Of a stretch of 64,000 nt of DNA, positions 1 to 64,000 are shown one piece after another. Source of the DNA: Bacillota bacterium. GTDB lineage: Bacteria; Bacillota; Clostridia; Christensenellales; UMGS416. The notes under the pieces are model-generated. The model made no database searches and was not told the DNA's origin. It worked only from the letters and a program-made list of their open reading frames with translations. The stretch lies in NCBI GenBank assembly GCA_023422005.1, contig JAEZSC010000031.1, positions 9,514 through 73,513 on the forward strand. Direction: 5' to 3'. The first letter of the stretch is position 1, and every line of letters begins with the position of its first letter. The position numbers were made by a program, and so were the translations under genes.

Positions 1-50
1 AAAATGATAATGCCAACGTACAGTCAATAGGGCAGTTCATTTCATAAAAG

Positions 51-1223
51 TTAAATAGCCAATAACATCCACATCTGTTCGATCACCTGCTGTGGAGAGC
101 AATTGAACACGCCCTGGGCCATACCGGCGCTGCCGCCGCCCCGGCCGCCCAGCGCGGCGATGGCGGCTTTGAGCAGCGCGCCCATGTCCCGCCCCAGCTC
201 CGCCGGCGAGGCCAACGCTACGCGGGCTCCCTGCGCCTCTTCCACCGCCAGCAGTGCCGTGACGCCCTGCTTCGCCAGCAGAACCGCCAGCGCCCGGGCA
301 TCGTCAAAGGGCCGCGAACCCAAGTTCAGCGCCAGCAGCTTGTGCTCCGCCTCCTGCCGTTCCAACAGCGTCAGCGCCTCCACACGCAACAGTTCCCCGC
401 GTTGGGCTTCGTTCTCCTTTTTCAGCCCGCGGTTCTCCTGCAGCAGCGCTTCCACCCTGTCCGCCAGCACATCGGCGCCCACGCTGAGCACGGCGCTCAA
501 GCGCCCCACCAGCGCGTGCTGGCCGCGGCTGTGCCCGAAGGCCCGGCCACCGCACACGAAGCGCAGCCGCAGGCCGCCCTTGTGGCGCTCGCTGCCCAGC
601 AGCAGCAGGCTGCCCACGGCGCCTGTGGCGTCTGGGTGGGTGCCGCCGCAGGGGCACTGGTCCACGCCTTCCACTTCTATGATGCGGATGTCCTCTTGTA
701 CCTCTGGCAGGCTGCGCAGGCGCATGGCCGCCAACTCCGCCTCATCGGGGAAGAGCACGCGCACCGGCCGGTTCTCCCAGATCAGAGCGTTGACTGCGGC
801 CTCGGCGTCGGCCAGTTCCTGCGCCGGCAACTCCCGGTTCAGGTCTATGGTGACCTCCTGTTCGCCCAGGTGGAAGCCCACCGTGGCAGCGCCACGGGCA
901 TAGAGCACCGCCGAGAGCAGGTGCTGCCCCAGGTGCTGCTGCATATGGTCCAGCCGCCGGGCCCAGTCCACACGGCAGGCAAGGCCTCTGCGGCCCTCGG
1001 GCAACGCCGCCAGCTCATGCCAAGGTTCGCCATCCCGCAGTTGCACCCGCAGCACCGGCATGCCGGCGATGTCGCCGCGGTCGTCGGGCTGGCCGCCGCT
1101 CTCGGCATAGAAGGCCGTACGGTCCAGCCGCACCCAGAAGCCGTTGGGAGAGGGTTCCACGGCCACGATGTCGGCGGTGAAATAGCGCATGGAGCTGTCG
1201 CGCAGATGCAGGCGTTCGGTCAT
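51..1223 (-). CDS. AlaX-type alanyl-tRNA editing protein (tRNA synthetase second additional domain)
   Basis: HxxxH (HLGQHLL) and CPCGGTH zinc motifs typical of the AlaRS/ThrRS editing domain. Start trimmed to ATG at 1223 (MTERLHL), downstream of GGGAGG. The ORF track start at 1334 lies inside the upstream gene. Confidence 0.75.
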   Translation of the reverse strand: MTERLHLRDSSMRYFTADIVAVEPSPNGFWVRLDRTAFYAESGGQPDDRGDIAGMPVLRVQLRDGEPWHELAALPEGRRGLACRVDWARRLDHMQQHLGQHLLSAVLYARGAATVGFHLGEQEVTIDLNRELPAQELADAEAAVNALIWENRPVRVLFPDEAELAAMRLRSLPEVQEDIRIIEVEGVDQCPCGGTHPDATGAVGSLLLLGSERHKGGLRLRFVCGGRAFGHSRGQHALVGRLSAVLSVGADVLADRVEALLQENRGLKKENEAQRGELLRVEALTLLERQEAEHKLLALNLGSRPFDDARALAVLLAKQGVTALLAVEEAQGARVALASPAELGRDMGALLKAAIAALGGRGGGSAGMAQGVFNCSPQQVIEQMWMLLAI

Positions 1224-1825
1224 CTTTGGTTCCATCCTCCCTCTCTCTGATAAGGCTGGCTGCCGTCCAGCACAAAGTCCGCCGCGTCCTGGGGCCGCTG
1301 GAGCGCCAGGTACCGGTCTTCCGCGGCCATCCATTCCAACCAGAAGTCCCGCGCAGCTTCGCCGTCCCGCTCCAGCCCCCGGCGCAGCCTCAATTCCCTG
1401 GGGCAGTCCATAAATACCTTGATGTCATAATAGCCGCGCAGAGCATCCGACAACGCGTAGCATCCCTCTACGGCCACCAGGCCCAGGGGCTGCGCCGGCC
1501 CGTCGTCTATCAGTTCCTCGCTCTCCCAATCGTTGCGCCACAGGCGGCCGGGCAGGCCCTGGCGCAGCGGGTCCAGCACCTGCGTCCGCAGGCGGCCGAT
1601 GTCATAACCGCAACCCGGTTCGCCGCCAGCCATGTCCAGCCCCCGGCGTTGGGCGGGCAGCTTGTAGAAATCGTCCATGTGCACTGCCATACCCCGCCCA
1701 GCCCACTGCACCAGCAGTCCGGCCAGCGTGCTCTTGCCCGCGCCGCCGCAGCCGTCGATGCCCACCAGCACCAGCGGCTTTTGGCGCAGCAGCTCATCGC
1801 ATGCCCGTATCAACGCGTCCAGCAT
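1220..1825 (-). CDS. P-loop uridine kinase-family protein
   Basis: Walker A GIDGCGGAGKST and overall uridine kinase/PRK-like layout. ATG at 1825 is preceded by AAGGGA. The stop overlaps the next gene's start. Confidence 0.65.
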   Translation of the reverse strand: MLDALIRACDELLRQKPLVLVGIDGCGGAGKSTLAGLLVQWAGRGMAVHMDDFYKLPAQRRGLDMAGGEPGCGYDIGRLRTQVLDPLRQGLPGRLWRNDWESEELIDDGPAQPLGLVAVEGCYALSDALRGYYDIKVFMDCPRELRLRRGLERDGEAARDFWLEWMAAEDRYLALQRPQDAADFVLDGSQPYQREGGWNQR

Positions 1826-1908
1826 CGTCTGTCCCTTCAAAGCAAATAATGATACAATCCTATCACAGATTCAGTCTGCGACAAATAGCGCGGGCCCCAA
1901 GGAGCATC

Positions 1909-2751
1909 ATGACTGCTTATCGATACGCCGCAGGATATTCGCCGGCCTCGTCGGAGGGCGCACAGTTTTTCGCGCTGGTGCGCAATGTGTTTGGGCTGGA
2001 CCTCTCGCTCATCGCCGCGCTGGATTGGCCGGCCATGGGCTATTGCTGCCATTCGCTGTTGGCCGGTGAGGAGATGGCGGCCAACGTTTCGGTGCAGCGC
2101 ATGACGCTGCAGGTGCTGGGCCGGCCCACGGAGGCGGTGCAGCTGGGCGCGGTGGCCGTGGCGCCGGAGCACCGGGGCCGCGGCCTGGCCCGCCAGCTCA
2201 TAGAGCGGGTGCTGGCCGAATATGCCGACACACCGCTCATGATCCTGTTCCCCAACGAAACCGTGCTGGATTTCTACCCGAAGTTCGGCTTTCGCGCGGT
2301 ACCCCAATACACGGCGGTATGCGATCTGCCTCCCAACTCCACCGTGCCCGCGCCACCGCGGCTGGCTCCGGACAGCCCAGAGGCGCAATACATCCTATCG
2401 CAGCCTCAAGCCGCCTCGTCCATACTGGATGCCCGCGGCAATCCGCTGGCGCTGTGGGCCAACATAAGGCTGGTGTGCCCGGACGGCCTCTATTCCGCGG
2501 GCGAAGGCCGCGCGCTGCTGGCGCAGCAGCAGGGCGACACGCTGCACATCTTCGACGTGTTTTCACCGGAGCCCTTCGACATCCTGCCGTGGGTGGCTTG
2601 GCCGGGTGTGCGCCGCTTGTGCCTGCACTTCACGCCAGACTGGCTGGGCCTGCCGTACACCTGGCAACCCGACCCCGACGAAATCCTGTTCGTGCGCGGC
2701 CCACTGCCGGAAATGCCGCCGTTCTGCTTCCCGGCGACGGGGAAGACGTAA
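1909..2751 (+). CDS. GNAT family N-acetyltransferase
   Basis: Acetyl-CoA binding motif VAVAPEHRGRGLARQLI. ATG at 1909 follows AAGGAG. Confidence 0.75.
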   Translation: MTAYRYAAGYSPASSEGAQFFALVRNVFGLDLSLIAALDWPAMGYCCHSLLAGEEMAANVSVQRMTLQVLGRPTEAVQLGAVAVAPEHRGRGLARQLIERVLAEYADTPLMILFPNETVLDFYPKFGFRAVPQYTAVCDLPPNSTVPAPPRLAPDSPEAQYILSQPQAASSILDARGNPLALWANIRLVCPDGLYSAGEGRALLAQQQGDTLHIFDVFSPEPFDILPWVAWPGVRRLCLHFTPDWLGLPYTWQPDPDEILFVRGPLPEMPPFCFPATGKT

Positions 2752-2805
2752 GAGACCTCTCCCCAAGGTTTGTCTCGTAGAGCGCCCACAGCACTTGTAA
2801 GGGGT

Positions 2806-2868
2806 ATTTCGCGCCCGTGGGCGCGACCAAAGGGCTTTCCGGTCGCCCTTTGGAAACCTTCGGACCCA
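2806..2868. repeat. 63-nt double-hairpin intergenic repeat, copy A
   Basis: ATTTCGCGCCCGTGGGCGCGACCAAAGGGCTTTCCGGTCGCCCTTTGGAAACCTTCGGACCCA. Near-identical copy at 49018..49080 (4 mismatches by manual alignment). Contains GCGCCC/GGGCGC and CCAAAGGGC/GCCCTTTGG stems. Confidence 0.8.
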
Positions 2869-3015
2869 TCTTATAAACAAATATGAGTAATTACTAGTGG
2901 CAAGAAACCGAAGGCGGATTCACTCCGCCGAGGAAACAATCACCTAGAAAGAAGATGACACAAGAACCCCGCCGCAGCGGTCCCCGTTCTGGGGAAGCAC
3001 GCGTGAGACAGGCAG

Positions 3016-3051
3016 CGAAAACCCGCCTGCCGACGGTTATCGGCAGGCGGG
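3016..3051 (-). terminator. Rho-independent terminator candidate
   Basis: 12-bp stem CCCGCCTGCCGA/TCGGCAGGCGGG, followed on the minus strand by TTTTC. Confidence 0.6.
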
Positions 3052-3080
3052 CAACGGGTACTGTGCTCAGACTGTCTGAA

Positions 3081-3110
3081 TCGCAGTTGATGCCGCAGCA
3101 TCAACTGCGA
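3081..3110 (-). terminator. 13-bp perfect hairpin immediately after the SSB-like stop codon
   Basis: TCGCAGTTGATGC-cgca-GCATCAACTGCGA. There is no clear U-tract, so the role (terminator, RNA stabiliser or protein site) is uncertain. Confidence 0.4.
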
Positions 3111-3111
3111 A

Positions 3112-3744
3112 TTAGTAGGGCGCTACTTCCGGCGTCTCGATGAACGACACCGATACCTCATAGGCTGTGCGGTTTTCCACGGTGTTGTCCGCGAGCTTTT
3201 TCTGGTATTGCCGGCTCTGCATGCGCCCGTGGATGAACACCTTCTGACCGACTTCCAGCGACTCGGCATAGCGGGCATTGCGCCCCCAGGAAATCACCGG
3301 AATGTAGTCACTCTTGTTGTAGGGCCGGTTGACCGCGATGAGCAGATCGGTGATCTCCCGGCCGAAGGGTGTGGTGCGATACACCGGTGTGCGGCACACG
3401 TAGCCCTCCAACAGCACCTGGTTGGGGTTGTCTGACATGTCCTCCGGCGGGGAGATGTGCCGGGCGAACACCGTGAGGATCAGCCGGTTATGCCCATCCA
3501 TCAGGCGGTTGTAGGAGCGCAGCTGGCCGATAACCGCCAGCTGGTCCTCGGTGGTCACATCCATCAGGTGCAGCAGACGGTCGCTCACCATGACCGGCAG
3601 CACATCAGCCACGCCGCTGAGCCGCGGCACCTCCAGCATCAGTGCATAAAACTTTTCTCCATAGAGGCTGTGGGAGTACGTGGGCGGCTCAACGACCTTG
3701 CCCTTGAGGATCACTTGGTTGTTCTCGTGGGTTCCCTTTTCCAA
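3112..3744 (-). CDS. SSB-like protein with two OB-fold-like halves
   Basis: NQVILKGKV... and NQVLLEGYV... starts of two similar halves resemble the N-termini of SSB OB folds. No acidic C-terminal tail. TTG start. Confidence 0.5.
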   Translation of the reverse strand: MEKGTHENNQVILKGKVVEPPTYSHSLYGEKFYALMLEVPRLSGVADVLPVMVSDRLLHLMDVTTEDQLAVIGQLRSYNRLMDGHNRLILTVFARHISPPEDMSDNPNQVLLEGYVCRTPVYRTTPFGREITDLLIAVNRPYNKSDYIPVISWGRNARYAESLEVGQKVFIHGRMQSRQYQKKLADNTVENRTAYEVSVSFIETPEVAPY

Positions 3745-3937
3745 CGCCTATCACTCCGTGCTTCTTTTGATTCAGATATGAGAGTATATGGTTGGCCCAT
3801 GGGGACTATTCCAGCTTGCCAAAAAAGCAAGGATGGAAGACGAGGTTGCAACCGGCTGCCGGGATTAAATAGATATCGCTCGGCGGCTTGTGCGGCGAGC
3901 GATAACGTACAGATATGGCGGGTCGTCAGTGAAAGAC

Positions 3938-4159
3938 CTATTCTTTTTGTTGATTGAGGATCTCCAAGTTCTCCGCCACGAGCTCGCTGACCGTCACGGG
4001 CTTGAAGCCCTTCTCCTTGAGTTCGGCCAGCAGGTCCGGCAGCGCCTCCCAGGTGTGGGCGGCGTCGTTGTGATAAAGCATGATGGAGCCGCTTTGCACC
4101 TTGCTAAAAATTCGGTTCTTGATGGCGGCCACGTCCAGGCCCTTCCAGTCCAGGCTATC
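3938..4159 (-). pseudogene. C-terminal fragment (~73 codons) of the split PdaB-like polysaccharide deacetylase
   Basis: The minus-strand frame reads DSLDWKGLDVAAIKNRIFSKVQSGSIMLYHND...FKPVTVSELV, the C-terminal NodB region. It has no start or RBS of its own. The frame continues upstream into island DNA. Confidence 0.85.
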
Positions 4160-4193
4160 AACTTGGGTTATGAAAGTAAAAATTAAAACAGAG

Positions 4194-5717
4194 CTATTCC
4201 GGCACCTTCCAGACGATTGTAACCTCGTTGTTGTCCTTGATGGAGATCATCTCGATGTACTTTTTGCTGATCTTCTTGCGCTCCTCAATGTCCCCATGCT
4301 GCCAGGCAGCCAAAAGGGCATCGGCGTCCATCTGCTCATCCTCCTGAACACCTGTCTTCATCTTGCGCCAGCTTAGCTCTTCGCTAAGCTGGCTCTGCTT
4401 TTCCTCCAGCAGCATCAGGCGCTTGGTGATGTGCTCACGCAAAAAGTCGTTGGCATGGCGGAGCTGTTCCATGTAGTCCTCATATTCCTTGCCGATCTCC
4501 ACAATCTGCATCTTGATCTTATTGGCCTGTTCATCAAAGGGCTGCGGTATCATCTCGACCAAATGGGCCAACGAGGCCATCTTGTCCAGCAGACGGGCTT
4601 CCACCAGTTCTTCCACGTCCTCCGCCAACACCGCCTCGCTGTGCCCTTGGCACAGATGGTAGTTGGTCTTGCCGCGGCAGTTGAGGTAGTTTCGTCCCTC
4701 CCGGTAGGCCAAAAAAGTCATGGCGTAACCGCAGTAGCCACACTTGGTAAGACCCGATAGCCAGGAGTACTTACCCTTTCCGGAGTTTTTGATCTGCTCA
4801 TTGGCGTCCAGCTTGTACTGCACGCGGAGCCACACGTCCGCAGGGATGACGCCTCCGTGCAGCCCGACGGACACATATTGATCTTTCAATTGACGGTATT
4901 TGGACGTGTTTCGATCCCGCTGCCCATATAACAAAAGTCCCCGTTCTCCGATAAAGGAGCTGACATCGTTGGTGATATGGCATCCTTTAGCCAGATAATA
5001 TGTGTAGACATCCACGTCCGCACACACGTAGAAGGGATTCCTCAAAATCTTGGACACCTTGGCGGATTCCCATTTGCCGCCCAGCGGCGCAGGAACGTCC
5101 ATCCCCCGGAGCTTGTCGCAGATGCCGGACAGGGTGAGCCCTTCGTCATACCACCGGTACATTTCTATAAGGTGTGGATTCTCAATCTCGTCGGGCACGC
5201 TGAGCTTCATCGCCCGGCCATCCTCGGCAGTATGGACCTTTCGGTATCCGTAATGGGTTTTACCACCCAGGGTACGCCCCTGTTTGGCCCGGGCGTAATA
5301 GTTGTCCTTAACGCGCAAGGCAATGGTTTCCCGCTCAAGCTGGGCAAACACCAACGTGATGCTCAGCATAGCCCGGCCGGTGGCTGTGGAAGTGTCGAAG
5401 TTGTCGTTCAGAGAAACGAAAGCGACACCATGTTTTTCCAGAATCTTATAGACATTGTAGAAATCCACCAATGAGCGGCTGAAGCGGTCTACCTTGTAGA
5501 CGATGACCTTTTTGATGATTCCCGCTTCGATGTCATTGACCATCTTCTTGAAATCCGGCCGATCGATGTTGCTTCCGCTGTAGCCACGATCCTTATATAC
5601 CCTGTAGTTGACATTTCCCCGGGGATCATCAATCATGCGGACGCATTTTTCAATCTGCGTCTCAATGGAATCGCTATCCTTCTTATCGATGCTCTGTCGG
5701 GCATATACAGCGATCAT
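4194..5717 (-). CDS. Large serine recombinase
   Basis: N-terminal resolvase catalytic domain (VYARQSIDKKDSDSIETQ, VYKVDRFSRS), recombinase/zinc-ribbon region (CGYCGY...CRGK) and a coiled-coil tail. ATG at 5717 follows GGAGGG at 7-nt spacing. Confidence 0.95.
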   Translation of the reverse strand: MIAVYARQSIDKKDSDSIETQIEKCVRMIDDPRGNVNYRVYKDRGYSGSNIDRPDFKKMVNDIEAGIIKKVIVYKVDRFSRSLVDFYNVYKILEKHGVAFVSLNDNFDTSTATGRAMLSITLVFAQLERETIALRVKDNYYARAKQGRTLGGKTHYGYRKVHTAEDGRAMKLSVPDEIENPHLIEMYRWYDEGLTLSGICDKLRGMDVPAPLGGKWESAKVSKILRNPFYVCADVDVYTYYLAKGCHITNDVSSFIGERGLLLYGQRDRNTSKYRQLKDQYVSVGLHGGVIPADVWLRVQYKLDANEQIKNSGKGKYSWLSGLTKCGYCGYAMTFLAYREGRNYLNCRGKTNYHLCQGHSEAVLAEDVEELVEARLLDKMASLAHLVEMIPQPFDEQANKIKMQIVEIGKEYEDYMEQLRHANDFLREHITKRLMLLEEKQSQLSEELSWRKMKTGVQEDEQMDADALLAAWQHGDIEERKKISKKYIEMISIKDNNEVTIVWKVPE

Positions 5718-5805
5718 GAAAGACCCTCCAAATGAAAAGCCTGCATTGCTGCAGGCACTTTTCCCCATCCCAATTACCAGTTAAAACATCGCATATGTTC
5801 AAATA

Positions 5806-5988
5806 TCACCCGATGCTATTCAGCTTGTTTGCGTTCTGGTTCTGCGTTGCCTTTCTGTCGCGCAGGATTTTTACGACGCACATCACAGCTTCCTGCTGCC
5901 TGCGCTTTCCTTCTTCTTCTGTAAGCTGGGGATAGTTATCACAGATGGTATATGTTCTGCCCGACTTGGCAACAAACGTCCGTTTCAT
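5806..5988 (-). CDS. Small hypothetical protein upstream of the recombinase
   Basis: 60-codon ORF with a GGTGA RBS-like sequence, same strand as the recombinase and immediately upstream of it. No recognisable family. Confidence 0.4.
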   Translation of the reverse strand: MKRTFVAKSGRTYTICDNYPQLTEEEGKRRQQEAVMCVVKILRDRKATQNQNANKLNSIG

Positions 5989-6172
5989 TCGATCACCCAG
6001 ATTATTTATATGTCTATCTCCGCCTTATATCACATAAACAACATCCGACTGCCATGCTTCGGGCATCATGGTTTTTAGCTGTCCGGCTCGTTATCCTCCC
6101 AGATTCGCCGGCAGCCCCCCCCTCTTCGCAATGGCGTGTTTGGTACGGAGTTTGACAAAAATCCGTATGATA

Positions 6173-6190
6173 TTTATAATTTATAATTAA
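6173..6190. promoter_or_regulatory. AT-rich TTATAAT-type repeat, weak Fur/PerR-box candidate
   Basis: TTTATAATTTATAATTAA lies ~25 nt upstream of the Fur-family gene. It only partly matches the 7-1-7 TTATAATnATTATAA architecture. Confidence 0.25.
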
Positions 6191-6216
6191 GAACGATTCC
6201 TATATAGGTATTGCAT

Positions 6217-6612
6217 ATGAATAACCATACAAGACGAAACAGCATACAACGGCAGCTGGTGATGGACGCTCTCAAAACACTCGACCATCCCACCGCAATG
6301 GATGTCTTCAACGAGATTCGGAAGACCTATCCGCATATGAGCCTGGGCACGGCCTACAGGCATTTCCAACTGATGGCGGAGAATGGAGTGATCCGCCGGT
6401 TATCTGTCCCCGGCTCTGCTGACCGGTTCGACATCAATATGGTACCACACCAGCATATCCTGTGCATCCAATGCAGCCGCTACCTTGATGTTGACGAGGC
6501 AGTAGCCGGAGACATTGACCGGATGGTGGAACAGACGACGGGGTTTCTGGTGAAGAGCCACAGTATACACTTCAGCGGAGTCTGCCCCGCTTGCAGGGAT
6601 GCCCAAAACTGA
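6217..6612 (+). CDS. perR: Fur family transcriptional regulator, PerR-like by context
   Basis: Fur-family DNA-binding N-terminus, HxH region and two CxxC pairs (CIQC..., CPAC). Immediately upstream of katG. Confidence 0.8.
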   Translation: MNNHTRRNSIQRQLVMDALKTLDHPTAMDVFNEIRKTYPHMSLGTAYRHFQLMAENGVIRRLSVPGSADRFDINMVPHQHILCIQCSRYLDVDEAVAGDIDRMVEQTTGFLVKSHSIHFSGVCPACRDAQN

Positions 6613-6645
6613 GCGCAGCCGAACAGATTGCGTATTTCAGCATGA

Positions 6646-8901
<2,256 letters not shown>

Positions 8902-9048
8902 AATGCAGGTAACTGGCGCTTATGATCGATGAAGGATGATTGACCGGTGTGGGCGCGAACGTGATCATCGTCGCACTCCACCCTGCTGACATCATGGCGG
9001 AGTATCATTTCTGCCCGCGGATTTGCGGCTATCCTTGCGTTGTGTGCT

Positions 9049-9077
9049 GTGGGCATCGCCGGTATGGCGATGCCCAC
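9049..9077 (+). terminator. Hairpin downstream of katG
   Basis: 12-bp stem GTGGGCATCGCC/GGCGATGCCCAC. The following tract is only moderately T-rich. Confidence 0.45.
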
Positions 9078-9135
9078 ACTCTCTCTGTCCTGTTTGTAAT
9101 TGTGCGGCTTTCTAACCATCATTCACTTTAATCTC

Positions 9136-9161
9136 CATGAAAAATCATGACAACTCCATGA
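9136..9161 (+). promoter_or_regulatory. Three direct CATGA repeats at 10-11 bp spacing upstream of the RR/HK operon
   Basis: CATGA at 9136, 9146 and 9157 (a GATGA follows at 9171). Downstream lie an ATGCGC-GG-GCGCAT palindrome and an extended -10 sequence, TGCTATAAT. Confidence 0.35.
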
Positions 9162-9260
9162 TCTTTTCCTGATGATTCCCTTGCATCCCAACATTATAAT
9201 GATATATGCGCGGGCGCATGCGCCGCTATTTTGCTATAATAAAGACTCCGGGAGGAGAAT

Positions 9261-10055
9261 ATGGCGAGAATACTGGTCGTGGAAGATGACCCCAACATCT
9301 CCAAGCTGATCGCGGCTTCTCTGCACATGGCCGGGCACCGGGCAGAAGTGTGCCGCGAGGGTACACCGGTCGTGGATCTGGTGTTCGGCGGTGAGTTCGA
9401 CCTGGTGCTGCTGGACATCATGCTGCCGGGAATGGACGGGTTCGAGATTATGAGCCGGATTCGCATCCGCAGCGTGCCCGTGATCTTCCTGACAGCCAAG
9501 GGCAACGTGGCCGACCGGGTGACCGGGCTGCGCCTGGGCGCAGACGACTACATCGTGAAGCCCTTTGAGCCCGTGGAGCTGCTGGCCCGCGTGGAAGCGG
9601 TGCTGCGCCGGGCGGGCAAGGCCGCGGAAGTCTACAGCCTGCACGGCATCGAGCTCAACGTGACCGAGCGCCTGGTGCGCAAAGACGGTCACCGGGTGAA
9701 CTTGGCCCCAAAGGAGTTCGACCTGCTGGCGCTGCTGATGCAGAACGTAAACATAGCCCTGGCCCGCGAGAAGATACTGGCCATCGTGTGGGGCTACAGC
9801 TACCAAGGCGAAACGCGCACGGTGGACACCCACATCCAGCAGCTGCGCAAGAAGCTGGACCTGAAAGACTGTCTGCGGACCGTTTCAAAAGTTGGGTATC
9901 GATTGGAGAAGGACGATGCGCTTTGGTCAAAAGATTTTTCTATTGACGCTGGCGCTGGTGACGTTGGCGGTATATGCCATGGGCTGGATGATGATACTGA
10001 GCAGCCACCGCGCGCGAATGGACCAGGAGACGCAACGAGCGCTGCGGGAGCATGA
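9261..10055 (+). CDS. OmpR-family response regulator with an unusual 3' extension
   Basis: Receiver domain (LVLLDIMLPGMDG) and winged-helix domain (TVDTHIQQLRKKL...VGYRL). The frame has no stop until 10055, so it overlaps the kinase gene by ~140 nt. Confidence 0.9.
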   Translation: MARILVVEDDPNISKLIAASLHMAGHRAEVCREGTPVVDLVFGGEFDLVLLDIMLPGMDGFEIMSRIRIRSVPVIFLTAKGNVADRVTGLRLGADDYIVKPFEPVELLARVEAVLRRAGKAAEVYSLHGIELNVTERLVRKDGHRVNLAPKEFDLLALLMQNVNIALAREKILAIVWGYSYQGETRTVDTHIQQLRKKLDLKDCLRTVSKVGYRLEKDDALWSKDFSIDAGAGDVGGICHGLDDDTEQPPRANGPGDATSAAGA

Positions 10056-11358
10056 GATGGTGGCGCTGTCGCTGCACACGGCCATCCTGTATCAGAGCCT
10101 GCAGCAGAGCATCCCGGCGGCGGACCCGGAGCAGACGCTGCAAGCGGTGCAGGGTGTGGCCTCCTCCCTCCTGGGGCGGGACGCCGCGTCGCCGGGCATA
10201 TCTCTGGAGCTCTATCAGAACGGCGAGCCGGTCTTCGGCAACTTCACCGGCGACCTGGGTGTGCAGCGGCCGGAGCTCTCGGTGGATGGGCAGGCCTGCC
10301 AGAGCATCTTCCGCGATGCGGGCAGCCAGACCTATCTGCTGGTTTCCAGCCGGGAGCAGCTGCGCGGGGCCGAATATACGCTGGTGTCCATCCGCGACTC
10401 CAGCGCCATTTTTGAGGCGCGCAGGAGCCTGGCCGCCCGGATGGCTGCTATCGGTACGGTGATCTCCGTGCTGGTGGCCGCGGCGCTGTTTCTGCTCACG
10501 CGGCTCATGACCCGGCGCATCGCGCTCATCCGCAACGTTTCCCACCGCCTGGCCGACGGGGACTATTCCCAGCGCATCACCATCTGCGGCCATGACGAGC
10601 TGACCGAGCTTTCCGACGATTTCAACACGATGGCCGAGGCCATCCAGCGCAACGTGAACTCCCTGGAGACCGTTGCAAGCGACCAGCGGCAGTTCATCGA
10701 CAACCTGACCCACGAAATGAAGACGCCGCTGACGTCCATCATCGGCTTTGCCGACCTGATCCGCAGCGCACGGTATATGGACGACGCCACCCGGGCGGAT
10801 TACGCCAGCAGCATCTATCAGGAGGGCCAGCGCCTCAAAGACCTGTCGGGAAAGCTCATGGAGCTCATCCTGCTAGGGCGCACGGACCCGGAGATGGAAA
10901 CACTGGATGTGGCGCTCTTCCTGCAGGAGATTGCCGCGCTCAGCGCGCCGATACTGGCCAAGCGGCAGATGGAGCTGGACCTGCACACCGAGCCAGCCGC
11001 GCTGATGGCCGACCCCAGCCTTATGCAGTCGCTGATCTTTAACCTGGTGGACAATGCCTGCAAGGCATCCCAGCCAGGGCAACGGGTGGAACTTGCCAAT
11101 TATGTAGACCGGCAGCGCCGGCTGCATATCCGCGTCAGCGACCATGGCCGGGGCATCCCCTCGGGGGAAATCCATAAGATCAAGCAGCCCTTCTATATGC
11201 TGGACAAGGCGCGCACCCGGGCCGAGGGCGGCGCGGGGCTGGGGCTGGCGCTATGCAACCGCATCGCCGCGCTGCACCACGCCGTGCTCAACATCACCAG
11301 CAAGGTGGGCCAGGGCACCGTTGTGGAGCTCGTGTTCTCCCGGGAGGTGAGCGAATGA
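9916..11358 (+). CDS. Sensor histidine kinase (2 TM, HAMP, HisKA, HATPase)
   Basis: H-box LTHEMKTPLTSI plus N, G1 and G2 boxes (DNACKAS, DHGRGIP, GGAGLGLAL). ATG at 9916 follows GGAGAAGGA. Confidence 0.9.
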   Translation: MRFGQKIFLLTLALVTLAVYAMGWMMILSSHRARMDQETQRALREHEMVALSLHTAILYQSLQQSIPAADPEQTLQAVQGVASSLLGRDAASPGISLELYQNGEPVFGNFTGDLGVQRPELSVDGQACQSIFRDAGSQTYLLVSSREQLRGAEYTLVSIRDSSAIFEARRSLAARMAAIGTVISVLVAAALFLLTRLMTRRIALIRNVSHRLADGDYSQRITICGHDELTELSDDFNTMAEAIQRNVNSLETVASDQRQFIDNLTHEMKTPLTSIIGFADLIRSARYMDDATRADYASSIYQEGQRLKDLSGKLMELILLGRTDPEMETLDVALFLQEIAALSAPILAKRQMELDLHTEPAALMADPSLMQSLIFNLVDNACKASQPGQRVELANYVDRQRRLHIRVSDHGRGIPSGEIHKIKQPFYMLDKARTRAEGGAGLGLALCNRIAALHHAVLNITSKVGQGTVVELVFSREVSE

Positions 11359-12575
11359 GGCGCGTGCAGGAATCCCCAACGCTGTCTCGCAGGGCCAGGG
11401 GCCCGGCGCGCCGGGTGCGGGCTCTGCCGGAAGGCTTCCTGGGTAACGCATTGACGCTGGCCGCGGCGCTGGCCATCCTGCTGGCCGGATTTCTTGCCGC
11501 CATCAACATAGACCGTCTGCTGCCCTCGGGCAAGGGTATGCTGGCAGTCAGCCGATCCCGCAACCAGCTGGACGAAAGCTGGCTGCAAGGTGTGGGCCGT
11601 GGCACCTCGCTGCAGGTGTTCCCCTACGACGGGTCCGGCACGACGTTGGAAGAGCTGGACAAGGACACTGCACTGCCGGCGCTGCTGGGCATAAGAGATC
11701 TGATAAACCTGTCGGGCCTGATCGTCAAGCAATGGACGCATATGCCCGACGGCAGCGCGATGAAGCCCTTTTGGTCAGCCATGTGGTTTAGCCAGTACGA
11801 TGATACAATCCCCGATATTTCGGCATATCTGCGCCTGGAGGACATACAGGAAAAAGCCCGCAGCCTTGGCGCGTATGACGGTTTCACACCATCGCCCACC
11901 AAGGTGGCGCCCGCGGTCACCGTTTTTGTGCCGGACGCCGCAGACGAACAATATAATGGCGTGACCGTACCGCTTGAGACCGTACCACTGGAGACCGTAC
12001 CGCTGGAGACCGTGCCGCCGGGCGCCAGCCTGAACGCCGCCCAGTACGCCTGCGTGCTCAAATCCCCGCTGCCCGGCTTGGCCGCCCCGGAGCGCTGGCT
12101 TTTATACCGTGTGCCCATCGCATGGTACCAGAAGAAGGAAGCCGAGGATGTGCCCGCGTCGTGCATCTTCATCGCCGACGGAGTCCATCACGCTTCCCGG
12201 GGGCTGGTCCATCTCTTCCTGCACGAACCCGGCCAGAGCTTCCCCGGCAGCTTCACCGAAACCAACGACGAGGCCTCCCTGCAATACATCAAGGCCCAGG
12301 CCGCCGCCTTCCTGGATTTGCTGCTCAACGCGCCGGACCGGGAGAAAAACAGCACCTTCTACGACAAAAGAATGGTTGCGGAGTGGCATGCCCGCGGGAA
12401 CACCCGCCCCGCCGATACGCGGGGCCTGGTCTCGGTGGAGGCGGACGCATGCTACGTTGCGGGCAATTTGTTCGCCGTGTCCTTCCCCTGCGAGGGCGGC
12501 GGGCGCATCCTGCTGTACGTGGATGCCGCCACGATGAGCTTCCGGGGGTTCACCCGCCAGTATACCGGCAGATAA
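11355..12575 (+). CDS. Hypothetical N-terminally membrane-anchored protein, translationally coupled to the kinase
   Basis: ATGA start/stop overlap with the kinase gene, GGAGG RBS, one N-terminal TM segment and an internal VPLET x3 repeat. No recognisable domain. Confidence 0.6.
   Translation: MRRVQESPTLSRRARGPARRVRALPEGFLGNALTLAAALAILLAGFLAAINIDRLLPSGKGMLAVSRSRNQLDESWLQGVGRGTSLQVFPYDGSGTTLEELDKDTALPALLGIRDLINLSGLIVKQWTHMPDGSAMKPFWSAMWFSQYDDTIPDISAYLRLEDIQEKARSLGAYDGFTPSPTKVAPAVTVFVPDAADEQYNGVTVPLETVPLETVPLETVPPGASLNAAQYACVLKSPLPGLAAPERWLLYRVPIAWYQKKEAEDVPASCIFIADGVHHASRGLVHLFLHEPGQSFPGSFTETNDEASLQYIKAQAAAFLDLLLNAPDREKNSTFYDKRMVAEWHARGNTRPADTRGLVSVEADACYVAGNLFAVSFPCEGGGRILLYVDAATMSFRGFTRQYTGR
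11964..12020 (+). repeat. 15-nt in-frame tandem repeat (VPLET) x3 plus a partial unit
   Basis: ACCGTACCGCTTGAG / ACCGTACCACTGGAG / ACCGTACCGCTGGAG / ACCGTGCCGCC... Confidence 0.9.
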
Positions 12576-12693
12576 GGTTTGCTTTTGCTCAGCCAACCCT
12601 AGATACCACCTTTACATTTTCCGCACATTTTACGGAGGACTCGCTGTATTCGCTCATGCTAGTGTGTGTTCATCCTACAAAGGAGAACATGCA

Positions 12694-13602
12694 ATGCAAA
12701 ACGAACGCTATCACCGGAACGCGGGAGGCTGGACGCTGCGGCGCGGAGCGGGGCTCCGGCTCTTGACGGCCCTGCTGGTGTGCACGGCGCTCTTCGCCCT
12801 CGCCGTGCGCCTGATGGCGCCCAACCGGTCGCCGGCCATGGCTGGCGATCCACCACGGCACGATGCCCAACCCAACAGCAGCATACAGCAGAGCGCGCCC
12901 ATGGGCTCATCGCAGAACCTATCGGCCCACACAGCAGCAAGCCCAGACGCGCCGGCCTTTGTGCAGCTGACCCGTGAACAGGCGGCCCAAGCCGGCACGC
13001 TGGTGTTGGTGAACAGGAATTCGGCATGGCCCCAGGGGTATGAGCCGCCGCTGATCACGATTGCTGACCGCCGCCCCAAAAACCTGGTGGGGCTGAAATC
13101 CACCGAAATGCGGGCGGACCCTACAGCCTTCGACGCGCTGATAGAACTGCTGCAGGCCGCCAGGAAGGACGGCGTGACCGGATTTCTGATCGTGTCCTCC
13201 TACCGCGGTTACGACAAGCAGAAGACGCTGTTTGATGACCGGGTGCAGGAACTGGTGCGGGACGGCATGGACCTGGACCAGGCCCAGGACCGCGCCGACG
13301 ACACCGTGGCGTGGCCCGGCAGGAGCGAGCACCACACAGGCCTGGCCTTTGACATCGTGTCTCAGAACAGCGATGGCACGCTGCAGGCCTTCCACCAGAG
13401 CACGCAGTACAATTGGATGAAGGAGCACTGCAACGATTACGGCTTCATCCTGCGCTATCCCGAAGACAAAATCAGCCTAACCGGCATCGACAACGAGCCC
13501 TGGCACTATCGCTATGTGGGAGTGGAGCACGCCCGGGCCATGGCGGAACTGGGCATGTGCCTGGAGGAGTACGTCGCGCATCTGGCGGAGAATCCTTCGT
13601 AA
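12694..13602 (+). CDS. VanY-like D-alanyl-D-alanine carboxypeptidase (M15B)
   Basis: SSYRGYDKQ, SEHHTGLAFD and EPWHYRYVG motifs of the VanY/M15 family. N-terminal TM anchor. AAGGAG RBS 8 nt upstream of the ATG. Confidence 0.85.
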   Translation: MQNERYHRNAGGWTLRRGAGLRLLTALLVCTALFALAVRLMAPNRSPAMAGDPPRHDAQPNSSIQQSAPMGSSQNLSAHTAASPDAPAFVQLTREQAAQAGTLVLVNRNSAWPQGYEPPLITIADRRPKNLVGLKSTEMRADPTAFDALIELLQAARKDGVTGFLIVSSYRGYDKQKTLFDDRVQELVRDGMDLDQAQDRADDTVAWPGRSEHHTGLAFDIVSQNSDGTLQAFHQSTQYNWMKEHCNDYGFILRYPEDKISLTGIDNEPWHYRYVGVEHARAMAELGMCLEEYVAHLAENPS

Positions 13603-13747
13603 GATGGCTCCCTGACCGGGGCGCCGGGCATATTACCAAATGTCTGCCACACCCAAAAAAACCCATGCAGATTCCTTTTTCACTTTCTGCACAACACATC
13701 ATTTCATAAATCCGGCAAATGATAATCCTAGTTTCGGAGGGTTATCA

Positions 13748-14248
13748 ATGGTTTTTATATATATAATACTAGCGCTGCTAGTTGTACTTTTCGTATGGGA
13801 TATGATTAAAGGCATCCGCATCGTGTTCACTGCCCATGCGTCAGCCACCGAAATGATCGCTCGTGTGGGTATACAGCGTCCGGTTCTGTCGTTCGAACTC
13901 CAACGGAATGCACCGTCGTCCCCAATGCTAAATATCCACCTTTTTGGCATCCGGTTGATACGCAAGGCAATGGTCGCCAAACGAAAACCTGGTGGGTTTC
14001 AAAAAGGATTACGCCTCGCAAGGGCTGCAACCATCTCCAGGCTTGTTGTATCTGCCGATTATGGTCTCGGCGACCCTTTCAATACTGCCATGGCATTACC
14101 CGCAGCAGGCGCCCTGGCTAGATTCCTGCCATTTGAACAGCTGGAAGTTGAACCGGATTACCTGTCTGTTGAACCATTCCTCTCGATTAGGGGGAATGCT
14201 ACGATAAAGTTTGGAGAAACTATTCTTAAATACATCCGAAAAAGATGA
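13748..14248 (+). CDS. DUF2953/YtfI-like membrane protein
   Basis: Single N-terminal TM, size and position directly upstream of a GerW/YtfJ-like gene, as in the Bacillus ytfI-ytfJ pair. Family assignment is from memory of that architecture. Confidence 0.45.
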   Translation: MVFIYIILALLVVLFVWDMIKGIRIVFTAHASATEMIARVGIQRPVLSFELQRNAPSSPMLNIHLFGIRLIRKAMVAKRKPGGFQKGLRLARAATISRLVVSADYGLGDPFNTAMALPAAGALARFLPFEQLEVEPDYLSVEPFLSIRGNATIKFGETILKYIRKR

Positions 14249-14263
14249 TAAGGAGAATTTACA

Positions 14264-14710
14264 ATGGACCAGAGCTACACCACAGGTCAAGACTTTACGC
14301 ACTACGTTGACTCAATCTTCGCCAACATGAAGAGCTTCTCTCAACACGACGGTATGATTGGAAAACCTGTATCCGAGGGTGGTAAGACATTCTTGCCTGT
14401 GATATCCGTTACTATGGGATATGGCGGAGGTGATTCCCATACAAACACCAATACAGGCACGCAAGGGAAAAGCGGCAAGATGATGGGTGACGTTCTGGGC
14501 GTGGGAGCCAAGCTGTGCACAGACGCAGTAATCGTTATTGATGGCAACAACGTACTGCTGGCTCCCATAGGGGCTAAAGGCGGGATGGCTCAGATGATCG
14601 ACAAGATCCCTCAGATACTCGGCGGTATGGGTCAGGGAGGGCAACAGGCGCAGCAACAACAGCAACAGCAACAGCAGCAGCAGAGTACGCAACAGAACAC
14701 GAGCTACTAA
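14264..14710 (+). CDS. GerW/YtfJ-family sporulation protein-like, with a poly-Q C-terminal tail
   Basis: GKPVSEGGKTFLPVISVTMGYGGG ... AVIVIDGNNVLL pattern typical of YtfJ/GerW. The C-terminus QQAQQQQQQQQQQQSTQQ is encoded by a CAA/CAG run at ~14645..14698. Confidence 0.6.
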   Translation: MDQSYTTGQDFTHYVDSIFANMKSFSQHDGMIGKPVSEGGKTFLPVISVTMGYGGGDSHTNTNTGTQGKSGKMMGDVLGVGAKLCTDAVIVIDGNNVLLAPIGAKGGMAQMIDKIPQILGGMGQGGQQAQQQQQQQQQQQSTQQNTSY

Positions 14711-14725
14711 AAGAACCTCTGCCAC

Positions 14726-14762
14726 AACCTCCAACGCACTCTGCTGCGTTTGGAGGTTTTCT
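14726..14762 (+). terminator. Terminator hairpin between convergent genes
   Basis: AACCTCCAACGC-loop-GCGTTTGGAGGTT followed by TTCT. Confidence 0.55.
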
Positions 14763-14824
14763 ACATTCCAAAGGATTTAAAGGGCGAGACCCTTCCCTGT
14801 CAGATGACAGAGATCGGCACGCTG

Positions 14825-15385
14825 CTACAGATTCAAGGATTTAAAATAACACACAATAATGTGGGTGAGCATCAGATGGATGTCTTCGATCTGCTCATAG
14901 GATTCGGACGCGACGTGTACGGAGATGTCGGCCATCGCCTTGAGCTTTCCACCTGAAAAACCGGTAAAACCTGCAATAACGCCGTGCTTCGATTTGGCAT
15001 ACTCGGCGGCCCTTACGATGTCCGGTGAATTGCCACTTGCCGAAATCAACAGCACCAGGTCTCCTTCCTCCATGAGGTTCTTCATCTGTTCGACGAAGAT
15101 ATCGTCGAAACCGATGTCGTTACCGATGGCGGTGATCGCTTCTACATTGCTGGCCAGGCTGATGATCTTCGCTCTCTTCTCGTTGTTCCTTACCGCGTTT
15201 TTGCTGAAGTCACAGAAGAAGTGGTTGGCGGTCGCCGCGCTGCCACCGTTCCCCGCCACAAAGATACGCCGGTTTGCATCATAGGCTTCTTTGAACGCTT
15301 TGAGGACTTGGGACAAACCATCCCCATCCAAACCGGCGCAGAGAGCCATAACCTCATTTACATAGCCTTTGATCAAGTTTTCCAT
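14825..15385 (-). CDS. SIS-domain sugar-phosphate isomerase, GmhA-like
   Basis: GNGGSAATANHF and ISASGNSP motifs; ~186 aa like phosphoheptose isomerase. TAATG overlap with the upstream ROK gene. Confidence 0.75.
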   Translation of the reverse strand: MENLIKGYVNEVMALCAGLDGDGLSQVLKAFKEAYDANRRIFVAGNGGSAATANHFFCDFSKNAVRNNEKRAKIISLASNVEAITAIGNDIGFDDIFVEQMKNLMEEGDLVLLISASGNSPDIVRAAEYAKSKHGVIAGFTGFSGGKLKAMADISVHVASESYEQIEDIHLMLTHIIVCYFKSLNL

Positions 15386-16293
15386 TACAGTATACCGCTT
15401 TCCTTTCGTGCCATCGCCGCGCAGCCGATCAGTGCGGCCTCGTATCCCAGCGATGTTTTCTCAATTTTTAGGTTTGGATTGGCAGTTTTGAATAAATACC
15501 GGCTCACCGCGTATTGCATTGCGGGGTAGAGCAGCTCAAAGTCCTGGGAGACTCCGCCTCCCAGCACAACCTTCTCCAGGTTCAGCAGGTTGACGCAGTA
15601 TGCGATTGCCTTGCCCAGATAACGGGCCGCTTGTTCGTAGATTCCAGCGGCGGTTGCATCGCCCGCCTTGGCACAGGCCGCAACTTCCTTGGCGCATTTA
15701 TCTTCGCCGGTGGCCGCCCGATAGATGGCGGAGATGGATGCGCCGGAAGCCACCGCCTCCAGGCATCCGTAGGCGCCGCACCCGCATCTCCACGGCGAAT
15801 CCTCCTCCACGACAAAGTGGCCAATCTCCCCTGCGCAGTTGTACTTCCCTCGGTATATCTCGCCGCCCAGCACCAGGCCGCCACCAACCCCATTGCTGAC
15901 GGTAATCCACAGAAAATTGTCGGTATCCCTGCAGGAGCCATATACCTTCTCTGCGATGGCGCATACGTTCACGTCGTTATCTACATACACCGGCAGCCCA
16001 AGGCGCTGCGAGAGAATCCGCGCCACCGGCACATTCCGAATACCGGAAAACGGCGCGTACAGCCACATTCCTTCTTCGGGGTCCGCCAGCCCCGGTATCG
16101 TTACCCCGCAGCAGCAAGCGCCTTTTAGATCTTCGGTTATCTCGCAGATCTTCCCAATCAGCCACGCCGCGTCAAACTCTTTGGGCAGAGCTGTTCCGGT
16201 CTTTCGGAGTACCTGGCCGGTTTCATCTACCAGTCCTGCCAGTATTTTTGACCCCCCAATGTCGATGGCAAGTGCTTGTTTTTCTTGAACCAT
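15385..16293 (-). CDS. ROK family sugar kinase
   Basis: N-terminal ATP motif AIDIGGSKI and the ROK signature with a CxCGxxGCxE zinc motif (CGCGAYGCLE). No HTH domain. Confidence 0.85.
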   Translation of the reverse strand: MVQEKQALAIDIGGSKILAGLVDETGQVLRKTGTALPKEFDAAWLIGKICEITEDLKGACCCGVTIPGLADPEEGMWLYAPFSGIRNVPVARILSQRLGLPVYVDNDVNVCAIAEKVYGSCRDTDNFLWITVSNGVGGGLVLGGEIYRGKYNCAGEIGHFVVEEDSPWRCGCGAYGCLEAVASGASISAIYRAATGEDKCAKEVAACAKAGDATAAGIYEQAARYLGKAIAYCVNLLNLEKVVLGGGVSQDFELLYPAMQYAVSRYLFKTANPNLKIEKTSLGYEAALIGCAAMARKESGIL

Positions 16294-16351
16294 GTCAGGC
16301 CTCACATATCCATTTTATCGTTATGCAGGTCTTCTCATAACAAACCGGCAC

Positions 16352-17527
16352 TCAGCCGTTCAGAGCCCACCCCGCTTGGCCCATCAGGAATTTTTCCATT
16401 GCGATGATCGCAGCGCTTAACGCTCCGGCGTTTTCCCGAGCCTGAGATGCGATGATTTCCAGGCCATGGATGTGGCCCGTAATGCGTACACCCTGCACGG
16501 CTTGGCGGATATGCTCCAGCAACAGATCGGGCCGGTAGGCGATGAAGCCGATCAGTATCACGGCCTCCAGATCCAAAAGGTTGGCCGTGTTGACAATGCT
16601 TTGAGCCAGATACCTCGCCTCCCGACTGACGACATCCAGGCATTGGGCGTTACCGGCCAGCGCCAAGTCTACGACGTCCTTCCAGGATGAAACGTCGCTG
16701 TGGCCCGCGAACTCCCGGCGCAAGAGGGAAGGAATTGCCGCGTACTCCTCCAGGCATCCTCGGTTTCCACAGGCGCACAGGGGTCCATCCATGTTCACCG
16801 ACGTGTGCCCGGCTTCCCCCGCAAAGCCCAGGCCCCGGAACAGCCGGCCCTCCAGCACAAGCCCTGAACCTACGCCCGTATCCACGATCATCACCATGAA
16901 GTTGCTGAAACGCCGGCCCTCCCCCAGGTTCTTCTCGTAGAGCGTACGGGCGGCAGCATTGTTCTCCAGCCAGATGCCGCAGCCGACAACCTCACGGAGT
17001 TGCTCGATCACGTTCTGGTTATGCAGCATGCGGAAGTTAGTCGGGCTGAGGACCTTGCCGGCAGTGATGTCCACCGGCCCCGGCGTGCTGACGCCGGCGC
17101 CCGTGAGCCGCTCCACGCCGCCGATGCTCCGGCAAACGTCCTGAACACGGTCACGAATGAGTGGCAGCACATCTTCAAAGGCTGCGTCGGCCGACAGCGC
17201 GAGGCCAGCTTCGGCGATGCTGTTGCCTTTGATATCTGCGATGCAGATTGAGCAGTTCACTCGAGTGATATCGATGCCCATGAAATATAAGCCCTGGTCC
17301 ATGAGCTGCAGCAGGCTGTTTTTCCTGCCCCGTTCGCCATCGGCGCCGGGCACTTCGAGGATACCCGCCTTTTGCAGGCGATCAACGATAATCGTAACGG
17401 CAGCGCGGGTCAGGCCTGTCGCGCGCGCTACATCGGCGCGGGAGACGGGGCCTCGTCGCACGATGTCGATGATGTCCAGCATGTTGTTCAGCTTCATTGA
17501 GGCCGCATTGCGGGCTGTGTCTCTCAT
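16352..17527 (-). CDS. ROK family transcriptional regulator (NagC/XylR-like)
   Basis: N-terminal winged-HTH (ISRADVARATGLTRAAVT) plus a ROK sugar-binding domain with CACGNRGCLE. Confidence 0.85.
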   Translation of the reverse strand: MRDTARNAASMKLNNMLDIIDIVRRGPVSRADVARATGLTRAAVTIIVDRLQKAGILEVPGADGERGRKNSLLQLMDQGLYFMGIDITRVNCSICIADIKGNSIAEAGLALSADAAFEDVLPLIRDRVQDVCRSIGGVERLTGAGVSTPGPVDITAGKVLSPTNFRMLHNQNVIEQLREVVGCGIWLENNAAARTLYEKNLGEGRRFSNFMVMIVDTGVGSGLVLEGRLFRGLGFAGEAGHTSVNMDGPLCACGNRGCLEEYAAIPSLLRREFAGHSDVSSWKDVVDLALAGNAQCLDVVSREARYLAQSIVNTANLLDLEAVILIGFIAYRPDLLLEHIRQAVQGVRITGHIHGLEIIASQARENAGALSAAIIAMEKFLMGQAGWALNG

Positions 17528-17598
17528 GAGCACCTTCTTTTGGGGCAAACATCAGGTGATGAATTCTACTTCTGGCATTTTGCACTGTAGGGACTGAT

Positions 17599-17615
17599 TG
17601 TTAAACCAAATAACA
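17599..17615. promoter_or_regulatory. Operator candidate 1 (TGTTAA-N5-ATAACA)
   Basis: TGTTAAACCAAATAACA in the divergent ROK-regulator/HAD intergenic region. Near-identical second copy 114 bp away. Confidence 0.45.
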
Positions 17616-17712
17616 TAAATTATAGAGCAGAAAGCCTCGTTGTCAACGAATGATTTGACCAGGATAGTTGAATATTTCACTGTAATGGATTAAAATGGAC
17701 GTGCAATTACTA

Positions 17713-17729
17713 TGTTAAACCGATTAACA
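17713..17729. promoter_or_regulatory. Operator candidate 2 (TGTTAA-N5-TTAACA)
   Basis: TGTTAAACCGATTAACA, with perfect 6-bp inverted arms, 17 nt upstream of the HAD gene start. Confidence 0.45.
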
Positions 17730-17745
17730 ATAAGCAGAGGTCCTT

Positions 17746-18576
17746 ATGAGCAATCAAATCTCTTGGGCCATCGAGAAGGTCCGTCCCCTTCCCATCCGTC
17801 GGCAGTTCCATTCCGCTTTGTTCGATTTCGACGGTACGATCAGCCTGATCCGCCAGGGCTGGCAGGATGTCATGAAGCCCTACTTCTTTGAGGTGCTCAA
17901 GTCCACACCCAAGGCGGAGGACGATGCTGCGGTTATGCGCTGCATCCATGATTTTGTGGACCTGCTGACTGGCAAGCAGACGATTTACCAGTGCATCGCG
18001 CTGGCGGAGGAAGTGGAAAAGCGCGGCGGCAAGCCGGAAAACCCGCAAGTCTACAAGGACGAGTACAACCGCCGGCTGCTGGTGCGCATCGAGGACCGCA
18101 TCAGGGGGTTGGAAGAAGGGCGTTTAAGGCCTGCCGACCTGGTGGTACCCGGGTCATTTGAACTGCTGCAGGCCTTGCGGGAGCGGGGCTTGACGCTCTA
18201 CCTGGCCAGCGGTACCGATGAGGAATATGTACTGCGGGAGTCTGCGCTGCTAGGTGTGGATACGTTTTTCAACGGCGGCATCTACGGCGCCCAGCAGGAT
18301 TACAGGCTCTTCTCCAAGAAAATGATCGTAAACAAGATCATCACGACCCACAATCTCCATGGCGGTGAGCTGCTGGGCTTTGGTGACGGCTATGTGGAGA
18401 TAGAGAACATCAGGGAAGCCGGCGGCTTTGCCGTGGGCGTAGCGTCCGACGAGGTGCAAAAGATCGGCGTAGACCAGTGGAAGCGCAGCAGGCTCATCGG
18501 CGCTGGCGCGGATATCATCATTGGCGATTACAGCAGCACGAAAACACTGCTGGACTACATCTTTGCGGGAGTGTGA
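17746..18576 (+). CDS. HAD-superfamily hydrolase/phosphatase
   Basis: Motif I DFDGT, motif II SGT and motif IV GDG, with an inserted cap domain. Confidence 0.8.
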   Translation: MSNQISWAIEKVRPLPIRRQFHSALFDFDGTISLIRQGWQDVMKPYFFEVLKSTPKAEDDAAVMRCIHDFVDLLTGKQTIYQCIALAEEVEKRGGKPENPQVYKDEYNRRLLVRIEDRIRGLEEGRLRPADLVVPGSFELLQALRERGLTLYLASGTDEEYVLRESALLGVDTFFNGGIYGAQQDYRLFSKKMIVNKIITTHNLHGGELLGFGDGYVEIENIREAGGFAVGVASDEVQKIGVDQWKRSRLIGAGADIIIGDYSSTKTLLDYIFAGV

Positions 18577-18581
18577 AGGAA

Positions 18582-19565
18582 ATGCCTTATGCGCAGTTTG
18601 ACCGTTCAAAACTGATTCTGAAGCCTCTGGACGAACGCGTGCACGACATGGACCGCAGCGAAATGCTGCTGCCCGGCAGCGAGCTGCCCGGCAGCGAGCT
18701 GCCCGCATTCTCACACCCGACCATCGATACGCTGGTGCAGCGCATCAAAGCCGCCAAGCAAAAGGGCGCCACAGTGCTGCTGATGATGGGCGCCCACATG
18801 ATCAAGACCGGCGCATCGCCTCTCCTCATCCCTTTGATGGAACGGGGCTACATCACCCACCTCGCCCTCAACGGCGCCGGCGCCATCCATGATTTCGAGC
18901 TGGCGCTGATCGGCGCTACGACCGAGAGCGTTGCCAAGTATATCAGCGAGGGCCAGTTTGGACTGTGGAATGAGACCGGCCGCATCAATGACATCGCAAA
19001 GGAGGCCGTTGCCGAGGGCATTGGCCTGGGCGAGGCCCTCGGCCGTACGATCGAACGGGAGCGCCTGCCCTACCGCGAGACGAGCTTGCTGGCCGCCGGC
19101 TACCGCTGCAAGGTACCCGTGACGGTACATGTGGGCATCGGCAGCGATATCATCCACGAGCACCCCGGCTGCGACGGCGCGGCGCTTGGCGCGTCGTCCT
19201 ATAGCGATTTTCTCGTCTACGCCCAAAGCGTCACGAACTTGGAAGGCGGCGTGTTCCTGAACTTCGGCTCCGCCGTCACAGGCCCCGAGGTGTATCTGAA
19301 GTGCCTGTCCATGGCACGCAACGTCGCCCACCAGGAGGGCCGCAAGATCGCCCACTTTACAACGGCCGTATTTGACCTGCTGCCGCTGGAAGGCCAGGAT
19401 CTGCACACGACGCCGCCCAAGTCCGACGCGCGCTACTATTACCGGCCCTGGAAAACGATATTGGCCCGCACAGTGGCGGATGGCGGCGAAAGCTACTACG
19501 TCCAGGGCGAGCACCGGCTTACGGTCAGTGCCCTCTATCGCGGCCTTACGGGCGGCGAAGGATGA
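18582..19565 (+). CDS. Deoxyhypusine-synthase-like (DS family) protein, function unknown
   Basis: The pattern GATVLLMMGAHMIKTG...THLALNGAGAIHDFELALIG resembles bacterial/archaeal DHS-like proteins. Recognition is from memory, not a search. Confidence 0.4.
   Translation: MPYAQFDRSKLILKPLDERVHDMDRSEMLLPGSELPGSELPAFSHPTIDTLVQRIKAAKQKGATVLLMMGAHMIKTGASPLLIPLMERGYITHLALNGAGAIHDFELALIGATTESVAKYISEGQFGLWNETGRINDIAKEAVAEGIGLGEALGRTIERERLPYRETSLLAAGYRCKVPVTVHVGIGSDIIHEHPGCDGAALGASSYSDFLVYAQSVTNLEGGVFLNFGSAVTGPEVYLKCLSMARNVAHQEGRKIAHFTTAVFDLLPLEGQDLHTTPPKSDARYYYRPWKTILARTVADGGESYYVQGEHRLTVSALYRGLTGGEG
18668..18705 (+). repeat. 15-nt in-frame tandem repeat (LPGSE) x2.5
   Basis: GCTGCCCGGCAGCGA GCTGCCCGGCAGCGA GCTGCCCG. 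Confidence 0.9.
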
Positions 19566-20605
19566 GGGCTGCCATGAACGAGACAAGACTTCAGGAAATA
19601 CTGGCCGGGTTTCCGAAGGTGCGTATCGCCGTCGTCGGCGACTTCTTCCTGGACAAGCTTCTCCTGATCGACCGTAGGCTGGATGAGCCCTCGCTGGAGA
19701 CCGGCCTCACGGCTTACCAGGTGACGGGCAAGCGCATCTCCCCCGGAGCCGCAGGCACCGTAATGAACAACCTCTCCGCCTTGGATATCGGCACGCTTTA
19801 CGCAGTGGGTTTCCGCGGCGAAGATGGTGAGGGCTGGGAGCTGGACCAGGGGCTGAAGGCCCGCGGTGTGGACACCCGTTGGCTCACCGTGCGGCGGGAC
19901 CTTTTCACTCCAACGTACACGAAGCCCCTGTTTTTGACCGGTGCAGCACCGGTCGAGAGCAACCGCTTGGACATTCGCAACCGGGGCAAGCTGCCTGCCG
20001 ACCTGGAAGAGCAGATCATCGAGAATTTGCGCGCCGCAGCGGCCGCTGTCGACGCCATCATTGCGCTGGATCAGGTCATGGAGCGCAACACCGGCGTCGT
20101 GACCGACCGCGTACGCATGGAGCTGGAGAACTTGGGCCGTAAGAATCCGGATCTTATCCTTTTCGCCGACTCCCGAGCCCACTCAATGGAGTTCCGCGGC
20201 GTCATTGTCAAGTGCAACCATCTGGAGGCTTACAGCGCCGACCACCCGGGCGAATCCAGGGAAGAACCCGGCGACGCCGCTATCCGCCAAAGCGCCGCAT
20301 CACTGGCCCGGCGCACGGGCAAGTCTGCCTTTGTCACCTGCGGCGACAGAGGAATCTATACGACTGACGGTCAAACAACAAACCTAGTGCCGGCCATCCG
20401 TGTCGATGGACCCGTGGACATCTGCGGCGCAGGAGATGCTGCCACGTCGGGCATCGTAAGCGCCCTGTGCTGCGGCGCTTCGGTGGAGGAGGCGGCCCTC
20501 GTGGGCAACCTGACAGCCAGCATCACGATCAAACAGCTGGGTACCACGGGCACGGCCAGCCGGGATCAGATCGCTCAGCAGTTTAAAACGGATCACCGAA
20601 CATAG
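19562..20605 (+). CDS. PfkB-family carbohydrate kinase (HldE/RfaE kinase-domain-like)
   Basis: N-terminus VRIAVVGDFFLDK, TPTYTKP and C-terminal DICGAGDA motifs as in heptose-7-P/ribokinase-like kinases. Alternative start at 19574. Confidence 0.75.
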   Translation: MRAAMNETRLQEILAGFPKVRIAVVGDFFLDKLLLIDRRLDEPSLETGLTAYQVTGKRISPGAAGTVMNNLSALDIGTLYAVGFRGEDGEGWELDQGLKARGVDTRWLTVRRDLFTPTYTKPLFLTGAAPVESNRLDIRNRGKLPADLEEQIIENLRAAAAAVDAIIALDQVMERNTGVVTDRVRMELENLGRKNPDLILFADSRAHSMEFRGVIVKCNHLEAYSADHPGESREEPGDAAIRQSAASLARRTGKSAFVTCGDRGIYTTDGQTTNLVPAIRVDGPVDICGAGDAATSGIVSALCCGASVEEAALVGNLTASITIKQLGTTGTASRDQIAQQFKTDHRT

Positions 20606-20631
20606 CGTACTCCCACACTCGATATAAGCTT

Positions 20632-20660
20632 GGCCCCCTCTGCTGAGGGGGCCTGGCTTT
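20632..20660. terminator. Hairpin between convergent pfkB-like and permease genes
   Basis: GGCCCCCTC-tgctga-GGGGGCC followed by TGGCTTTGG. Confidence 0.45.
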
Positions 20661-20767
20661 GGTAAGGTGACATGATATGAACTCATGCCTCCGGTTTTAT
20701 ATAGCGAAGATGGCTGGGTGCTGTATGGCCTTGCGGCAGACCGTGTACCGGATCGCGTTTTTACTCT

Positions 20768-21874
20768 TCACGTCCTGCCAGATGGTACATCTCTTTCGCC
20801 CTTTGCTCTCCTGAACATCATCCACCCCGGCAGGAGTCTGGCGCCACCCTTATCCCGTATCGCAAGGACAACGCTCTGAAGCAATATGAAGAAGCACAGC
20901 ATAAGCCCGGTGGTGATGCTCTGCCAATAGGGCTCTCTTAGCCCCGAGGCGACCACGATGTTGTTGATGGTCTTGAGGGACAGCACCCCGAAGAGCGTAC
21001 CGATGACGTTGCCCACACCGCCGCTGAGCAATGTGCCGCCGATGATGGATGCTGCGATGGCCTGCATTTCCGCGGCCGTGGCATTGGAGGCATTCCCCGC
21101 GCCGGTATGCAGTAGATAGACAAACCCGCCGATCCCCGAAAGCAATCCGCACAGCAAATAGGAATAGAACATCGTGCGCTTCACATTGATGCCCAGCATA
21201 AGCGCGCTTTGCCGATTGCCTCCAACCGCATAGAGGTTACGCCCAAATCGCGTCCACCTAAGAACAACAAATATGGCCAATACGCAAGCGATGGCGATGA
21301 GTACACCAGGTTCAATTCTGGCGTCGATAAAATTGCCGGCCTTGCCATAATAGCCGATGCCCGGCAGGCTGATTCGGAATTCCTTCAGCGCTACAAAGGC
21401 TCCTTGCTCCGCCGTGCGCGGAACCGCGCTGACGATGGTCGTCATGCCCCTGGCGAAGAACATTCCAGCCAACGTGACGATGAACGGCTGTATGTCCAAA
21501 TACGCAATCAACACCCCCTGCAGCAATCCAAAAGCCAGCCCAATGCCCAAGGCCATACCCAGAGAACCGATCACGCTGCCGCTATGATCATCCAGGTACA
21601 CCACGCACGCCATGGTCACCAGCGCGGTGATGCCTCCCACCGAAATATCGATGCCGCCGGCTATCATGACCACCGTCAATCCGCAAGAAATCACAATCAA
21701 AAAGGCGTTGTTATTGAAAATATCCAGGAACTGCTGCGGATTGCGAAAACCGCTGCCCCATACGAGCATGGCCAAAACATACATGCCCACGAAGGTGCAG
21801 ATGGTGATGGTCAACAGCAAGTTCGTGTTGGAAATCGGCTCTCTGGGTTTCCTCCCCAAGATCCCGGAAAACAA
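20768..21874 (-). CDS. Sugar ABC transporter permease (YjfF/RbsC-like)
   Basis: ~10 TM segments, branched-chain/ribose-type permease fold pattern. In an operon with the ATPase and binding protein. Confidence 0.85.
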   Translation of the reverse strand: MFSGILGRKPREPISNTNLLLTITICTFVGMYVLAMLVWGSGFRNPQQFLDIFNNNAFLIVISCGLTVVMIAGGIDISVGGITALVTMACVVYLDDHSGSVIGSLGMALGIGLAFGLLQGVLIAYLDIQPFIVTLAGMFFARGMTTIVSAVPRTAEQGAFVALKEFRISLPGIGYYGKAGNFIDARIEPGVLIAIACVLAIFVVLRWTRFGRNLYAVGGNRQSALMLGINVKRTMFYSYLLCGLLSGIGGFVYLLHTGAGNASNATAAEMQAIAASIIGGTLLSGGVGNVIGTLFGVLSLKTINNIVVASGLREPYWQSITTGLMLCFFILLQSVVLAIRDKGGARLLPGWMMFRRAKGERDVPSGRT

Positions 21875-21894
21875 ACTGCTTTTCTTTCGTCATA

Positions 21895-22971
21895 TCATTC
21901 ATTCTCCGTCAGATTCGCAGTTCTTCTATGGTTTGCTTGTTTGAACAGCCTGTCCCTTAACAGAATGGCATACTCCTTGATCACGGGAGAGCCTATGACC
22001 ACGATGGCAATGATCACGATGGCCTTGCAAGCCTTGATCGACGTGGAGGGTACCTTCATGGCATACAGCGTGGTCGTCAGCGCTTGAATCACATATGCCC
22101 CGATAACAGAGCCGGTCAGGCTGAATTTGCCGCCGGCCAGCGCATTGCCGCCGATGGCGACGGCCAGAATTGCATCCATCTCAATATCCAGCAGCAGGGT
22201 CTCATGGTTGATCAACCCGATACGGCTGACACCGATGGCCCCGGCCATCGCAGTGCAGACGCCCAGTATCATAAATGTGATCAGCTTGATCCAAACGGCG
22301 TTGATGCCGTTGAGGCGGGAGGATTTCTCGTTGATCCCCACCGCTTGCGTATACAACCCGAGGTTGGTAAACCGCAAGACAAGGGACACGATTGCGCCGA
22401 ATAACATGACGATCAAAATAGGCGTTGGTATGGGGATGCCGGGAATGAAACCGCCGATATACCCCAGCAGAGGGCTGGATACAGTAGGCGTTGCTCCGCC
22501 GTTGATCCAGTATGCGATGGAGCGACCGGCTGTAAATAAAATCAGCGTGGCGATCATCGGCTGGATTTTGAATGCCGCGACCAACGTGCCATTGAAGGCG
22601 CCAAATACCAACGCCACCGCGCAGCTTGCCAAAAAGGCCACCAGGATGATGGGCATCGTGATGGCATTCTCGCGCAGCACGCGCACAAACACGCTGCCGG
22701 CGATGGCCGCCGCCGCGCCTACGCTAATATCTTGTCCTTTGGACGATGCGGTGACCAGCGTCATGCCGATTGCCAGAATGGCAAGCTCCGACGCGCCGTT
22801 GAGGATGCTGATGACATTGCCGGAAAGAACGGTATTCCCTTCGTTGTTGGTAGCAATGATGACGGAAAAGAAACCGATATCCCGGATCAGATTGAACACA
22901 ATCAGCAAAAAAAGTGCGGTTAGCGGGACCAGCAATTGGGACCTCGCAAGTTTCTCCAACCCCTTAGCCAT
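21895..22971 (-). CDS. Sugar ABC transporter permease (YtfT/RbsC-like)
   Basis: Paralogous multi-TM permease. Its start overlaps the ATPase gene's stop. Confidence 0.85.
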   Translation of the reverse strand: MAKGLEKLARSQLLVPLTALFLLIVFNLIRDIGFFSVIIATNNEGNTVLSGNVISILNGASELAILAIGMTLVTASSKGQDISVGAAAAIAGSVFVRVLRENAITMPIILVAFLASCAVALVFGAFNGTLVAAFKIQPMIATLILFTAGRSIAYWINGGATPTVSSPLLGYIGGFIPGIPIPTPILIVMLFGAIVSLVLRFTNLGLYTQAVGINEKSSRLNGINAVWIKLITFMILGVCTAMAGAIGVSRIGLINHETLLLDIEMDAILAVAIGGNALAGGKFSLTGSVIGAYVIQALTTTLYAMKVPSTSIKACKAIVIIAIVVIGSPVIKEYAILLRDRLFKQANHRRTANLTENE

Positions 22972-24490
22972 TTCCAGTCGCCTCCCCCGCTATCGTGTGC
23001 ATAATCTGCGCCTGTGTCATGTCCTCTCCCCGCAATTCGCCCACGATCTTGCGGTCTCGCATCACGATAAGCCGCGAGCAGGTACGAAGCATCTCCTCAA
23101 TTTCAGATGAAATAAATGTTACGCTGACGCCGTCCTCGGCGAGTTTGAGCACCAGCTTTTGAATTTCCATTTTAGTACCTACATCGATGCCTCGGGTGGG
23201 TTCATCCAGTATCAAGTACTTGGGGTTTGTCAGCAGCCAGCGGGCAAGTATAGCCTTTTGCTGATTCCCTCCAGACAGCGATCGAATGGGGGTATCTATA
23301 GAGGCCGTTTTGATGCCCAGCAACTTGATATACTCCTGGGCAAAGGCTTCTGCCTCCACCCTGGAGAACGGACGGAAGAAACCCCGCATGACCTGCAAGG
23401 CCAGTATGATGTTCTCTCGCACAGACAAATCCTCGATGACGCCGTCCTGCTTTCTATCCTCGGGCAAATAGCCAATGCCCTGCTTCATGGCATCCTTGGG
23501 CTTGGCGATTTTCACGTCCCTGCCACAGACCCGCACCCTGCCGCCGGTGATTTTATCGGCGCCGAAGATGGCCCGCACGCTTTCGCTGCGTCCGGAGCCC
23601 AGCAGCCCCGTAAAGCCATTGACTTCTCCCTTGCCGGTCTTGAAGTTAAAGGGCTGCGCGCCCTGGGCACTGCACAAGCCAAAGGCCTCAAAAACCGGGG
23701 TCTCCTCTGCCTTGGCCAGGGTGGTCTTTCGGTCCTTCATCTGCGAAATGTCATCCAGCGCCTTGCCCATCATCTTGGCGATGAGCTCTACCCGCGGCAG
23801 TTCCTTGACTTCGTACTCTCCCACCTGTTCTCCATTGCGCAATACCGTGATCCTGTCGCAGATCTCGTACACTTGCTCCAAAAAATGTGTGATAAAAATG
23901 ATACCGACCCCGCGGGCCTTGAGCTCCCGCATCAGAGAAAAGAGTTTGGCTACCTCATACTCATCCAGCGAAGATGTGGGCTCGTCCAGGATCAGCACCT
24001 TGCAGTCCATATCCACCGCGCGGGCAATGGCCACCATTTGCTGTACCGCCAGCGAGCATGTGCCCAGTTGCTGGGTGGCGCGAGCGGGGATGTACAATTT
24101 GGCCAGAATCTCCGCCGTCCTCTTCTCCATGGCGCGCCAGTGCACAAAACGGTGCTTTCCCCGGCCTATGGAGATATTCTCCGCCACCGTAAGGTTTGGG
24201 CAAAGGGTGATCTCCTGATACACCGTGCTGATGCCCAGATTCTGAGCCTCCTGCGGCGATTTGATGGAGATGTCTTTGGGATTGCCCGCGAGGTAGATCT
24301 GCCCGAAATCCTTGGGATGCACGCCGGTCAACACCTTGATCAAGGTTGACTTTCCGGCCCCGTTTTCCCCCATCAAGGCGTGGACTTCCCCCTGGCGGAG
24401 GGTGAAATCCACATTCCGCAGCGCGCGTACGCCGGGGAATGCCTTGCAGATTTGTTTCATGGATAACACGATGTCGTTTTGCACAGCCAC
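22964..24490 (-). CDS. Sugar ABC transporter ATP-binding protein, duplicated NBD (RbsA/YtfR-like)
   Basis: First NBD Walker A GENGAGKST and LSGGNQQK signature; ~500 aa fused double ATPase typical of CUT2 importers. Confidence 0.92.
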   Translation of the reverse strand: MAVQNDIVLSMKQICKAFPGVRALRNVDFTLRQGEVHALMGENGAGKSTLIKVLTGVHPKDFGQIYLAGNPKDISIKSPQEAQNLGISTVYQEITLCPNLTVAENISIGRGKHRFVHWRAMEKRTAEILAKLYIPARATQQLGTCSLAVQQMVAIARAVDMDCKVLILDEPTSSLDEYEVAKLFSLMRELKARGVGIIFITHFLEQVYEICDRITVLRNGEQVGEYEVKELPRVELIAKMMGKALDDISQMKDRKTTLAKAEETPVFEAFGLCSAQGAQPFNFKTGKGEVNGFTGLLGSGRSESVRAIFGADKITGGRVRVCGRDVKIAKPKDAMKQGIGYLPEDRKQDGVIEDLSVRENIILALQVMRGFFRPFSRVEAEAFAQEYIKLLGIKTASIDTPIRSLSGGNQQKAILARWLLTNPKYLILDEPTRGIDVGTKMEIQKLVLKLAEDGVSVTFISSEIEEMLRTCSRLIVMRDRKIVGELRGEDMTQAQIMHTIAGEATGNG

Positions 24491-24609
24491 CCATCCTTCT
24501 ACGTATGGAAATGATTCTCAAAGATGGCGGTGCGTATATGGGGACATTGTCCACATACACCGCACCGCGCATACAGGGAGTATTCGTTCGAAACTCGGGC
24601 AACTACCGG

Positions 24610-25617
24610 TTATTCTCCCAGGCCGTAGGTATCGATGTCCGCCTGAGTGATGCTCTTGGCATCAAAGCCACGCTCCTTGGAAATGACCTTCTTCTCCGGC
24701 AGCGTCTTGCCGGCTTCCAGATCCTTGATCATGCCTTCGATGACGGAAGCCTGGAAGGGGCTGCACTGTCCATCGTAGTTCCATTTGCCAGCCAGCAATT
24801 CCCGCAGGGCCCACTTGTTGCAGTCAAAGCCCATGACAATGACATCCTTGCCCACGCCGTGGGTGATACCCGCTGCATCCAGCGCCGCAACAGCGCCCTT
24901 GGCCATACCATCGTTCTCGGCGTAGATCACGTTGAACTTCTCGCCGGAGTTGATGACAGACTCTACAATTTTCTTGGCTTCCGCTTCATCCCAGGTGGCG
25001 GTTTGCTGCACAACCTTGGTCATGGTGCCGGCGGCAAACTCCTTGTCCAGTGCGGCAGTGCGGCCGATTTGCGCATCACTGCCCATTGCGCCCTGGATAT
25101 GGATGACATTATAGGAGGGCAGCTTCTGCGCCTTGAGCCAATCCACAGCGGTTGTGCCTTCGTTTGCCATGTTGGAGACGACGGCGGCTTCATACAGGCT
25201 CTCGTCGGCTTTGAGCATACGGTCGAAGAGGAACACCTTGACGCCCGCTTCCTTGGCGCTCTTCAGCACGGAATCCCAACCATCGGTGGCAGCGGCCGAG
25301 ATCAAAAGGTAATCCACGCCGTTGGTGATGAACTGGGAGGCGGCATTCAGTTGCTCATCGTTCTTCAGGCTGTAGAAGGTGGAAACCGAATATCCGTTGG
25401 CCTGCGTGAAGACCTTTTCAAAATCTGCCACATTTGCCGCGCGGTATCCGGATTCGGAGGGCGGATTGTTTACGATGCCGATCTTAATTTGCTTTCCGGC
25501 CGGGGCCTGGGATGCCGCGGCCTTGGAGGCGGTGGCGGCCACCGGCGGTGTAGCCGTGCATGCAGCCATCGCAAGAATCAAAACGGCGACAACGAGTACG
25601 CCAAAGAGCTTTTTCAT
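24610..25617 (-). CDS. Sugar ABC substrate-binding lipoprotein (YtfQ/RbsB-like)
   Basis: Lipoprotein signal MKKLFGVLVVAVLILAMAAC; periplasmic-binding-protein type I fold pattern. Confidence 0.85.
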   Translation of the reverse strand: MKKLFGVLVVAVLILAMAACTATPPVAATASKAAASQAPAGKQIKIGIVNNPPSESGYRAANVADFEKVFTQANGYSVSTFYSLKNDEQLNAASQFITNGVDYLLISAAATDGWDSVLKSAKEAGVKVFLFDRMLKADESLYEAAVVSNMANEGTTAVDWLKAQKLPSYNVIHIQGAMGSDAQIGRTAALDKEFAAGTMTKVVQQTATWDEAEAKKIVESVINSGEKFNVIYAENDGMAKGAVAALDAAGITHGVGKDVIVMGFDCNKWALRELLAGKWNYDGQCSPFQASVIEGMIKDLEAGKTLPEKKVISKERGFDAKSITQADIDTYGLGE

Positions 25618-25812
25618 ACTTTGGTCTCCCTTTCATTTTCGCATGTTGAAGGTACCCTCTGTTCGTGATTTTTATATCATACAGCCAAACATCTATCAAT
25701 ATATTTGGATTATTTGCATAGATAAACCAACCATCCCGGTTAACTTGCTAACCCCATGGCGCATTCTGTCGAATTGGTTTTGTTCGTTTTGTAGGTTTTC
25801 AAACACTGGGAG

Positions 25813-25843
25813 TAAAAAAACCACCGCCGCAAAAGCGGCGGTG
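25813..25843 (-). terminator. Rho-independent terminator after the sensor operon
   Basis: CACCGCCGC-tttt-GCGGCGGTG followed by TTTTTTT on the minus strand. Confidence 0.75.
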
Positions 25844-25875
25844 TACTTGAAGCATCCTCAGCGTCACGTTCTTCT

Positions 25876-26871
25876 TCAATACCCTCGGTGTTCGATCAAG
25901 TTGCGGGTGATGGAACGGTAATCGAACTGGGTTTCATCGATGTACCGTTTGCGCTCCACGGCACGACCCTGCTGCAGCTGCTGTATAATATCGCTGACAT
26001 AGGGGCCTTGCAGCGGGTTGCACTCCACATTGAGTGCGATCTTGCCGTCCAGGCAATATTTCAGCCCCAGCTTTGTGGCGTCAAAGGAGATGACGATCAC
26101 GCCGTCGTCGACATTGCATTTCATCCCCGCCTCTTCCATGGCGTCGATGGCGCCCAGCGCCTCGCCATCATTCTCACAGTATACAACATCGATATCCTGC
26201 GTCCGTTTCAATATGGAACCCATCACCTCGTAGGCCTTGGCCCGGGTGAAATCCCCGCACTCCTGGGCGATCCGCGTCCAACTCGCGTGGCGCTGAATCA
26301 CCTGATCCAAGGCGGCGGTACGGCCGATCTGCGCGGAAGAGCCGATGGTCCCTTGTATGTGCACGATGTGGATGGGCTCGTTTGTTCTGCCCTGCTTCTC
26401 CAACTGATCTTCCAGCCACCGGGCCGCCTTTTCCCCTTCACTGCGGAAGTCCGACCCCACAAAGGCGCTATACAGGCTTTCGTCCGCCACCTGAATGTCT
26501 CTGTCGATCACGATCACCGGTATGCCGGCCTCCTTGGCCTCTTGCAATATCGAATCCCATCCCGTTTCCACCCTGGGTGAAAACACGATATAGTCCACCC
26601 CTTGTTGGATGAAATTGCGAATGGCCCTAATCTGGTTCTCTTGCATATTGCGGGCGTCATCGAACAGCAGTTCATAGCCGTTGTCTTCATTGAGCGCCGC
26701 TTTCACGCTTTCCGTGTTGGCAACACGCCACTCCGACTCCGCGCCGACCTGAGAAAACTCCACAACAATCAGATTATCCTTGGCGGCTTTTGACACCGGC
26801 TGTTGGCTATGCGAACAGCCGCAGAGCAAAACCGACAGGCAGATGGCTGCCGCCAACAGTTTACTGATCAT
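25876..26871 (-). CDS. Sugar-binding lipoprotein, sensor partner of the YesM/YesN-like two-component system
   Basis: Lipobox LLCGC; PBP type I fold. Overlaps the kinase gene's stop. Confidence 0.8.
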   Translation of the reverse strand: MISKLLAAAICLSVLLCGCSHSQQPVSKAAKDNLIVVEFSQVGAESEWRVANTESVKAALNEDNGYELLFDDARNMQENQIRAIRNFIQQGVDYIVFSPRVETGWDSILQEAKEAGIPVIVIDRDIQVADESLYSAFVGSDFRSEGEKAARWLEDQLEKQGRTNEPIHIVHIQGTIGSSAQIGRTAALDQVIQRHASWTRIAQECGDFTRAKAYEVMGSILKRTQDIDVVYCENDGEALGAIDAMEEAGMKCNVDDGVIVISFDATKLGLKYCLDGKIALNVECNPLQGPYVSDIIQQLQQGRAVERKRYIDETQFDYRSITRNLIEHRGY

Positions 26872-28316
26872 CTTTGCATCTCCTTATCCGCCGTCTGCAT
26901 GGGCAGCGTCACGGTAACCCTTGTGCCCGCGTCCTTTTTGCTCTCCAGCGTCAAGCCGTAATCACCGCCAAAGAGTATCTGTATCCTCTGGTGCACCGCC
27001 CGAAGGCCGAAGCCCTCCCGCTTGCCGTCGGTCAGCGAGGCCCTCATTTCCTCCAAACGCTCCGATGGTATGCCTGCGCCGTCATCCGCCACCTCCAACA
27101 CCAGCCGCTCTTCCTGTATCGATCCGGTTACGCGAATGGAGCCCTTGCGCCGCTTGTTCTTGATGCCGTGGTACAGCGCGTTTTCCACCAGCGGCTGCAG
27201 GGTGAGCTTGGGCAGGATATAGCCCTCCAGATTGGCCGGGATGTCGATGTGATACTCCATCAAATCCCGGTAACGCATCTGCTGGATCTCCAGATAGCTG
27301 CGAATATGCTGTTCCTCTTCGGCAATGGTGATGATATTCTGCCCACGGCTCAGGGAGAAGCGGAAGAAGTTGGATAGGCTGCCAACCATCTTCACCGCTT
27401 CGCCAATCTCCCGAGACTCAATCAGCCAAATGATGGTATCCAGCGTATTGTATAGAAAATGCGGGTTGATCTGGGCTTGCAGCAGCGCCAATTCGGTGCG
27501 TCTGCGCTGCTTCTCCTGCTCGGCATTCATCTCGATTTGCCCCTTCAACCGGCCCACCATGTTCTCTATGCCGTCGGACAACAGTTGAACCTCTTTCACA
27601 TCCGCCTGTATCGGCTCGCAGACCAGCAGGCTGCCCTTGCCGATGGCCTCCAGCCGTTCGCAAATTCTGTCGATGGGCTCCACAAGCCTCCGGCTGAGCT
27701 TCCGGGACTGATACAAGAGAACATAGAGCAGCAGCAGCGACGCCACCGTCACCACCCCGATGATCACAATCATGTTGGAAATCATAGCCGATTGCAGCGA
27801 GTTCAGATGCGCCGCCTCATAGTACAGATAGGTGTACATGTACTTTTGTACCAAGTCGGTGAGGATATAGATGTTGTTTTCCAGCTGGTCCTCGCGAGAA
27901 TCGTACTCCTTCGTATCGGCAATCTGCCGCATCTTTTCCTCCAGGTTGTGGCACAAGTTCAATACGCTGCTGATGGCCCGAAGGCTCTCGCGTTCCGTCG
28001 TCGTGTCAATCAGCTTTGTAGCGATGGCCTTGGCCGACTGCACCTCCTGGGTGGGCAGCCCCTCGGAATACTGGCTGTTGATGACGTAGTAATACATCTT
28101 CAAATCGACGTCATCCTTGAAGTTCTGATTGAAGTCTGAGGCCGTGGTGACATTGTTGAGTATGGCATGGTACTGCAGGGCATACACAATGCTGATGGAG
28201 GCGATGACGATGATGACGATCATCGGAGGCAATGCCACATACAGTATCATCTTCCACAGCTTGCTCTGCAGCGTCATTTTTCCCAGGTTTGCCCACTTTT
28301 CCCTAATTGCGATCAC
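26868..28316 (-). CDS. Sensor histidine kinase, YesM/LytS-type (His_kinase PF06580-like)
   Basis: QINPHFLYNTLDTI H-box and a C-terminal HATPase (DDGAGIP, GFGL); 2 TM plus HAMP. Confidence 0.9.
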   Translation of the reverse strand: MIAIREKWANLGKMTLQSKLWKMILYVALPPMIVIIVIASISIVYALQYHAILNNVTTASDFNQNFKDDVDLKMYYYVINSQYSEGLPTQEVQSAKAIATKLIDTTTERESLRAISSVLNLCHNLEEKMRQIADTKEYDSREDQLENNIYILTDLVQKYMYTYLYYEAAHLNSLQSAMISNMIVIIGVVTVASLLLLYVLLYQSRKLSRRLVEPIDRICERLEAIGKGSLLVCEPIQADVKEVQLLSDGIENMVGRLKGQIEMNAEQEKQRRRTELALLQAQINPHFLYNTLDTIIWLIESREIGEAVKMVGSLSNFFRFSLSRGQNIITIAEEEQHIRSYLEIQQMRYRDLMEYHIDIPANLEGYILPKLTLQPLVENALYHGIKNKRRKGSIRVTGSIQEERLVLEVADDGAGIPSERLEEMRASLTDGKREGFGLRAVHQRIQILFGGDYGLTLESKKDAGTRVTVTLPMQTADKEMQR

Positions 28317-29923
28317 GGCATGTTACCCCTGCGATATTCGCTGGGCGTGCAGCCAGCTACTTTTTTGAAGACGAAGCTGAAGTAATGGGGATCCTTATAT
28401 CCCACCGCGCCGGCGATTTCGTTGGAACGCTTGTCCGTATGCCGGAGCAACCGCTTGGCCTCGCCAATCCGTTTGCCCGTAAGGTACTCCACGAATGTTT
28501 GACCGACTTCCTGGCTGAATATCGCCGAGAAATAGTTTGGGCTGATGTTCACATTTTTGGCGACCCTGTCCAGGGAGATGGACTCCTCCGGATAATGGGC
28601 ATCGATGAACCCGATGGCTTTGCTCAACAGTTCCCGTTGCTGGCGTTTGCTTTCGCTGTCGCGCAATTCGATGGTTTGCTTGATGACCTGGCAGGCATGC
28701 CTGTGGGCATCCTCAGGCGTGCAGGCAGCTTTGGGCCGCAGTTCCGCGGGCCAAAAACCATCCTTGCGGCAGCCGATGGAGTCTACATATTCTGCCGCCA
28801 CATAACATACCGTCATGGCCAAGTACCGGCAAAACAACGAAATGGGCACACCCTCGCCGACACCGCGCAGCAATTGGTCCACGAAATGCTCCGTTTCTTC
28901 CTTGGCCCCTCCGCTCAAAAAGCCGCGGATGCGCTCGTGGTCCAGCTCTCCCTCATCTGCACCGGCAGCGGAAGCGCTTTTCTTCTGGAAACTGCCGATG
29001 CTGGCTTCGGAAAGCACATGCTCCTGAGGGCAGAGATAACGATAGGACAGAATGCGGTTGGCCTCGGCGAAACAGGCCGGAAGCGCGCCCAGGCGGGGCA
29101 CAGGTGTGCCGCAGGCAATGTGCCAGTCCACATAGTTGCCGGCCAGTATGCAACGGTTGCGGATATTCTCCACACAATCCTGCATCATCCGGGTGATATC
29201 CTCCCGTTGGCCCTTGATGAGAACCGCGTAAGAGGTGACATTCCACCGGAACAGGATCAACTCCGGGCGGCTGACGATGTACTTGGTCACCTTATCCTGC
29301 ACCGCCGCCAGCACATCCGTATACCCTTCCGGAGTGCTGCCGTCGTATCCTGCGCTGCTCAGCGAAAAGAGCATCATATTGTAGAATGGAGCGTTCACAT
29401 CCACGCCCAAGGCCTGGGCTGTTTCGGTGATTTCGGACACGCTCATACCGCCGGTGACGATCCGTTCAAAGAACCGCCGCCGAGAGAATGTCTCATACTC
29501 CTGGGCTTCCCGCTGGAACCTGGTCAGGTATTCCTGCTGCTGCAGTTCCGCTTCCATTTTCTTTTGCAATGTGCTCAGGGTTTCGGCGATCTTATCCTTT
29601 ACGATGGGCTTGAGCAGATATTGCTCCACGCCCATGCGAATGGCCTGCTGGGCATAGGAAAAATCGTCATACCCGCTGATGATGATAATTTTAGTTCTGG
29701 GCAGTTCCTTGCGCACCACTTCAACCAATGCAAGCCCATCCATGAAGGGCATGCGTATATCGGTGATCAAAAGGTCGGGTTGTATCTGGCGAATCAAGGG
29801 CAGTGCCAGTTCACCGTCCGGCGCATCCCCGGCATACGAAAATCCATATTGCTCCCAGAAGATGTTATTGCGTATGCCTTCGCGTACGACGATTTCATCC
29901 TCAACAAGAAAGAGCTTGAACAT
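28313..29923 (-). CDS. Response regulator with AraC-type HTH output (YesN-like)
   Basis: Receiver domain (LLITDIRMPFMDG) and a C-terminal AraC HTH (SPNYFSAIFSQEVGQTF...GYKDPHYFSFVFKK). Confidence 0.92.
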   Translation of the reverse strand: MFKLFLVEDEIVVREGIRNNIFWEQYGFSYAGDAPDGELALPLIRQIQPDLLITDIRMPFMDGLALVEVVRKELPRTKIIIISGYDDFSYAQQAIRMGVEQYLLKPIVKDKIAETLSTLQKKMEAELQQQEYLTRFQREAQEYETFSRRRFFERIVTGGMSVSEITETAQALGVDVNAPFYNMMLFSLSSAGYDGSTPEGYTDVLAAVQDKVTKYIVSRPELILFRWNVTSYAVLIKGQREDITRMMQDCVENIRNRCILAGNYVDWHIACGTPVPRLGALPACFAEANRILSYRYLCPQEHVLSEASIGSFQKKSASAAGADEGELDHERIRGFLSGGAKEETEHFVDQLLRGVGEGVPISLFCRYLAMTVCYVAAEYVDSIGCRKDGFWPAELRPKAACTPEDAHRHACQVIKQTIELRDSESKRQQRELLSKAIGFIDAHYPEESISLDRVAKNVNISPNYFSAIFSQEVGQTFVEYLTGKRIGEAKRLLRHTDKRSNEIAGAVGYKDPHYFSFVFKKVAGCTPSEYRRGNMP

Positions 29924-30161
29924 CCTGGCTACCCCTTTTGATAGACTTGCCTATCTCTTTGCTGTGAGTACAAACCCCCTAATATTATGTATCCCAATAT
30001 GCGAATCAACAATAGAATATCTTATGATTTTGGTTCTTTTCTCAACGAGCATTGAGCCTAAATGTTTCAACAAAGAGGACACCTAAAATTATTGACATAC
30101 AATAATCCCCATGGTACACTTTGTAATAAATTATTGGAAAACGATAATTGGTGAGGTTTCT

Positions 30162-31190
30162 ATGAAACGCAGAACACTTTGGATGCTCCTTATACTCGAG
30201 GCAGGGGTATGCGTGCTGCTTCGCACGCACCAAGTGCCCATGACGATCGGTTCCACCTCCGTGCTGGCTTTTCCCTTTGAGCAGATTGGCCTGGGTTTGC
30301 GGGCGCTGTCCTTGTCCGGCGGGCTGGGCAATGTGGCCGCGTGCATACTCTATGCCGCCATCAGCCTGATTCCCGTGGCGGCTCTGGCTGTGCTCATGCT
30401 GCGGCGCAAGGCGCGGCCAGAGGATGGGCTGCTGGTGCTGCTGAGCGCGGCGCTGTTCGCGGTGCTCTATCTGATGGTCAACCCGGCCATCATCGGATCG
30501 CTGTTTGGTGCGTCTGCAGTGCCGTTGGTAGATCAGGTGATGCTGGGTGGCCTCGACCCCTCTCTGGGTGGCTCGGCAGCGCTTCCGGCAGGCAAGGCGA
30601 TACTGGGCACCACGGTGTACTCGGTGCTGGTGGGCTACCTGGTGCTGCGGGTTCTGCGGCTGTTCTTCGCCGGCAGCACGGAGAAATTGCAAAAGTACCT
30701 GGCCGCCTTGCTCTTCTGTATGAATCTGCTGTTCGTCTGGCTGGCCTTCGGTGTGGGCTTCAGCAAGATGATGGACTCCATACAGTCGCTTGGCGCGGGG
30801 AACACCGCCGGCGGGCAGCTGATGGGCATGAGCACCTTCGTTTTGGTGTTGCAGTTCCTCGTGGATGCCTTGCCGTATCTGCTGGATGTGCTGGTGGTGT
30901 TTGCAGCCCTGCGGCTGCTGGACGAACTGAAGGTGGATCGCTATTCCCCTGAAAGCGTGGAGGCAGCCGGGCGGCTTTCCCGGCTGTGCGGCGGGGCGCT
31001 GGCAGCCACGACACTCACCAATATGGCATTCAACCTCCTGCAGCTGCTGGTCAAGAGGTCGGCACTGGTGATCAACAGCAGCGTGGAAATTCCGGTATTC
31101 TCCATTGTCTTTGTGCTGGCCGTGCTGCTGTTCGCCCGATTCATCGCCCAGAGCAAGCAGCTCAAAGACGACAACGAGCTGTTTATTTGA
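30162..31190 (+). CDS. DUF2975-like polytopic membrane protein
   Basis: Multi-TM protein immediately upstream of a YozG-like small HTH gene, the usual DUF2975 context. Family call is from architecture. Confidence 0.5.
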   Translation: MKRRTLWMLLILEAGVCVLLRTHQVPMTIGSTSVLAFPFEQIGLGLRALSLSGGLGNVAACILYAAISLIPVAALAVLMLRRKARPEDGLLVLLSAALFAVLYLMVNPAIIGSLFGASAVPLVDQVMLGGLDPSLGGSAALPAGKAILGTTVYSVLVGYLVLRVLRLFFAGSTEKLQKYLAALLFCMNLLFVWLAFGVGFSKMMDSIQSLGAGNTAGGQLMGMSTFVLVLQFLVDALPYLLDVLVVFAALRLLDELKVDRYSPESVEAAGRLSRLCGGALAATTLTNMAFNLLQLLVKRSALVINSSVEIPVFSIVFVLAVLLFARFIAQSKQLKDDNELFI

Positions 31191-31200
31191 GGGGTGCACG

Positions 31201-31428
31201 ATGGCCATACGAGTCCATCTGGAAGATGTACTGAAAGCCCGAGGAATGACCTCCAAAGAGCTGTGCGGTCTGGTGGGCATCACCGAGGCGAACCTATCCA
31301 TACTGCGCAGCGGCAAGGCCAAGGGCGTGCGCTTCGGCACGATCAACAAGATATGCTGGCACCTGGGCTGTGATGTGGGAGATATCTTGAAATTTGATGG
31401 AAACCTGGAGGAAGACGATGAAGACTAG
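31201..31428 (+). CDS. Small Cro/C1-type HTH regulator (YozG-like)
   Basis: 75 aa; LEDVLKARGMTSKELCGLVGITEANLSILRSGKAKGVRFGTINKICWHLGCDVGDIL matches the YozG-type pattern. Confidence 0.8.
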   Translation: MAIRVHLEDVLKARGMTSKELCGLVGITEANLSILRSGKAKGVRFGTINKICWHLGCDVGDILKFDGNLEEDDED

Positions 31429-32323
31429 AGCCAATCATGCCCTCTGCTGCCTGATCATTTTGCTGCTGGGCACTCTGTCCGGCTGCCAGCTGGCCCAAAC
31501 GGACAAAGGCGCCGACGCGGCCCAGGACAGGTTGATCGGCGTGTTCGTCACCACCGGGCATCTAGACATGCAAGGGCGGCTGTACGCGACGCAGAAGAAA
31601 AGAACGGTAACCGACGAGACCGGTAAAACCATCGAGACCGATACGTATGCCTTTGAAGGCGTCACAGGGATGTTATACATCAATGCCATTGTGCCCGCGA
31701 CAGCAGCGATGGACAGCTACCATACCACGATAGCCGACGACGGGATCAGCGACAGAAAAACCAGCCTGGGCCTCGGGGATGTGGAAAACTCTACAGTGCT
31801 GGACGGAACAATATACGCCTCCATGGGGCGCGGTGAGGTCATCTTCTACTTCAACCCGGTATATCAGGATGGCATTGGCAGGGTTTATGCGACCGCCGGC
31901 ACAGGCTTGTCTTCCGGCAATATGCAATCGGATGGGGCGCAGTTCTCCCAAACCATGAATGCCACCCAGACGGTGACGGAAAATGGAAAGGCGAAGAAGG
32001 ACAGCATAACGATCAAGCTCAACATACAGATGATGAACCCACCCACGAAAGTCGCGATTCTGCGGATGGACGCCAACAACGCGGTGCTCTCCCGCGAGGA
32101 GTTCACCCCCAACGCGGTGCCAACGCAGATCACGCTGGAGCAAGCCACGGATTATATCGTCGTCGAGTCAACCCAAAGCAGCGCAGATGGCACCGAAAAG
32201 GTCACGCGCAAGCTGGTGGGCAAGGACGCCACAGCGTTGGAGAGCTTCTGGTGCCGGGATGACGGCATTTGCATAAAACAGAGCACGCAGGTGTTGTGGC
32301 CCGATGCTCAGCCTCTATCGTGA
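31418..32323 (+). CDS. Hypothetical lipoprotein
   Basis: Signal peptide with lipobox LSGC. 11-nt overlap with the HTH gene. No recognisable domain. Confidence 0.6.
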   Translation: MKTRANHALCCLIILLLGTLSGCQLAQTDKGADAAQDRLIGVFVTTGHLDMQGRLYATQKKRTVTDETGKTIETDTYAFEGVTGMLYINAIVPATAAMDSYHTTIADDGISDRKTSLGLGDVENSTVLDGTIYASMGRGEVIFYFNPVYQDGIGRVYATAGTGLSSGNMQSDGAQFSQTMNATQTVTENGKAKKDSITIKLNIQMMNPPTKVAILRMDANNAVLSREEFTPNAVPTQITLEQATDYIVVESTQSSADGTEKVTRKLVGKDATALESFWCRDDGICIKQSTQVLWPDAQPLS

Positions 32324-32415
32324 GGACCGTCGGCAGCCAACCCTACGGAGATGGCGCCTCCTCCTTGTCGCGGGCAGAGTGGCTTCGCGGCACAGCGGCC
32401 GAGGCGACGGACTTC

Positions 32416-34158
32416 TTAGTCCAGGGCGCTCTGCAGCGCATAGAGCTGCGCATACTGCCCCGACTGACCAAGCAGCTCACGGTGGGTGCCGCTTTCAACA
32501 ACCTGGCCGTTCTCCATGAATAGGATCCAGTCCGCGTTGACGATCGTCGAAAGGCGGTGGGCTACGATGATCGTCGTACGCCCCTTCATCAGGCGGCCCA
32601 ATGCGTCCGTGATGCGCTTTTCCGACGTGCTGTCCAGCGAAGCGGTCACCTCATCCAGCAGCAGCACCGGCGCGTTCTTGAGCATGGCTCTGGCGATGGC
32701 GATCCTTTGACGCTGCCCTCCGGACAGCTTCACGCCGTTTTCACCGACCGGTGTGTGATATCCCTGGGCCAACTCCTGCACAAAGCTATCCACGTCAGCA
32801 GCCTTGGCGGCTTCAAGGACCTGTTGGTCAGAGGCTTCCAGGTTGCCCATGCGGATGTTCTCCAGTATAGACCCATCGAACAGCGGGCATTCCTGCGGCA
32901 CATAGGCCGACAGGCCGCGCAACTGAGGCAGCTTCATATCCCGCACTTCCAGCCCGCCGATGGTCAGGCTGCCCGTGTAGCCGTCGATACCCATCAACAG
33001 ACGCAGCAGCGTGCTCTTACCGCTGCCGCTATAGCCGGCGATGCCGCAAGTCTGCCCGCTGGGCACAGCGAAGTTGACATCTCGGAGGGTTTCCTTCCCG
33101 TCGTCATAGCGGAAGCTCAGGGTCCTTGCCTCCACCGCAATATTTTCCAGTTGCACCGCCGTGCCATCGGATTGGGTATCTTCCTCCGCCTGATCCAGGA
33201 TCTCCGATACACGGCGGGCGCCGGCAAGGCTTTCCTGCAGGTCGATGAGGATCCAGCCGATGCCGGCGATGGGCCCTACGACCGTCGCGCCCACCTGGAT
33301 CAGCACAGGCAGCATTGCGATGCCTATATCCCCCTGGCTGTAGAGCACAAGACCCAGGCCGATGCTGCAGGCCGCCGTCAGGCCGGCGTTGACCTGATTG
33401 AGACCGTAATAAGTAGCCGAGAGGTTTAGCGCGGACATCGCCTTTGAAAACAGCTGCCGGCAGGAATCGGTGAAACGCTGCATGAGCCCCGTGTCCTCGC
33501 CGTAGATGCGAACCAGCTGAGAACCGGCCAGCAGATCGCTCATATAAGAAACCGTAGTCCCTCTTTGACTCTGCTTCGCGCGCCAGCGCGCTTCGCTCTT
33601 GTTCACAAGCGGCAGATTGATCGCCATCATCAGCAGCCCCACCCCGATCAACGCCAGCGCGATGCGCCAATCGATCAGCCACACGGTCACGATGCCCAAC
33701 ACCACAGAGATGGCCGAACCGGCCAGTGAGGACATCAAGTATTCCAAGGTATTGGCGCACAAGCTGGCGTCGCTGTCCAACCGGGACAAGTTGTCGCCGG
33801 TATGGGCCTTGCTCGTTACGCGATAGGGAAGGTTGATCATGTGGGCGAATAACCTGCCCTTAAGCCGGTTGGTCGCCCGCAGCGTGGCATCCTTGAAAAT
33901 ATAGTTGCCTATGGCTCCCGCCACGAGGTTTAGCGCGATGAGCGCTGACCACTTCAACGCTTCGGACAGCACACCGCCATACTGACCCAGCTTTGCATAC
34001 TGGATCATACCGCCCATGATAAGGCCGATCAGCAGAGAGTTAAAATAGTTCGACGCCGCGCCCAGAATCAAACCAGCTACATATTTGTTCTTCCACTGTG
34101 CAACATGAGCAAGGATGTTCCTCACGTACCGGTAATCCCGCCGGAAGCTCTTTATCAT
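32416..34158 (-). CDS. ABC exporter, fused permease/ATPase (MsbA/MdlB-like), subunit 2
   Basis: 6-TM domain plus an NBD with GYSGSGKST, LSGGQRQR and LLLDE. Confidence 0.92.
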   Translation of the reverse strand: MIKSFRRDYRYVRNILAHVAQWKNKYVAGLILGAASNYFNSLLIGLIMGGMIQYAKLGQYGGVLSEALKWSALIALNLVAGAIGNYIFKDATLRATNRLKGRLFAHMINLPYRVTSKAHTGDNLSRLDSDASLCANTLEYLMSSLAGSAISVVLGIVTVWLIDWRIALALIGVGLLMMAINLPLVNKSEARWRAKQSQRGTTVSYMSDLLAGSQLVRIYGEDTGLMQRFTDSCRQLFSKAMSALNLSATYYGLNQVNAGLTAACSIGLGLVLYSQGDIGIAMLPVLIQVGATVVGPIAGIGWILIDLQESLAGARRVSEILDQAEEDTQSDGTAVQLENIAVEARTLSFRYDDGKETLRDVNFAVPSGQTCGIAGYSGSGKSTLLRLLMGIDGYTGSLTIGGLEVRDMKLPQLRGLSAYVPQECPLFDGSILENIRMGNLEASDQQVLEAAKAADVDSFVQELAQGYHTPVGENGVKLSGGQRQRIAIARAMLKNAPVLLLDEVTASLDSTSEKRITDALGRLMKGRTTIIVAHRLSTIVNADWILFMENGQVVESGTHRELLGQSGQYAQLYALQSALD

Positions 34159-35888
34159 ATTGCGACACCATCCCTTTCCAGCATCTGCTGCTGATATAGG
34201 CTCCTGTACAGCGGACTCTCCCGAATCAGATGGTCATGGGTTCCCTGGGTGACGATGGCGCCGTCCTGGATCACGAGGATACGATCCGCATGGCGGATCG
34301 TGGACAGGCGATGGGCAACGACCAACGTCGTGCGGCCTTCCATGAGCCGCTCCATACTCTGCTGCACGATGCGCTCGGCGGCAGCGTCCAGCGCGGAGGT
34401 GGGCTCATCAAGCAGCAGCACCGGCGCATCCTTGAGCATCGCCCTGGCGATGCTCAGCCGCTGGCGCTCGCCACCGGATACTTGTATGCCCCGCTCTCCT
34501 ACCTGTGCATCCAGACCTCGCTCCGTCACAAAGGCCAATATTCCAGCCCGCTCACAGGCCAGCAGCAGTTGCTCGTCGGTGGCTTTGTTATTGGCGGCCA
34601 GCAGGTTGTCCCGGATGCTGCCGGGGAACAGGTAGCTATCCTGTGAGACCAGCGCCAATTGGCCGCGCAGCGGGCCCAGTGCCCAGGCATTCACAGCGCC
34701 GCCCATGACCCTCACCTCTCCGCTGTCCGCCTCCAGAAATCCGCAGATCAGCTTGAGTATCGTGCTTTTGCCGCAACCGCTTGCTCCCACCAGCGCCACG
34801 GTTTCGCCGCGACGCACATGGAACGAGATGCCCTTAAGAAGTGGCGGATTGTCCGGATAGCCGAACGTGACGTTTTCAAAGGCGATTACGTCACCGCTGT
34901 CGTCTGGCTGGCTGAAAAGACCTCCCTGTTCCTCGGGCAGGTCCAGATAGTCATAGATGCGGGTGCAGGCGCCTAAGGCACGCTGAACGATGGAAAAAAC
35001 GTTGGGGACTTGCGTCAGCCAATAGACCAGCCCATAGCCTACCATCGTTAGCGACAGCAACTGCCCGGCACTCAGCGTGCCTTGTGCCACGCGCAACGCA
35101 CCCAGCACCAGCATGACAACCATCGGCACCATACCCAGCGCTGTGCCGCCGGCATTCATCTGCACCGTGGCTCTCTGGGAACGCATATCCGCCCGCATCG
35201 CCTCTTTCAGCGATATCTGATAGCGCTCATTGACGAACTTTTCCAAGCGGAAGGACTTGATGACGACCGGTGAACTCAATCCCTCCTGCGCCATCTGCTG
35301 AGCGCGGCCCAGTGCATTACGCTTGCTTTCCTCGTTTTTCCTGATCGGCTTGGTGATGCGCAGGCTGAAAGGCAGCACCAGCAAAGACACGCCCATCAGG
35401 ATCGCTGTCAGTGGAAGATCGATGATGACCATAAACCATGCAGTGCACAAAATAATCGTCGCCAATGTCGTGATCGTCGACAGCCCGGAGCCGGCAAAGC
35501 TGTAGATCGAGTTCAGCTCATCACCCAGATGGCTCATGATGTCACCGCTGCGCTGTTCCTCCAACGCGGGTATGGACAACCGCCTGGACTTCTCCCCGAT
35601 GCGGATGCGCAGCTTCATGTTGACCAGTTCGGACATGCGAAACTTCGTCAGCATGGAGATGGTGTGGAAGGGCGCCGCTGCCAGCGGCGCTGCGACCAGC
35701 AGCCATAGCTTACTCCAGAAGAGCCCACCGGAAGCGGCGTCCATAACCTGGCCGGTCAGAGCGCGCATCCAAATGTCCAGTACCAGATAGGCGATTGTGG
35801 ACAAAATGCTGCCCAGATACAGGGGCCACTCGTCCAATACCTCCGCCATTAAACGCCATAAGGGTCTGCGTTTCGCTTTTGTTTTCAT
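34155..35888 (-). CDS. ABC exporter, fused permease/ATPase, subunit 1
   Basis: 6-TM domain plus an NBD with GASGCGKST, VSGGERQR and LLLDE. 4-nt overlap with the partner suggests a heterodimer. Confidence 0.92.
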   Translation of the reverse strand: MKTKAKRRPLWRLMAEVLDEWPLYLGSILSTIAYLVLDIWMRALTGQVMDAASGGLFWSKLWLLVAAPLAAAPFHTISMLTKFRMSELVNMKLRIRIGEKSRRLSIPALEEQRSGDIMSHLGDELNSIYSFAGSGLSTITTLATIILCTAWFMVIIDLPLTAILMGVSLLVLPFSLRITKPIRKNEESKRNALGRAQQMAQEGLSSPVVIKSFRLEKFVNERYQISLKEAMRADMRSQRATVQMNAGGTALGMVPMVVMLVLGALRVAQGTLSAGQLLSLTMVGYGLVYWLTQVPNVFSIVQRALGACTRIYDYLDLPEEQGGLFSQPDDSGDVIAFENVTFGYPDNPPLLKGISFHVRRGETVALVGASGCGKSTILKLICGFLEADSGEVRVMGGAVNAWALGPLRGQLALVSQDSYLFPGSIRDNLLAANNKATDEQLLLACERAGILAFVTERGLDAQVGERGIQVSGGERQRLSIARAMLKDAPVLLLDEPTSALDAAAERIVQQSMERLMEGRTTLVVAHRLSTIRHADRILVIQDGAIVTQGTHDHLIRESPLYRSLYQQQMLERDGVAI

Positions 35889-36233
35889 CAGAAATCACCT
35901 CATGTCGGGTTAGGCTGTATAGCCATCGGCTCAACGCCTGCATCGGTGGCAACTTTATTATTGTGCTTGAAAATACATGTAAGAATAGCTCTTGCGGCTT
36001 ATCCCAGGCTTAAAACGGTTTGTTCTGCTGGCTGAAATTTTTGAGCATAGTATCCTGGAAATTATTGCAGAAGAGTAGTATACAAAAAGAAAAAGAACAT
36101 GTAAAGAAGGGATTTCTCATACCAAACCTTGCGCGGCGGTCGGTTTGGTGAAGACGTGACTGGCTAAGCCCAACGGATTGTTCCTATTCATTTGTTTGAA
36201 CGAGTTGGCTGGCCAATCTTCCGCATCGTAAAA

Positions 36234-37385
36234 TCACAGCACGCCTGCGATCACTGTATTCAGATAATTGTCGAATTTCCGCACCAAGATGCCGTCGCCG
36301 AAATCCATGGACACCATCATGCAGGTCGCCACAACCTCGTACACGGGGTCGATAAACAGCATTGTGCAGCCCGCGCCGCCGTGGGAAAACGCTTGCGGAG
36401 AACGCAGCGTACCCGTTTCATCGGTCTTGTCCAGGGACAGGCCGAACGGCAGGCCCCAACCGGATTCCTTGAACACCTTGTCCCCATAATGGGAAATGAT
36501 GCCTTTCGTCTGGTTCCTCGTCATGGCATCGACGGAAGCCCGGCTTAAAAACCGCCTGTCGTTATGCATCCCCTTATCGAGGAACATCTGCCCCATCAGC
36601 GCCAGGTCATAGGCCGTGGAATAAGCACCGCCGCTGGCGGATTGGTTCTTTCGGTGATCCAATCCGTTCAGGCTCTTGAAGATTGCGTTTTCCGGGTAAA
36701 CGATTATCCTGCCGTCCAGTTCATCCGGCACGGAAAGGTAGGAATCATTCATTGCTAGAGGGCCGAAAATCCGCTCCCTAAAGAACGCGTCCAAAGACAT
36801 ACCGCTCACACGCACGACGATCTCGCCTGCAATCCCTATCCCGAAACCGGAATAAGACATTTCCTCACCAGGCGCTTTCCACAGCGGAGCGGAGCAACCC
36901 ATGTAGAAGTATTTGCCCAGGTGCGGGTGCAGCCTGGCATACTCCTCGGGAATCTGTGTGCTTTCAAAGTCCGGTTTTATATGATTCCAGAGATCTTCAT
37001 CCCGTATGCCGGACGTGTGTGTCAGCAGGTGATGAATCAACACCTGGTTCTTCCCGTCACCCTTGAACTCCGGAATGAATTCCTGGACTGGGCGCGTGGG
37101 GCTGACCAACCCTTCCTCGGTCAGCAGGAAAATCGCAATACCTGTTAACACCTTCGTGATGGACGCAATGGGGAAGATCGTGTCCGGCTGCAGCAACTCG
37201 GGCGGATCGCCGGGCACGCGCAAACCCTTGGCGCCATAGGCGAAAATCACACCTCTGTGAGCGGCAAGGTAAGCAACAGAAGTTGTAAATCCGGTGTCGA
37301 TCCACCTGCATGCAAGCCTGTCAAGCTTCTCCGCCGTGCCTGGGTGTATTCCTGCCTGTTGCTCGGTACCAAAATGCAGCTTCAT
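36234..37385 (-). CDS. Serine hydrolase, class C beta-lactamase/PBP4*-like family
   Basis: SxxK motif (ASITK) near the N-terminus; ~380 aa beta-lactamase-fold pattern. Confidence 0.8.
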   Translation of the reverse strand: MKLHFGTEQQAGIHPGTAEKLDRLACRWIDTGFTTSVAYLAAHRGVIFAYGAKGLRVPGDPPELLQPDTIFPIASITKVLTGIAIFLLTEEGLVSPTRPVQEFIPEFKGDGKNQVLIHHLLTHTSGIRDEDLWNHIKPDFESTQIPEEYARLHPHLGKYFYMGCSAPLWKAPGEEMSYSGFGIGIAGEIVVRVSGMSLDAFFRERIFGPLAMNDSYLSVPDELDGRIIVYPENAIFKSLNGLDHRKNQSASGGAYSTAYDLALMGQMFLDKGMHNDRRFLSRASVDAMTRNQTKGIISHYGDKVFKESGWGLPFGLSLDKTDETGTLRSPQAFSHGGAGCTMLFIDPVYEVVATCMMVSMDFGDGILVRKFDNYLNTVIAGVL

Positions 37386-37554
37386 ACTGTGCCGCTCCTT
37401 CCGATTACCTTTTCCGCCGAATGCTGACCTTCCCCAGCCTTTACACCAGCCGGCAGATCACCTTTAGCAGGGAAGCTCAATCGACATAATTATAACCATT
37501 ATGTATAGTTGAGACAATAGAAATAACACAATATAAGGAGACACAGTATTGTGA

Positions 37555-38136
37555 TTAACCATCGAGTTTATCACGGAGTCTTTTTACTTTAGTATCCAAA
37601 GTTTCCACGTCCCACTGTATAAACGCCACCCCATACTTCCCCACGAGGTCCACGAGTTTTGCGTTCCATGCCCCATAGGGTGCGCGGAAGATCATCGGCC
37701 TTTTTCCCGTAATCCTCTCAATGGTGTCGTCGGTCTTCTTGAGTTCTTCCATTACCTCATTGTCGGGCAGCTTTGTCAGGTCCTTATGGGTGTAACCATG
37801 GCTGCCGATCTCGTGTCCGCGGTTAGCGATTTCCCGGAGCATGTCCGCGTTTTTGTTGGCCCACATGCCGGTTACAAAAAAGGTCGCCTTGATGCCCGCG
37901 TCGTCCAGCGCATCCAGTATGGCGATGGTCTTGTCGGTGCCCCAAGCGGCGTCAAAGGTGATGGCAACCTGCATGTTTTTGGTGTTGACACTATAGATCG
38001 GTATATCATCCTTGGGCGCGAACGCCGACGCGGCGTCGGGCCGCAGCGCCAACACCACGATCAGCACCACGACCAGCGCCGCCGCCACGATGCCCCAGCG
38101 GACCAATTGCTCCTTGGTGATCAATAAAATTCGCAT
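37555..38136 (-). pseudogene. N-terminal fragment (~177 codons) of the split PdaB-like polysaccharide deacetylase, plus 16 island-encoded codons
   Basis: TM anchor, ITFDAAWG, HEIGSHGYTH and RAPYG NodB motifs. Homology ends at ...IQWDV at the junction (37606/37607), and the frame then runs into ETLDTKVKRLRDKLDG-stop. Confidence 0.85.
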
Positions 38137-38406
38137 GCGCTTCCCTCCCAGTCAATCCTATGCACACAAGCACGTTGACAGAAGGAAATGTACCCGCCAA
38201 CTGCTGACCTGCGGCCGGTGTTCTTCGAACTGCAGAATTGAACCCAATGACGCGACGCATACTATTCGGGAATCCAGGATGAGCGGTCAGTTCAGCTAGC
38301 GGCAGCGTTAATCCAAATGGGTCAATGTTCACATTGGCGCGTTTGGAAAACGCTTTTTTCTTTTTTTCCGGCGAAACGAAAGTCATGAACGAACCAATGA
38401 GAAGGA

Positions 38407-39696
38407 GTGGATCAGCAGGTGAAGGCAGTGATCGTGGGAGGTGGATGGGCGGGCTGCGCCGCGGCCATCGGCGCCAGAAAAGCAGGCGCGGATGTAGTGC
38501 TGCTGGAGCGGACGGACGCGCTGCTGGGCACCGGCCTGGTGGGAGGAATCATGCGCAACAACGGGCGCTTTACCGCCACGGAGGAAGCCATCGCCATGGG
38601 CGCAGGAGACCTGTTCCACATCACCGACGCCCATTCCCGCCATAGAGGGATCGACTTCCCCGGCCACCGGCACGCCAGCGTCTACGACATCGGCACGACG
38701 CCGGGCGCGGTCACGCGCCACATGCGTGAGCAAGGCGTGGACGTGCATCTGAGCGCCCGCGTGTCAAAGGCGAAGCTGGCCGGCAAAACCATCTTGAGCG
38801 TGGAAGCCGACGACGGGCGCATCTATGAAGGCGATGTATTCCTGGACACCACGGGGACCGCAGGGCCCATGAGCAACTGCCAAAAATACGGCAACGGCTG
38901 CGCCATGTGCGTGCTGCGCTGCCCTTCTTTCGGCGGGCGCCAGAGCCTGGCTGCGCTTGCGGGCGTGCAAGAGGTGCAGGGCCGGAAGGCCTCCGGCGAG
39001 GTGGGCGCCATGAGCGGCTCCTGCAAGCTGTACAAGGAATCCCTCTCGCGGAAAATCATAGAAACCTTGAACGAAAAGGGCGTTGCGATCATATCTATCC
39101 CCAAGAGCCTTGTGGAAGACCACCTGGACATCAAGGCCTGCCAGCAATACGCGCTGGCGGAATTTAAGAAGAACATCATACTGCTGGACACCGGACATGC
39201 CAAGCTTATGAGCCCGTTCTTCGACCTGCAAAAGCTGCAGCAGATCCCCGGATTCGAAAACGCGCGGTACGAGGACCCCTACGCGGGTGGTAAGGGCAAC
39301 TCGATGCGTTTTTTCGCAATGGCGCCGCGGGATGATTCGCTGAAGGTGGAGGGTGTGAGCAATCTGTTCTGCGCGGGCGAGAAGGCCGGCCTGCTGGTGG
39401 GCCACACCGAGGCCATCGTGACCGGCACACTGGCCGGTGCCAACGCCGTTCGCCTGGCTCAAAGCGAGGATTTGCTTGTGCTGCCCCGCACGCTGGCCAT
39501 CGGCGAGGCCATCGCCTATGTGCGCGAACAAATGCAGACGGAGAATGGCCTGGGGCTCAAATATACGTTCTCCGGCTCGGTGCTGTTTGAGCGCATGAAG
39601 AAGCTGGGGCTTTACACCACGGATGTTGCAGTGATCCGCAGGCGCGTGGAGGCCGCCGGGCTCACCGACGTGTTCGCCAGAATGGCTTTGGTCTGA
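38407..39696 (+). CDS. FAD-dependent oxidoreductase
   Basis: Dinucleotide-binding motif VIVGGGWAGCAAA plus an internal Cys cluster (CAMCVLRC). A GTG at 38419 is an alternative start. Confidence 0.7.
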   Translation: MDQQVKAVIVGGGWAGCAAAIGARKAGADVVLLERTDALLGTGLVGGIMRNNGRFTATEEAIAMGAGDLFHITDAHSRHRGIDFPGHRHASVYDIGTTPGAVTRHMREQGVDVHLSARVSKAKLAGKTILSVEADDGRIYEGDVFLDTTGTAGPMSNCQKYGNGCAMCVLRCPSFGGRQSLAALAGVQEVQGRKASGEVGAMSGSCKLYKESLSRKIIETLNEKGVAIISIPKSLVEDHLDIKACQQYALAEFKKNIILLDTGHAKLMSPFFDLQKLQQIPGFENARYEDPYAGGKGNSMRFFAMAPRDDSLKVEGVSNLFCAGEKAGLLVGHTEAIVTGTLAGANAVRLAQSEDLLVLPRTLAIGEAIAYVREQMQTENGLGLKYTFSGSVLFERMKKLGLYTTDVAVIRRRVEAAGLTDVFARMALV

Positions 39697-39774
39697 GGCG
39701 GCCGGCAGCGCACCGGGAGGGTGGATCGGCGCGCTAAGATGTCGCTTCGAAACGATTATCTGGGGGAGAGGAAA

Positions 39775-41214
39775 ATGGAAAATACGGTTACACTCGGATT
39801 GTTACACTATGTCTACCTCATCATGACAGTTCTCATCATCGCCATCCTCCTTATGAAAAAGGAGATCGTGCTGCCGTGCATCATCGGCATTTTCCTGATG
39901 GGGCTGGCCGCGACCGGCGGCAACGTCGTCAGCGCCATTCAGGTGCTGTACAACTCGCTGGTCAGCTCCGGCACCGAATTTCTAGGCATCATCGCCGTCA
40001 TCGCCATTGTCGTGGCGATGTCTAAGGGTCTCACGAGCATCGGCGCTGATGAGCTGATGGTCACGCCGCTGAAGAAGATCGTCAAGAACAAGCAGATCGC
40101 GTTTTTCGTCGTGGGCGCCGTGATGCTGGTGGTCTCCTGGTTCGTGTGGCCCTCCCCCGCCGTGGCGCTGGTGGGCGCGCTGATGCTGCCCATCGCCCTC
40201 AAAGCGGGGCTTCCGAACATTTGGTGCGCGGTCGCGATGAACATCTTCGGCCACGGCATCGGTCTTTCTGGCGACTTCGTCATCCAGGGCGCGCCGGGCA
40301 TCACGGCAAAAGCGGCCGGCCTGGACACGGGCAGCGTGGTGCTGGCCAGCGTCCCGCTGTGGGCCACGATGTCCGTCGTCACGATCATCGTCTGCTGGGT
40401 CATGTTCCTGCGGGAGAACAAGCGGGCCGCGCAGACGGCCGCCCTCTCCCAAGCGGAAGCCATCGCCACAGGCGAGGGCGATGGAGACGGCCCAGTTCCC
40501 GAACCCGAAAAGCCCCTGGCCGGCGCCAAGCGCGCGCACTCCCCCTTTGCGTACATCATGGCCGTACTGACCCCCGCACTGTTCGCTCTGGATGTCGTGC
40601 TGATGCTGATATTCAACCTGAAGGGCGGCGACGCTACGGCGCTGGTCGGCGGCACGGCCATTCTGGTGCTCACACTGATCACGATCTTCCGCGGCAACTT
40701 CTTCGCCTCGCTGGAGGTCATCGCCGACAACTTCAAGGATGGGTTCCAGTTCGCAGTCAAGATTTTTGCGCCGGTCATCGTGATCGCCGGATTCTTCTTT
40801 CTGGGCAGCGGCGAGATGGCGGCAAAGGTGCTGGGCGAAGGTACTCCCAGCATCCTCAACGATTTCGGCCTGTTCCTCTCACAGCGCGTGCATCTGGGCG
40901 GCGGCCTGGTCGCGGTCGTACAATCTCTGGTGGGCATCGTGACCGGCCTGGATGGCTCCGGCTTCTCCGGCCTGCCGCTGCTGGGTTCGCTGGCGCAAAC
41001 CTTCTCCGCAGCCACCGGCGCCAACCCGGCCACGCTGGCGGCGCTGGGACAGATTACGACGGTCTGGGTGGACGGTGGCACGATCATCCCGTGGGCGGTC
41101 ATCCCAGTTGCGGCCATCTGCAACGTGAAAGCCGGCGACCTTGCCCGCAAGAACCTGATCCCTGTGGCATGCGGCCTTGCGGCCACGCTGGTCGTTGCGA
41201 TCTTCCTCGTCTGA
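39775..41214 (+). CDS. Polytopic membrane permease (ion-transporter-superfamily-like), substrate unknown
   Basis: ~12 hydrophobic segments. ATG at 39775 follows GGGGGAGAGG. The family was not confidently recognised. Confidence 0.55.
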   Translation: MENTVTLGLLHYVYLIMTVLIIAILLMKKEIVLPCIIGIFLMGLAATGGNVVSAIQVLYNSLVSSGTEFLGIIAVIAIVVAMSKGLTSIGADELMVTPLKKIVKNKQIAFFVVGAVMLVVSWFVWPSPAVALVGALMLPIALKAGLPNIWCAVAMNIFGHGIGLSGDFVIQGAPGITAKAAGLDTGSVVLASVPLWATMSVVTIIVCWVMFLRENKRAAQTAALSQAEAIATGEGDGDGPVPEPEKPLAGAKRAHSPFAYIMAVLTPALFALDVVLMLIFNLKGGDATALVGGTAILVLTLITIFRGNFFASLEVIADNFKDGFQFAVKIFAPVIVIAGFFFLGSGEMAAKVLGEGTPSILNDFGLFLSQRVHLGGGLVAVVQSLVGIVTGLDGSGFSGLPLLGSLAQTFSAATGANPATLAALGQITTVWVDGGTIIPWAVIPVAAICNVKAGDLARKNLIPVACGLAATLVVAIFLV

Positions 41215-41245
41215 AGCCGATTAAGCCTGCTGGAACAAAACAGCG

Positions 41246-41280
41246 CCGCGCGCCCGCCGGTCCATCCGCGGGCGCGCGCA
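41246..41280. terminator. GC-rich hairpin between convergent genes
   Basis: CGCGCGCCCGC ... GCGGGCGCGCG stem of ~10 bp. Confidence 0.45.
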
Positions 41281-41326
41281 CTTTCTCACCTGTTCATCAT
41301 CGATTGCTGCTCTCCACGAGGCCCCT

Positions 41327-41986
41327 TCAGAAGGGAAACCACCTCAAAAGCTCTGCCGCCACCAGTTCATGGCCGCTCCTGTTGGGGTGGTTCACCCAAG
41401 ACATCAGATCGATCACATCCGCTCCATCGGCATACCGCCGGAAGGAGGAGAGAGCATCCGCAAGCCCGACCTGATGCTCCCGGGCAAGCAGGCGGATTTG
41501 CCTGGCATGCCCTTCAAGCTCACCGTCCGCTTTGTCCCTAGAGGCCGAATATTCATGAACGTCCAGCGTTGGGGTAAGTAGAATGACTTTGCAGCCGTGG
41601 GAAAGCGCTTGCTCCACCATACTGCTCCAGGCCACATAAGCCCTTTGCAGCCCGATACGCCGGTCATTGAGGCCATAATCGATGGTGATGATGTCGGGAT
41701 TGTGGTTGAGCACATCCTGCTCAAACCTTGCCGCGCCGGATTCGGAGTCTTCCCCGCCGATTGCGGTCACGATCACATTGATGACGGCAAATGGGAAGCG
41801 TTCTTTCAACCCTCTGTGCAGAAGATGAGGATAGGCATGGAACGTGTCCACCATCGGCGTGGCGAAATAGCCTGCCGGAACGCTGTGACCGTGGCACACG
41901 ATGTTGACCGTCCGGTTGTCCGGCCATTGTTTGTTCAGCAGATGAACGGTGTCTTGCAAATACAGGCTTTTATCGGCCATGCTCAT
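41327..41986 (-). CDS. SGNH/GDSL-family hydrolase
   Basis: Block I (IVCHGHSV), block III (DYGLND) and a C-terminal H-containing block (NHPNRSGHE). AAGGAG RBS. Confidence 0.7.
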   Translation of the reverse strand: MSMADKSLYLQDTVHLLNKQWPDNRTVNIVCHGHSVPAGYFATPMVDTFHAYPHLLHRGLKERFPFAVINVIVTAIGGEDSESGAARFEQDVLNHNPDIITIDYGLNDRRIGLQRAYVAWSSMVEQALSHGCKVILLTPTLDVHEYSASRDKADGELEGHARQIRLLAREHQVGLADALSSFRRYADGADVIDLMSWVNHPNRSGHELVAAELLRWFPF

Positions 41987-42058
41987 ATGCGTCTCCTTGC
42001 GCTGTACGACAGCAGGCTAGAACTTGCCCTCCAGCAGCTGCTGAAGGTGCGTCGAAAA

Positions 42059-43189
42059 TTATCCCCCAAACACCTTCCTCATCCTGTCACAGTAATACGG
42101 CACGTTTTCCCATTTCGCGTCCGGCGCAAAGCGGAGGTCGGGGCATGGAATGAATCCGCCCAGCTCCACCAACGGCCGCAGGCGTTCGATTTCCTGATCC
42201 ACCGCCACGTAGTCATGGGCGAACACCCGCTTGTCCATGCCGCCCACGCCGCGGATCACCCTGCCGTATTTCTCCCGCCACGGGCCGATGCTGCCACCCC
42301 AGGTGCCCACCTCGATGGGGAACATCGTGTTCACGCCGTTGTCCAGCCATACGGGGATCAACGCGTCGATCCACCCATCGCAGTCCAGCGACACGATGGA
42401 AATGCCGTGGGCGTTCAGCAAGCCGCAGATGCGCCCGTAATGGGGTCCGGCATACTCCCGGAACACACCGGGCGCAATCAGCGGACCGTTCTTAAAACAA
42501 ATATCCTCCCAAAAGTGCCCAAAATCAAACCGCGCGCCGGATTTCAGCACCCGCTCGGTCACCTGGTAGCATAAGGTTCCGACCGTGTCGATGATCTCGC
42601 GGAACAGTGGCTCGTCGTCGATATACAGGTAGCTTAAGTTCACGACACCCAGCCAGTTGCGAACCTGCCCCAGCAGGCTTTTGCAATAAAGACCGAGTGG
42701 ATAATCCCGGTTTGCGCTTTGCTCCGCGATCCGCTTAAGCGCTGCGTCGTCGAAGCGCGTCTGGGTATACTGCAGCCTGGGCAGATAGTGCTCCTCCCAG
42801 GATTTCCTGTCCACCAGCGTGTGACCGACCTCAGCATGGATGGAGCCCGCGTCCGGCCGGTTGATCACCAACGCCCCGTCGCTGTTGCGCACAACCTGCG
42901 AACCGTCCGGCCTCTCCTCGACGATTTGCTCCTCAAAGGCCGGAAACAGCGACGAAAACCCCGAAAGGTCCTGGTAGGTGTTGTAATAGTTGAAGTCAAA
43001 GCCCAGACGCGCGGACACGGCCGTCTCCTCCGGGCTGCCGTCGGAGATACCCGCGCGCTCCTGCGCGGTGATGTGCCCCTGGGCACACCATTTGTCCAGC
43101 GTATCCGTCCAGTAGCTGAAGTGCACGACGGGCAGGCGGTCATAACACTGATAGTTCATGATCGCATGGAAACGTTCACGGTTATTCAT
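42059..43189 (-). CDS. Uroporphyrinogen decarboxylase (URO-D)-family protein
   Basis: Size and TIM-barrel-like pattern of URO-D/MtaA-like proteins; recognition is moderate. ATG at 43189 follows AGGAGAGAG. Confidence 0.45.
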   Translation of the reverse strand: MNNRERFHAIMNYQCYDRLPVVHFSYWTDTLDKWCAQGHITAQERAGISDGSPEETAVSARLGFDFNYYNTYQDLSGFSSLFPAFEEQIVEERPDGSQVVRNSDGALVINRPDAGSIHAEVGHTLVDRKSWEEHYLPRLQYTQTRFDDAALKRIAEQSANRDYPLGLYCKSLLGQVRNWLGVVNLSYLYIDDEPLFREIIDTVGTLCYQVTERVLKSGARFDFGHFWEDICFKNGPLIAPGVFREYAGPHYGRICGLLNAHGISIVSLDCDGWIDALIPVWLDNGVNTMFPIEVGTWGGSIGPWREKYGRVIRGVGGMDKRVFAHDYVAVDQEIERLRPLVELGGFIPCPDLRFAPDAKWENVPYYCDRMRKVFGG

Positions 43190-43404
43190 GTGTATCTCTC
43201 TCCTGAATATGGACTGCACAAACACTGTTGTCCAACTGAAAATTCCACGATAGACGCAATAAACCCTGCTTGCATTCGCCTGAAACATACAAAATGTGAA
43301 AAGATGCGGCCAGGTCTCATTGTGACCGTATGCATGGAAGCGAGGCGCGATCGGTTGTATAATAAATTATCATACATAAGCCAGCCCATGAAAGGATGAG
43401 CGCC

Positions 43405-43806
43405 ATGGACAACAACGCGACCCCTGCCACCATCGACGAGTACATCGCCCAGTTCTCCCAGGAAATCCAGGCCGTGCTGCAGCAGACCCGTTCCGTCATC
43501 CGCGCCGCCGCGCCTGACGCCCTGGAGAAGATCAGCTGGGGTATGCCGACCTATGCGCTGCACGGCAACGTGATCCACTTTGCCGCCCAAAAAAACCATC
43601 TGGGCATCTACCCGGGCTCGAGCGGCATGGAACGCTTCGCACCGGACTTTACAGGTTACAAAACATCAAAGGGAGCGGTGCAGTTCCCGTATACCCAGCC
43701 CATACCCTACGACCTGATCGGGCGCATCGCCGCCTTCCGGGTGCAGGAGAACCGCGATGAGGCGCAGGCCAAGGCCGAAGCAAAAGCGGCAGCCAAAAAG
43801 AAGTAA
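43405..43806 (+). CDS. DUF1801 (YdhG-like) domain protein
   Basis: IDEYIAQF...ISWGMPTY...HFAAQKNHLGIYP...KGAVQFPY pattern, with a Lys/Ala-rich tail. Confidence 0.7.
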   Translation: MDNNATPATIDEYIAQFSQEIQAVLQQTRSVIRAAAPDALEKISWGMPTYALHGNVIHFAAQKNHLGIYPGSSGMERFAPDFTGYKTSKGAVQFPYTQPIPYDLIGRIAAFRVQENRDEAQAKAEAKAAAKKK

Positions 43807-43820
43807 CCAGTTATAAATAA

Positions 43821-43855
43821 CAGCCCGCCGGCAGTACCGGCGGGCTGTTTGTGTT
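43821..43855. terminator. Bidirectional terminator hairpin
   Basis: CAGCCCGCCGG-loop-CCGGCGGGCTG followed by TTTGTGTT. Confidence 0.7.
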
Positions 43856-43863
43856 CATATGGG

Positions 43864-46398
43864 TCATTCTTTGCCGCCGCCGTGTACAATGCGGTAATAG
43901 GCGTAGGGCTGACCGTGGTCCATGCGCAGCGCCACGATGTTGTCACCGCTTATGATGAAGTCACCGGCTGCATCCTTCTCCTTGTGATATTGAGGGCCAT
44001 TGCCGTCTATGCGCAGGCCGTATTGCACACAGGTGCTGTTGAGCACGACCAGCTTGCGGCTCTTGGGGTGGGCGTAGAGCTCCATGGCGTCCACGGTGGC
44101 GGTCTCACGGCCAAAGGGCCACAGCGCCCGCCGGGCGCGGTTACGCCGGAAGCTTAGGCGCTGGGCGCCCTGCATGTCGGGCTGGTCGCTCTTCCACACC
44201 TCCAGGTGTAGCGACAGACGTGGCTTTCGGTTCAACAGCACGAGATAGACGGCCACAACAATTAGCGCCAGAAGCGCAACAGCAGGGGGCACAAACTTGC
44301 GCCAGTCATCCTGTATGTCCACCACCACTTCGCCGGACACCGTCTCGCCGGGCTTGCCGGTGCCGGCGCTGAGCACCACTACCTGGCGGCCCACCGGCAG
44401 CAGGAAGGGCAGCGCGCCGGTGCGCAGTGTGAAGCGCTGTGCCTGCGGTTCCTGCACCACACCCAAACCCCTGGGCGCCGATATGCGGAAATCCTTGAGC
44501 GACGCTGTGGGAAGCTTCTGCCACACGCCGTCCTGCTCGACGGAGAGCGTCCACTCTACAGGAGCCAAGCCCTGCATGCCGTGCAACACCGAGAAAGAGA
44601 GCGCTGCGGGCTGCACCTCCAGCTTGAGCTTGCGGGCAACCGGCTGCAGGTTGATCTGCGCTCGCTGGCCGTTTTCCATCTGCAGCTTCAGCGCCATCGG
44701 TGCGGACGCAAAGTCTCCGTTGACCCATAATGACAGTACCAGCGGCTGACCCTGGGCGAAGGTCAGCACCGGCCGGCCGGCGTCCAGCGGCGTTCCGTCC
44801 GCGCGCAACTGCAACCCTGGGGGCAGCTGCCCGTCCCAATCGGCTGCCAGCTCGCCGGATCGATCGGCGTTCAGCGTAAAGGCCGCTATTTGGTGATACT
44901 CGGCCTCGGATGTATAGGGAAAACCAACGGAAGCCGCGGAGACCGCCTGAAGGCTGGACTCCTCCACGATGGGCAGATTGGCAGGTACGGGAGCGGCGGA
45001 AGACTGCGCACCGGCGGTGCCCCCAGGTGTGGCCGACGCCGCCGGCTGCGGCGACATCAGCGCGGCAACCTGCACGTTCAGCGGCGGCAGCGCCATCTGG
45101 AAGTTGCCTTGATCGGTCAGCGTGAGCGACAGCGGACCCTCGCCCGCCTGCTCCGCCCGCAGCGTGAACCGCCCGGCAGCAGCTTCACCAAGCTGGCAGG
45201 GCCCCTGCGTCAGTTCCACACGCACCCGTTCACCCACAGCCATGGTCTGTCCGTCGGATCCCACGAAGCGTGCCTCGCCTGTCAGAACGGCGCCTTGGTC
45301 CATCCCCAGCGCCTGGGGGTTCCATTGGCCGCCGGCATATTGGGCCACCTGCGTTCCATCCTCATCGCGCAGCGTTACGGTGGCTGACAGGTTGACCATC
45401 GGGAACGCGAGCAGTTCGCCGGCAAACTGAATGCGATAGGAACCGGGCTTGATGTCACCCTGAGCGGCGCGCACGCGGTAATACACGGCAGCAGGCCCGT
45501 CCTTGAGCGTCGTGCTGGCGCTGTACAGCCGTTCCACGGTCAGCTTGTCACCGTCAGTCCCGGTCACGGCGCTAACGCCGCCCTGGCCGTCGGCACCCAA
45601 CTGCGCCATCAGCAACAGACTGGTCAGCGGATATTGGGCGGTGAAGGCGCCGTCGGTGCCGATCTGCAGCCGCGAGGTTTGGGCCATGAGGTCGGCCAGG
45701 TCGCGCATCGTGGCAACTATAGCCTCCCCCGCGCCGGCCTGATCGCTGATGTCGGCGGTGAACACGTTGACTGCCATGCCTGTGCGCTGCAGCGCCGCCT
45801 GCATTTGCTGCACCGGCGGCAGCGCCTGACCCCGGCCGATGGAAAAGAGCAGCGCCCGGCTGCGTCCGACGAAATCCTTTATGCCGCTGTCCCGCACATA
45901 TCCGTCGAACACGGCGTCCATGCGGTCGGTGATCTCGGCCCGTTGCCCATCGAACATACGGTCGCCGTCGGTCATCAGCACGAACATGAACTCGCCATCG
46001 GGGTGCTCCCGCAGCCACTTGCCACCGCTGCGCAGGGCTGCGTCCATGGCGGTGGAATAGGTCAGGTTTTCCCAGTTGTTGGTGGTGGCGCGCTTGAGCG
46101 ACTGGCGCAAATTCTCCTTGCGCTCCACGGCGAAGGGATGGGCGCCCTGATCGCTCATCAAAAAGACTTCAGCGCGGTCGGAATCGTCCATCAGCGCGGC
46201 GAAGTTCTGCAGGGCGTAATTGGCATATAGATAATTGGTGTATACGTCCTTGTGGCTGCCATCAAAGCGCATGCTGCCCGAATCGTCATACACGATGGCG
46301 ATGTAACGCTCGGGCCCCTGAGCCCGGGCGGGCAGCCTGAAGGCCGACAAACCCGCCAGCAGACCCGCCGCCAACACCGCGCACAACAGCTTTTTCAC
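43864..46398 (-). CDS. vWA-domain surface protein with a C-terminal TM and a cytoplasmic tail domain
   Basis: Signal peptide; MIDAS-like DDSGSM at the start of a vWA fold; long repetitive beta-rich middle; TM segment (VALLALIVVAVYLVLL); ~130-aa cytoplasmic C-terminus. Confidence 0.75.
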   Translation of the reverse strand: MKKLLCAVLAAGLLAGLSAFRLPARAQGPERYIAIVYDDSGSMRFDGSHKDVYTNYLYANYALQNFAALMDDSDRAEVFLMSDQGAHPFAVERKENLRQSLKRATTNNWENLTYSTAMDAALRSGGKWLREHPDGEFMFVLMTDGDRMFDGQRAEITDRMDAVFDGYVRDSGIKDFVGRSRALLFSIGRGQALPPVQQMQAALQRTGMAVNVFTADISDQAGAGEAIVATMRDLADLMAQTSRLQIGTDGAFTAQYPLTSLLLMAQLGADGQGGVSAVTGTDGDKLTVERLYSASTTLKDGPAAVYYRVRAAQGDIKPGSYRIQFAGELLAFPMVNLSATVTLRDEDGTQVAQYAGGQWNPQALGMDQGAVLTGEARFVGSDGQTMAVGERVRVELTQGPCQLGEAAAGRFTLRAEQAGEGPLSLTLTDQGNFQMALPPLNVQVAALMSPQPAASATPGGTAGAQSSAAPVPANLPIVEESSLQAVSAASVGFPYTSEAEYHQIAAFTLNADRSGELAADWDGQLPPGLQLRADGTPLDAGRPVLTFAQGQPLVLSLWVNGDFASAPMALKLQMENGQRAQINLQPVARKLKLEVQPAALSFSVLHGMQGLAPVEWTLSVEQDGVWQKLPTASLKDFRISAPRGLGVVQEPQAQRFTLRTGALPFLLPVGRQVVVLSAGTGKPGETVSGEVVVDIQDDWRKFVPPAVALLALIVVAVYLVLLNRKPRLSLHLEVWKSDQPDMQGAQRLSFRRNRARRALWPFGRETATVDAMELYAHPKSRKLVVLNSTCVQYGLRIDGNGPQYHKEKDAAGDFIISGDNIVALRMDHGQPYAYYRIVHGGGKE

Positions 46399-46513
46399 GA
46401 TGACACCACCACCCCCGAAGACTGTGTCGAATTAACATGAATATATACCCAACGACACGTCTATGGCAATATTGGATATACCGATGCATCGGCTATTATA
46501 GTCAATAAACCCT

Positions 46514-48976
46514 TCAATTGGCCGTCATGGTGACCCTGGTGATGTCGTCATCCATCATCACGAGCACCGTCTGCTTGCCCGTGGACGCCAGGCTCTCCAA
46601 CGACAGCGCGCCGGTGTTCACGGTGGTCTCCCCGCTGCGAGCCTGGGTGATTTGCAGATCCATTGGCGCGCCGGCAGCCAGGCGCACCGCCGCCGTAAGG
46701 CGGGTGCCGCCGCCCTTCTTTGTAAAGCTGACAGCCTTGACGCCCTTGCTGGCGCGGCCCAGGCTGGGCAGGTCCATGGCGAAGATGCGCTTGCCGAAGC
46801 CCTTGTCGGTCAGCAGCGCGATCTCATCCAGCGGCTGGAACGGGAAAGCCGCGAGCACCAGGTCGCCGTCGCCCAGCGAGATGGCCTTGACGCCCTTGGC
46901 AGCGCGGCCGATGGGCTCCACGGTAGCCAGCTTGAAGGAAAACGCCAAGCCGTCGCGGGTAATGACGGCGGCGCTGACATCGGCGTCTTCGGCCAGATGC
47001 TCCACGGTCAGCACGCTGTCGCCATCCTTTAAGCCGCAGGCGACAATGCGGCGGGTGCGGGCCTCATATTCACCGGCGGCGGTCTTCTTGACCAGGCCGC
47101 TCTCGGTGAAGAACACGAAGTGCCCGGTGGGCAGCTTGTCCCAAACCCACAGCGCCACCAGGCGCTCCTCCTTGCCATAGCCGTGCACCAGGGCGCTCAA
47201 GTGCTCTCCGCGGTCGCGCCAGCGCATGTCCGGCAGGTCGGCTACGGAGAGGTGCACCATGGAACCGGCGTCGGTGAAGGCGAACACCTTCTGCGCCGTG
47301 GTGCCGGTGGTCACGAATTTTACGTAGTCCTGGGCGCTCAGGCCGTCCGGCGGCGCGGCGCGGTTGCTGCGGCCATAGGCATTGGGCTGTATGCGCTTGA
47401 TATAGCCGTCGGCGGTGGCCACGACGACGGTCTCCTCCACGACGACGAAATCCTCGGCCTTGAACTCCTTGACAGCTTCTGCGTGCACGAGCACCGTTCG
47501 CCTGGGGTCAGCGTAATTTTTCTTGATCTCCAGCAGTTCGCGCTTGATGACGTTCATCAGCTTCTTGTTGCTGGCCAGTATGCTCTTGAGCTCGGCGATC
47601 AGCTTGCGCACCTCGTCCAGCTCTTCCTTTAGCTTGAGCACCTCCAAGTTCGTGAGCCTCGCCAGGCGCATATCCAGAATGGCCTGAGCTTGCACGCCGG
47701 TCAGCTCGAAGCGGCGCATCAGGTTCTGCTTGGCGTCGGGCACCGATTTGCTCTGGCGGATGATGCGCACAACCTCGTCGATGTTGGCCACGGCAATCAG
47801 CAGGCCTTCCAGAATGTGCTCGCGCTCTTCGGCCTTCTCCAGATCATAGCGGGTGCGGCGCAGCACCACGTCCTGCTGGTGGCGGATGTAGTATTCGTTG
47901 ATGCGCTTGAGGCCTAGGAGCATGGGCTTGCCGTCGGCGATGGCCACCATGTTCACGTTGTAGTTGACCTGCAGATCCGAGTACTTGTAGAGATACTCCA
48001 GGATCTTCTCTGCGTCGGTGTCCTTCTTGAGCTCGATGACAGCACGCATGCCATTGCGGTCGCTCTCGTCGCGGATGTCGCTGATGCCGCCAAGGATGCT
48101 CTTCTGCGCCTCCTGCAGGGCCAGAATTTTCTCCAGCATGTTGGCCTTGTTGACCTGATAGGGCAGCTCGGTGATGACGATGGCCTGCTTGCCGGCGTTC
48201 AGGCGCTCTATCTCGGTCTTGGCGCGGATGACGACCTTGCCGCGGCCGGTCTCATAGGCCTGACGGATGCCGTCGGTGCCAATGATGGAGCCGCCGGTCG
48301 GGAAATCCGGGCCTTTCAGATGCGTCATGAGGCCATCCAGCGTGATGTCGGGGTTGTCGATCTGGGCCACCACGCAATCGATGGCCTCGCCCAGGTTATG
48401 GGTCGGTATGTTGGTGGCCAGGCCCACGGCGATGCCCATGGCCCCGTTGACCAGCAGGTTCGGATAGCGGCCGGGCAGCATGTCCGGCTCCTTCATCGTG
48501 TCGTCGAAGTTGAAGGAGAAGCTCACGGTATCCTTGTCGATATCCCGCAGCAGCTCCAGCGCCAGCGGGGCCATACGGGCCTCGGTATAGCGCATGGCGG
48601 CGGCGTTGTCACCATCCACGGAGCCGTAGTTGCCGTGGCCATCCACCAGCAGGCCCCGCATGTTGAAGCCCTGGGCCATGCGCACCATGGCCTCGTAGAT
48701 CGAGGAATCGCCGTGGGGGTGGTATTTACCCATGGTATCGCCGACGATACGGGCGGACTTGCGGTGAGGCTTGTCCGGCGTCACACCCAGTTCCATCATC
48801 GTATACAGTATGCGCCGCTGCACGGGTTTGAGGCCGTCCTCCACCCGGGGCAGGGCGCGGTCCAGTATGACCGTCTCGGCGTAGGGCATCATCGAATGGT
48901 GGATGACGTCCTCAAAGGCCTGCTCGATGATTTCTTCGCCGCGAGGCGGTTGCTTGTCGTCGGGTTTTTTGGGCAT
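46514..48976 (-). CDS. parC: Type IIA topoisomerase subunit A, ParC-like
   Basis: Catalytic region [10 protein letters not shown] and [15 protein letters not shown] (Q as in ParC rather than the H of GyrA) and PNFDDT-like [10 protein letters not shown]. No QRRGGKG GyrA box seen in the C-terminal domain. Confidence 0.7.
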
Positions 48977-49017
48977 GGTTCCCCTCTCCCTTTACAATCA
49001 TCATTTAGAGTGGAAGG

Positions 49018-49080
49018 ATTTCGCGCCCTCGGGCGCGACCAAAGGGCTTTCCGATCGCCCTTTGGAAACCTTCGGCCCCA
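49018..49080. repeat. 63-nt double-hairpin intergenic repeat, copy B
   Basis: ATTTCGCGCCCTCGGGCGCGACCAAAGGGCTTTCCGATCGCCCTTTGGAAACCTTCGGCCCCA, between the parE stop and the parC start. Same orientation as copy A. Confidence 0.8.
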
Positions 49081-49164
49081 ATATGATGAATCATTATGTC
49101 AGTATGCGACGCGACAACTCCGTTGAGTGTTAGGACCGAAAAGCCCCGGCAACGGAGTGATTAT

Positions 49165-51126
49165 TCAGACCGTCTTTACAAACTTATCCTCTTTGTTGAA
49201 GTACGCGTGCTCGATGATGTAATCCCTTCTGGGCTCCACCTTGTCACCCATCAGGATCGTGATCATACGGTCGGCGTCGGCTGCGTCCTCCACGTTCACG
49301 CGCACCAGCTTGCGGTTGCCAGGGTTCATCGTGGTCTCCCAAAGCTGCTCGGGGTTCATCTCACCCAGACCTTTGTAGCGCTGCAGCTCATAGCCGCGGC
49401 CGATGTCCGCGGTCACGCGTTCCAACTCCCGGTCGTCATAACAGTAGATCGTGTTGCTGCCGCGCTTGACACGGTACAGCGGCGGCTGGCCGATGAACAG
49501 GTGCCCGTCGGTGATCAGCTCCTTCATATACCGGAAGAAGAACGTCAGCAGGATCGCGCGGATATGGGCGCCGTCCTGGTCTGCATCGGAGAGGATGATG
49601 ACCTTGTGGTAACGCAGGTTGGTTACGTCGAAGTCCTCATCGATGCCGGTGCCCAGCGCAGTGATGATGGAGCGATACTCCTCGTTGGCCAACACCGCGT
49701 CCAGGCGCTTGCGCTCGCAGTTGAGCGGCTTGCCCCGCAGCGGCAGTATGGCCTGAAAGCGCCGGTCGCGGCCCTGTTTGGCCGAGCCGCCGGCAGAATC
49801 ACCCTCTACGAGGAACAGCTCATTCTCCTCGGGCTTGCGGCCGGTACAGGAGCTCAGCTTGCCCACCAGTGGCGCGCCCTCAAGCGAGTTCTTCTTGCGG
49901 GCAAGGTCTTTGGCCTTGCGAGCGGCCTCACGCACGTGGGCAGCGTGCAGCGCCTTTTCCACGACTTTCTGGGCGGTATCGGCGTTTTTCAGATCATTCA
50001 GATAAATCGGCAGCTTTTCGCTTACCATGCTTTCCACAGCCTGTCGGGCCTCGGTGTTACCGAGCTTTGTCTTGGTCTGGCCCTCAAACTGCACGTTGCG
50101 CATCTTCATGGCCAGAACGGCGGTCAGCCCTTCACGGAAGTCCTCGCCACTCAGGGCCGCATCCTTCTCTTTGATCAGGTTGTTGCGCCGGATATAATCG
50201 TTCATGACCTTGGTGAGCGCCGCGCGAAAGCCTGTTTCGTGCATGCCGCCCTCGGTCGTGGGGATGTTGTTGACATAGGAAAATACGCTCTCGGTGTAGC
50301 TGTCGGTATATTGCATGGAGAGCAGAATCTCCATGTCGCCCACACGGCCCTCCAGCAGGATGGGCGGCTCGTGCAACGGCGTCTTCTCGGTGTTCAGGTA
50401 TTTCACAAAGTCGCTAACGCCGCCCTCGTAGTGGTAACTCTTGCGGTAGGGCTCTGCCTCCCCCGCTTCCAGGCGCTCGTCAGTAAAGACCATCTTCATG
50501 CCGCGGTTCAGAAAGGCCAGCTCCCGCAGCGTGCGCTCCACCTGTTCGCGGGAAAAGCGCGTAGTCTCAAACACTGCAGGATCGGGCTTGAAGGTCACGC
50601 GGGTGCCCTTCTCGAAGGTCTTGCCCAGCTCCTGCAGCGGCCCCTTGGGCTTGCCGGGCTCCACCTTCTTCTTGCCGGTGGAATAGGCGCTCTCAAATTC
50701 CATGCAGTAAATCTTGCCGTCTTTATGAATTTCCACCTTGAGCCACTGGGAAAGCGCGTTGACAACCGAGGCGCCTACGCCGTGCAGGCCGCCGGAATAG
50801 GTGTAGGCGGAGCCCTCGAACTTGCCGCCTGCATGCAGATGCGTGTAGACGACCTGCACGCCGGACACCTTGAGCTTTGGGTGGATGTCCACGGGGATGC
50901 CGCGGCCATTGTCCGTGACGGTAGCGCTGCCATCGGTGTGCAGCGTCACAGTGACCTCATCGGCATAGCCGCCAAGCACCTCGTCCACGGCGTTGTCCAC
51001 AATCTCGCGAAGCATGTGGTGCAGCCCTCGGGAGCCCGTGGAGCCGATGTACATGCCCGGGCGCATGCGCACGGCATCCAACCCCTCGAGCACTTTAATT
51101 TCGCTGGCATCATAGCGTTCGGACAT
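49165..51126 (-). CDS. parE: Type IIA topoisomerase subunit B, ParE-like
   Basis: GHKL ATPase (LEGLDAVRMRPGMYIG, HHMLREIVDNAVDE), Toprim (LFLVEGDSAGG) and PLRGK. ATG at 51126 follows GGAGG at 7-nt spacing. Confidence 0.75.
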   Translation of the reverse strand: MSERYDASEIKVLEGLDAVRMRPGMYIGSTGSRGLHHMLREIVDNAVDEVLGGYADEVTVTLHTDGSATVTDNGRGIPVDIHPKLKVSGVQVVYTHLHAGGKFEGSAYTYSGGLHGVGASVVNALSQWLKVEIHKDGKIYCMEFESAYSTGKKKVEPGKPKGPLQELGKTFEKGTRVTFKPDPAVFETTRFSREQVERTLRELAFLNRGMKMVFTDERLEAGEAEPYRKSYHYEGGVSDFVKYLNTEKTPLHEPPILLEGRVGDMEILLSMQYTDSYTESVFSYVNNIPTTEGGMHETGFRAALTKVMNDYIRRNNLIKEKDAALSGEDFREGLTAVLAMKMRNVQFEGQTKTKLGNTEARQAVESMVSEKLPIYLNDLKNADTAQKVVEKALHAAHVREAARKAKDLARKKNSLEGAPLVGKLSSCTGRKPEENELFLVEGDSAGGSAKQGRDRRFQAILPLRGKPLNCERKRLDAVLANEEYRSIITALGTGIDEDFDVTNLRYHKVIILSDADQDGAHIRAILLTFFFRYMKELITDGHLFIGQPPLYRVKRGSNTIYCYDDRELERVTADIGRGYELQRYKGLGEMNPEQLWETTMNPGNRKLVRVNVEDAADADRMITILMGDKVEPRRDYIIEHAYFNKEDKFVKTV

Positions 51127-51270
51127 CCGGGAACCTCCAGTTCTTGGGACCATATCCACATCTTGTATCTGACGTCATAGCATACCACAATTTGCCCCGG
51201 TGTGCAAACGCAAGGCACCCGCAGGCAACACAAGTATGCCCGCGGGTGCGCATGGTCTATGATGACCCGG

Positions 51271-52881
51271 CTATTGTTTGCCGTGCGCCATTTTGTCTAT
51301 TAACGCACGCGCATGCTCGACCAGCCCTTTGTTGTTGAGCTTTGTAACCCTGTCCAGGCTGGAAGAGAGTACGACCTCGTTGAAGCTCTGAGGATCGCCC
51401 TGAATCAGTTGGTCAAGCATCTGCATGCGCTGGCGGCTGAGCACCTCCATCTCTTCACTCATGCGAAACAATGCATCCGATGCTGTCTTATTATTCACGC
51501 CTAAATTGGTGCTAAACGGGAAGCGGAGGTTCTGCTTCATCACATCATCCACAAGCTTCGGCACATTGTCCGGCGCCGAGGACGGCAGGCGGAAGAAGTC
51601 GAAGTTGAAGAGAATGTCCGCCCCCGGCCATGAGAAAAACAGACCATCCGTCAGATCAAAATCCTTACCCTGTGGAGCTTGCCCATCCTTGAGCGGGCTG
51701 TATCTGCCATCCACATCCACAAAGTCAGTGCCCTTTTCCCCATAGATGACCGAGTCGTAATTGTCCTGTGCACCATACATCCACTCGACAAAGCGCAACA
51801 CCGACGCTACCTGGTCCTGCGGGCATGTTCCGGGCACCGCGATCTCGTAGGAATAGAAGGGCTGTAAATAATAAGCGGGCATTTCCGGTGAGAACGGCTG
51901 CGCGATAAACTTTCCCGGCGCGAACGGAACGCTCACATAGACACTGGATTGATAAAAATCGCTGGGGGCAAAGACATAGGCTATACATTCTCGGCCATCA
52001 TTGTCGTCGAACGTATAGCCGATCGAGCCATTCTGCCAGTGCTGCTTCATCATGGTAAGGAACTCGGCGAACCCTGGTATACTCTCCAGAGGCACGGGCG
52101 TAAAATCGGCGTCATTGACGTTGCAGAGCAGATAGCCACCGACCCCGAATTTGCTCAGATCATAGTATCCCTGTTCCAGCGCCCACTGGAGGACGAGGCT
52201 ATTTTCGTAGGCCTGTACGACCTGCTGATTCCCAGGCAACACGATCGTCTCGTCGATGAAGCGGAACAGGCTGTCAATTGTGCGAATGCCTTTGCCCGAC
52301 TCGGCGTAGTCCTCACGCAGCATCAGCGCCAACTGATATGGCAGGGGATGGCTGCGAATGCCCACCGGAATGCCGCTCAGCTTCACCGGGAGCAGCGATG
52401 CGTATTTGGCTGCATAAGCCGGTGCATACTGGGTGGCCCAATCGGTAAGATCGGTCGTGTATCCTTCATTAAAAAGCGTGAGGCTGTCGGCAAAGAAGAG
52501 AGTGTAGGCGTCGGCGGATGGAGTCCCCGCGGTGAGCTCCTCCTTTACCTGTTTTAGAAAATTGGCGTTGCCCATATTGTTGGGTGCCGTCTGCACAACC
52601 AGCTCCACATCCTGCCCGGCCTTTGCAAGGGCGGCGTTGACTCTCTTTTCTATTGCGTCAAAATATCCCTCACCCCATATTGTGGGAACAGCAATTCTAG
52701 CCTTGCGCACCTGGCTTGCTGGGGCGGGTTCCACAACAGCCGCTGGAGCAGACTCCACCGCGACCACCGTGACCTGGGGCGTGAGCGTGGGCGTCCCCTT
52801 TGCTGGCGCGCAGCCCGAAAAGAACAGCATAGACGCTATCGCTATGATTGCAGCGGATGCTTTGGCAATGTCTCTGCTCAT
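51271..52881 (-). CDS. Large extracellular solute-binding-type lipoprotein (orphan)
   Basis: Lipobox FFSGC; ~535 aa, like family-1 large sugar-binding lipoproteins. No adjacent permeases. Confidence 0.45.
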   Translation of the reverse strand: MSRDIAKASAAIIAIASMLFFSGCAPAKGTPTLTPQVTVVAVESAPAAVVEPAPASQVRKARIAVPTIWGEGYFDAIEKRVNAALAKAGQDVELVVQTAPNNMGNANFLKQVKEELTAGTPSADAYTLFFADSLTLFNEGYTTDLTDWATQYAPAYAAKYASLLPVKLSGIPVGIRSHPLPYQLALMLREDYAESGKGIRTIDSLFRFIDETIVLPGNQQVVQAYENSLVLQWALEQGYYDLSKFGVGGYLLCNVNDADFTPVPLESIPGFAEFLTMMKQHWQNGSIGYTFDDNDGRECIAYVFAPSDFYQSSVYVSVPFAPGKFIAQPFSPEMPAYYLQPFYSYEIAVPGTCPQDQVASVLRFVEWMYGAQDNYDSVIYGEKGTDFVDVDGRYSPLKDGQAPQGKDFDLTDGLFFSWPGADILFNFDFFRLPSSAPDNVPKLVDDVMKQNLRFPFSTNLGVNNKTASDALFRMSEEMEVLSRQRMQMLDQLIQGDPQSFNEVVLSSSLDRVTKLNNKGLVEHARALIDKMAHGKQ

Positions 52882-53142
52882 GGCCCATCTCCTGTCACAC
52901 ATCTTCGCCGATACATGGCGTTTACCGGGATTGCATATGCGCAAAAGCATTGTATAGCCGCATGATTATTCGTTCAACAGATCCAAACCAAGTGCGTAAT
53001 TCCATGGCATATTTCGTTGTTTTGTTGGTGGACATCCCAAACCGACCGTCAAGCAGGATACTTTCGTTATAACGATGGATTCCCTTGCGGGCGCTTATGG
53101 GTTGCGCCTAATATGAAAGCAAGATAAAACAGGAGGAACCAC

Positions 53143-53925
53143 ATGAATTGGGAAGAACGGCTGCACCTCTGGAACGCAGATCTCTATGACCAGGAGGAAA
53201 CCCAGACCGACGACGTGGACCTGCTGCGCCGCTGGGTTGGAGCGCCCAGCCAGCGCATACTGGAGGTGGCCTGCGGCTCCGGGCGCATCCTGCTTCCGCT
53301 GGTTCGAGACGGCCACCGGATGACCGGCATCGATTGTGATCCCCTGATGGTCGCCCACCTGTTCGCCAAGGCCGGCGACACCATCGGTTTCACCGTGACG
53401 CTGGACGACGCCACGGCCTGCGACTGGGGCCAGGGCTATGACGCAGTGATTCTGGGCGGCAACATCCTGATGAACATCATGTCCGACGGCGATCAGATGG
53501 AAGCCCAGCGGTTGTTCCTGCTTAAGGCCTTCGGAGCGTTGCGGCCCGGCGGGCACCTCTTTCTGGATGGCGACGCCCGCCTGCGGCCTGACAGGGCGCA
53601 TTCCGACACCGGTGAGCGCGTGATTTTCCAGGGTACCGACAGCCGCGGTTTTTCGGGCAAGTTCTCGCTGACCGGTGAAGCCTATGACCCGGATGGCCAG
53701 ATACTCTCGGGCACCCGTCGCTGGGCATTGACCGCGCCGGATGGTGAGCGTTGGGAGAAGGCACAACCTTTCCGCAAGGTATGGGCCACCGTGCCAGACA
53801 TAGACGGCTGGCTGGCCGAGGCAGGCTTTGCCGTGGAGCGCCGCTGGGCCGGATATGAGGGCAGGCCCATCGATGAGGGCACCTGGCGGGCTACATATTG
53901 GGCCAAAAAGCCGCAGAGCACCTGA
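53143..53925 (+). CDS. Class I SAM-dependent methyltransferase
   Basis: Motif I ILEVACGSGRIL and an acidic loop GIDCD. AGGAGG RBS. Confidence 0.8.
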   Translation: MNWEERLHLWNADLYDQEETQTDDVDLLRRWVGAPSQRILEVACGSGRILLPLVRDGHRMTGIDCDPLMVAHLFAKAGDTIGFTVTLDDATACDWGQGYDAVILGGNILMNIMSDGDQMEAQRLFLLKAFGALRPGGHLFLDGDARLRPDRAHSDTGERVIFQGTDSRGFSGKFSLTGEAYDPDGQILSGTRRWALTAPDGERWEKAQPFRKVWATVPDIDGWLAEAGFAVERRWAGYEGRPIDEGTWRATYWAKKPQST

Positions 53926-54240
53926 TCCGCTCATCAAGCCTATTCCGCGGTGGTAATCAACGAGGGTTTTTGAGCTTATTTAGGAAAACATCATGCAAAG
54001 ATGGGTGCATCCTTGCATGATTGTCCTATTGCTTCAACAGATAATAGTACACATACTTTTGCTAATCAAACAAACTTTACGTGATGTGTTATATCTACTC
54101 AACTGTCTCCGTTATAGCAACTCTCTCCCGAACGCACGCCTTCTCATTATTCGTCCCTTAATAACTGCTGTAATTCCTGTAATGCAGCCTAACAAGCCGC
54201 TTGTCCGGGGGCTTTTACCCTTGAATAGACAGGCGCACAA

Positions 54241-54280
54241 TAGTATAATCATTCATGTTAATAGTATATTCATTCACGTT
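54241..54280 (+). promoter_or_regulatory. Two tandem 21-bp direct repeats upstream of the dltA-like gene
   Basis: TAGTATAATCATTCATGTT (54241) and TAGTATATTCATTCACGTT (54262), period 21 bp. The first contains TATAAT. Confidence 0.4.
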
Positions 54281-54300
54281 CATAGGGAGAGGAAAGTTAT

Positions 54301-55809
54301 ATGCAAACCAACGTTTTGGAGTATCTTGAGCGTACATGGGCGCAGGATCCAGAAAAGGTTGTTTTCTCGGATGAGCGGGAGTCCATCACCTTCTCTGCGC
54401 TGCACGAGCGTGCCTTGGCGTTGTGCGCGGGCATCACTCCCTATTTTCAGCAGGGCGAGCCTGTCATCGTCATTATGGAGAAATCCATTCACACCATACT
54501 CAGCTATCTGGCGGTGCTGTATGGCGGCGGGTACTATGTCCCCATCGACGCGGAACTACCTGCCCACCGTATCGAAAGCATCTTCGCGCTGGTAGACGCA
54601 TCACTGGTGCTCACTGACCGAGCCACCGAGGCGACTGTCAGTGCCCTGCACTACGCGGGCAAGACGATAGTGGTTGACGCACCCGAGGCTTTGCCCAGAT
54701 TGGGTGCGACGGATCGCTGGCGATCCTGCTGTGACACAGATGCGATGTATGTCATCTTTACCTCCGGCTCCACCGGTGTACCCAAGGGCGTAGTCACATC
54801 CCACCGCGCCGTGATCGATTACATCGATGCCTTTACGGAAGTAACCAAGATTACACCCGCTGATGTGTTTGGTAACCAAGCACCTCTAGATTACGTCGCC
54901 GCCATCCGCGACCTGTATTTGCCAATGAAAACCGGCGCTTCTACCGTACTTATCCCAAAAAAGCTATTTTCTCTCCCTGCGCGGCTGTTCGATTATCTGG
55001 ACGAGAAGGCTGTCACCACCATCTGCTGGGTGGTATCGGCCCTGTGCATCCCGGCTAAGCTGAACGCCTTCGATTATAAAGTACCTCGGACCATTCAAAA
55101 GGTTATTTTTACCGGGGCTGTGATGCCCACCAAATACTTGGCGCTCTGGCAACGCTATCTACCCAATGCGATGTACGTGAACCATTACGGGCCCACGGAG
55201 ATCACCGCCAGCTGCACATACCATATCTTCGACCACATCGTGACGGAAACGGAGAAACTCCCCATCGGCAAGCCGTACCGCAACACCGCCATTCTGTTGC
55301 TGGACGAAAACGATCGCCTCATCAGTGCGCCGGATATCAAGGGGGAGATCTGCGTGCGCGGTACATGCCTGGCATCGGGGTATTTTAAGGACCCTGACAG
55401 ATCTGCGGCATCGTTTGTGCAAAACCCCGCCAACGCGCTGTATACCGACCCCATCTACCGTACCGGCGACCTGGGCTCGTATGATGAGCAGGGTGTGCTC
55501 TGGTTCCACGGGCGCACCGATAACCAGATCAAGCACATGGGCCACCGCATCGAGATGAGCGAGGTCGAACACGCTGCGAAGACCATGCCACTGGTGGAGG
55601 AATGCTGCTGCCTGTACCAAACCGAAAAGGAACTTCTGTATCTTTTCTATGAGGGCATTACGGTATCTCCGGCAGAACTGTCGGCCTATCTGCGTACGCT
55701 ACTGCCGACCTTTATGATCCCACGCCGATTGATTCCTATGGAGAGGCTGCCCCTACGGTTCAACGGCAAAATCGATGTGCAGGCGCTCAAGGCGCAAATG
55801 GGAGCGTAG
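54301..55809 (+). CDS. Adenylation enzyme, DltA-like (carrier-protein ligase)
   Basis: AMP-binding core motifs YVIFTSGSTGVPKG, YGPTE and YRTGD, with K near the C-terminus; ~500 aa like D-alanine--D-alanyl carrier protein ligase. Confidence 0.8.
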   Translation: MQTNVLEYLERTWAQDPEKVVFSDERESITFSALHERALALCAGITPYFQQGEPVIVIMEKSIHTILSYLAVLYGGGYYVPIDAELPAHRIESIFALVDASLVLTDRATEATVSALHYAGKTIVVDAPEALPRLGATDRWRSCCDTDAMYVIFTSGSTGVPKGVVTSHRAVIDYIDAFTEVTKITPADVFGNQAPLDYVAAIRDLYLPMKTGASTVLIPKKLFSLPARLFDYLDEKAVTTICWVVSALCIPAKLNAFDYKVPRTIQKVIFTGAVMPTKYLALWQRYLPNAMYVNHYGPTEITASCTYHIFDHIVTETEKLPIGKPYRNTAILLLDENDRLISAPDIKGEICVRGTCLASGYFKDPDRSAASFVQNPANALYTDPIYRTGDLGSYDEQGVLWFHGRTDNQIKHMGHRIEMSEVEHAAKTMPLVEECCCLYQTEKELLYLFYEGITVSPAELSAYLRTLLPTFMIPRRLIPMERLPLRFNGKIDVQALKAQMGA

Positions 55810-55888
55810 CACTCCGGTGGTGCTTGCCTACGCACACCTGAAGTGCCCCAATCCCAGTCTCCCGGAACGTGGAATGAGGGCTTATATC

Positions 55889-56734
55889 ATGAATACAGTG
55901 ACATCCATAACACAATTTGCCGACTTGATAAGCGCGTTTACGGCGAGTCATACCCCGGTTCAAACGAACTGTTTTTTATGGCCGGAAGAACTGCGTACCC
56001 TAATCGAAGGCGGTGGGGTGCGCTATTTACAGTGCGTCGATGACTTGCTTTTTGGGGTTGCCGAGCAGGGATACAGCCGTTTGTTCTACTACACGGCAAC
56101 CCTCGCGCCGGTTGACCCGGCCAGGCTTGTGGCCCTGTCACCAGACCGTCAGCCTATCATTCTCGACTTGATCACTCGGAGCAGTGCGGCGGCCAGCGCA
56201 CCGCCGATCCAGGACAAATGGCTGTCCAGCGGGTTTCACGTGTATGGCCGCTTTCAGCGCATGCGGCGTACGGCCCGCGAGAATCTATCCGCTGAGCACC
56301 TGGCTGCGTTGGACGGGGATTATCGCATTGAGCGGCACGACATGAACCGGTTGCCGTTCATCCAGGCGCTCTGGGCCCAATGTCTGGATCCGTACAGCAC
56401 GCCGCTGCCCACCGCGGACGCGCTTTCAGCCCCGTTGGCCGAAGGCCACATCACCTACCTGCTCACCGCTGATGATATCCTTTGCGCGGCCATGATGGCC
56501 CGTCCGCATGGGAAAAAGGTGACCATACAGCATGTGAGCGTGCATCCCGATTACCGTCGGCGTGGGTTAGCCCGCCGGTTGCTGACCGCATCGATGCAGG
56601 CGGACCAGGCCGAAAATACAACCGAATGGATGCTGTGGGTGGATGAAAAAAACCATCCGGCGATCCAGCTGTATCACAGCCTGGGATTCGTGCCGGATGG
56701 CATGATCTCGGTACAATTGATGCTTCAACCCTAA
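55889..56734 (+). CDS. GNAT-family acetyltransferase (C-terminal GNAT fold)
   Basis: VSVHPDYRRRGLARRLL acetyl-CoA motif. ATG at 55889 lies 7 nt after GAGGG. Confidence 0.65.
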   Translation: MNTVTSITQFADLISAFTASHTPVQTNCFLWPEELRTLIEGGGVRYLQCVDDLLFGVAEQGYSRLFYYTATLAPVDPARLVALSPDRQPIILDLITRSSAAASAPPIQDKWLSSGFHVYGRFQRMRRTARENLSAEHLAALDGDYRIERHDMNRLPFIQALWAQCLDPYSTPLPTADALSAPLAEGHITYLLTADDILCAAMMARPHGKKVTIQHVSVHPDYRRRGLARRLLTASMQADQAENTTEWMLWVDEKNHPAIQLYHSLGFVPDGMISVQLMLQP

Positions 56735-58071
56735 TGGGTTGCGGTTAGGTCCACAACTTTACGCAAGCGCTGCTCCGCATTGCCGCCGGAGCCTGCCTGC
56801 CGCGCTTCTACGACCAGCCAGCATTTTTTATTGGGTAGCTTGCTCAGATCTACTAAATTCTTGGTGCTCCAATCTTGCACCAGGCGATAGCCACCGTGCT
56901 TTTGGTCGGATACTAAAAACCGGAATTCAACCTCTTTTTCCATACCCATAGCGGCATAGGCTTTGAGGGTTTCTTTTTTACTTAACGTGGTGGTGTACAC
57001 CCCGGCAATCCGACGATTTTGGCTGAGGAAGGTGTTGTAATCGTTATAAAGGTATTGGTTTACATCCAGCGTACCATCGACATGCTCCTTAAGCATCTGC
57101 CCCACTAACCGTGAAAGCGGCAACGCCAGGCGGTAGTTGGGATGGTAGGCATCCATAAACATCGTATCCTCAATGGTCAACACATCGGGCCGCAGGTAAA
57201 CAAAGTCCCAAAAGGGTATCTGATTTGCATCGGCTAGCGCCTGCACGTAGTTGTGAAACTCATCGTAGTTCCCGGTGGCCAAAATGTTTGCCGCGACCCT
57301 CGGCCGGGCTAAAAAGATGAGGTCGATGTCCTTCTCTTTGCACAGGTCGATGATCTTTTGCAGATACTCAGTATTTTCCGGGACAAACTTTTGGGGGTTG
57401 AAGGCGGCATAGTAACCGACGCTGATTTCGTCAGGAATCTGTTCATTGGCGGAAAAGCTGTACCCCTTGCCCAGATAGGGGTAAACTTCGGCGGGGTAAT
57501 CCTCAGGGTTGACCACCCGGGGGGTCAGATTGTCCCGGATGGTGGAAAGACGCAACAACGAACGCGCTCGGTAACATCTCAGCAGCGCGTCGGGATATTT
57601 CTCCATAGTGAAGCCGTCGGACATGAACGCCAGCTTATCCAGCGAGAATCTCATATTTTCAATGGCCAAAAATTGGTAAGCGTGATCCGTCATGTCGTCT
57701 TGGAACCGCGAAATGTTCATATGCAGCACAACGTGTTTTACGGGGTTGCTCTTTAGGGCTTCTTTGAGTAGGTAGTAGGAAGCCATGAAGGATTGCGCGG
57801 GCGTAGCCAGGTTATAGGAGCGCAGCCCGGCAACCTCGTCGATCACCGGCGGCATATTGGAACGGTATGTGGAGGAAGTGCCCAGAAAGACGACCTCCAG
57901 ATCGTTGTGCTCATATAATTGCGATATTGTTTGCCAGGCGTCAGGGTCGCGTGGGGAGACAAGATAATTCAAAAAACCCACCAAAAAGATGGATAGCGCG
58001 AGGAAAACAAAGATCTTTGCCAGCCTTTTAAGGAGGTTAGAATTGCGCATAAATGAAACCACTTGGAACAT
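56731..58071 (-). CDS. DltD-like SGNH-fold accessory protein, membrane anchored
   Basis: N-terminal TM, FLGTSS catalytic-Ser-like block and a distal DAYH Asp/His block. Follows the MBOAT gene, as dltD follows dltB. Confidence 0.55.
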   Translation of the reverse strand: MFQVVSFMRNSNLLKRLAKIFVFLALSIFLVGFLNYLVSPRDPDAWQTISQLYEHNDLEVVFLGTSSTYRSNMPPVIDEVAGLRSYNLATPAQSFMASYYLLKEALKSNPVKHVVLHMNISRFQDDMTDHAYQFLAIENMRFSLDKLAFMSDGFTMEKYPDALLRCYRARSLLRLSTIRDNLTPRVVNPEDYPAEVYPYLGKGYSFSANEQIPDEISVGYYAAFNPQKFVPENTEYLQKIIDLCKEKDIDLIFLARPRVAANILATGNYDEFHNYVQALADANQIPFWDFVYLRPDVLTIEDTMFMDAYHPNYRLALPLSRLVGQMLKEHVDGTLDVNQYLYNDYNTFLSQNRRIAGVYTTTLSKKETLKAYAAMGMEKEVEFRFLVSDQKHGGYRLVQDWSTKNLVDLSKLPNKKCWLVVEARQAGSGGNAEQRLRKVVDLTATH

Positions 58072-59635
58072 TCCCTCCTGTCGGTATCAGCATGAGCAGG
58101 GCAAAGATCATCAGCAAGTATAGCGCAAAGCGACCTGCCAAAGGCGCGCGCTCGATTGTGGCGCGTATCTGTACGCCCTTCTCGTGCAGATGGTCAATGA
58201 AAAACACGACGGCCAATACTAAAGCCACCACGCCCAGGTCAAAGCCGCTTACACCAAGCCCTTCGAGCACACCGCCAAGTGTACCGTTGAACAAGTCGGC
58301 AGGCGCAAAAGAGAACATCATCTTGTAGATGGTTACCAACGCGGCGCGCCCGCCTTGGGAACATACGATGCTGCGCCCAACGCTAAGCAGCACCAGTGTG
58401 CGCAGGATGCGAAACGCCCGCCAACCCCAATCACTCTGCTTGATATGCAGTGCCGCCAACCCCTTGTTAAACACGGGCTCCAGCAGGATGGCCAGCATAA
58501 TCAATCCGCCGTTCCAGAAGCCGTAGAGGATGTACTTGGCCTCCGCACCGTGCCAGATTCCCACTATTGTAAATACGATAAAGCTGATGATACCGCTGAC
58601 GATGATCTTGCTCCAGCGTGCGCCCCAGCGCTTACGCACCGCTTTGGCCAAGCGGCCAAACGCACGCGAAAGGGAAAGTGGGTAGAACAGATAATCCCTC
58701 ATCCACGCACCCAACGTGATGTGCCAACGCCTCCAGAAGTCGGCGATGGAGTTGGCGTTGTAGGGCTGCTGGAAGTTCTGTGTCATGCGGATACCCAGGA
58801 CTTGCGCTACGCCGTAGGCAATATCCATGCCCGCGGAAAAATCACAATACACCTGCAGCCCGTATACAAACGCGGCTAACAGCAACATACTGCCGTTGTG
58901 CTCCGTATAGGAGTTGAATACGGGCGAGACAAACACAGCCAACCTGTCCGCCACGATCAGTTTCTTAATAAAGCCCCATCCGATGAGCAATATCCCGTTT
59001 TTAGCGCGCTGGAAGTCAAATGCATGCGGCGCGTACAACTGGTGCGCCAGATCGTCATAACGTGAGATGGGCCCCTGCATGATCTGCGGAAAGAAAGATA
59101 TAAACAGGGCAAATTTGGCCAGGTTGCGCTCCGGTTCATACTTACCACGGTAGATGTCGATCAGATAGCCGGTCGCCTGAAAGGTGTAAAACGAAATGCC
59201 TAGCGGCAGCATGACTGACGCAAACACAGGCAGCTGCCCGGCCATGTCCGGCAATGCCAGCCGCAGGGTGGCGGAGATCATCACGCCGTATTTTAGCACC
59301 GCCAGTATACCAAAGTTGATGAGAAGCACCGCCGCCAGAACAAGCTTTTTACGCAATATAAGGCTGCGCTTCAGCTTGGCCTTCACGGGAGCGTCCAGCG
59401 CGGCGCTGCCCTGCGCAGTTTTGATATCGTCGTTGTAGCGCCACAGGCTTAGCCCACCGAGAAACACCGAAACCGTCGTAATGAGCAGATAGACCAGCAC
59501 ACCCTTGGAAACCAGATAATAAAAACAATAGCTGCCTACCAGCAGCGTAAGGTAGCGAAACCGTTTGGGGGTTATAAAATACAGGCAAAAAAACACGACG
59601 ATAAAGCCCAAAAAGCTTATCGAGGTAAAGCTCAT
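58037..59635 (-). CDS. MBOAT-family membrane O-acyltransferase (DltB/AlgI-like)
   Basis: Polytopic protein with the conserved WRRWHITL His region typical of DltB/AlgI. Confidence 0.88.
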   Translation of the reverse strand: MSFTSISFLGFIVVFFCLYFITPKRFRYLTLLVGSYCFYYLVSKGVLVYLLITTVSVFLGGLSLWRYNDDIKTAQGSAALDAPVKAKLKRSLILRKKLVLAAVLLINFGILAVLKYGVMISATLRLALPDMAGQLPVFASVMLPLGISFYTFQATGYLIDIYRGKYEPERNLAKFALFISFFPQIMQGPISRYDDLAHQLYAPHAFDFQRAKNGILLIGWGFIKKLIVADRLAVFVSPVFNSYTEHNGSMLLLAAFVYGLQVYCDFSAGMDIAYGVAQVLGIRMTQNFQQPYNANSIADFWRRWHITLGAWMRDYLFYPLSLSRAFGRLAKAVRKRWGARWSKIIVSGIISFIVFTIVGIWHGAEAKYILYGFWNGGLIMLAILLEPVFNKGLAALHIKQSDWGWRAFRILRTLVLLSVGRSIVCSQGGRAALVTIYKMMFSFAPADLFNGTLGGVLEGLGVSGFDLGVVALVLAVVFFIDHLHEKGVQIRATIERAPLAGRFALYLLMIFALLMLIPTGGNVPSGFIYAQF

Positions 59636-59677
59636 AAATGTTACTCCTGCTTATGTAAGGTGTACGCCTCCCCTATG

Positions 59678-59899
59678 TTAGGACAACCGATCAATCAATG
59701 CAGCAATTGCTTGCACGGAGTTAAAGTTTTCGGGCACCAGATCCACAACGCTGATGTTGATACCGTAAGTGTCATTCAACTCTGTGACCAATGAGATGAT
59801 ATCGAAGGAATCCAGCACTCCGTTATCGACCAGCAGCGTTTCATTTTCAAAATCCACATCACTATGCAAACCCTTGAGGATGCCAAGCAACCTTTCCAT
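59678..59899 (-). CDS. Acyl/D-alanyl carrier protein (DltC-like)
   Basis: 73 aa with a phosphopantetheine-site motif GVLDSFDIISL. Confidence 0.8.
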   Translation of the reverse strand: MERLLGILKGLHSDVDFENETLLVDNGVLDSFDIISLVTELNDTYGINISVVDLVPENFNSVQAIAALIDRLS

Positions 59900-60063
59900 T
59901 CGTTATATACTCCTTCGTTTTTTGGTAGTTCTACATAGCAATACTATATCCTGCATAATTTGTCAATCGAAAATATGACTATTTATGCAGGTTGGTGACC
60001 TGCCATGTGATGGTGCCGCATCTCGACCATTAGGGGGCCGGCAATTCATACCAGACCCCCTGG

Positions 60064-60436
60064 TGGTCGAGGTGACAGGATTTGAAGGTTCAATGCGCTT
60101 GTGCGCGCAACGCCTGCGCCATTCCTCTTCAACCGCAGTGTTTCCTTGCTTCGCAGTTCGTACACTTTTGTCTCTGACTTCTACGGCAGGTTCTGCATTG
60201 CCATGCTCAACCATTAAGGGGTCCGGTAATATGTTACCGGACCCCTTAATGGTCGAGGTGACAGGATTTGAAGGTGCTATGCGCTTGCGCGCGCCACGCC
60301 TGCGCCATTCCTCTTTAACCGCGGTGTTTCCTTGCTGCGCAGATCGTGTGCGTTTCTCTCTGGCTTTCGCAGCGAGTTCAAAGCGACACCATATACGACC
60401 AAAAAGCTACCCGGTAATAAGTACCGGGTAGCTTTT
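60064..60436 (-). repeat. Two tandem ~186-nt units, each ending (minus strand) in the last ~26 nt of tRNA-Pro plus a long palindrome
   Basis: TGGTCGAGGTGACAGGATTTGAA recurs at 60064, 60250 and 60437 (the real tRNA). The adjacent ~98 nt of the two units align with about nine mismatches. Palindromes at ~60019-60073, 60206-60257 and 60396-60442. Confidence 0.85.
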
Positions 60437-60513
60437 TGGTCGAGGTGACAGGATTTGAACCTGCGGCCTCTGCGTCCCGAACGCAGCGCTCTACCAAACT
60501 GAGCCACACCTCG
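60437..60513 (-). tRNA. tRNA-Pro (anticodon CGG), CCA encoded
   Basis: Manual fold: acceptor CGAGGTG/CACCTCG, D arm GCTC..GAGC, anticodon arm CTGCG-TTCGGGA-CGCAG, T arm GCAGG-TTCAAAT-CCTGT; 77 nt. Confidence 0.9.
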
Positions 60514-60516
60514 ATA

Positions 60517-60565
60517 TGGAGCCAATGATGGGATTCGGACCCATGACCTGCGGTTTACGAATCCG
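60517..60565 (-). pseudogene. 3' half of tRNA-Thr (anticodon CGT), truncated in the anticodon stem
   Basis: CGGATTCGTAAACCGCAGGTCATGGGTCCGAATCCCATCATTGGCTCCA. No D arm or 5' acceptor strand upstream. The T loop reads TCCGAAT instead of TTCGAAT. Confidence 0.8.
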
Positions 60566-60734
60566 TTAACAAGCATTTCATAACATTTCTTAACGATGCA
60601 CAAGTTCAGCAAACGAGCCAAATAAACATGTTCATTATACATATTTTTTTGCAACTGCGCTTGATATTGATTATTGATGTGAACCATATGTGAACCATAT
60701 TCTTTATCCAAACAGACCAAACAGTTCCAGTATA

Positions 60735-61328
60735 TTACCCCGGAATCCCTAACGAATCGTGCAATTTCTGAATGTCAAGATACTCAAAAGCATAGCACGT
60801 ATCCGGCATTGTTGCACATTTGCCCTGAACATTTCGTGGGCAGTGCTCATAAAACAACGATCCGCTTTCTTGTGTCAGAGCTTTATTCATATAGATATGA
60901 TGATTTGCGTCAAAAAATAGCACAGAAAATAGACTTCCCCTTTTTTCTGCAACAACTCGCATACCAGTATTTAGTTCAGATGAAAACTGGTATAAACAGT
61001 TGCCCTCAACAATAGAGTCTATTCTTTCGTCTCTAAAGTGATAAGCCTTGAGAATTTGCTTGACTACATCGAGTTGGTCATCGCGTATTTGATGAAAATG
61101 CAACTGATCCCCCATCGACCTGTCAAGAAGATCTCTGTAACAGTGTTGTGAAAACAGTGGAAGAGCAAAAAAGACGAAAGAACTCAACTTTCCACTAAAA
61201 TCCGCCTCGTCAAGCACATAATTATTGAACACTCCCGGAATGTGAATGCAATCTTTCCGAAACTCTCGAAAAGTGAAAGTTATGTTTTGCCGTGATGTAT
61301 CCGGTTCAATAGGTGCGTTAACTGGCAT
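60735..61328 (-). CDS. Hypothetical 197-aa protein, candidate toxin partner of the Panacea-domain gene
   Basis: ATG overlaps the 3' end of the upstream DUF4065 gene by 11 nt. No recognisable family. AT-rich codon usage. Confidence 0.55.
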   Translation of the reverse strand: MPVNAPIEPDTSRQNITFTFREFRKDCIHIPGVFNNYVLDEADFSGKLSSFVFFALPLFSQHCYRDLLDRSMGDQLHFHQIRDDQLDVVKQILKAYHFRDERIDSIVEGNCLYQFSSELNTGMRVVAEKRGSLFSVLFFDANHHIYMNKALTQESGSLFYEHCPRNVQGKCATMPDTCYAFEYLDIQKLHDSLGIPG

Positions 61329-61785
61329 GAGAACCCGCGCTTACGAAATACTCGTAAATAAGTTTATCATCAATCCTAATATTGCACGGATCAAATGGGC
61401 TCAGTCCAGCACGGGCAGCAATCCATGGCCTTTCTAGATGTGAAATATCCTCAAGTTCGTCAGCAGTATAGCCTCCATAAACACCCCACACCTGTTCAAG
61501 AATGTCAAGAACATCCTGGGCTATATCGGTGGGAGCCTGTGCCATTGGAATGTCTCTCCACCCATGCTCCTTAAACATGTGATATGCAGGAGGACATACG
61601 GGCCCATGAACCCAAGCCTCAAACTTCTCTTCGAAAAGGAAGTTTTCTATACCAACCTCACATTCGTTTAACCTAGCTAGCGTCCAGGAATAGGCATAAT
61701 AAAGAAGCTTCTGCAGTTTCTTGTTGGACATTGAAGCCTTGCTTAAAAAGAACGAGCTAATCGTACCAACATTCGAATAAATCAA
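61318..61785 (-). CDS. Panacea (DUF4065, SocA-like) antitoxin-type protein
   Basis: KLQKLLYYAYSW ... FEAWVHGPVCPPAYHMFKEHG signature of the Panacea/DUF4065 domain. TTG at 61785 lies 8 nt after AGGAGG. Confidence 0.75.
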   Translation of the reverse strand: MIYSNVGTISSFFLSKASMSNKKLQKLLYYAYSWTLARLNECEVGIENFLFEEKFEAWVHGPVCPPAYHMFKEHGWRDIPMAQAPTDIAQDVLDILEQVWGVYGGYTADELEDISHLERPWIAARAGLSPFDPCNIRIDDKLIYEYFVSAGSHAS

Positions 61786-62040
61786 CGTTGCCACCTCCTG
61801 ACTATATTATTAAACTTCATGCCAAAAAGTCAATACTCATAACGAAATACGGCTGCGACGTCTTATTTATTTTCACTTGCTAGTAAGTCTATGCATCTTT
61901 GTAGAAGCAGATTTTCCTTTGCAAATCATCCCAAATCGGATAGATGGCCAACAGATTGGTTTCACATCGTGGCTGAGCTCAATTCGACAACATTCGCACA
62001 AATCAGCTGTTAACATGAGAATATATGTTTTTTATACGCT

Positions 62041-62304
62041 TTGTGTGCATTTACGAGGAGAATCTCGTATGAAGAAAGGGATTTGGTTTTCTTTCTAGCC
62101 TTAGTCCTCTTAGCTTCTAGTTGCAGCGGCCCCGTACTTGGCGCCACACACGCCCAGACCAACGCCGAAACATCAGAAGTTAGCCCGATGCTCGAAGCGG
62201 CCTCGGCAGGGGCTTACGTGAAGGCGCGGGAGAACCGCGGTCGATACTCCGGCAATGTGGCCGTATGGGAATTTCAGATATCGGTAACGAAAACGCAAAG
62301 TTGA
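62041..62304 (+). pseudogene. Small lipoprotein gene, apparently frameshifted
   Basis: A strong RBS (GAGGAG) precedes ATG at 62069, giving MKKGIWFSF-stop. The -1 frame continues as ...VFFLALVLLASSCSGP (signal peptide and lipobox). Confidence 0.4.
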
Positions 62305-62311
62305 TGGAATG

Positions 62312-62346
62312 CAGGCGGGCCAGCACTCGCGGCCCGCCTGTCTTTA
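62312..62346. terminator. Bidirectional terminator hairpin
   Basis: CAGGCGGGCC-loop-GGCCCGCCTG followed by TCTTT. Confidence 0.65.
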
Positions 62347-62352
62347 TACTGC

Positions 62353-63105
62353 CTAACCCAGAACCGCCCGCTCCACCACTGATTCCCCGCGCTCCCTAAA
62401 GCTGCTGAACCCGCTGCCTTTTACGTCGTCATAATACCAGCGCGGATACCCCCGCCGGCGCTGGGCACGCGCTTTCCTTTTCCGGTAGTCGTGCTCGACC
62501 AGCTCTTTAAGCCTCTGGTTCCTGCTCAAGTATCCCAGCGCGCTTACATGCATATTCCGCGCCTCGTTTTCCTGCATCAGCCCCATTGCTATGCCGGCAT
62601 CGCGCATGGTGAAGCCGTTGAAGTACATCAGGTGTATGAACTGGCGCTGCCGCTGGGGAAGGTTGTCCACTTCTTCCCTTACGATCCTTGCCACATCGCG
62701 CCGCGAAATAAGCTCCGCTGTATCCTCCAGTGAATCGTCAACGATTGCATCCACGTACTCCATGTCTTCGGAGCCGGGGATGGGTATGTTAAGGGACACG
62801 GAGTTATACTCCGGGTTCATTGTGCCGTGCTGAATGCCCAGGTGCTTCTGTAAGCAAGTGCGCGCAAACCAGCCATATACGGTTGTGAATTTTGCGCCGC
62901 GATCATCGAATTTATCAATGGCACGGTGCATTCCGTCAAAACACACCTGTTCCAAATCTTCATAGGAGTCCGCACCGTTAGCAATGGCGAATTTAAGATA
63001 CGGCTTTATATACTTGACAGTTACCCCTCGGTTTTGCTCCCATAGTTGCGAAATTAAGGATCGATCACCGGCTTGTATAGCCCATACCAGTTCTTCGTTT
63101 GTCAA
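62353..63105 (-). CDS. Sigma-70-family (region 2/4) protein of a mobile element
   Basis: Region 2-like DLEQVCFDGMHRAIDKFD and region 4-like LPQRQRQFIHLMYFNGFTMRDAGIAMG. TTG start after AGGAGGG. Confidence 0.65.
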   Translation of the reverse strand: MTNEELVWAIQAGDRSLISQLWEQNRGVTVKYIKPYLKFAIANGADSYEDLEQVCFDGMHRAIDKFDDRGAKFTTVYGWFARTCLQKHLGIQHGTMNPEYNSVSLNIPIPGSEDMEYVDAIVDDSLEDTAELISRRDVARIVREEVDNLPQRQRQFIHLMYFNGFTMRDAGIAMGLMQENEARNMHVSALGYLSRNQRLKELVEHDYRKRKARAQRRRGYPRWYYDDVKGSGFSSFRERGESVVERAVLG

Positions 63106-63269
63106 AGATGCCCTCCTGATAGTTTGACGCGCCAGCGTTGCTGCGCGCGATGTCCCGCCCTAGAGTTCCGTTGAAACACCCCCAACGTCTGCCATATACA
63201 CCGGTTGACTTTTTGTCGGCAATAAATTACAGTTATGCCATGGTGTATGGATAAAGGGGATGACGTAGC

Positions 63270-63518
63270 GTGTCAGTCGTGGCATATGCGTGGATTCTGT
63301 TTGCAACACTGCTTGTTGGGGCCGGATGCTGGTCCGTGGGGGAGCACATAATATCGGTGTTCCGTTCAAACGAGGAGCACAGCAGCGCCCAGGAGGCCAG
63401 GGCAAAATGGCTTAAGACCGTTGACAAGCCGCATGCATACGCAACAATTGCTCTTGCCGTAGTTTTCATCCTGGGCGCACTGCTCACCTATTCTTTCTTT
63501 GAATCTGTGGCGCGTTAA
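63270..63518 (+). CDS. Small two-TM membrane protein, hypothetical
   Basis: Hydrophobic segments at both ends of an 82-codon ORF. GTG start, no clear RBS. Confidence 0.3.
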   Translation: MSVVAYAWILFATLLVGAGCWSVGEHIISVFRSNEEHSSAQEARAKWLKTVDKPHAYATIALAVVFILGALLTYSFFESVAR

Positions 63519-63521
63519 CGC

Positions 63522-64000
63522 CTATCTGCCCCACAGAATTTCGTTTTTCATGGCGGTGCGAATCTTTTCGATTGTGTCGCCAATCGTCTTTTGCCGGATC
63601 GCTGCCGGCTTAAGCGCAAGGGTCGGGCGTAGCCGCTCGAGCTCAGCCGATACACGCTGCTGGAGCTCCTGCTGATAGCGGCCCTGCTGTTCGGGAGTAA
63701 GCACCATCGTCTTTTCCACGTTCGTATTGGGGTTGCTACCGGTCAACACGAACGGCAGGACAACCGGCACGCCATCAGCCGCCATGTCTGCAGCCGATTC
63801 ATACTGCTCTTTTGCCGCCTGTGTGATGGCGTTGCGCTGCCCATTCAAGCTGTTGATTTCGTCGCGCTTTACCTTGGGGTCCATCGTCGGTGAGTTTTCG
63901 ATGTCGCGAACCTGCGCGGACAACTCACCCACAGCGTCCGCCGCCGCGCTGATATAGCGGTACTTCGCTTCATCCGGGTACTGTGCTTCGGGGTTTTGCT
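63522..64000 (-). CDS. C-terminal part of a larger mobile-element protein (partial, runs off the window)
   Basis: The frame stays open from 64000 down to the stop at 63522 (…QNPEAQYPDEAKYRYISAAADAVGELSAQVRDIE…). Helical composition resembles C-terminal modules of large polyvalent ICE/phage proteins. Confidence 0.5.
   Translation of the reverse strand, partial: QNPEAQYPDEAKYRYISAAADAVGELSAQVRDIENSPTMDPKVKRDEINSLNGQRNAITQAAKEQYESAADMAADGVPVVLPFVLTGSNPNTNVEKTMVLTPEQQGRYQQELQQRVSAELERLRPTLALKPAAIRQKTIGDTIEKIRTAMKNEILWGR

Follow-up and report, generated by a model that had tools for sequence, protein, structure and literature searches.

Intervening elements that interrupt sporulation genes are known from several Bacillota. 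In Bacillus subtilis, the degenerate prophage skin has been retained for gene reconstitution, with its directionality-factor gene, skr, at the 5' end of spoIVCA, the recombinase gene (PMC6957869). The skinCd element of Clostridioides difficile combines a constitutive recombinase with a 72-aa directionality factor regulated by sigma-E and SpoIIID (PMC5025042). SPbeta in spsM (SprA and SprB) and phi3T in kamA each pair a serine integrase with a sporulation-induced directionality factor, and recombination units are exchangeable between such elements (PMC4191935, PMC5499854, PMC6957869). The gin element is excised in sporulation by a serine recombinase and an accessory factor, and its gene content varies among strains (PMC5595907). 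For yin, a small directionality factor and a sporulation-sigma promoter are both predicted (PMC10747680).

The window, the whole 64-kb stretch of DNA analysed here, carries an element that interrupts a 250-codon gene for a PdaB-like NodB deacetylase (Table 1). In B. subtilis, pdaB (spoVIE) belongs to the sigma-E regulon and is required for efficient sporulation (PMC4703394), and three deacetylases are under sigma-E control in C. difficile (PMC3789822). The window element is probably a new member of the skin/SPbeta/gin class, for which pdaB would be a new target gene; no description of a pdaB-splitting family was found in the literature searched.

Table 1. Positions of the split gene, recombination unit and cargo in the window.
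Feature	Position	Strand	Remarks
PdaB-like gene, 3' segment	3938..4159	-	codons 178-250 + stop; DSLDW, GSIMLYHND motifs
attL	4130..4190		crossover TC 4158-4159; half-site GTTATGAAAGTAAAAA 4167-4182 (plus strand)
Element	4160..37605		33,446 bp
Large serine recombinase	4194..5717	-	507 aa; YARQS catalytic serine motif, Recombinase domain, four-Cys zinc ribbon, helical C-terminal region
GC-rich hairpin + T-run, terminator-like	5739..5756	-	between small ORF and recombinase start
Conserved small ORF, candidate recombination directionality factor	5806..5988	-	60 aa; MKRTFVAKSGRTYT...EEGKRRQQEAV...
Sigma-E-like promoter candidate for small ORF	6004..6032	-	ATA (6030-6028), 15-nt spacer, CATATAAAT (6012-6004)
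Cargo block 1	6152..14710	+	includes perfect sigma-70 promoter
Fur/PerR-like gene (block 1)	6211..6612	+	read from translation; sole family match an unnamed PHROG
KatG (block 1)	6706..8901	+
OmpR-type regulator + histidine kinase (block 1)	9261..11358	+
VanY (block 1)	12664..13602	+	unknown gene on each side
YtfJ-like gene (block 1)	14264..14710	+
Cargo block 2, sugar-use cluster	14825..29923		SIS, ROK kinase, ROK/MarR regulator, HAD, PfkB; ABC sugar permeases with ATPase, two binding proteins; histidine kinase + AraC-type response regulator
Cargo block 3	30042..37385		two unknown genes, ABC exporters, beta-lactamase-family gene
Two ABC exporter genes (block 3)	32416..35888
Beta-lactamase-family gene (block 3)	36234..37385
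attR	37575..37635		crossover TC 37604-37605; half-site GATACTAAAGTAAAAA 37581-37596 (minus strand)
PdaB-like gene, 5' segment	37604..38136	-	codons 1-177 + GA of codon 178
CATAGGAT box, -10-like (mother-cell sigma factors)	38155..38162	-	~20 nt upstream of pdaB start

The split gene and its reconstruction

The gene is split at the GA of codon 178. Its 5' half is read in a minus-strand ORF of 193 aa (37555..38136), which comprises 177 aa of NodB deacetylase, with a TM anchor and the motifs ITFDAAWG, HEIGSHGYTH and RAPYG up to ...FIQWDV, followed by 16 unrelated codons. This tail is element sequence, through which the ORF reaches 37555. The 3' half supplies the C-terminal 73 aa (DSLDWKGL...QQKE-stop) and lacks its own start codon. 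Both minus-strand frames bear out the gene halves described in the initial annotation, and its proposed crossover at the shared TC yields, when joined in silico, an in-frame ORF of 250 aa (...QWDV/DSLDW...). In Pfam, the joined protein has a match to PF01522 (1.6e-36), and it aligns without gaps over the joint with PDB 7y51 (W-NVD-PDDW).

Uninterrupted orthologues, which the same annotation had proposed to look for, align colinearly over the joint. Three of them (P0001-P0003; 249-250 aa) share 80-81% identity with the joined protein, and the DNA of an intact orthologue (L003) matches window 38163..37604 and then directly 4162..3971. As an alignment, the latter is empty-site proof of insertion. 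Among 5.8 billion proteins there is no intact allele with more than 81% identity to the window protein; split alleles are present in 13 + 7 contigs.

Upstream of the 5' half, the CATAGGAT box is conserved in L001, a close relative, and also in L003, which is an intact orthologue. It was judged against a sigma-E/K consensus (PMC3789822) and what we take to be the B. subtilis consensus; no convincing -35 element stands beside this -10-like CATA box upstream of the window pdaB.

Orthology of the window protein to B. subtilis PdaB is likely. The FDAAWG variant of NodB motif 1, from which a PdaB assignment was first suggested, is common to the window protein and proteins that NCBI names PdaB, and D62, A63, A64, W65 and G66 are invariant in an alignment (A1) that takes in one of these (P0049). 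TIGR02764 (PdaB) is always the top model, some 50-70 bits above the next for the full-length proteins checked. The assignment goes no further than likely because the joined protein scores 211.0 bits, below the curated equivalog cut-off of 237.4. The intact orthologues P0001 and P0003 reach 202-211 bits, and the reconstituted target of one family member (L018) scores 239.1 bits, above the cut-off.

Recombinase and attachment sites

The recombinase gene ends at the element edge, 34 nt from the crossover, as initially annotated. Its product matches PF00239 Resolvase (3.9e-36), PF07508 Recombinase (2.8e-14), PF13408 Zn_ribbon_recom (3.2e-11) and the integrase family phrog_95 (6e-100). Residues Y5, R7, Q8, S9, D77, R78 and R81 are invariant in the 13 family members compared, as are the zinc-ribbon cysteines C326, C329, C347 and C356 in the family alignment. 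By its predicted catalytic domain, Recombinase domain with zinc ribbon and att-site architecture, the protein is an integrase-type large serine recombinase. It was rejected as an XisF orthologue because its 129.3 bits fall far under the NF041201 cut-off of 375.

Exactly two copies of GRTAYNAAAGTAAAAA occur in the 64 kb (chance expectation 0.00), at the two half-sites of Table 1, inverted to each other and both 7 nt from their TC. If only its inverted form is considered, the terminal repeat does not stand out against chance repeats in 33 kb; it draws its weight from position and from conservation across the recombinase family. All junctions surveyed have the central dinucleotide GA/TC flanked by conserved inverted half-sites. 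The site recognised by the recombinase family has at its centre the GA of the Asp codon with which NodB motif 4 begins (QWDV/DSLDW). Recombination of attL with attR at this GA would release a circle with attP, and the 250-codon gene would be left intact. The attP architecture predicted in the initial annotation was found in five free IMG/VR elements, in which an intact site with inverted arms around GA lies 7-116 nt beyond a related recombinase gene. The window attP joint itself has no exact match in JGI metagenome contigs, which is a weak test because mother-cell DNA is rare.

The small ORF and its promoter motifs

An ORF like the 60-aa ORF of the window lies at the matching position upstream of nearly every family recombinase. 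Purifying selection acts on it (dN/dS = 0.12-0.19), and it has no known domain. On purely positional grounds it is a candidate directionality factor.

Motifs of the form kmATAnn-N13-15-CATAnnnT lie upstream of the small ORF at 13 of 63 loci, compared with 0.1-0.2% of control windows. The looser form ATA-N15-17-CATA, the only one that the window candidate fits, is found at 25 of the 63 loci, the window among them, and in 2-3% of controls. Upstream of the small ORF, the enrichment of sigma-E-like promoters is about 100-fold, as counted over phylogenetically non-independent loci. The full sigma-E consensus applied is what we take to be that of B. subtilis; only its ATA/AC distinction was confirmed in a paper. 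In C. difficile, sigma-E promoters carry an ATA -35 element (PMC3789822).

Cargo and family

The cargo consists solely of metabolic, stress and regulatory genes. As initially annotated, it is not phage-like: none of the 27 cargo ORFs has a Pfam or PHROG match to phage structural, packaging or lysis genes, and PHROG matches in the element are limited to the integrase and the unnamed family of the Fur-like gene. On these matches, a prophage was rejected as the identity of the window element.

Related recombinases (36-91% identity, mostly 36-45%) were surveyed at 80 GTDB species-level loci, and at 46 of these a pdaB half breaks off at one and the same codon; every surveyed junction of the family is broken at the same GA. 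Element types extend from a 1.9-kb two-gene cassette to prophages. The 1,944-bp cassette of L007 and L011 holds the small ORF and recombinase only, the prophage L093 has genes for head, tail and tape measure, and another relative, L096, also carries phage genes. The window, L001 and L009 share a recombination unit and differ wholly in cargo. The conserved core of the family is the recombination unit (small ORF, recombinase and att arms), and the cargo is interchangeable.

Each of the 34 distinct 3' halves has an open frame up to the natural stop and keeps the motif-5 His. For the 5' half, dN/dS between the window and L001 is 0.07; for the 3' half, the window and L009 give 0.22 (Fisher p = 0.0035). 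Judged by these frames and substitution ratios, the orphan halves have stayed intact and purifying selection acts on them. When the window is compared with L009, divergence of the element core equals or exceeds that of the host flanks, and the insertion therefore appears old and shared, which counts against recent transfer. The identical junction product is present in 13 contigs from independent samples.

Proposed mechanism and alternatives

Excision in the mother cell is the best-supported mechanism because of same-codon targeting, selected gene halves and sigma-E-like promoters across the family. We assign a probability of roughly 60% to a skin/SPbeta/gin-type element in a mother-cell gene, with developmental excision rebuilding the pdaB-like gene. 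Such excision, already suggested in the initial annotation, is not proven; it gains comparative backing from the features just named, from conservation of the small ORF and from the cargo-free cassettes. By itself, the recombinase would keep the element integrated. The 60-aa protein, encoded just upstream, may serve as directionality factor, and its gene may be transcribed from a sigma-E-type promoter, so that excision would be confined to the mother cell, which differentiates terminally and needs pdaB. In the forespore genome the element would be retained, and the cargo (catalase-peroxidase, sugar uptake, exporters and others) would be inherited with it.

The element may instead be an ordinary site-specific island or prophage remnant that uses the QWDVDSLDW-coding stretch, which is highly conserved, as a broadly available landing pad. 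This is rather unlikely, although large serine recombinase elements often enter conserved genes and the family has some prophages or phage-like genomes among its members. The pdaB gene would then be inactivated, its loss tolerated or covered by a paralogue, and excision would be sporadic and without developmental tie. A family host described as non-spore-forming, Anaerovorax odorimutans (PMC11362086), the score of the window protein under the PdaB cut-off and the absence of the excision joint from the metagenome contigs searched are compatible with such a loss. However, every distinct 3' half is intact despite lacking a start codon or promoter, selection on the halves is significant while the insertion is older than the lineage divergence, cargo-free cassettes persist, the sigma-E-like motifs are strongly enriched and the window's clade shows no intact allele.

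Complete replacement of cargo among close relatives with one recombination unit, and related recombinases in phage genomes with intact attP, could also point to an actively mobile element. An integrative mobilisable island or phage satellite would be excised on SOS, helper phage or stress, with pdaB repair as a side effect, and SPbeta does respond to stress and sporulation triggers alike (PMC4191935). This is improbable for an element of 33 kb in which no replication, conjugation, mobilisation or packaging genes are found, whose core is no less diverged than its flanks and whose enriched promoter motif is of sporulation type. An assembly chimera fusing unrelated contigs within the deacetylase gene has next to no credibility. 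The window and its closest relatives are metagenome assemblies, but the 13 contigs with the identical junction were obtained from independent samples with independent assemblers, L009 is syntenic at the other junction, both junctions have the same inverted half-site and dozens of other species share the breakpoint.

Comparison with known elements

Developmental excision from a mother-cell gene would set the window element beside skinCd (sigK; CD1231 and CD1234), a large serine recombinase element within a mother-cell sporulation gene. The two would be alike in that skinCd excision needs a small factor with a sigma-E promoter and rebuilds an ORF (PMC5025042). They differ in target (pdaB-like, not sigK), in the window's candidate factor directly upstream of the recombinase gene and in its metabolic and stress-related rather than prophage-like cargo. 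B. subtilis skin (sigK; SpoIVCA and Skr) shares with the window element a compact recombination unit with the factor gene, a candidate in the window, at the recombinase 5' end (PMC6957869). Its target gene and recombinase clade are different, and skr overlaps spoIVCA, whereas 88 nt with a hairpin separate the small ORF and recombinase in the window.

Like the pdaB family, SPbeta and phi3T include active phages and degenerate derivatives at one site (PMC4191935, PMC5499854, PMC6957869). Unlike SPbeta, the window element has no phage genes, and its recombinase matches SprA (PDB 9dxh) weakly, over N-terminal residues 36-231 only (E = 2e-9). In the fdxN element of Anabaena heterocysts, excision takes place in a terminally differentiated cell, as proposed here, and among named NCBIfam models its XisF scores best with the window recombinase (129 bits); phylum and developmental programme differ. 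In Bacillus cereus, the gin element of gerE (GirC and GirX) is, like the window element, a non-prophage intervening element (PMC5595907), and non-phage cargo, initially annotated as unusual, thus has a precedent. It differs in having three recombinase genes, restriction-modification genes, recJ and a 9-bp core, and its host belongs to the Bacilli, that of the window to the Clostridia. In yin, within yabG of Clostridium botulinum, a clostridial sporulation gene is again split by a large serine recombinase element (PMC10747680). However, yin is a prophage that is reportedly confined to a single strain, whereas the pdaB family extends over at least 46 species-level genomes, cargo-free cassettes included.

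Split Deacetylase Gene and Its Predicted Rejoining

Both parts of the PdaB-like NodB-type deacetylase gene lie on the minus strand of the window, and every coordinate that the initial annotation gave for them was borne out on reading the sequence (see the table). The 5′ part supplies 177 residues of a membrane-anchored protein, up to ...FIQWDV, before 16 unrelated codons; the 3′ part reads ...TQV|DSLDWKGL...QQKE-stop. Crossing over at the two TC dinucleotides yields the 250-codon ORF that had been predicted, which matches Pfam Polysacc_deac_1 (1.6e-36). The rejoined protein aligns with solved deacetylases without a gap over the joint, W-NVD-PDDW of 7y51 lying opposite W-DVD-SLDW. The insertion cuts off from the 5′ part what we take, from established CE4 knowledge, to be NodB motifs 4 (DxxDW) and 5 (LxH).

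The uninterrupted orthologue that the initial annotation suggested seeking exists. Three proteins of 249-250 aa (P0001-P0003; 80-81% identity, 100% coverage) are colinear with the rejoined product over the joint, and the DNA of an intact gene (L003) matches window 38163..37604, with 4162..3971 aligned directly after it. No intact allele above 81% identity was found among 5.8 billion proteins. By synteny with the split relative L001, gyrA and gyrB lie ~9-13 kb away from pdaB, and the locus is therefore probably near the replication origin.

Features of the window and of related loci
Feature	Locus	Position	Strand	Remark
3′ half of pdaB	window	end at 3938	minus	
Left crossover TC	window	4158-4159		
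Recombinase gene	window	4194..5717	minus	507 aa, large serine type
Terminator-like hairpin	window	5739-5756	minus	GCCTGCAGCAATGCAGGC, then TTTT
Small ORF	window	5806..5988		60 aa
ATA-N15-17-CATA motif	window	6030..6009	minus	
Sigma-70 promoter, Fur/PerR-like gene, KatG gene	window	6152-8901	plus	cargo; Fur/PerR-like by the authors' reading of the translation
Two-component system with VanY; YtfJ-like gene	window			cargo
ROK/SIS/HAD/PfkB sugar cluster, ABC importer, own two-component system	window			cargo
Two ABC exporters, beta-lactamase-family gene	window			cargo
Site of indel in L226-L231	window	~35900-36230		~1.2-2.9 kb downstream of junction
5′ half of pdaB	window	37555..38136	minus	
Right crossover TC	window	37604-37605		
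gyrA, gyrB (by synteny with L001)	window	46514-51159	minus	
Low-GC stretch	window	59000-63000		GC 0.45-0.48 (flanks ~0.55-0.60)
tRNA-Pro(CGG)	window	60437-60513		
pdaB 5′ half fused to small ORF	L004	9145-11524		
pdaB 5′ half fused to small ORF	L007	9130-11808		same in L008, L011
Element within pdaB	L018	6659-11915		5.2 kb; Anaerovorax odorimutans DSM 5092
Asparagine-synthetase-like half	L022	11527-12399	minus	
Asparagine-synthetase-like half	L035	11482-12408	minus	
Asparagine-synthetase-like half	L048	7281-7736	plus	
Recombinase gene end, ATP synthase epsilon and beta genes	L040	11483-12376		

Element Anatomy and Attachment Sites

The element measures 33,446 bp. The recombinase gene lies 34 nt from the crossover at one element edge, and its product has Resolvase, Recombinase, and zinc-ribbon domains. 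The small ORF is 88 nt upstream. Between this ORF and the recombinase ribosome-binding site is a terminator-like hairpin, with a comparable hairpin at the same position in L004 and the 1.9-kb cassette L007; its role may be to uncouple recombinase expression or to attenuate it. The half-site GRTAYNAAAGTAAAAA occurs in exactly two copies in the 64-kb window, inverted and each 7 nt off its crossover (chance expectation 0.00). A generic inverted-repeat search over the island did not mark out the terminal repeat by length. The weight of the half-site therefore lies in its position and conservation; the "near-perfect inverted repeat" of the initial annotation stands as a positioned motif but was dropped as stand-alone evidence. 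The predicted joints are CCAGTCCAGGCTATCCACGTCCCACTG for attB and ATCCAAAGTTTCAACTTGGGTTAT for attP, and an exact search of JGI metagenome contigs for the attP joint gave 0 matches.

Several other accounts of the locus were considered. An assembly artefact is ruled out, because the 5′-half-plus-junction product recurs, identical, on 13 contigs of independent samples and a split allele of 95% identity is present on 7 further contigs. The window allele is carried by ERZ27268853, ERZ28598220, ERZ27268981, ERZ27268873, SRR13347281, and GCA_023435775.1. The presence in the island of another recombinase, or of tandem elements, was rejected, since the scanned ORFs include no further recombinase and there are only two copies of the half-site. 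Involvement of an RNA element was likewise rejected, as an Rfam scan of the window matched tRNA-Pro alone. The low-GC stretch beside this tRNA gene may be a second, tRNA-associated island.

Distribution of the Recombinase Family

GTDB was searched, one genome for each species, with an alignment of the recombinase and related proteins as query, and 80 loci were returned. A pdaB half broken at residues 177/178 is present at 46 of the 80, adjoining the recombinase gene or a few kb from it (<1 kb in most), and both halves are visible at eight. Junctions were anchored by tblastn, as loose regular expressions for their motif often matched by chance. All surveyed junctions agree on the host side, with CAR-TGG-GAY-GTN|GA in the 5′ half and |GAY-AGY-CTN-GAY-TGG-AAR in the 3′ half, so that GA is the crossover dinucleotide in every case. 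Half-sites resembling G(A/T)TA(Y)NAAAGTAAAA lie in the element arms. Elements with both ends visible range from 1,944 bp to 11.4 kb, the smallest (L007/L008/L011) comprising the small ORF and the recombinase gene and nothing else. Among the hosts are Oscillospiraceae, Ruminiclostridium, Vallitalea, Anaerovorax, Caproicibacter, Oscillibacter, and Lachnospiraceae.

Related recombinases also occur on predicted viral contigs in IMG/VR, with a pdaB half at the end in seven or eight, and the prophage locus L093 has major head, major tail, tape-measure, and Dit genes. A palindromic attP pattern matched 57 sites in IMG/VR, five of them 7-116 nt past the stop of a family recombinase gene. At these five, the arms are inverted around GA, the attP architecture predicted in the initial annotation, and there is no pdaB fragment nearby; these are unintegrated elements. 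One of them carries tail, PhuZ-like, and NrdD genes. A named phage relative of the recombinase was sought and rejected, since GenBank phages searched with the recombinase gave no match above 37% identity.

Sister recombinases in Ruminiclostridium papyrosolvens, R. sufflavum, and a Clostridiales metagenome-assembled genome adjoin asparagine-synthetase-like halves (SGGLDSS...SGECADEIFGGYPWF) instead of pdaB. This gene may be a second interrupted gene. In B. subtilis, asnO is sporulation-specific. At locus L040, the family recombinase gene end adjoins ATP synthase genes, with no pdaB fragment in reach, and the integration site may be different.

Cargo and Its Turnover

The cargo is non-phage, as first described: phage genes are absent among the island ORFs, as are conjugation and replication genes. 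A perfect sigma-70 promoter (TTGACA-17-TATAAT) precedes the Fur/PerR-like gene and katG, an oxidative-stress cargo module in what is probably a strict anaerobe. The window and its close split relatives (L001/L002 and L009) have the recombination unit in common and differ in cargo. L001/L002 share the host right flank with the window (92-94% identity) and only ~43 nt of the element, beyond which the sugar system differs and SRAP and a Y-family polymerase are encoded. In L009, it is the left flank, the 3′ half, the recombinase gene (89% nucleotide identity), and the small ORF that are shared; its cargo includes genes for a Cys/Met-metabolism PLP-dependent enzyme, a flavodoxin, TetR, an ABC transporter, and BlaR1-like proteins. 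Because the element core is as diverged as the host flanks, or more so, these comparisons fit an old shared insertion with cargo turnover better than recent independent invasions. Strains L226-L231, whose junction is identical, differ from one another where the ABC exporters adjoin the beta-lactamase-family gene, by an indel of 0.35-1.5 kb that in some of them includes an acetyltransferase gene.

PdaB Identity and Constraint

PdaB is the top model for the window protein, although its score of 211 is below the curated cut-off of 237.4; one reconstituted family target (L018) passes at 239.1 bits. Each of the 34 distinct 3′ halves has an open frame up to its natural stop and retains the motif-5 histidine, yet none has its own start codon or promoter. 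When two split lineages are compared, dN/dS comes to 0.07 in the 5′ half and 0.22 in the 3′ half (9 synonymous changes in 47.8 sites versus 8 non-synonymous in 171.2; Fisher p = 0.0035). Such constraint should not be expected of a gene fragment never joined. The "truncated" pdaB genes of carrier genomes should not be labelled pseudogenes.

A conserved CATAGGAT box lies ~20 nt before the pdaB start in the window, L001, and the intact L003, and full sigma-E-like promoters precede the more distant orthologues L024 and L042. In B. subtilis, pdaB (spoVIE) is a sigma-E regulon gene whose loss reduces sporulation efficiency to 5% (PMC4703394); it is therefore the type of gene that intervening elements use. 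Anaerovorax odorimutans, a family carrier, is described as non-spore-forming; either it has cryptic sporulation or it tolerates the split.

Candidate Directionality Factor and Its Proposed Timing

An ORF of 40-75 aa lies directly upstream of nearly all family recombinase genes. Within the window's clade, its homology is clear (KSGRxY...YPxLTxEEGxRRQQEAV), and it evolves under purifying selection (dN/dS 0.12-0.19). Pfam and PHROGs gave no domain for it, and a word-filtered homologue search, beyond whose reach the diverged family lies, returned only two near-identical hypothetical proteins.

Promoters were scanned with the full sigma-E consensus of B. subtilis. The sigma-E-type motif kmATAnn-N13-15-CATAnnnT occurs upstream of the small ORF at 13 of 63 loci, compared with 0.1-0.2% of random or shuffled windows, and the looser ATA-N15-17-CATA at 25 of 63, the window included, compared with 2-3% of controls; these hits are not phylogenetically independent and span at least eight clearly different sequences. 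In C. difficile, the -35 element is ATA in sigma-E promoters and AC in those of sigma-K, with a -10 element common to both (PMC3789822), which confirms this part of the consensus. At L007 and L004, the frame of the pdaB 5′ half continues through the small ORF to give fusion ORFs of 254 and 269 aa, which places the small ORF behind pdaB's own promoter. The att arm of the 1.9-kb minimal cassette is overlapped by a sigma-E-like -35 element.

Proposed Mechanism and Significance

Developmental excision is the best-supported mechanism, and we infer it with a probability of about 0.6. The recombination unit, its gene arrangement modelled on skr-spoIVCA, would pair a constitutive recombinase with a small candidate directionality factor that sigma-E controls. 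Since removal of the element would be confined to the mother cell, which dies, the pdaB site would be a cost-free "safe harbour" at which a conserved two-gene unit may gather and exchange accessory cargo. This suggests that the germ line can carry accessory genes, such as those for catalase-peroxidase and sugar transporters, with the cost of the site cancelled by developmental excision.

The structural interpretation holds and now covers a large family, whose breadth and continuum from minimal cassette through island to prophage go beyond the routine. We put the odds at about even that programmed genome rearrangement in the mother cell has, across Clostridia (Oscillospiraceae, Ruminiclostridium, Vallitalea, Anaerovorax, Lachnospiraceae, and others), a major and hitherto unrecognised site in pdaB, served by a dedicated large serine recombinase clade and a new family of 40-75-aa sigma-E-driven directionality factors, and harbouring anything from no cargo (1.9 kb) to >30 kb or a whole phage, with the sister recombinases in the asparagine-synthetase-like gene hinting at further sporulation genes. 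If a pdaB-splitting family does operate in dozens of species, mother-cell DNA rearrangement would be common among anaerobic spore formers. Carriers include the named, deposited species Ruminiclostridium sufflavum (DSM 19573), Caproicibacter fermentans (EA1), Oscillibacter ruminantium (GH1), and Anaerovorax odorimutans (DSM 5092). The family offers a natural series for element domestication, from prophage to cargo island to two-gene cassette, and new sets of recombinase, att sites, and candidate directionality factor for genome engineering.

Comparison with Known Systems

Mother-cell excision of an intervening element is established for sigK, spsM, spoVFB, spoVR, gerE, kamA, and yabG (PMC4191935, PMC5595907, PMC6957869, PMC5025042, PMC10747680). 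The known elements are few, and most are in Bacilli or single strains. Neither pdaB nor any other (polysaccharide) deacetylase appears as an interrupted sporulation gene in the literature searched, outside which many subscription papers fall. The recombinase is an orthologue of neither XisF nor SprA. The proposed model resembles skinCd, in which a constitutive recombinase is likewise paired with a small directionality factor under sigma-E control. The kind of system is thus already known, whereas the target gene, the recombinase clade, and the candidate directionality-factor family are new here.

Follow-up and report, generated by a model that had tools for sequence, protein, structure and literature searches.

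What is the small protein encoded directly behind a Panacea gene at the edge of a mobile element in an uncultured Bacillota, and does the pair form a toxin-antitoxin (TA) module? We analyzed this locus within a stretch of 64,000 nucleotides, referred to here as the window. The ORF list contains two overlapping minus-strand genes at 60735-61794, in agreement with the initial annotation, which had described such a pair with an 11-nt overlap; the peptide strings that it quoted are present in both products. The downstream gene (60735-61328, minus strand) starts with ATG and encodes a panT-like protein of 197 aa, called the partner below. The overlap (61318-61328, minus strand, ATGCCAGTTAA), read directly from the sequence, contains the stop of the upstream gene, panA, and the ATG of the partner, an arrangement that suggests translational coupling. 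It also lies within the spacing used to define PanAT pairs, which allows no more than 100 nt between the genes. The panA ORF at 61318-61794 (minus strand) yields 158 aa if it is read from GTG. Because the GTG at 61794 overlaps a Shine-Dalgarno sequence (AGGAGG, 61794-61799, minus strand) that is located 8 nt 5' of a TTG at 61785, the TTG is probably the real start, giving a product of 155 aa (61318-61785, minus strand), which is also the length in the gene caller's output for the identical contig (L001) and the size that the initial annotation had put forward. Just 5' of panA there is a candidate promoter-like site (61806-61833, minus strand, TTGACT-16 nt-AATAAT, 10/12 in the consensus scan); the region has six such sites versus 3.1 ± 2.0 expected from shuffled sequences, which is weak evidence for this one.

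The upstream protein had been taken for a Panacea (DUF4065) protein, and profile searches bear this out. It matches Pfam SocA_Panacea (PF13274) over model positions 1 to 112 of 113 with an E value of 2.1e-15 and 58.1 bits, above the gathering cutoff of 25.7, and it matches phrog_1281 with an E value of 2.4e-35. The protein is acidic (pI 4.9) and is a stand-alone Panacea protein of the antitoxin type. Its closest phage homologs, with approximately 40% identity, are from Paenibacillus, Streptococcus Javan59, and a cyanophage, and their partners are different or absent. As the Panacea domain was first characterized in SocA, the antitoxin of the type VI TA system SocAB of Caulobacter, and the panA product has a partial match to the NCBIfam SocA equivalog (NF047745, E value of 3.5e-16), the pair might be SocAB-like, with the Panacea protein delivering the toxin to ClpXP instead of blocking it. 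This we consider highly improbable. The match reaches 59.4 bits against an equivalog cutoff of 190, the partner is unrelated to SocB, and PanAT pairs form direct complexes (Kurata et al. 2022, PMC8832971). The two antitoxins have the Panacea domain in common, while the toxin is another one and a different neutralization mechanism is expected for the window pair.

The pair was placed at the edge of a mobile element in the initial annotation, and the flanking sequence agrees with this. At the element/chromosome junction is an att-type remnant (approximately 60517-60571, minus strand), a tRNA-Thr(CGT) gene reduced to its 3' half, which extends from the anticodon loop to CCA. Its alignment with the bona fide tRNA-Thr(cgt) of L061 is in register over this part, the 5' half is missing, and the remnant is unique within the window. 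ARAGORN called no tRNA at 60517-60571, and Rfam gave a weak tRNA-clan match there. The first chromosomal gene past the element edge is an intact tRNA-Pro(CGG) (60437-60513, minus strand, found by ARAGORN and with 69 bits by Rfam), followed by a terminator hairpin, inverted repeat I2. Left of the junction is a chromosomal dlt-like operon. MAG Bacillota OH_CBB_189, the closest representative genome, was compared in search of an empty integration site, and synteny with it stops at 59993, short of the tRNA region. On the right side, a sigma-like gene and a gene for a giant LPD38 polyvalent protein are present, and pRha and resolvase genes are found further along the contig, past the end of the window. 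The panA-partner pair is located 165 nt inward of the tRNA-Thr remnant. It is the only content of a cargo segment (60572-62100) with a GC fraction of 0.40 in the GC profile, compared with 0.55 for all other element sequence within the window. Both genes are AT-rich, as had been noted, with GC fractions of 0.44 (panA) and 0.40 (partner) against 0.57 for the window.

The partner itself had been left without a family and was thought to be possibly a new toxin fold. In direct searches of Pfam, NCBIfam, PHROGs, PADLOC, and PDB sequences, nothing matched with a cutoff E value of 0.1, the Pfam search returning a weak zf_CCCH match with an E value of 0.29. Pattern scans for relatives in GTDB representative genomes and IMG/VR and tblastn against phage and plasmid collections were likewise without hits. 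There is a lesson of method in what followed: a k-mer-indexed protein search returned the query alone, an exhaustive HMMER search found approximately 55 unnamed homologous clusters, and profile comparison guided by gene context led to known relatives. A profile of 39 family members had no match among PDB sequences. The family shares a core of approximately residues 15 to 148, in which R124 (100%), D140 (99%), H143 (99%), N36 (95%), and H77 (93%) are conserved, while H144, Y146, H79, and E108 show no family-wide conservation. The C-terminal region is variable. A Cys-rich tail (C163, C171, and C178; CPx7Cx6C) is confined to the partner's own subfamily, and another subfamily has a helical tail of approximately 70 aa instead. 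Members of a third subfamily (the Javan218 partner, P0045, P0053, and L016) match phrog_24206, a family of unknown function, with E values of 1e-8 to 1e-14. The 197-aa window protein does not match phrog_24206 with a cutoff E value of 1 and is 23% identical to the Javan218 partner.

The known relatives are the proteins of PanT cluster T1, which corresponds to phrog_8366 and includes orf161 of phage Emek. We compared the partner family by hhalign with an alignment of 32 T1 sequences that had been gathered independently of it and obtained a probability of 96.8% and an E value of 2.1e-10 over 137 columns. The probability was 69.7% when T1 was reduced to the sequences of Emek and Pseudomonas phage CF60a, and 20 column-shuffled controls all gave 0.2% or less. 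The 197-aa protein has no direct match to the phrog_8366 HMM with a cutoff E value of 1, and the only intermediates matching both the partner family and phrog_8366 are BI-TP1 gp24 and an ORF of L096. Judged by profile comparison, the partner family is a remote homolog of T1. With approximately 55 clusters and this relationship, the partner can no longer be regarded as unassignable, the idea of a new toxin fold finds no support, and an apparent orphan gene is placed in a known class, the T1-type Panacea-associated toxins. As a candidate from the other PanT clusters, T4 (hypothetical proteins of Streptococcus and Lachnospiraceae) was rejected, since T4 is of the membrane type, as in Streptococcus phage P9 gp52, and the partner has no transmembrane or hydrophobic segment.

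T1 is the first-listed PanT cluster, is found in many phyla, and is labeled "mRNase" (Kurata et al. 2022, PNAS, PMC8832971). Its members are listed as antitoxin-first pairs, for example, in Salmonella phage vB_SemP_Emek (YP_006560565/6) and Clostridium cadaveris (WP_074844973/0) (Kurata et al. 2022, PMC8832971). In our search of metagenomes, a PanA-like ORF was directly upstream in 37 of 38 T1 loci. Like the T1 systems, the window pair has a stand-alone Panacea gene first, a small coupled partner behind it, and a prophage or island location, and the homology of the partner covers nearly the whole length of T1. Common to the two families are an FSF motif near the N terminus, a helix with L..LSQ, and a terminal beta-hairpin, after which comes D...(H/F)..Y. 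There are also clear differences. The partner is only approximately 15% identical to T1, and its family has the additional C-terminal modules, the Cys3 tail in one subfamily and the helical tail in another. T1 proteins are basic with a median pI of 9.6, while the partner family is near neutral or acidic (median of 6.65, and 5.7 for the partner). R124 and H143, invariant in the partner family, may not be catalytic, because neither is conserved in T1 proper.

The experimental record of T1 leaves room for the view that the T1-type proteins and the partner family are harmless Panacea-associated regulators or phage accessory factors, TA-like only in their layout. Only one of three tested T1 proteins was toxic in E. 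coli, the member from C. cadaveris, and its PanA gave no rescue; no toxicity was seen for Emek orf161 or the MOD1 protein of E. coli (Kurata et al. 2022, PMC8832971). The query protein is acidic, and a significant match to a known toxin is absent in Pfam, in PDB sequences, and in Foldseek. On the other hand, the C. cadaveris protein is toxic, and a heterologous host often fails to reveal the toxicity of a genuine toxin (Kurata et al. 2022, PMC8832971). The near-invariant polar residues of the family suggest an enzyme, and the strict coupling of the two genes in unrelated contexts, together with their codivergence, is typical of TA modules. We consider a nontoxic partner unlikely.

The coupling is seen in every homologous locus that we examined. 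A Panacea gene (153 to 164 aa) was directly upstream of the partner in nine of nine homolog clusters, with identities of 25 to 100%, and the overlap in these pairs is 1, 4, or 8 nt, or the genes are separated by 4 nt. This gap and the 11-nt overlap of the window pair are the extremes of the spacing. Among 55 locus pairs, the identities of PanA and the partner covary (r = 0.93). The pair is also present in the Streptococcus equinus satellite prophages Javan218 and Javan219, where the PanA-coupled genes (JavanS218_0017/0018) are at the element end beside paratox, a mobile-element end position like that of the window pair; their partners (QBX08094.1 in Javan218) match the partner-family HMM with E values of 1e-25 to 1e-28. 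Whether the pair occurs together elsewhere had been posed as a decisive point, and it clearly does. The flanks are unrelated in each context, being a tape-measure gene, IS66, GmrSD with a KAP NTPase, HsdR with HEPN AbiU2, RelA_SpoT, or cps/sortase genes. No longer conserved operon surrounds the pair, as in the PanAT criterion of Kurata et al. (2022). In layout and conservation, the pair has the look of a PanA-PanT module.

These surroundings bear on a further possibility, that the pair is primarily an antiphage abortive-infection or defense module in which Panacea is the infection sensor and either sets the effector free or switches it on. A sensory role has been proposed for Panacea (Ernits et al. 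2023). Homologous pairs are carried as defense-island-like or prophage cargo next to GmrSD with a KAP NTPase, next to HsdR with HEPN AbiU2, and in a prophage tail region, another is at the satellite prophage end beside paratox, and the element of the window carries its AT-rich pair as cargo at the att end. Yet such context is no more than suggestive, and neither protein matches any PADLOC model (no families in PADLOC-DB 2.0 for PanA or the partner with a cutoff E value of 1). A primarily defensive role is for us a less likely alternative. It overlaps with the TA reading, and the two are not mutually exclusive.

The structure of the partner was predicted with AlphaFold (AF2), giving a model with a pLDDT of 77.5 and a pTM of 0.75, in which the tail has low confidence; a single-sequence prediction had a pLDDT of 37. 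From residue 77, the model has the order beta-alpha-alpha-beta-beta-beta. In a Foldseek search against the PDB, no structure matched significantly (best E value of 0.8), and 20 of the top 50 hits, none individually significant, were toxins of the RelE/ParE superfamily (HigB, YoeB, YafQ, HP0892/0894, ParE, BrnT, and Cami1), the highest target TM-score being 0.49. The RelE/ParE-superfamily toxins YoeB, HigB, YafQ, RelE, and HP0892 are ribosome-dependent mRNA endonucleases. The modeled core has the same order of secondary structures as this superfamily, and in our own reading it resembles HigB and YoeB in having an Arg that opens the penultimate strand and Asp and His after the last one. The model is suggestive of a RelE/ParE-like core. 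Unlike RelE/ParE toxins, the partner is acidic and twice as long, with an N-terminal region of approximately 75 residues and a C-terminal tail. The hhalign probabilities of the partner family or T1 against RelE, YoeB, YafQ, HigB, Gp49, and ParE were all below 2%, in comparisons with single YoeB/RelE sequences, a low-diversity YoeB alignment of 120 sequences (Neff of 1.4), and six single sequences of RelE/ParE type. No RelE/ParE Pfam model was matched with a cutoff E value of 10 by the query, the core fragment, the 39 family members, or four further partners of the family or T1 type. A YoeB-like catalytic set of E108, R124, H143, and Y146 was rejected, as hhalign was blank and Y146 and E108 are not family conserved.

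The end of the core and the tail might be read in another way. After the beta-hairpin, a DxNHH motif precedes a helix, and D140-x-N-H-H could form with the Cys3 tail an HNH-like (beta-beta-alpha-Me) zinc site, making the partner a metal-dependent DNA nuclease; CPx7Cx6C and the weak zf_CCCH match point in the same direction. However, only one subfamily has the Cys cluster, H144, and Y146, the tail is the part modeled with low confidence, neither HNH nor any other nuclease is among the Foldseek hits, and there is no Pfam HNH match. A DNase of this kind seems very unlikely.

Our preferred explanation, with a probability of roughly 55%, is a bicistronic type II (direct-binding) PanA-PanT module whose toxin, a divergent one of the T1 type, probably inhibits translation as an RNase. 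In this uncultured Bacillota, an element integrated in a tRNA-Thr gene would carry the module as AT-rich cargo at its att-proximal end. The toxic effector would be the 197-aa protein, which would most likely block translation as an RNase via a RelE/ParE-like alpha/beta core, with H77, R124, D140, and H143 as candidate active-site residues. Stand-alone Panacea proteins neutralize their toxins directly (Ernits et al. 2023), and by analogy the acidic PanA would bind and neutralize the partner. The module may stabilize the element, protect the population of its host against phage through abortive arrest of growth, or both; the toxicity and the defense activity of the pair are what we infer here.

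With this placement, T1, the commonest yet experimentally least understood Panacea-associated class, gains a very divergent branch that occurs in Bacillota of gut and environmental origin as well as in prophages and satellite prophages. Apart from the new branch, the locus would be an ordinary cargo TA or defense module at the end of a prophage or island. With four polar residues that hardly vary and a C-terminal module that does, a T1-type mechanism is readily testable by mutagenesis. The divergent branch could also have an activity or target other than that of an mRNase, for example, as a metal-dependent nuclease or a modifying enzyme, which would make it a mechanistically new Panacea-controlled effector in conflicts involving phages or mobile elements; we think this rather improbable. 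Pointers to it are the branch's own invariant set of H77, R124, D140, and H143, which T1 proper lacks, the Cys3 tail, and the nonbasic charge. The acidity of the partner (pI 5.7) contrasts with typical RNA-binding toxins.

Two overlapping genes on the minus strand make up the pair, and the peptide strings quoted for them in the initial annotation are present in the translations of both. The longest form of the first ORF, panA (61318-61794), starts with GTG and encodes 158 amino acids (aa); it shares 11 nt with the partner ORF (60735-61328), which starts with ATG and encodes 197 aa. Because a Shine-Dalgarno sequence (AGGAGG, 61799-61794, minus strand) sits 8 nt upstream of a TTG codon at 61785, a 155-aa PanA starting at this TTG appears more likely. 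The gene is also called at 155 aa on a metagenome contig (L001) that is 100% identical to the window. A promoter-like TTGACT-16-AATAAT (61833-61806, minus strand) was recognized by consensus match only. The assignment of the first gene to Panacea was borne out by a Pfam SocA_Panacea match above threshold (E 2.1e-15), and PanA also matches phrog_1281 in a PHROGs search. Its score for the NCBIfam SocA equivalog was far under the cutoff, and the system differs in kind from SocAB. The GC content is 0.44 for panA, 0.40 for the partner gene, and 0.40 for the whole segment 60572-62100, compared with 0.57 for the window average and 0.55 for the rest of the element within the window; the pair therefore looks like cargo acquired separately.

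The partner had no match in Pfam, NCBIfam, PHROGs, PADLOC, or PDB sequences, and a word-indexed protein search returned the query itself only. An exhaustive phmmer search of 1.84 billion representatives, by comparison, gave 55 clusters with E values of ≤1e-3, 35 of them with E values of ≤1e-10. A profile search with the partner family gave 37 clusters at 90% identity, mostly metagenomic, none of which is named or has a Pfam domain. The proposed pairing recurs elsewhere: the contig context was inspected for nine clusters with 25 to 100% identity to the query, and in all nine a same-strand Panacea gene of 153 to 164 aa lies directly upstream, with an overlap of 1, 8, or 11 nt or a gap of 4 nt. 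The neighbors differ in each cluster and include a phage tape measure gene, IS66, GmrSD with a KAP NTPase, HsdR with HEPN AbiU2, a RelA_SpoT protein, and capsule/sortase genes. In Streptococcus satellite prophages Javan218/219, the two genes of an annotated pair (JavanS218_0017/0018) overlap by 4 nt and sit next to paratox at the end of the element, and the partner matches a family HMM built without it with E values of 1e-25 to 1e-28. The PanA-PanA and partner-partner identities covary, with an r of 0.93 across 11 loci (55 nonindependent pairs, so the value is descriptive), the hallmark of a mobile module whose two genes are inherited together. On three independent contigs (L010 to L012, 896-3745), a homologous pair is found about 1.8 kb downstream of a gene for a 949-aa RelA_SpoT-domain protein.

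Among 76 aligned family members, the conserved residues are R124 (100%), D140 (99%), H143 (99%), F34 (96%), N36 (95%), F20 (95%), and H77 (93%). H79, H144, Y146, and a cysteine cluster (C163/C171/C178) are confined to the query subfamily. Another subfamily has its tail swapped for a helical extension of about 70 residues, and a third, of the Javan218 type, corresponds to phrog_24206.

The partner had been described as unassignable, which holds for direct library matches; the protein is, however, homologous to a catalogued toxin cluster. The family HMM weakly matched ORFs directly behind other phage Panacea genes (E of about 2e-3 among 7,534 ORFs), in Bacteroides phage BI-TP1 (gp24) and an uncultured phage. 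Both proteins match phrog_8366, a group with Salmonella phage Emek orf161 as its core member (E 9e-66), and Emek orf161 (YP_006560566.1) belongs to cluster T1 of the Panacea-associated toxins (PanT) (Kurata et al. 2022, PMC8832971). To keep the T1 set noncircular, we collected it with Emek and Pseudomonas phage CF60a as the sole queries, adding 30 further metagenome relatives (alignment of 32 sequences). A PanA-like ORF lies directly upstream in 37 of the 38 T1 loci, and the remaining locus has no upstream sequence. Aligning the 76-sequence family profile with the 32-sequence T1 alignment by hhalign gave a probability of 96.8% (E 2.1e-10), with T1 positions 4 to 141 of 143 matched to query residues 2 to 148; against Emek and CF60a alone, it was 69.7% (E 4e-5), and twenty column-shuffled controls gave at most 0.2%. 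Both groups have a basic tail at the N terminus, an FSF motif, an L..LSQ helix, and a terminal beta-hairpin with D...(H/F)..Y after it. In contrast, T1 proper lacks conservation of R124 and H143, and its proteins are basic (median pI 9.6), unlike the acidic query (pI 5.7). We conclude that the 197-aa protein is related to T1-type PanT but divergent and extended.

Two T1-type loci on metagenome contigs (L149 and L150, both 358-1245; Ga0315540_10018883 and Ga0315556_1009896) have one stop-free ORF covering the PanA-like and PanT regions, which may represent a natural PanA-PanT fusion, present in two samples. In cyanophage CrV-01T (MH636380.1; L023, 1814-2215), an ORF directly behind a PanA homologue gave a weak family-HMM hit; its start carries the basic N-terminal tail and the ISFSYKYFQ motif of the family, after which it enters an annotated CRISPR array, and it may be a truncated T1-type partner.

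T1 is the first-listed cluster in the data set of Kurata et al. (2022, PMC8832971), where it spans many phyla, has the antitoxin-first order, and is annotated as "hypothetical protein"; tested members carry the label "mRNase" (Table S1). The Clostridium cadaveris member was toxic and was not rescued by its own PanA in E. coli, and the E. coli MOD1 and Emek members were not toxic; direct PanA:PanT complexes were found in five other validated pairs (Kurata et al. 2022, PMC8832971). A stand-alone Panacea directly neutralizes its toxin, and a sensory role was proposed for the domain (Ernits et al. 2023). By every testable PanAT-pair criterion, the panA-partner system qualifies as such a pair, and no PADLOC model matched it. 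The Panacea-coupled toxin class including T1 is already known; what appears to be new is a divergent T1-related branch, with its own conserved residues and tail modules. The partner is likely a toxic effector neutralized by PanA. From its genomic context only, we infer a role in element stabilization, abortive-infection defense, or both. A membrane toxin was ruled out, as the protein has no hydrophobic segment.

The AlphaFold model of the partner (35-sequence alignment) has a pLDDT of 77.5 and a pTM of 0.75, with residues 167 to 197 unreliable. From residue 77, its elements follow the order beta, alpha, alpha, beta, beta, beta, as in RelE-type toxins. Foldseek found no significant match in the PDB (best E 0.8). 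RelE/ParE-superfamily toxins account for 20 of the top 50 PDB matches, with target TM-scores of ≤0.49: HigB1, HigB2, HigB, YoeB (three entries), YafQ (two), HP0892 (three), HP0894, ParE (two), PrpT, BrnT, Cami1 (three), and a pneumococcal TA toxin. Given their small fraction of the PDB, this share of predicted-model matches is far above chance. A RelE-like, translation-blocking RNase is plausible but unproven, and we rate it below "likely" because no sequence profile supports a link to RelE/ParE toxins, R124 and H143 lack conservation in T1 proper, and the pI is acidic; the partner is at most a candidate member of the superfamily. That the branch has a distinct catalytic activity is improbable. 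The sole near-significant structural match is BFVD D7RWK8, a 208-aa viral protein (E 2.8e-3, probability 1.00, 192 aligned columns, TM 0.43), probably a phage-borne member of the partner family.

The pair had been placed at the extreme edge of the mobile element, and this proved correct: 165 nt separate it from the junction, on the element side. The chromosome to the left of 60437 carries a dlt-like cluster (MBOAT, carrier protein, AMP-binding enzyme). The host, an uncultured Bacillota bacterium, has MAG OH_CBB_189 as its nearest GTDB representative, and the two share 89% nucleotide identity over 5 kb of this dlt region. The tRNA-Pro(CGG) gene (60437-60513) adjoins a 3' fragment of tRNA-Thr(CGT) without its 5' half (60517-60571), which matches a genuine tRNA-Thr(CGT) in register from the anticodon loop, across the T-arm, to the CCA end and is the classic displaced 3' fragment that integration of an element into a tRNA gene leaves behind. 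Beyond the pair are genes for a 250-aa protein that weakly matches sigma-70 region 2 (62353-63105, minus strand), a hydrophobic 82-aa protein on the opposite strand to the pair (63270-63518, plus strand), and a 1796-aa LPD38 polyvalent protein (63522-64000, minus strand; 3' end only, continuing past the window end). On L001 (634-7807), the LPD38 gene is followed by those for a pRha-domain protein and a small serine resolvase.

Synteny with OH_CBB_189 stops at 59993, exactly where the tRNA-Pro repeat block starts. Within 60038-60459 there are three copies of the 23-nt 3' terminus of tRNA-Pro (TTCAAATCCTGTCACCTCGACCA), spaced 186 to 187 nt apart, at 60064, 60250, and 60437, the last being the real gene. 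The extra copies close tandem units of about 186 nt that are 83% alike, each followed by a strong terminator-like hairpin, and ARAGORN and Rfam called no RNA gene at either copy. Past integrations at tRNA-Pro may have left these copies as stacked att-site remnants, or they may be tRNA-derived small RNAs. Between the partner stop codon and the tRNA-Thr remnant, ATATGGTTCAC occurs twice as a tandem direct repeat (60678-60700, minus strand), which could be an arm-type binding site for a recombinase.
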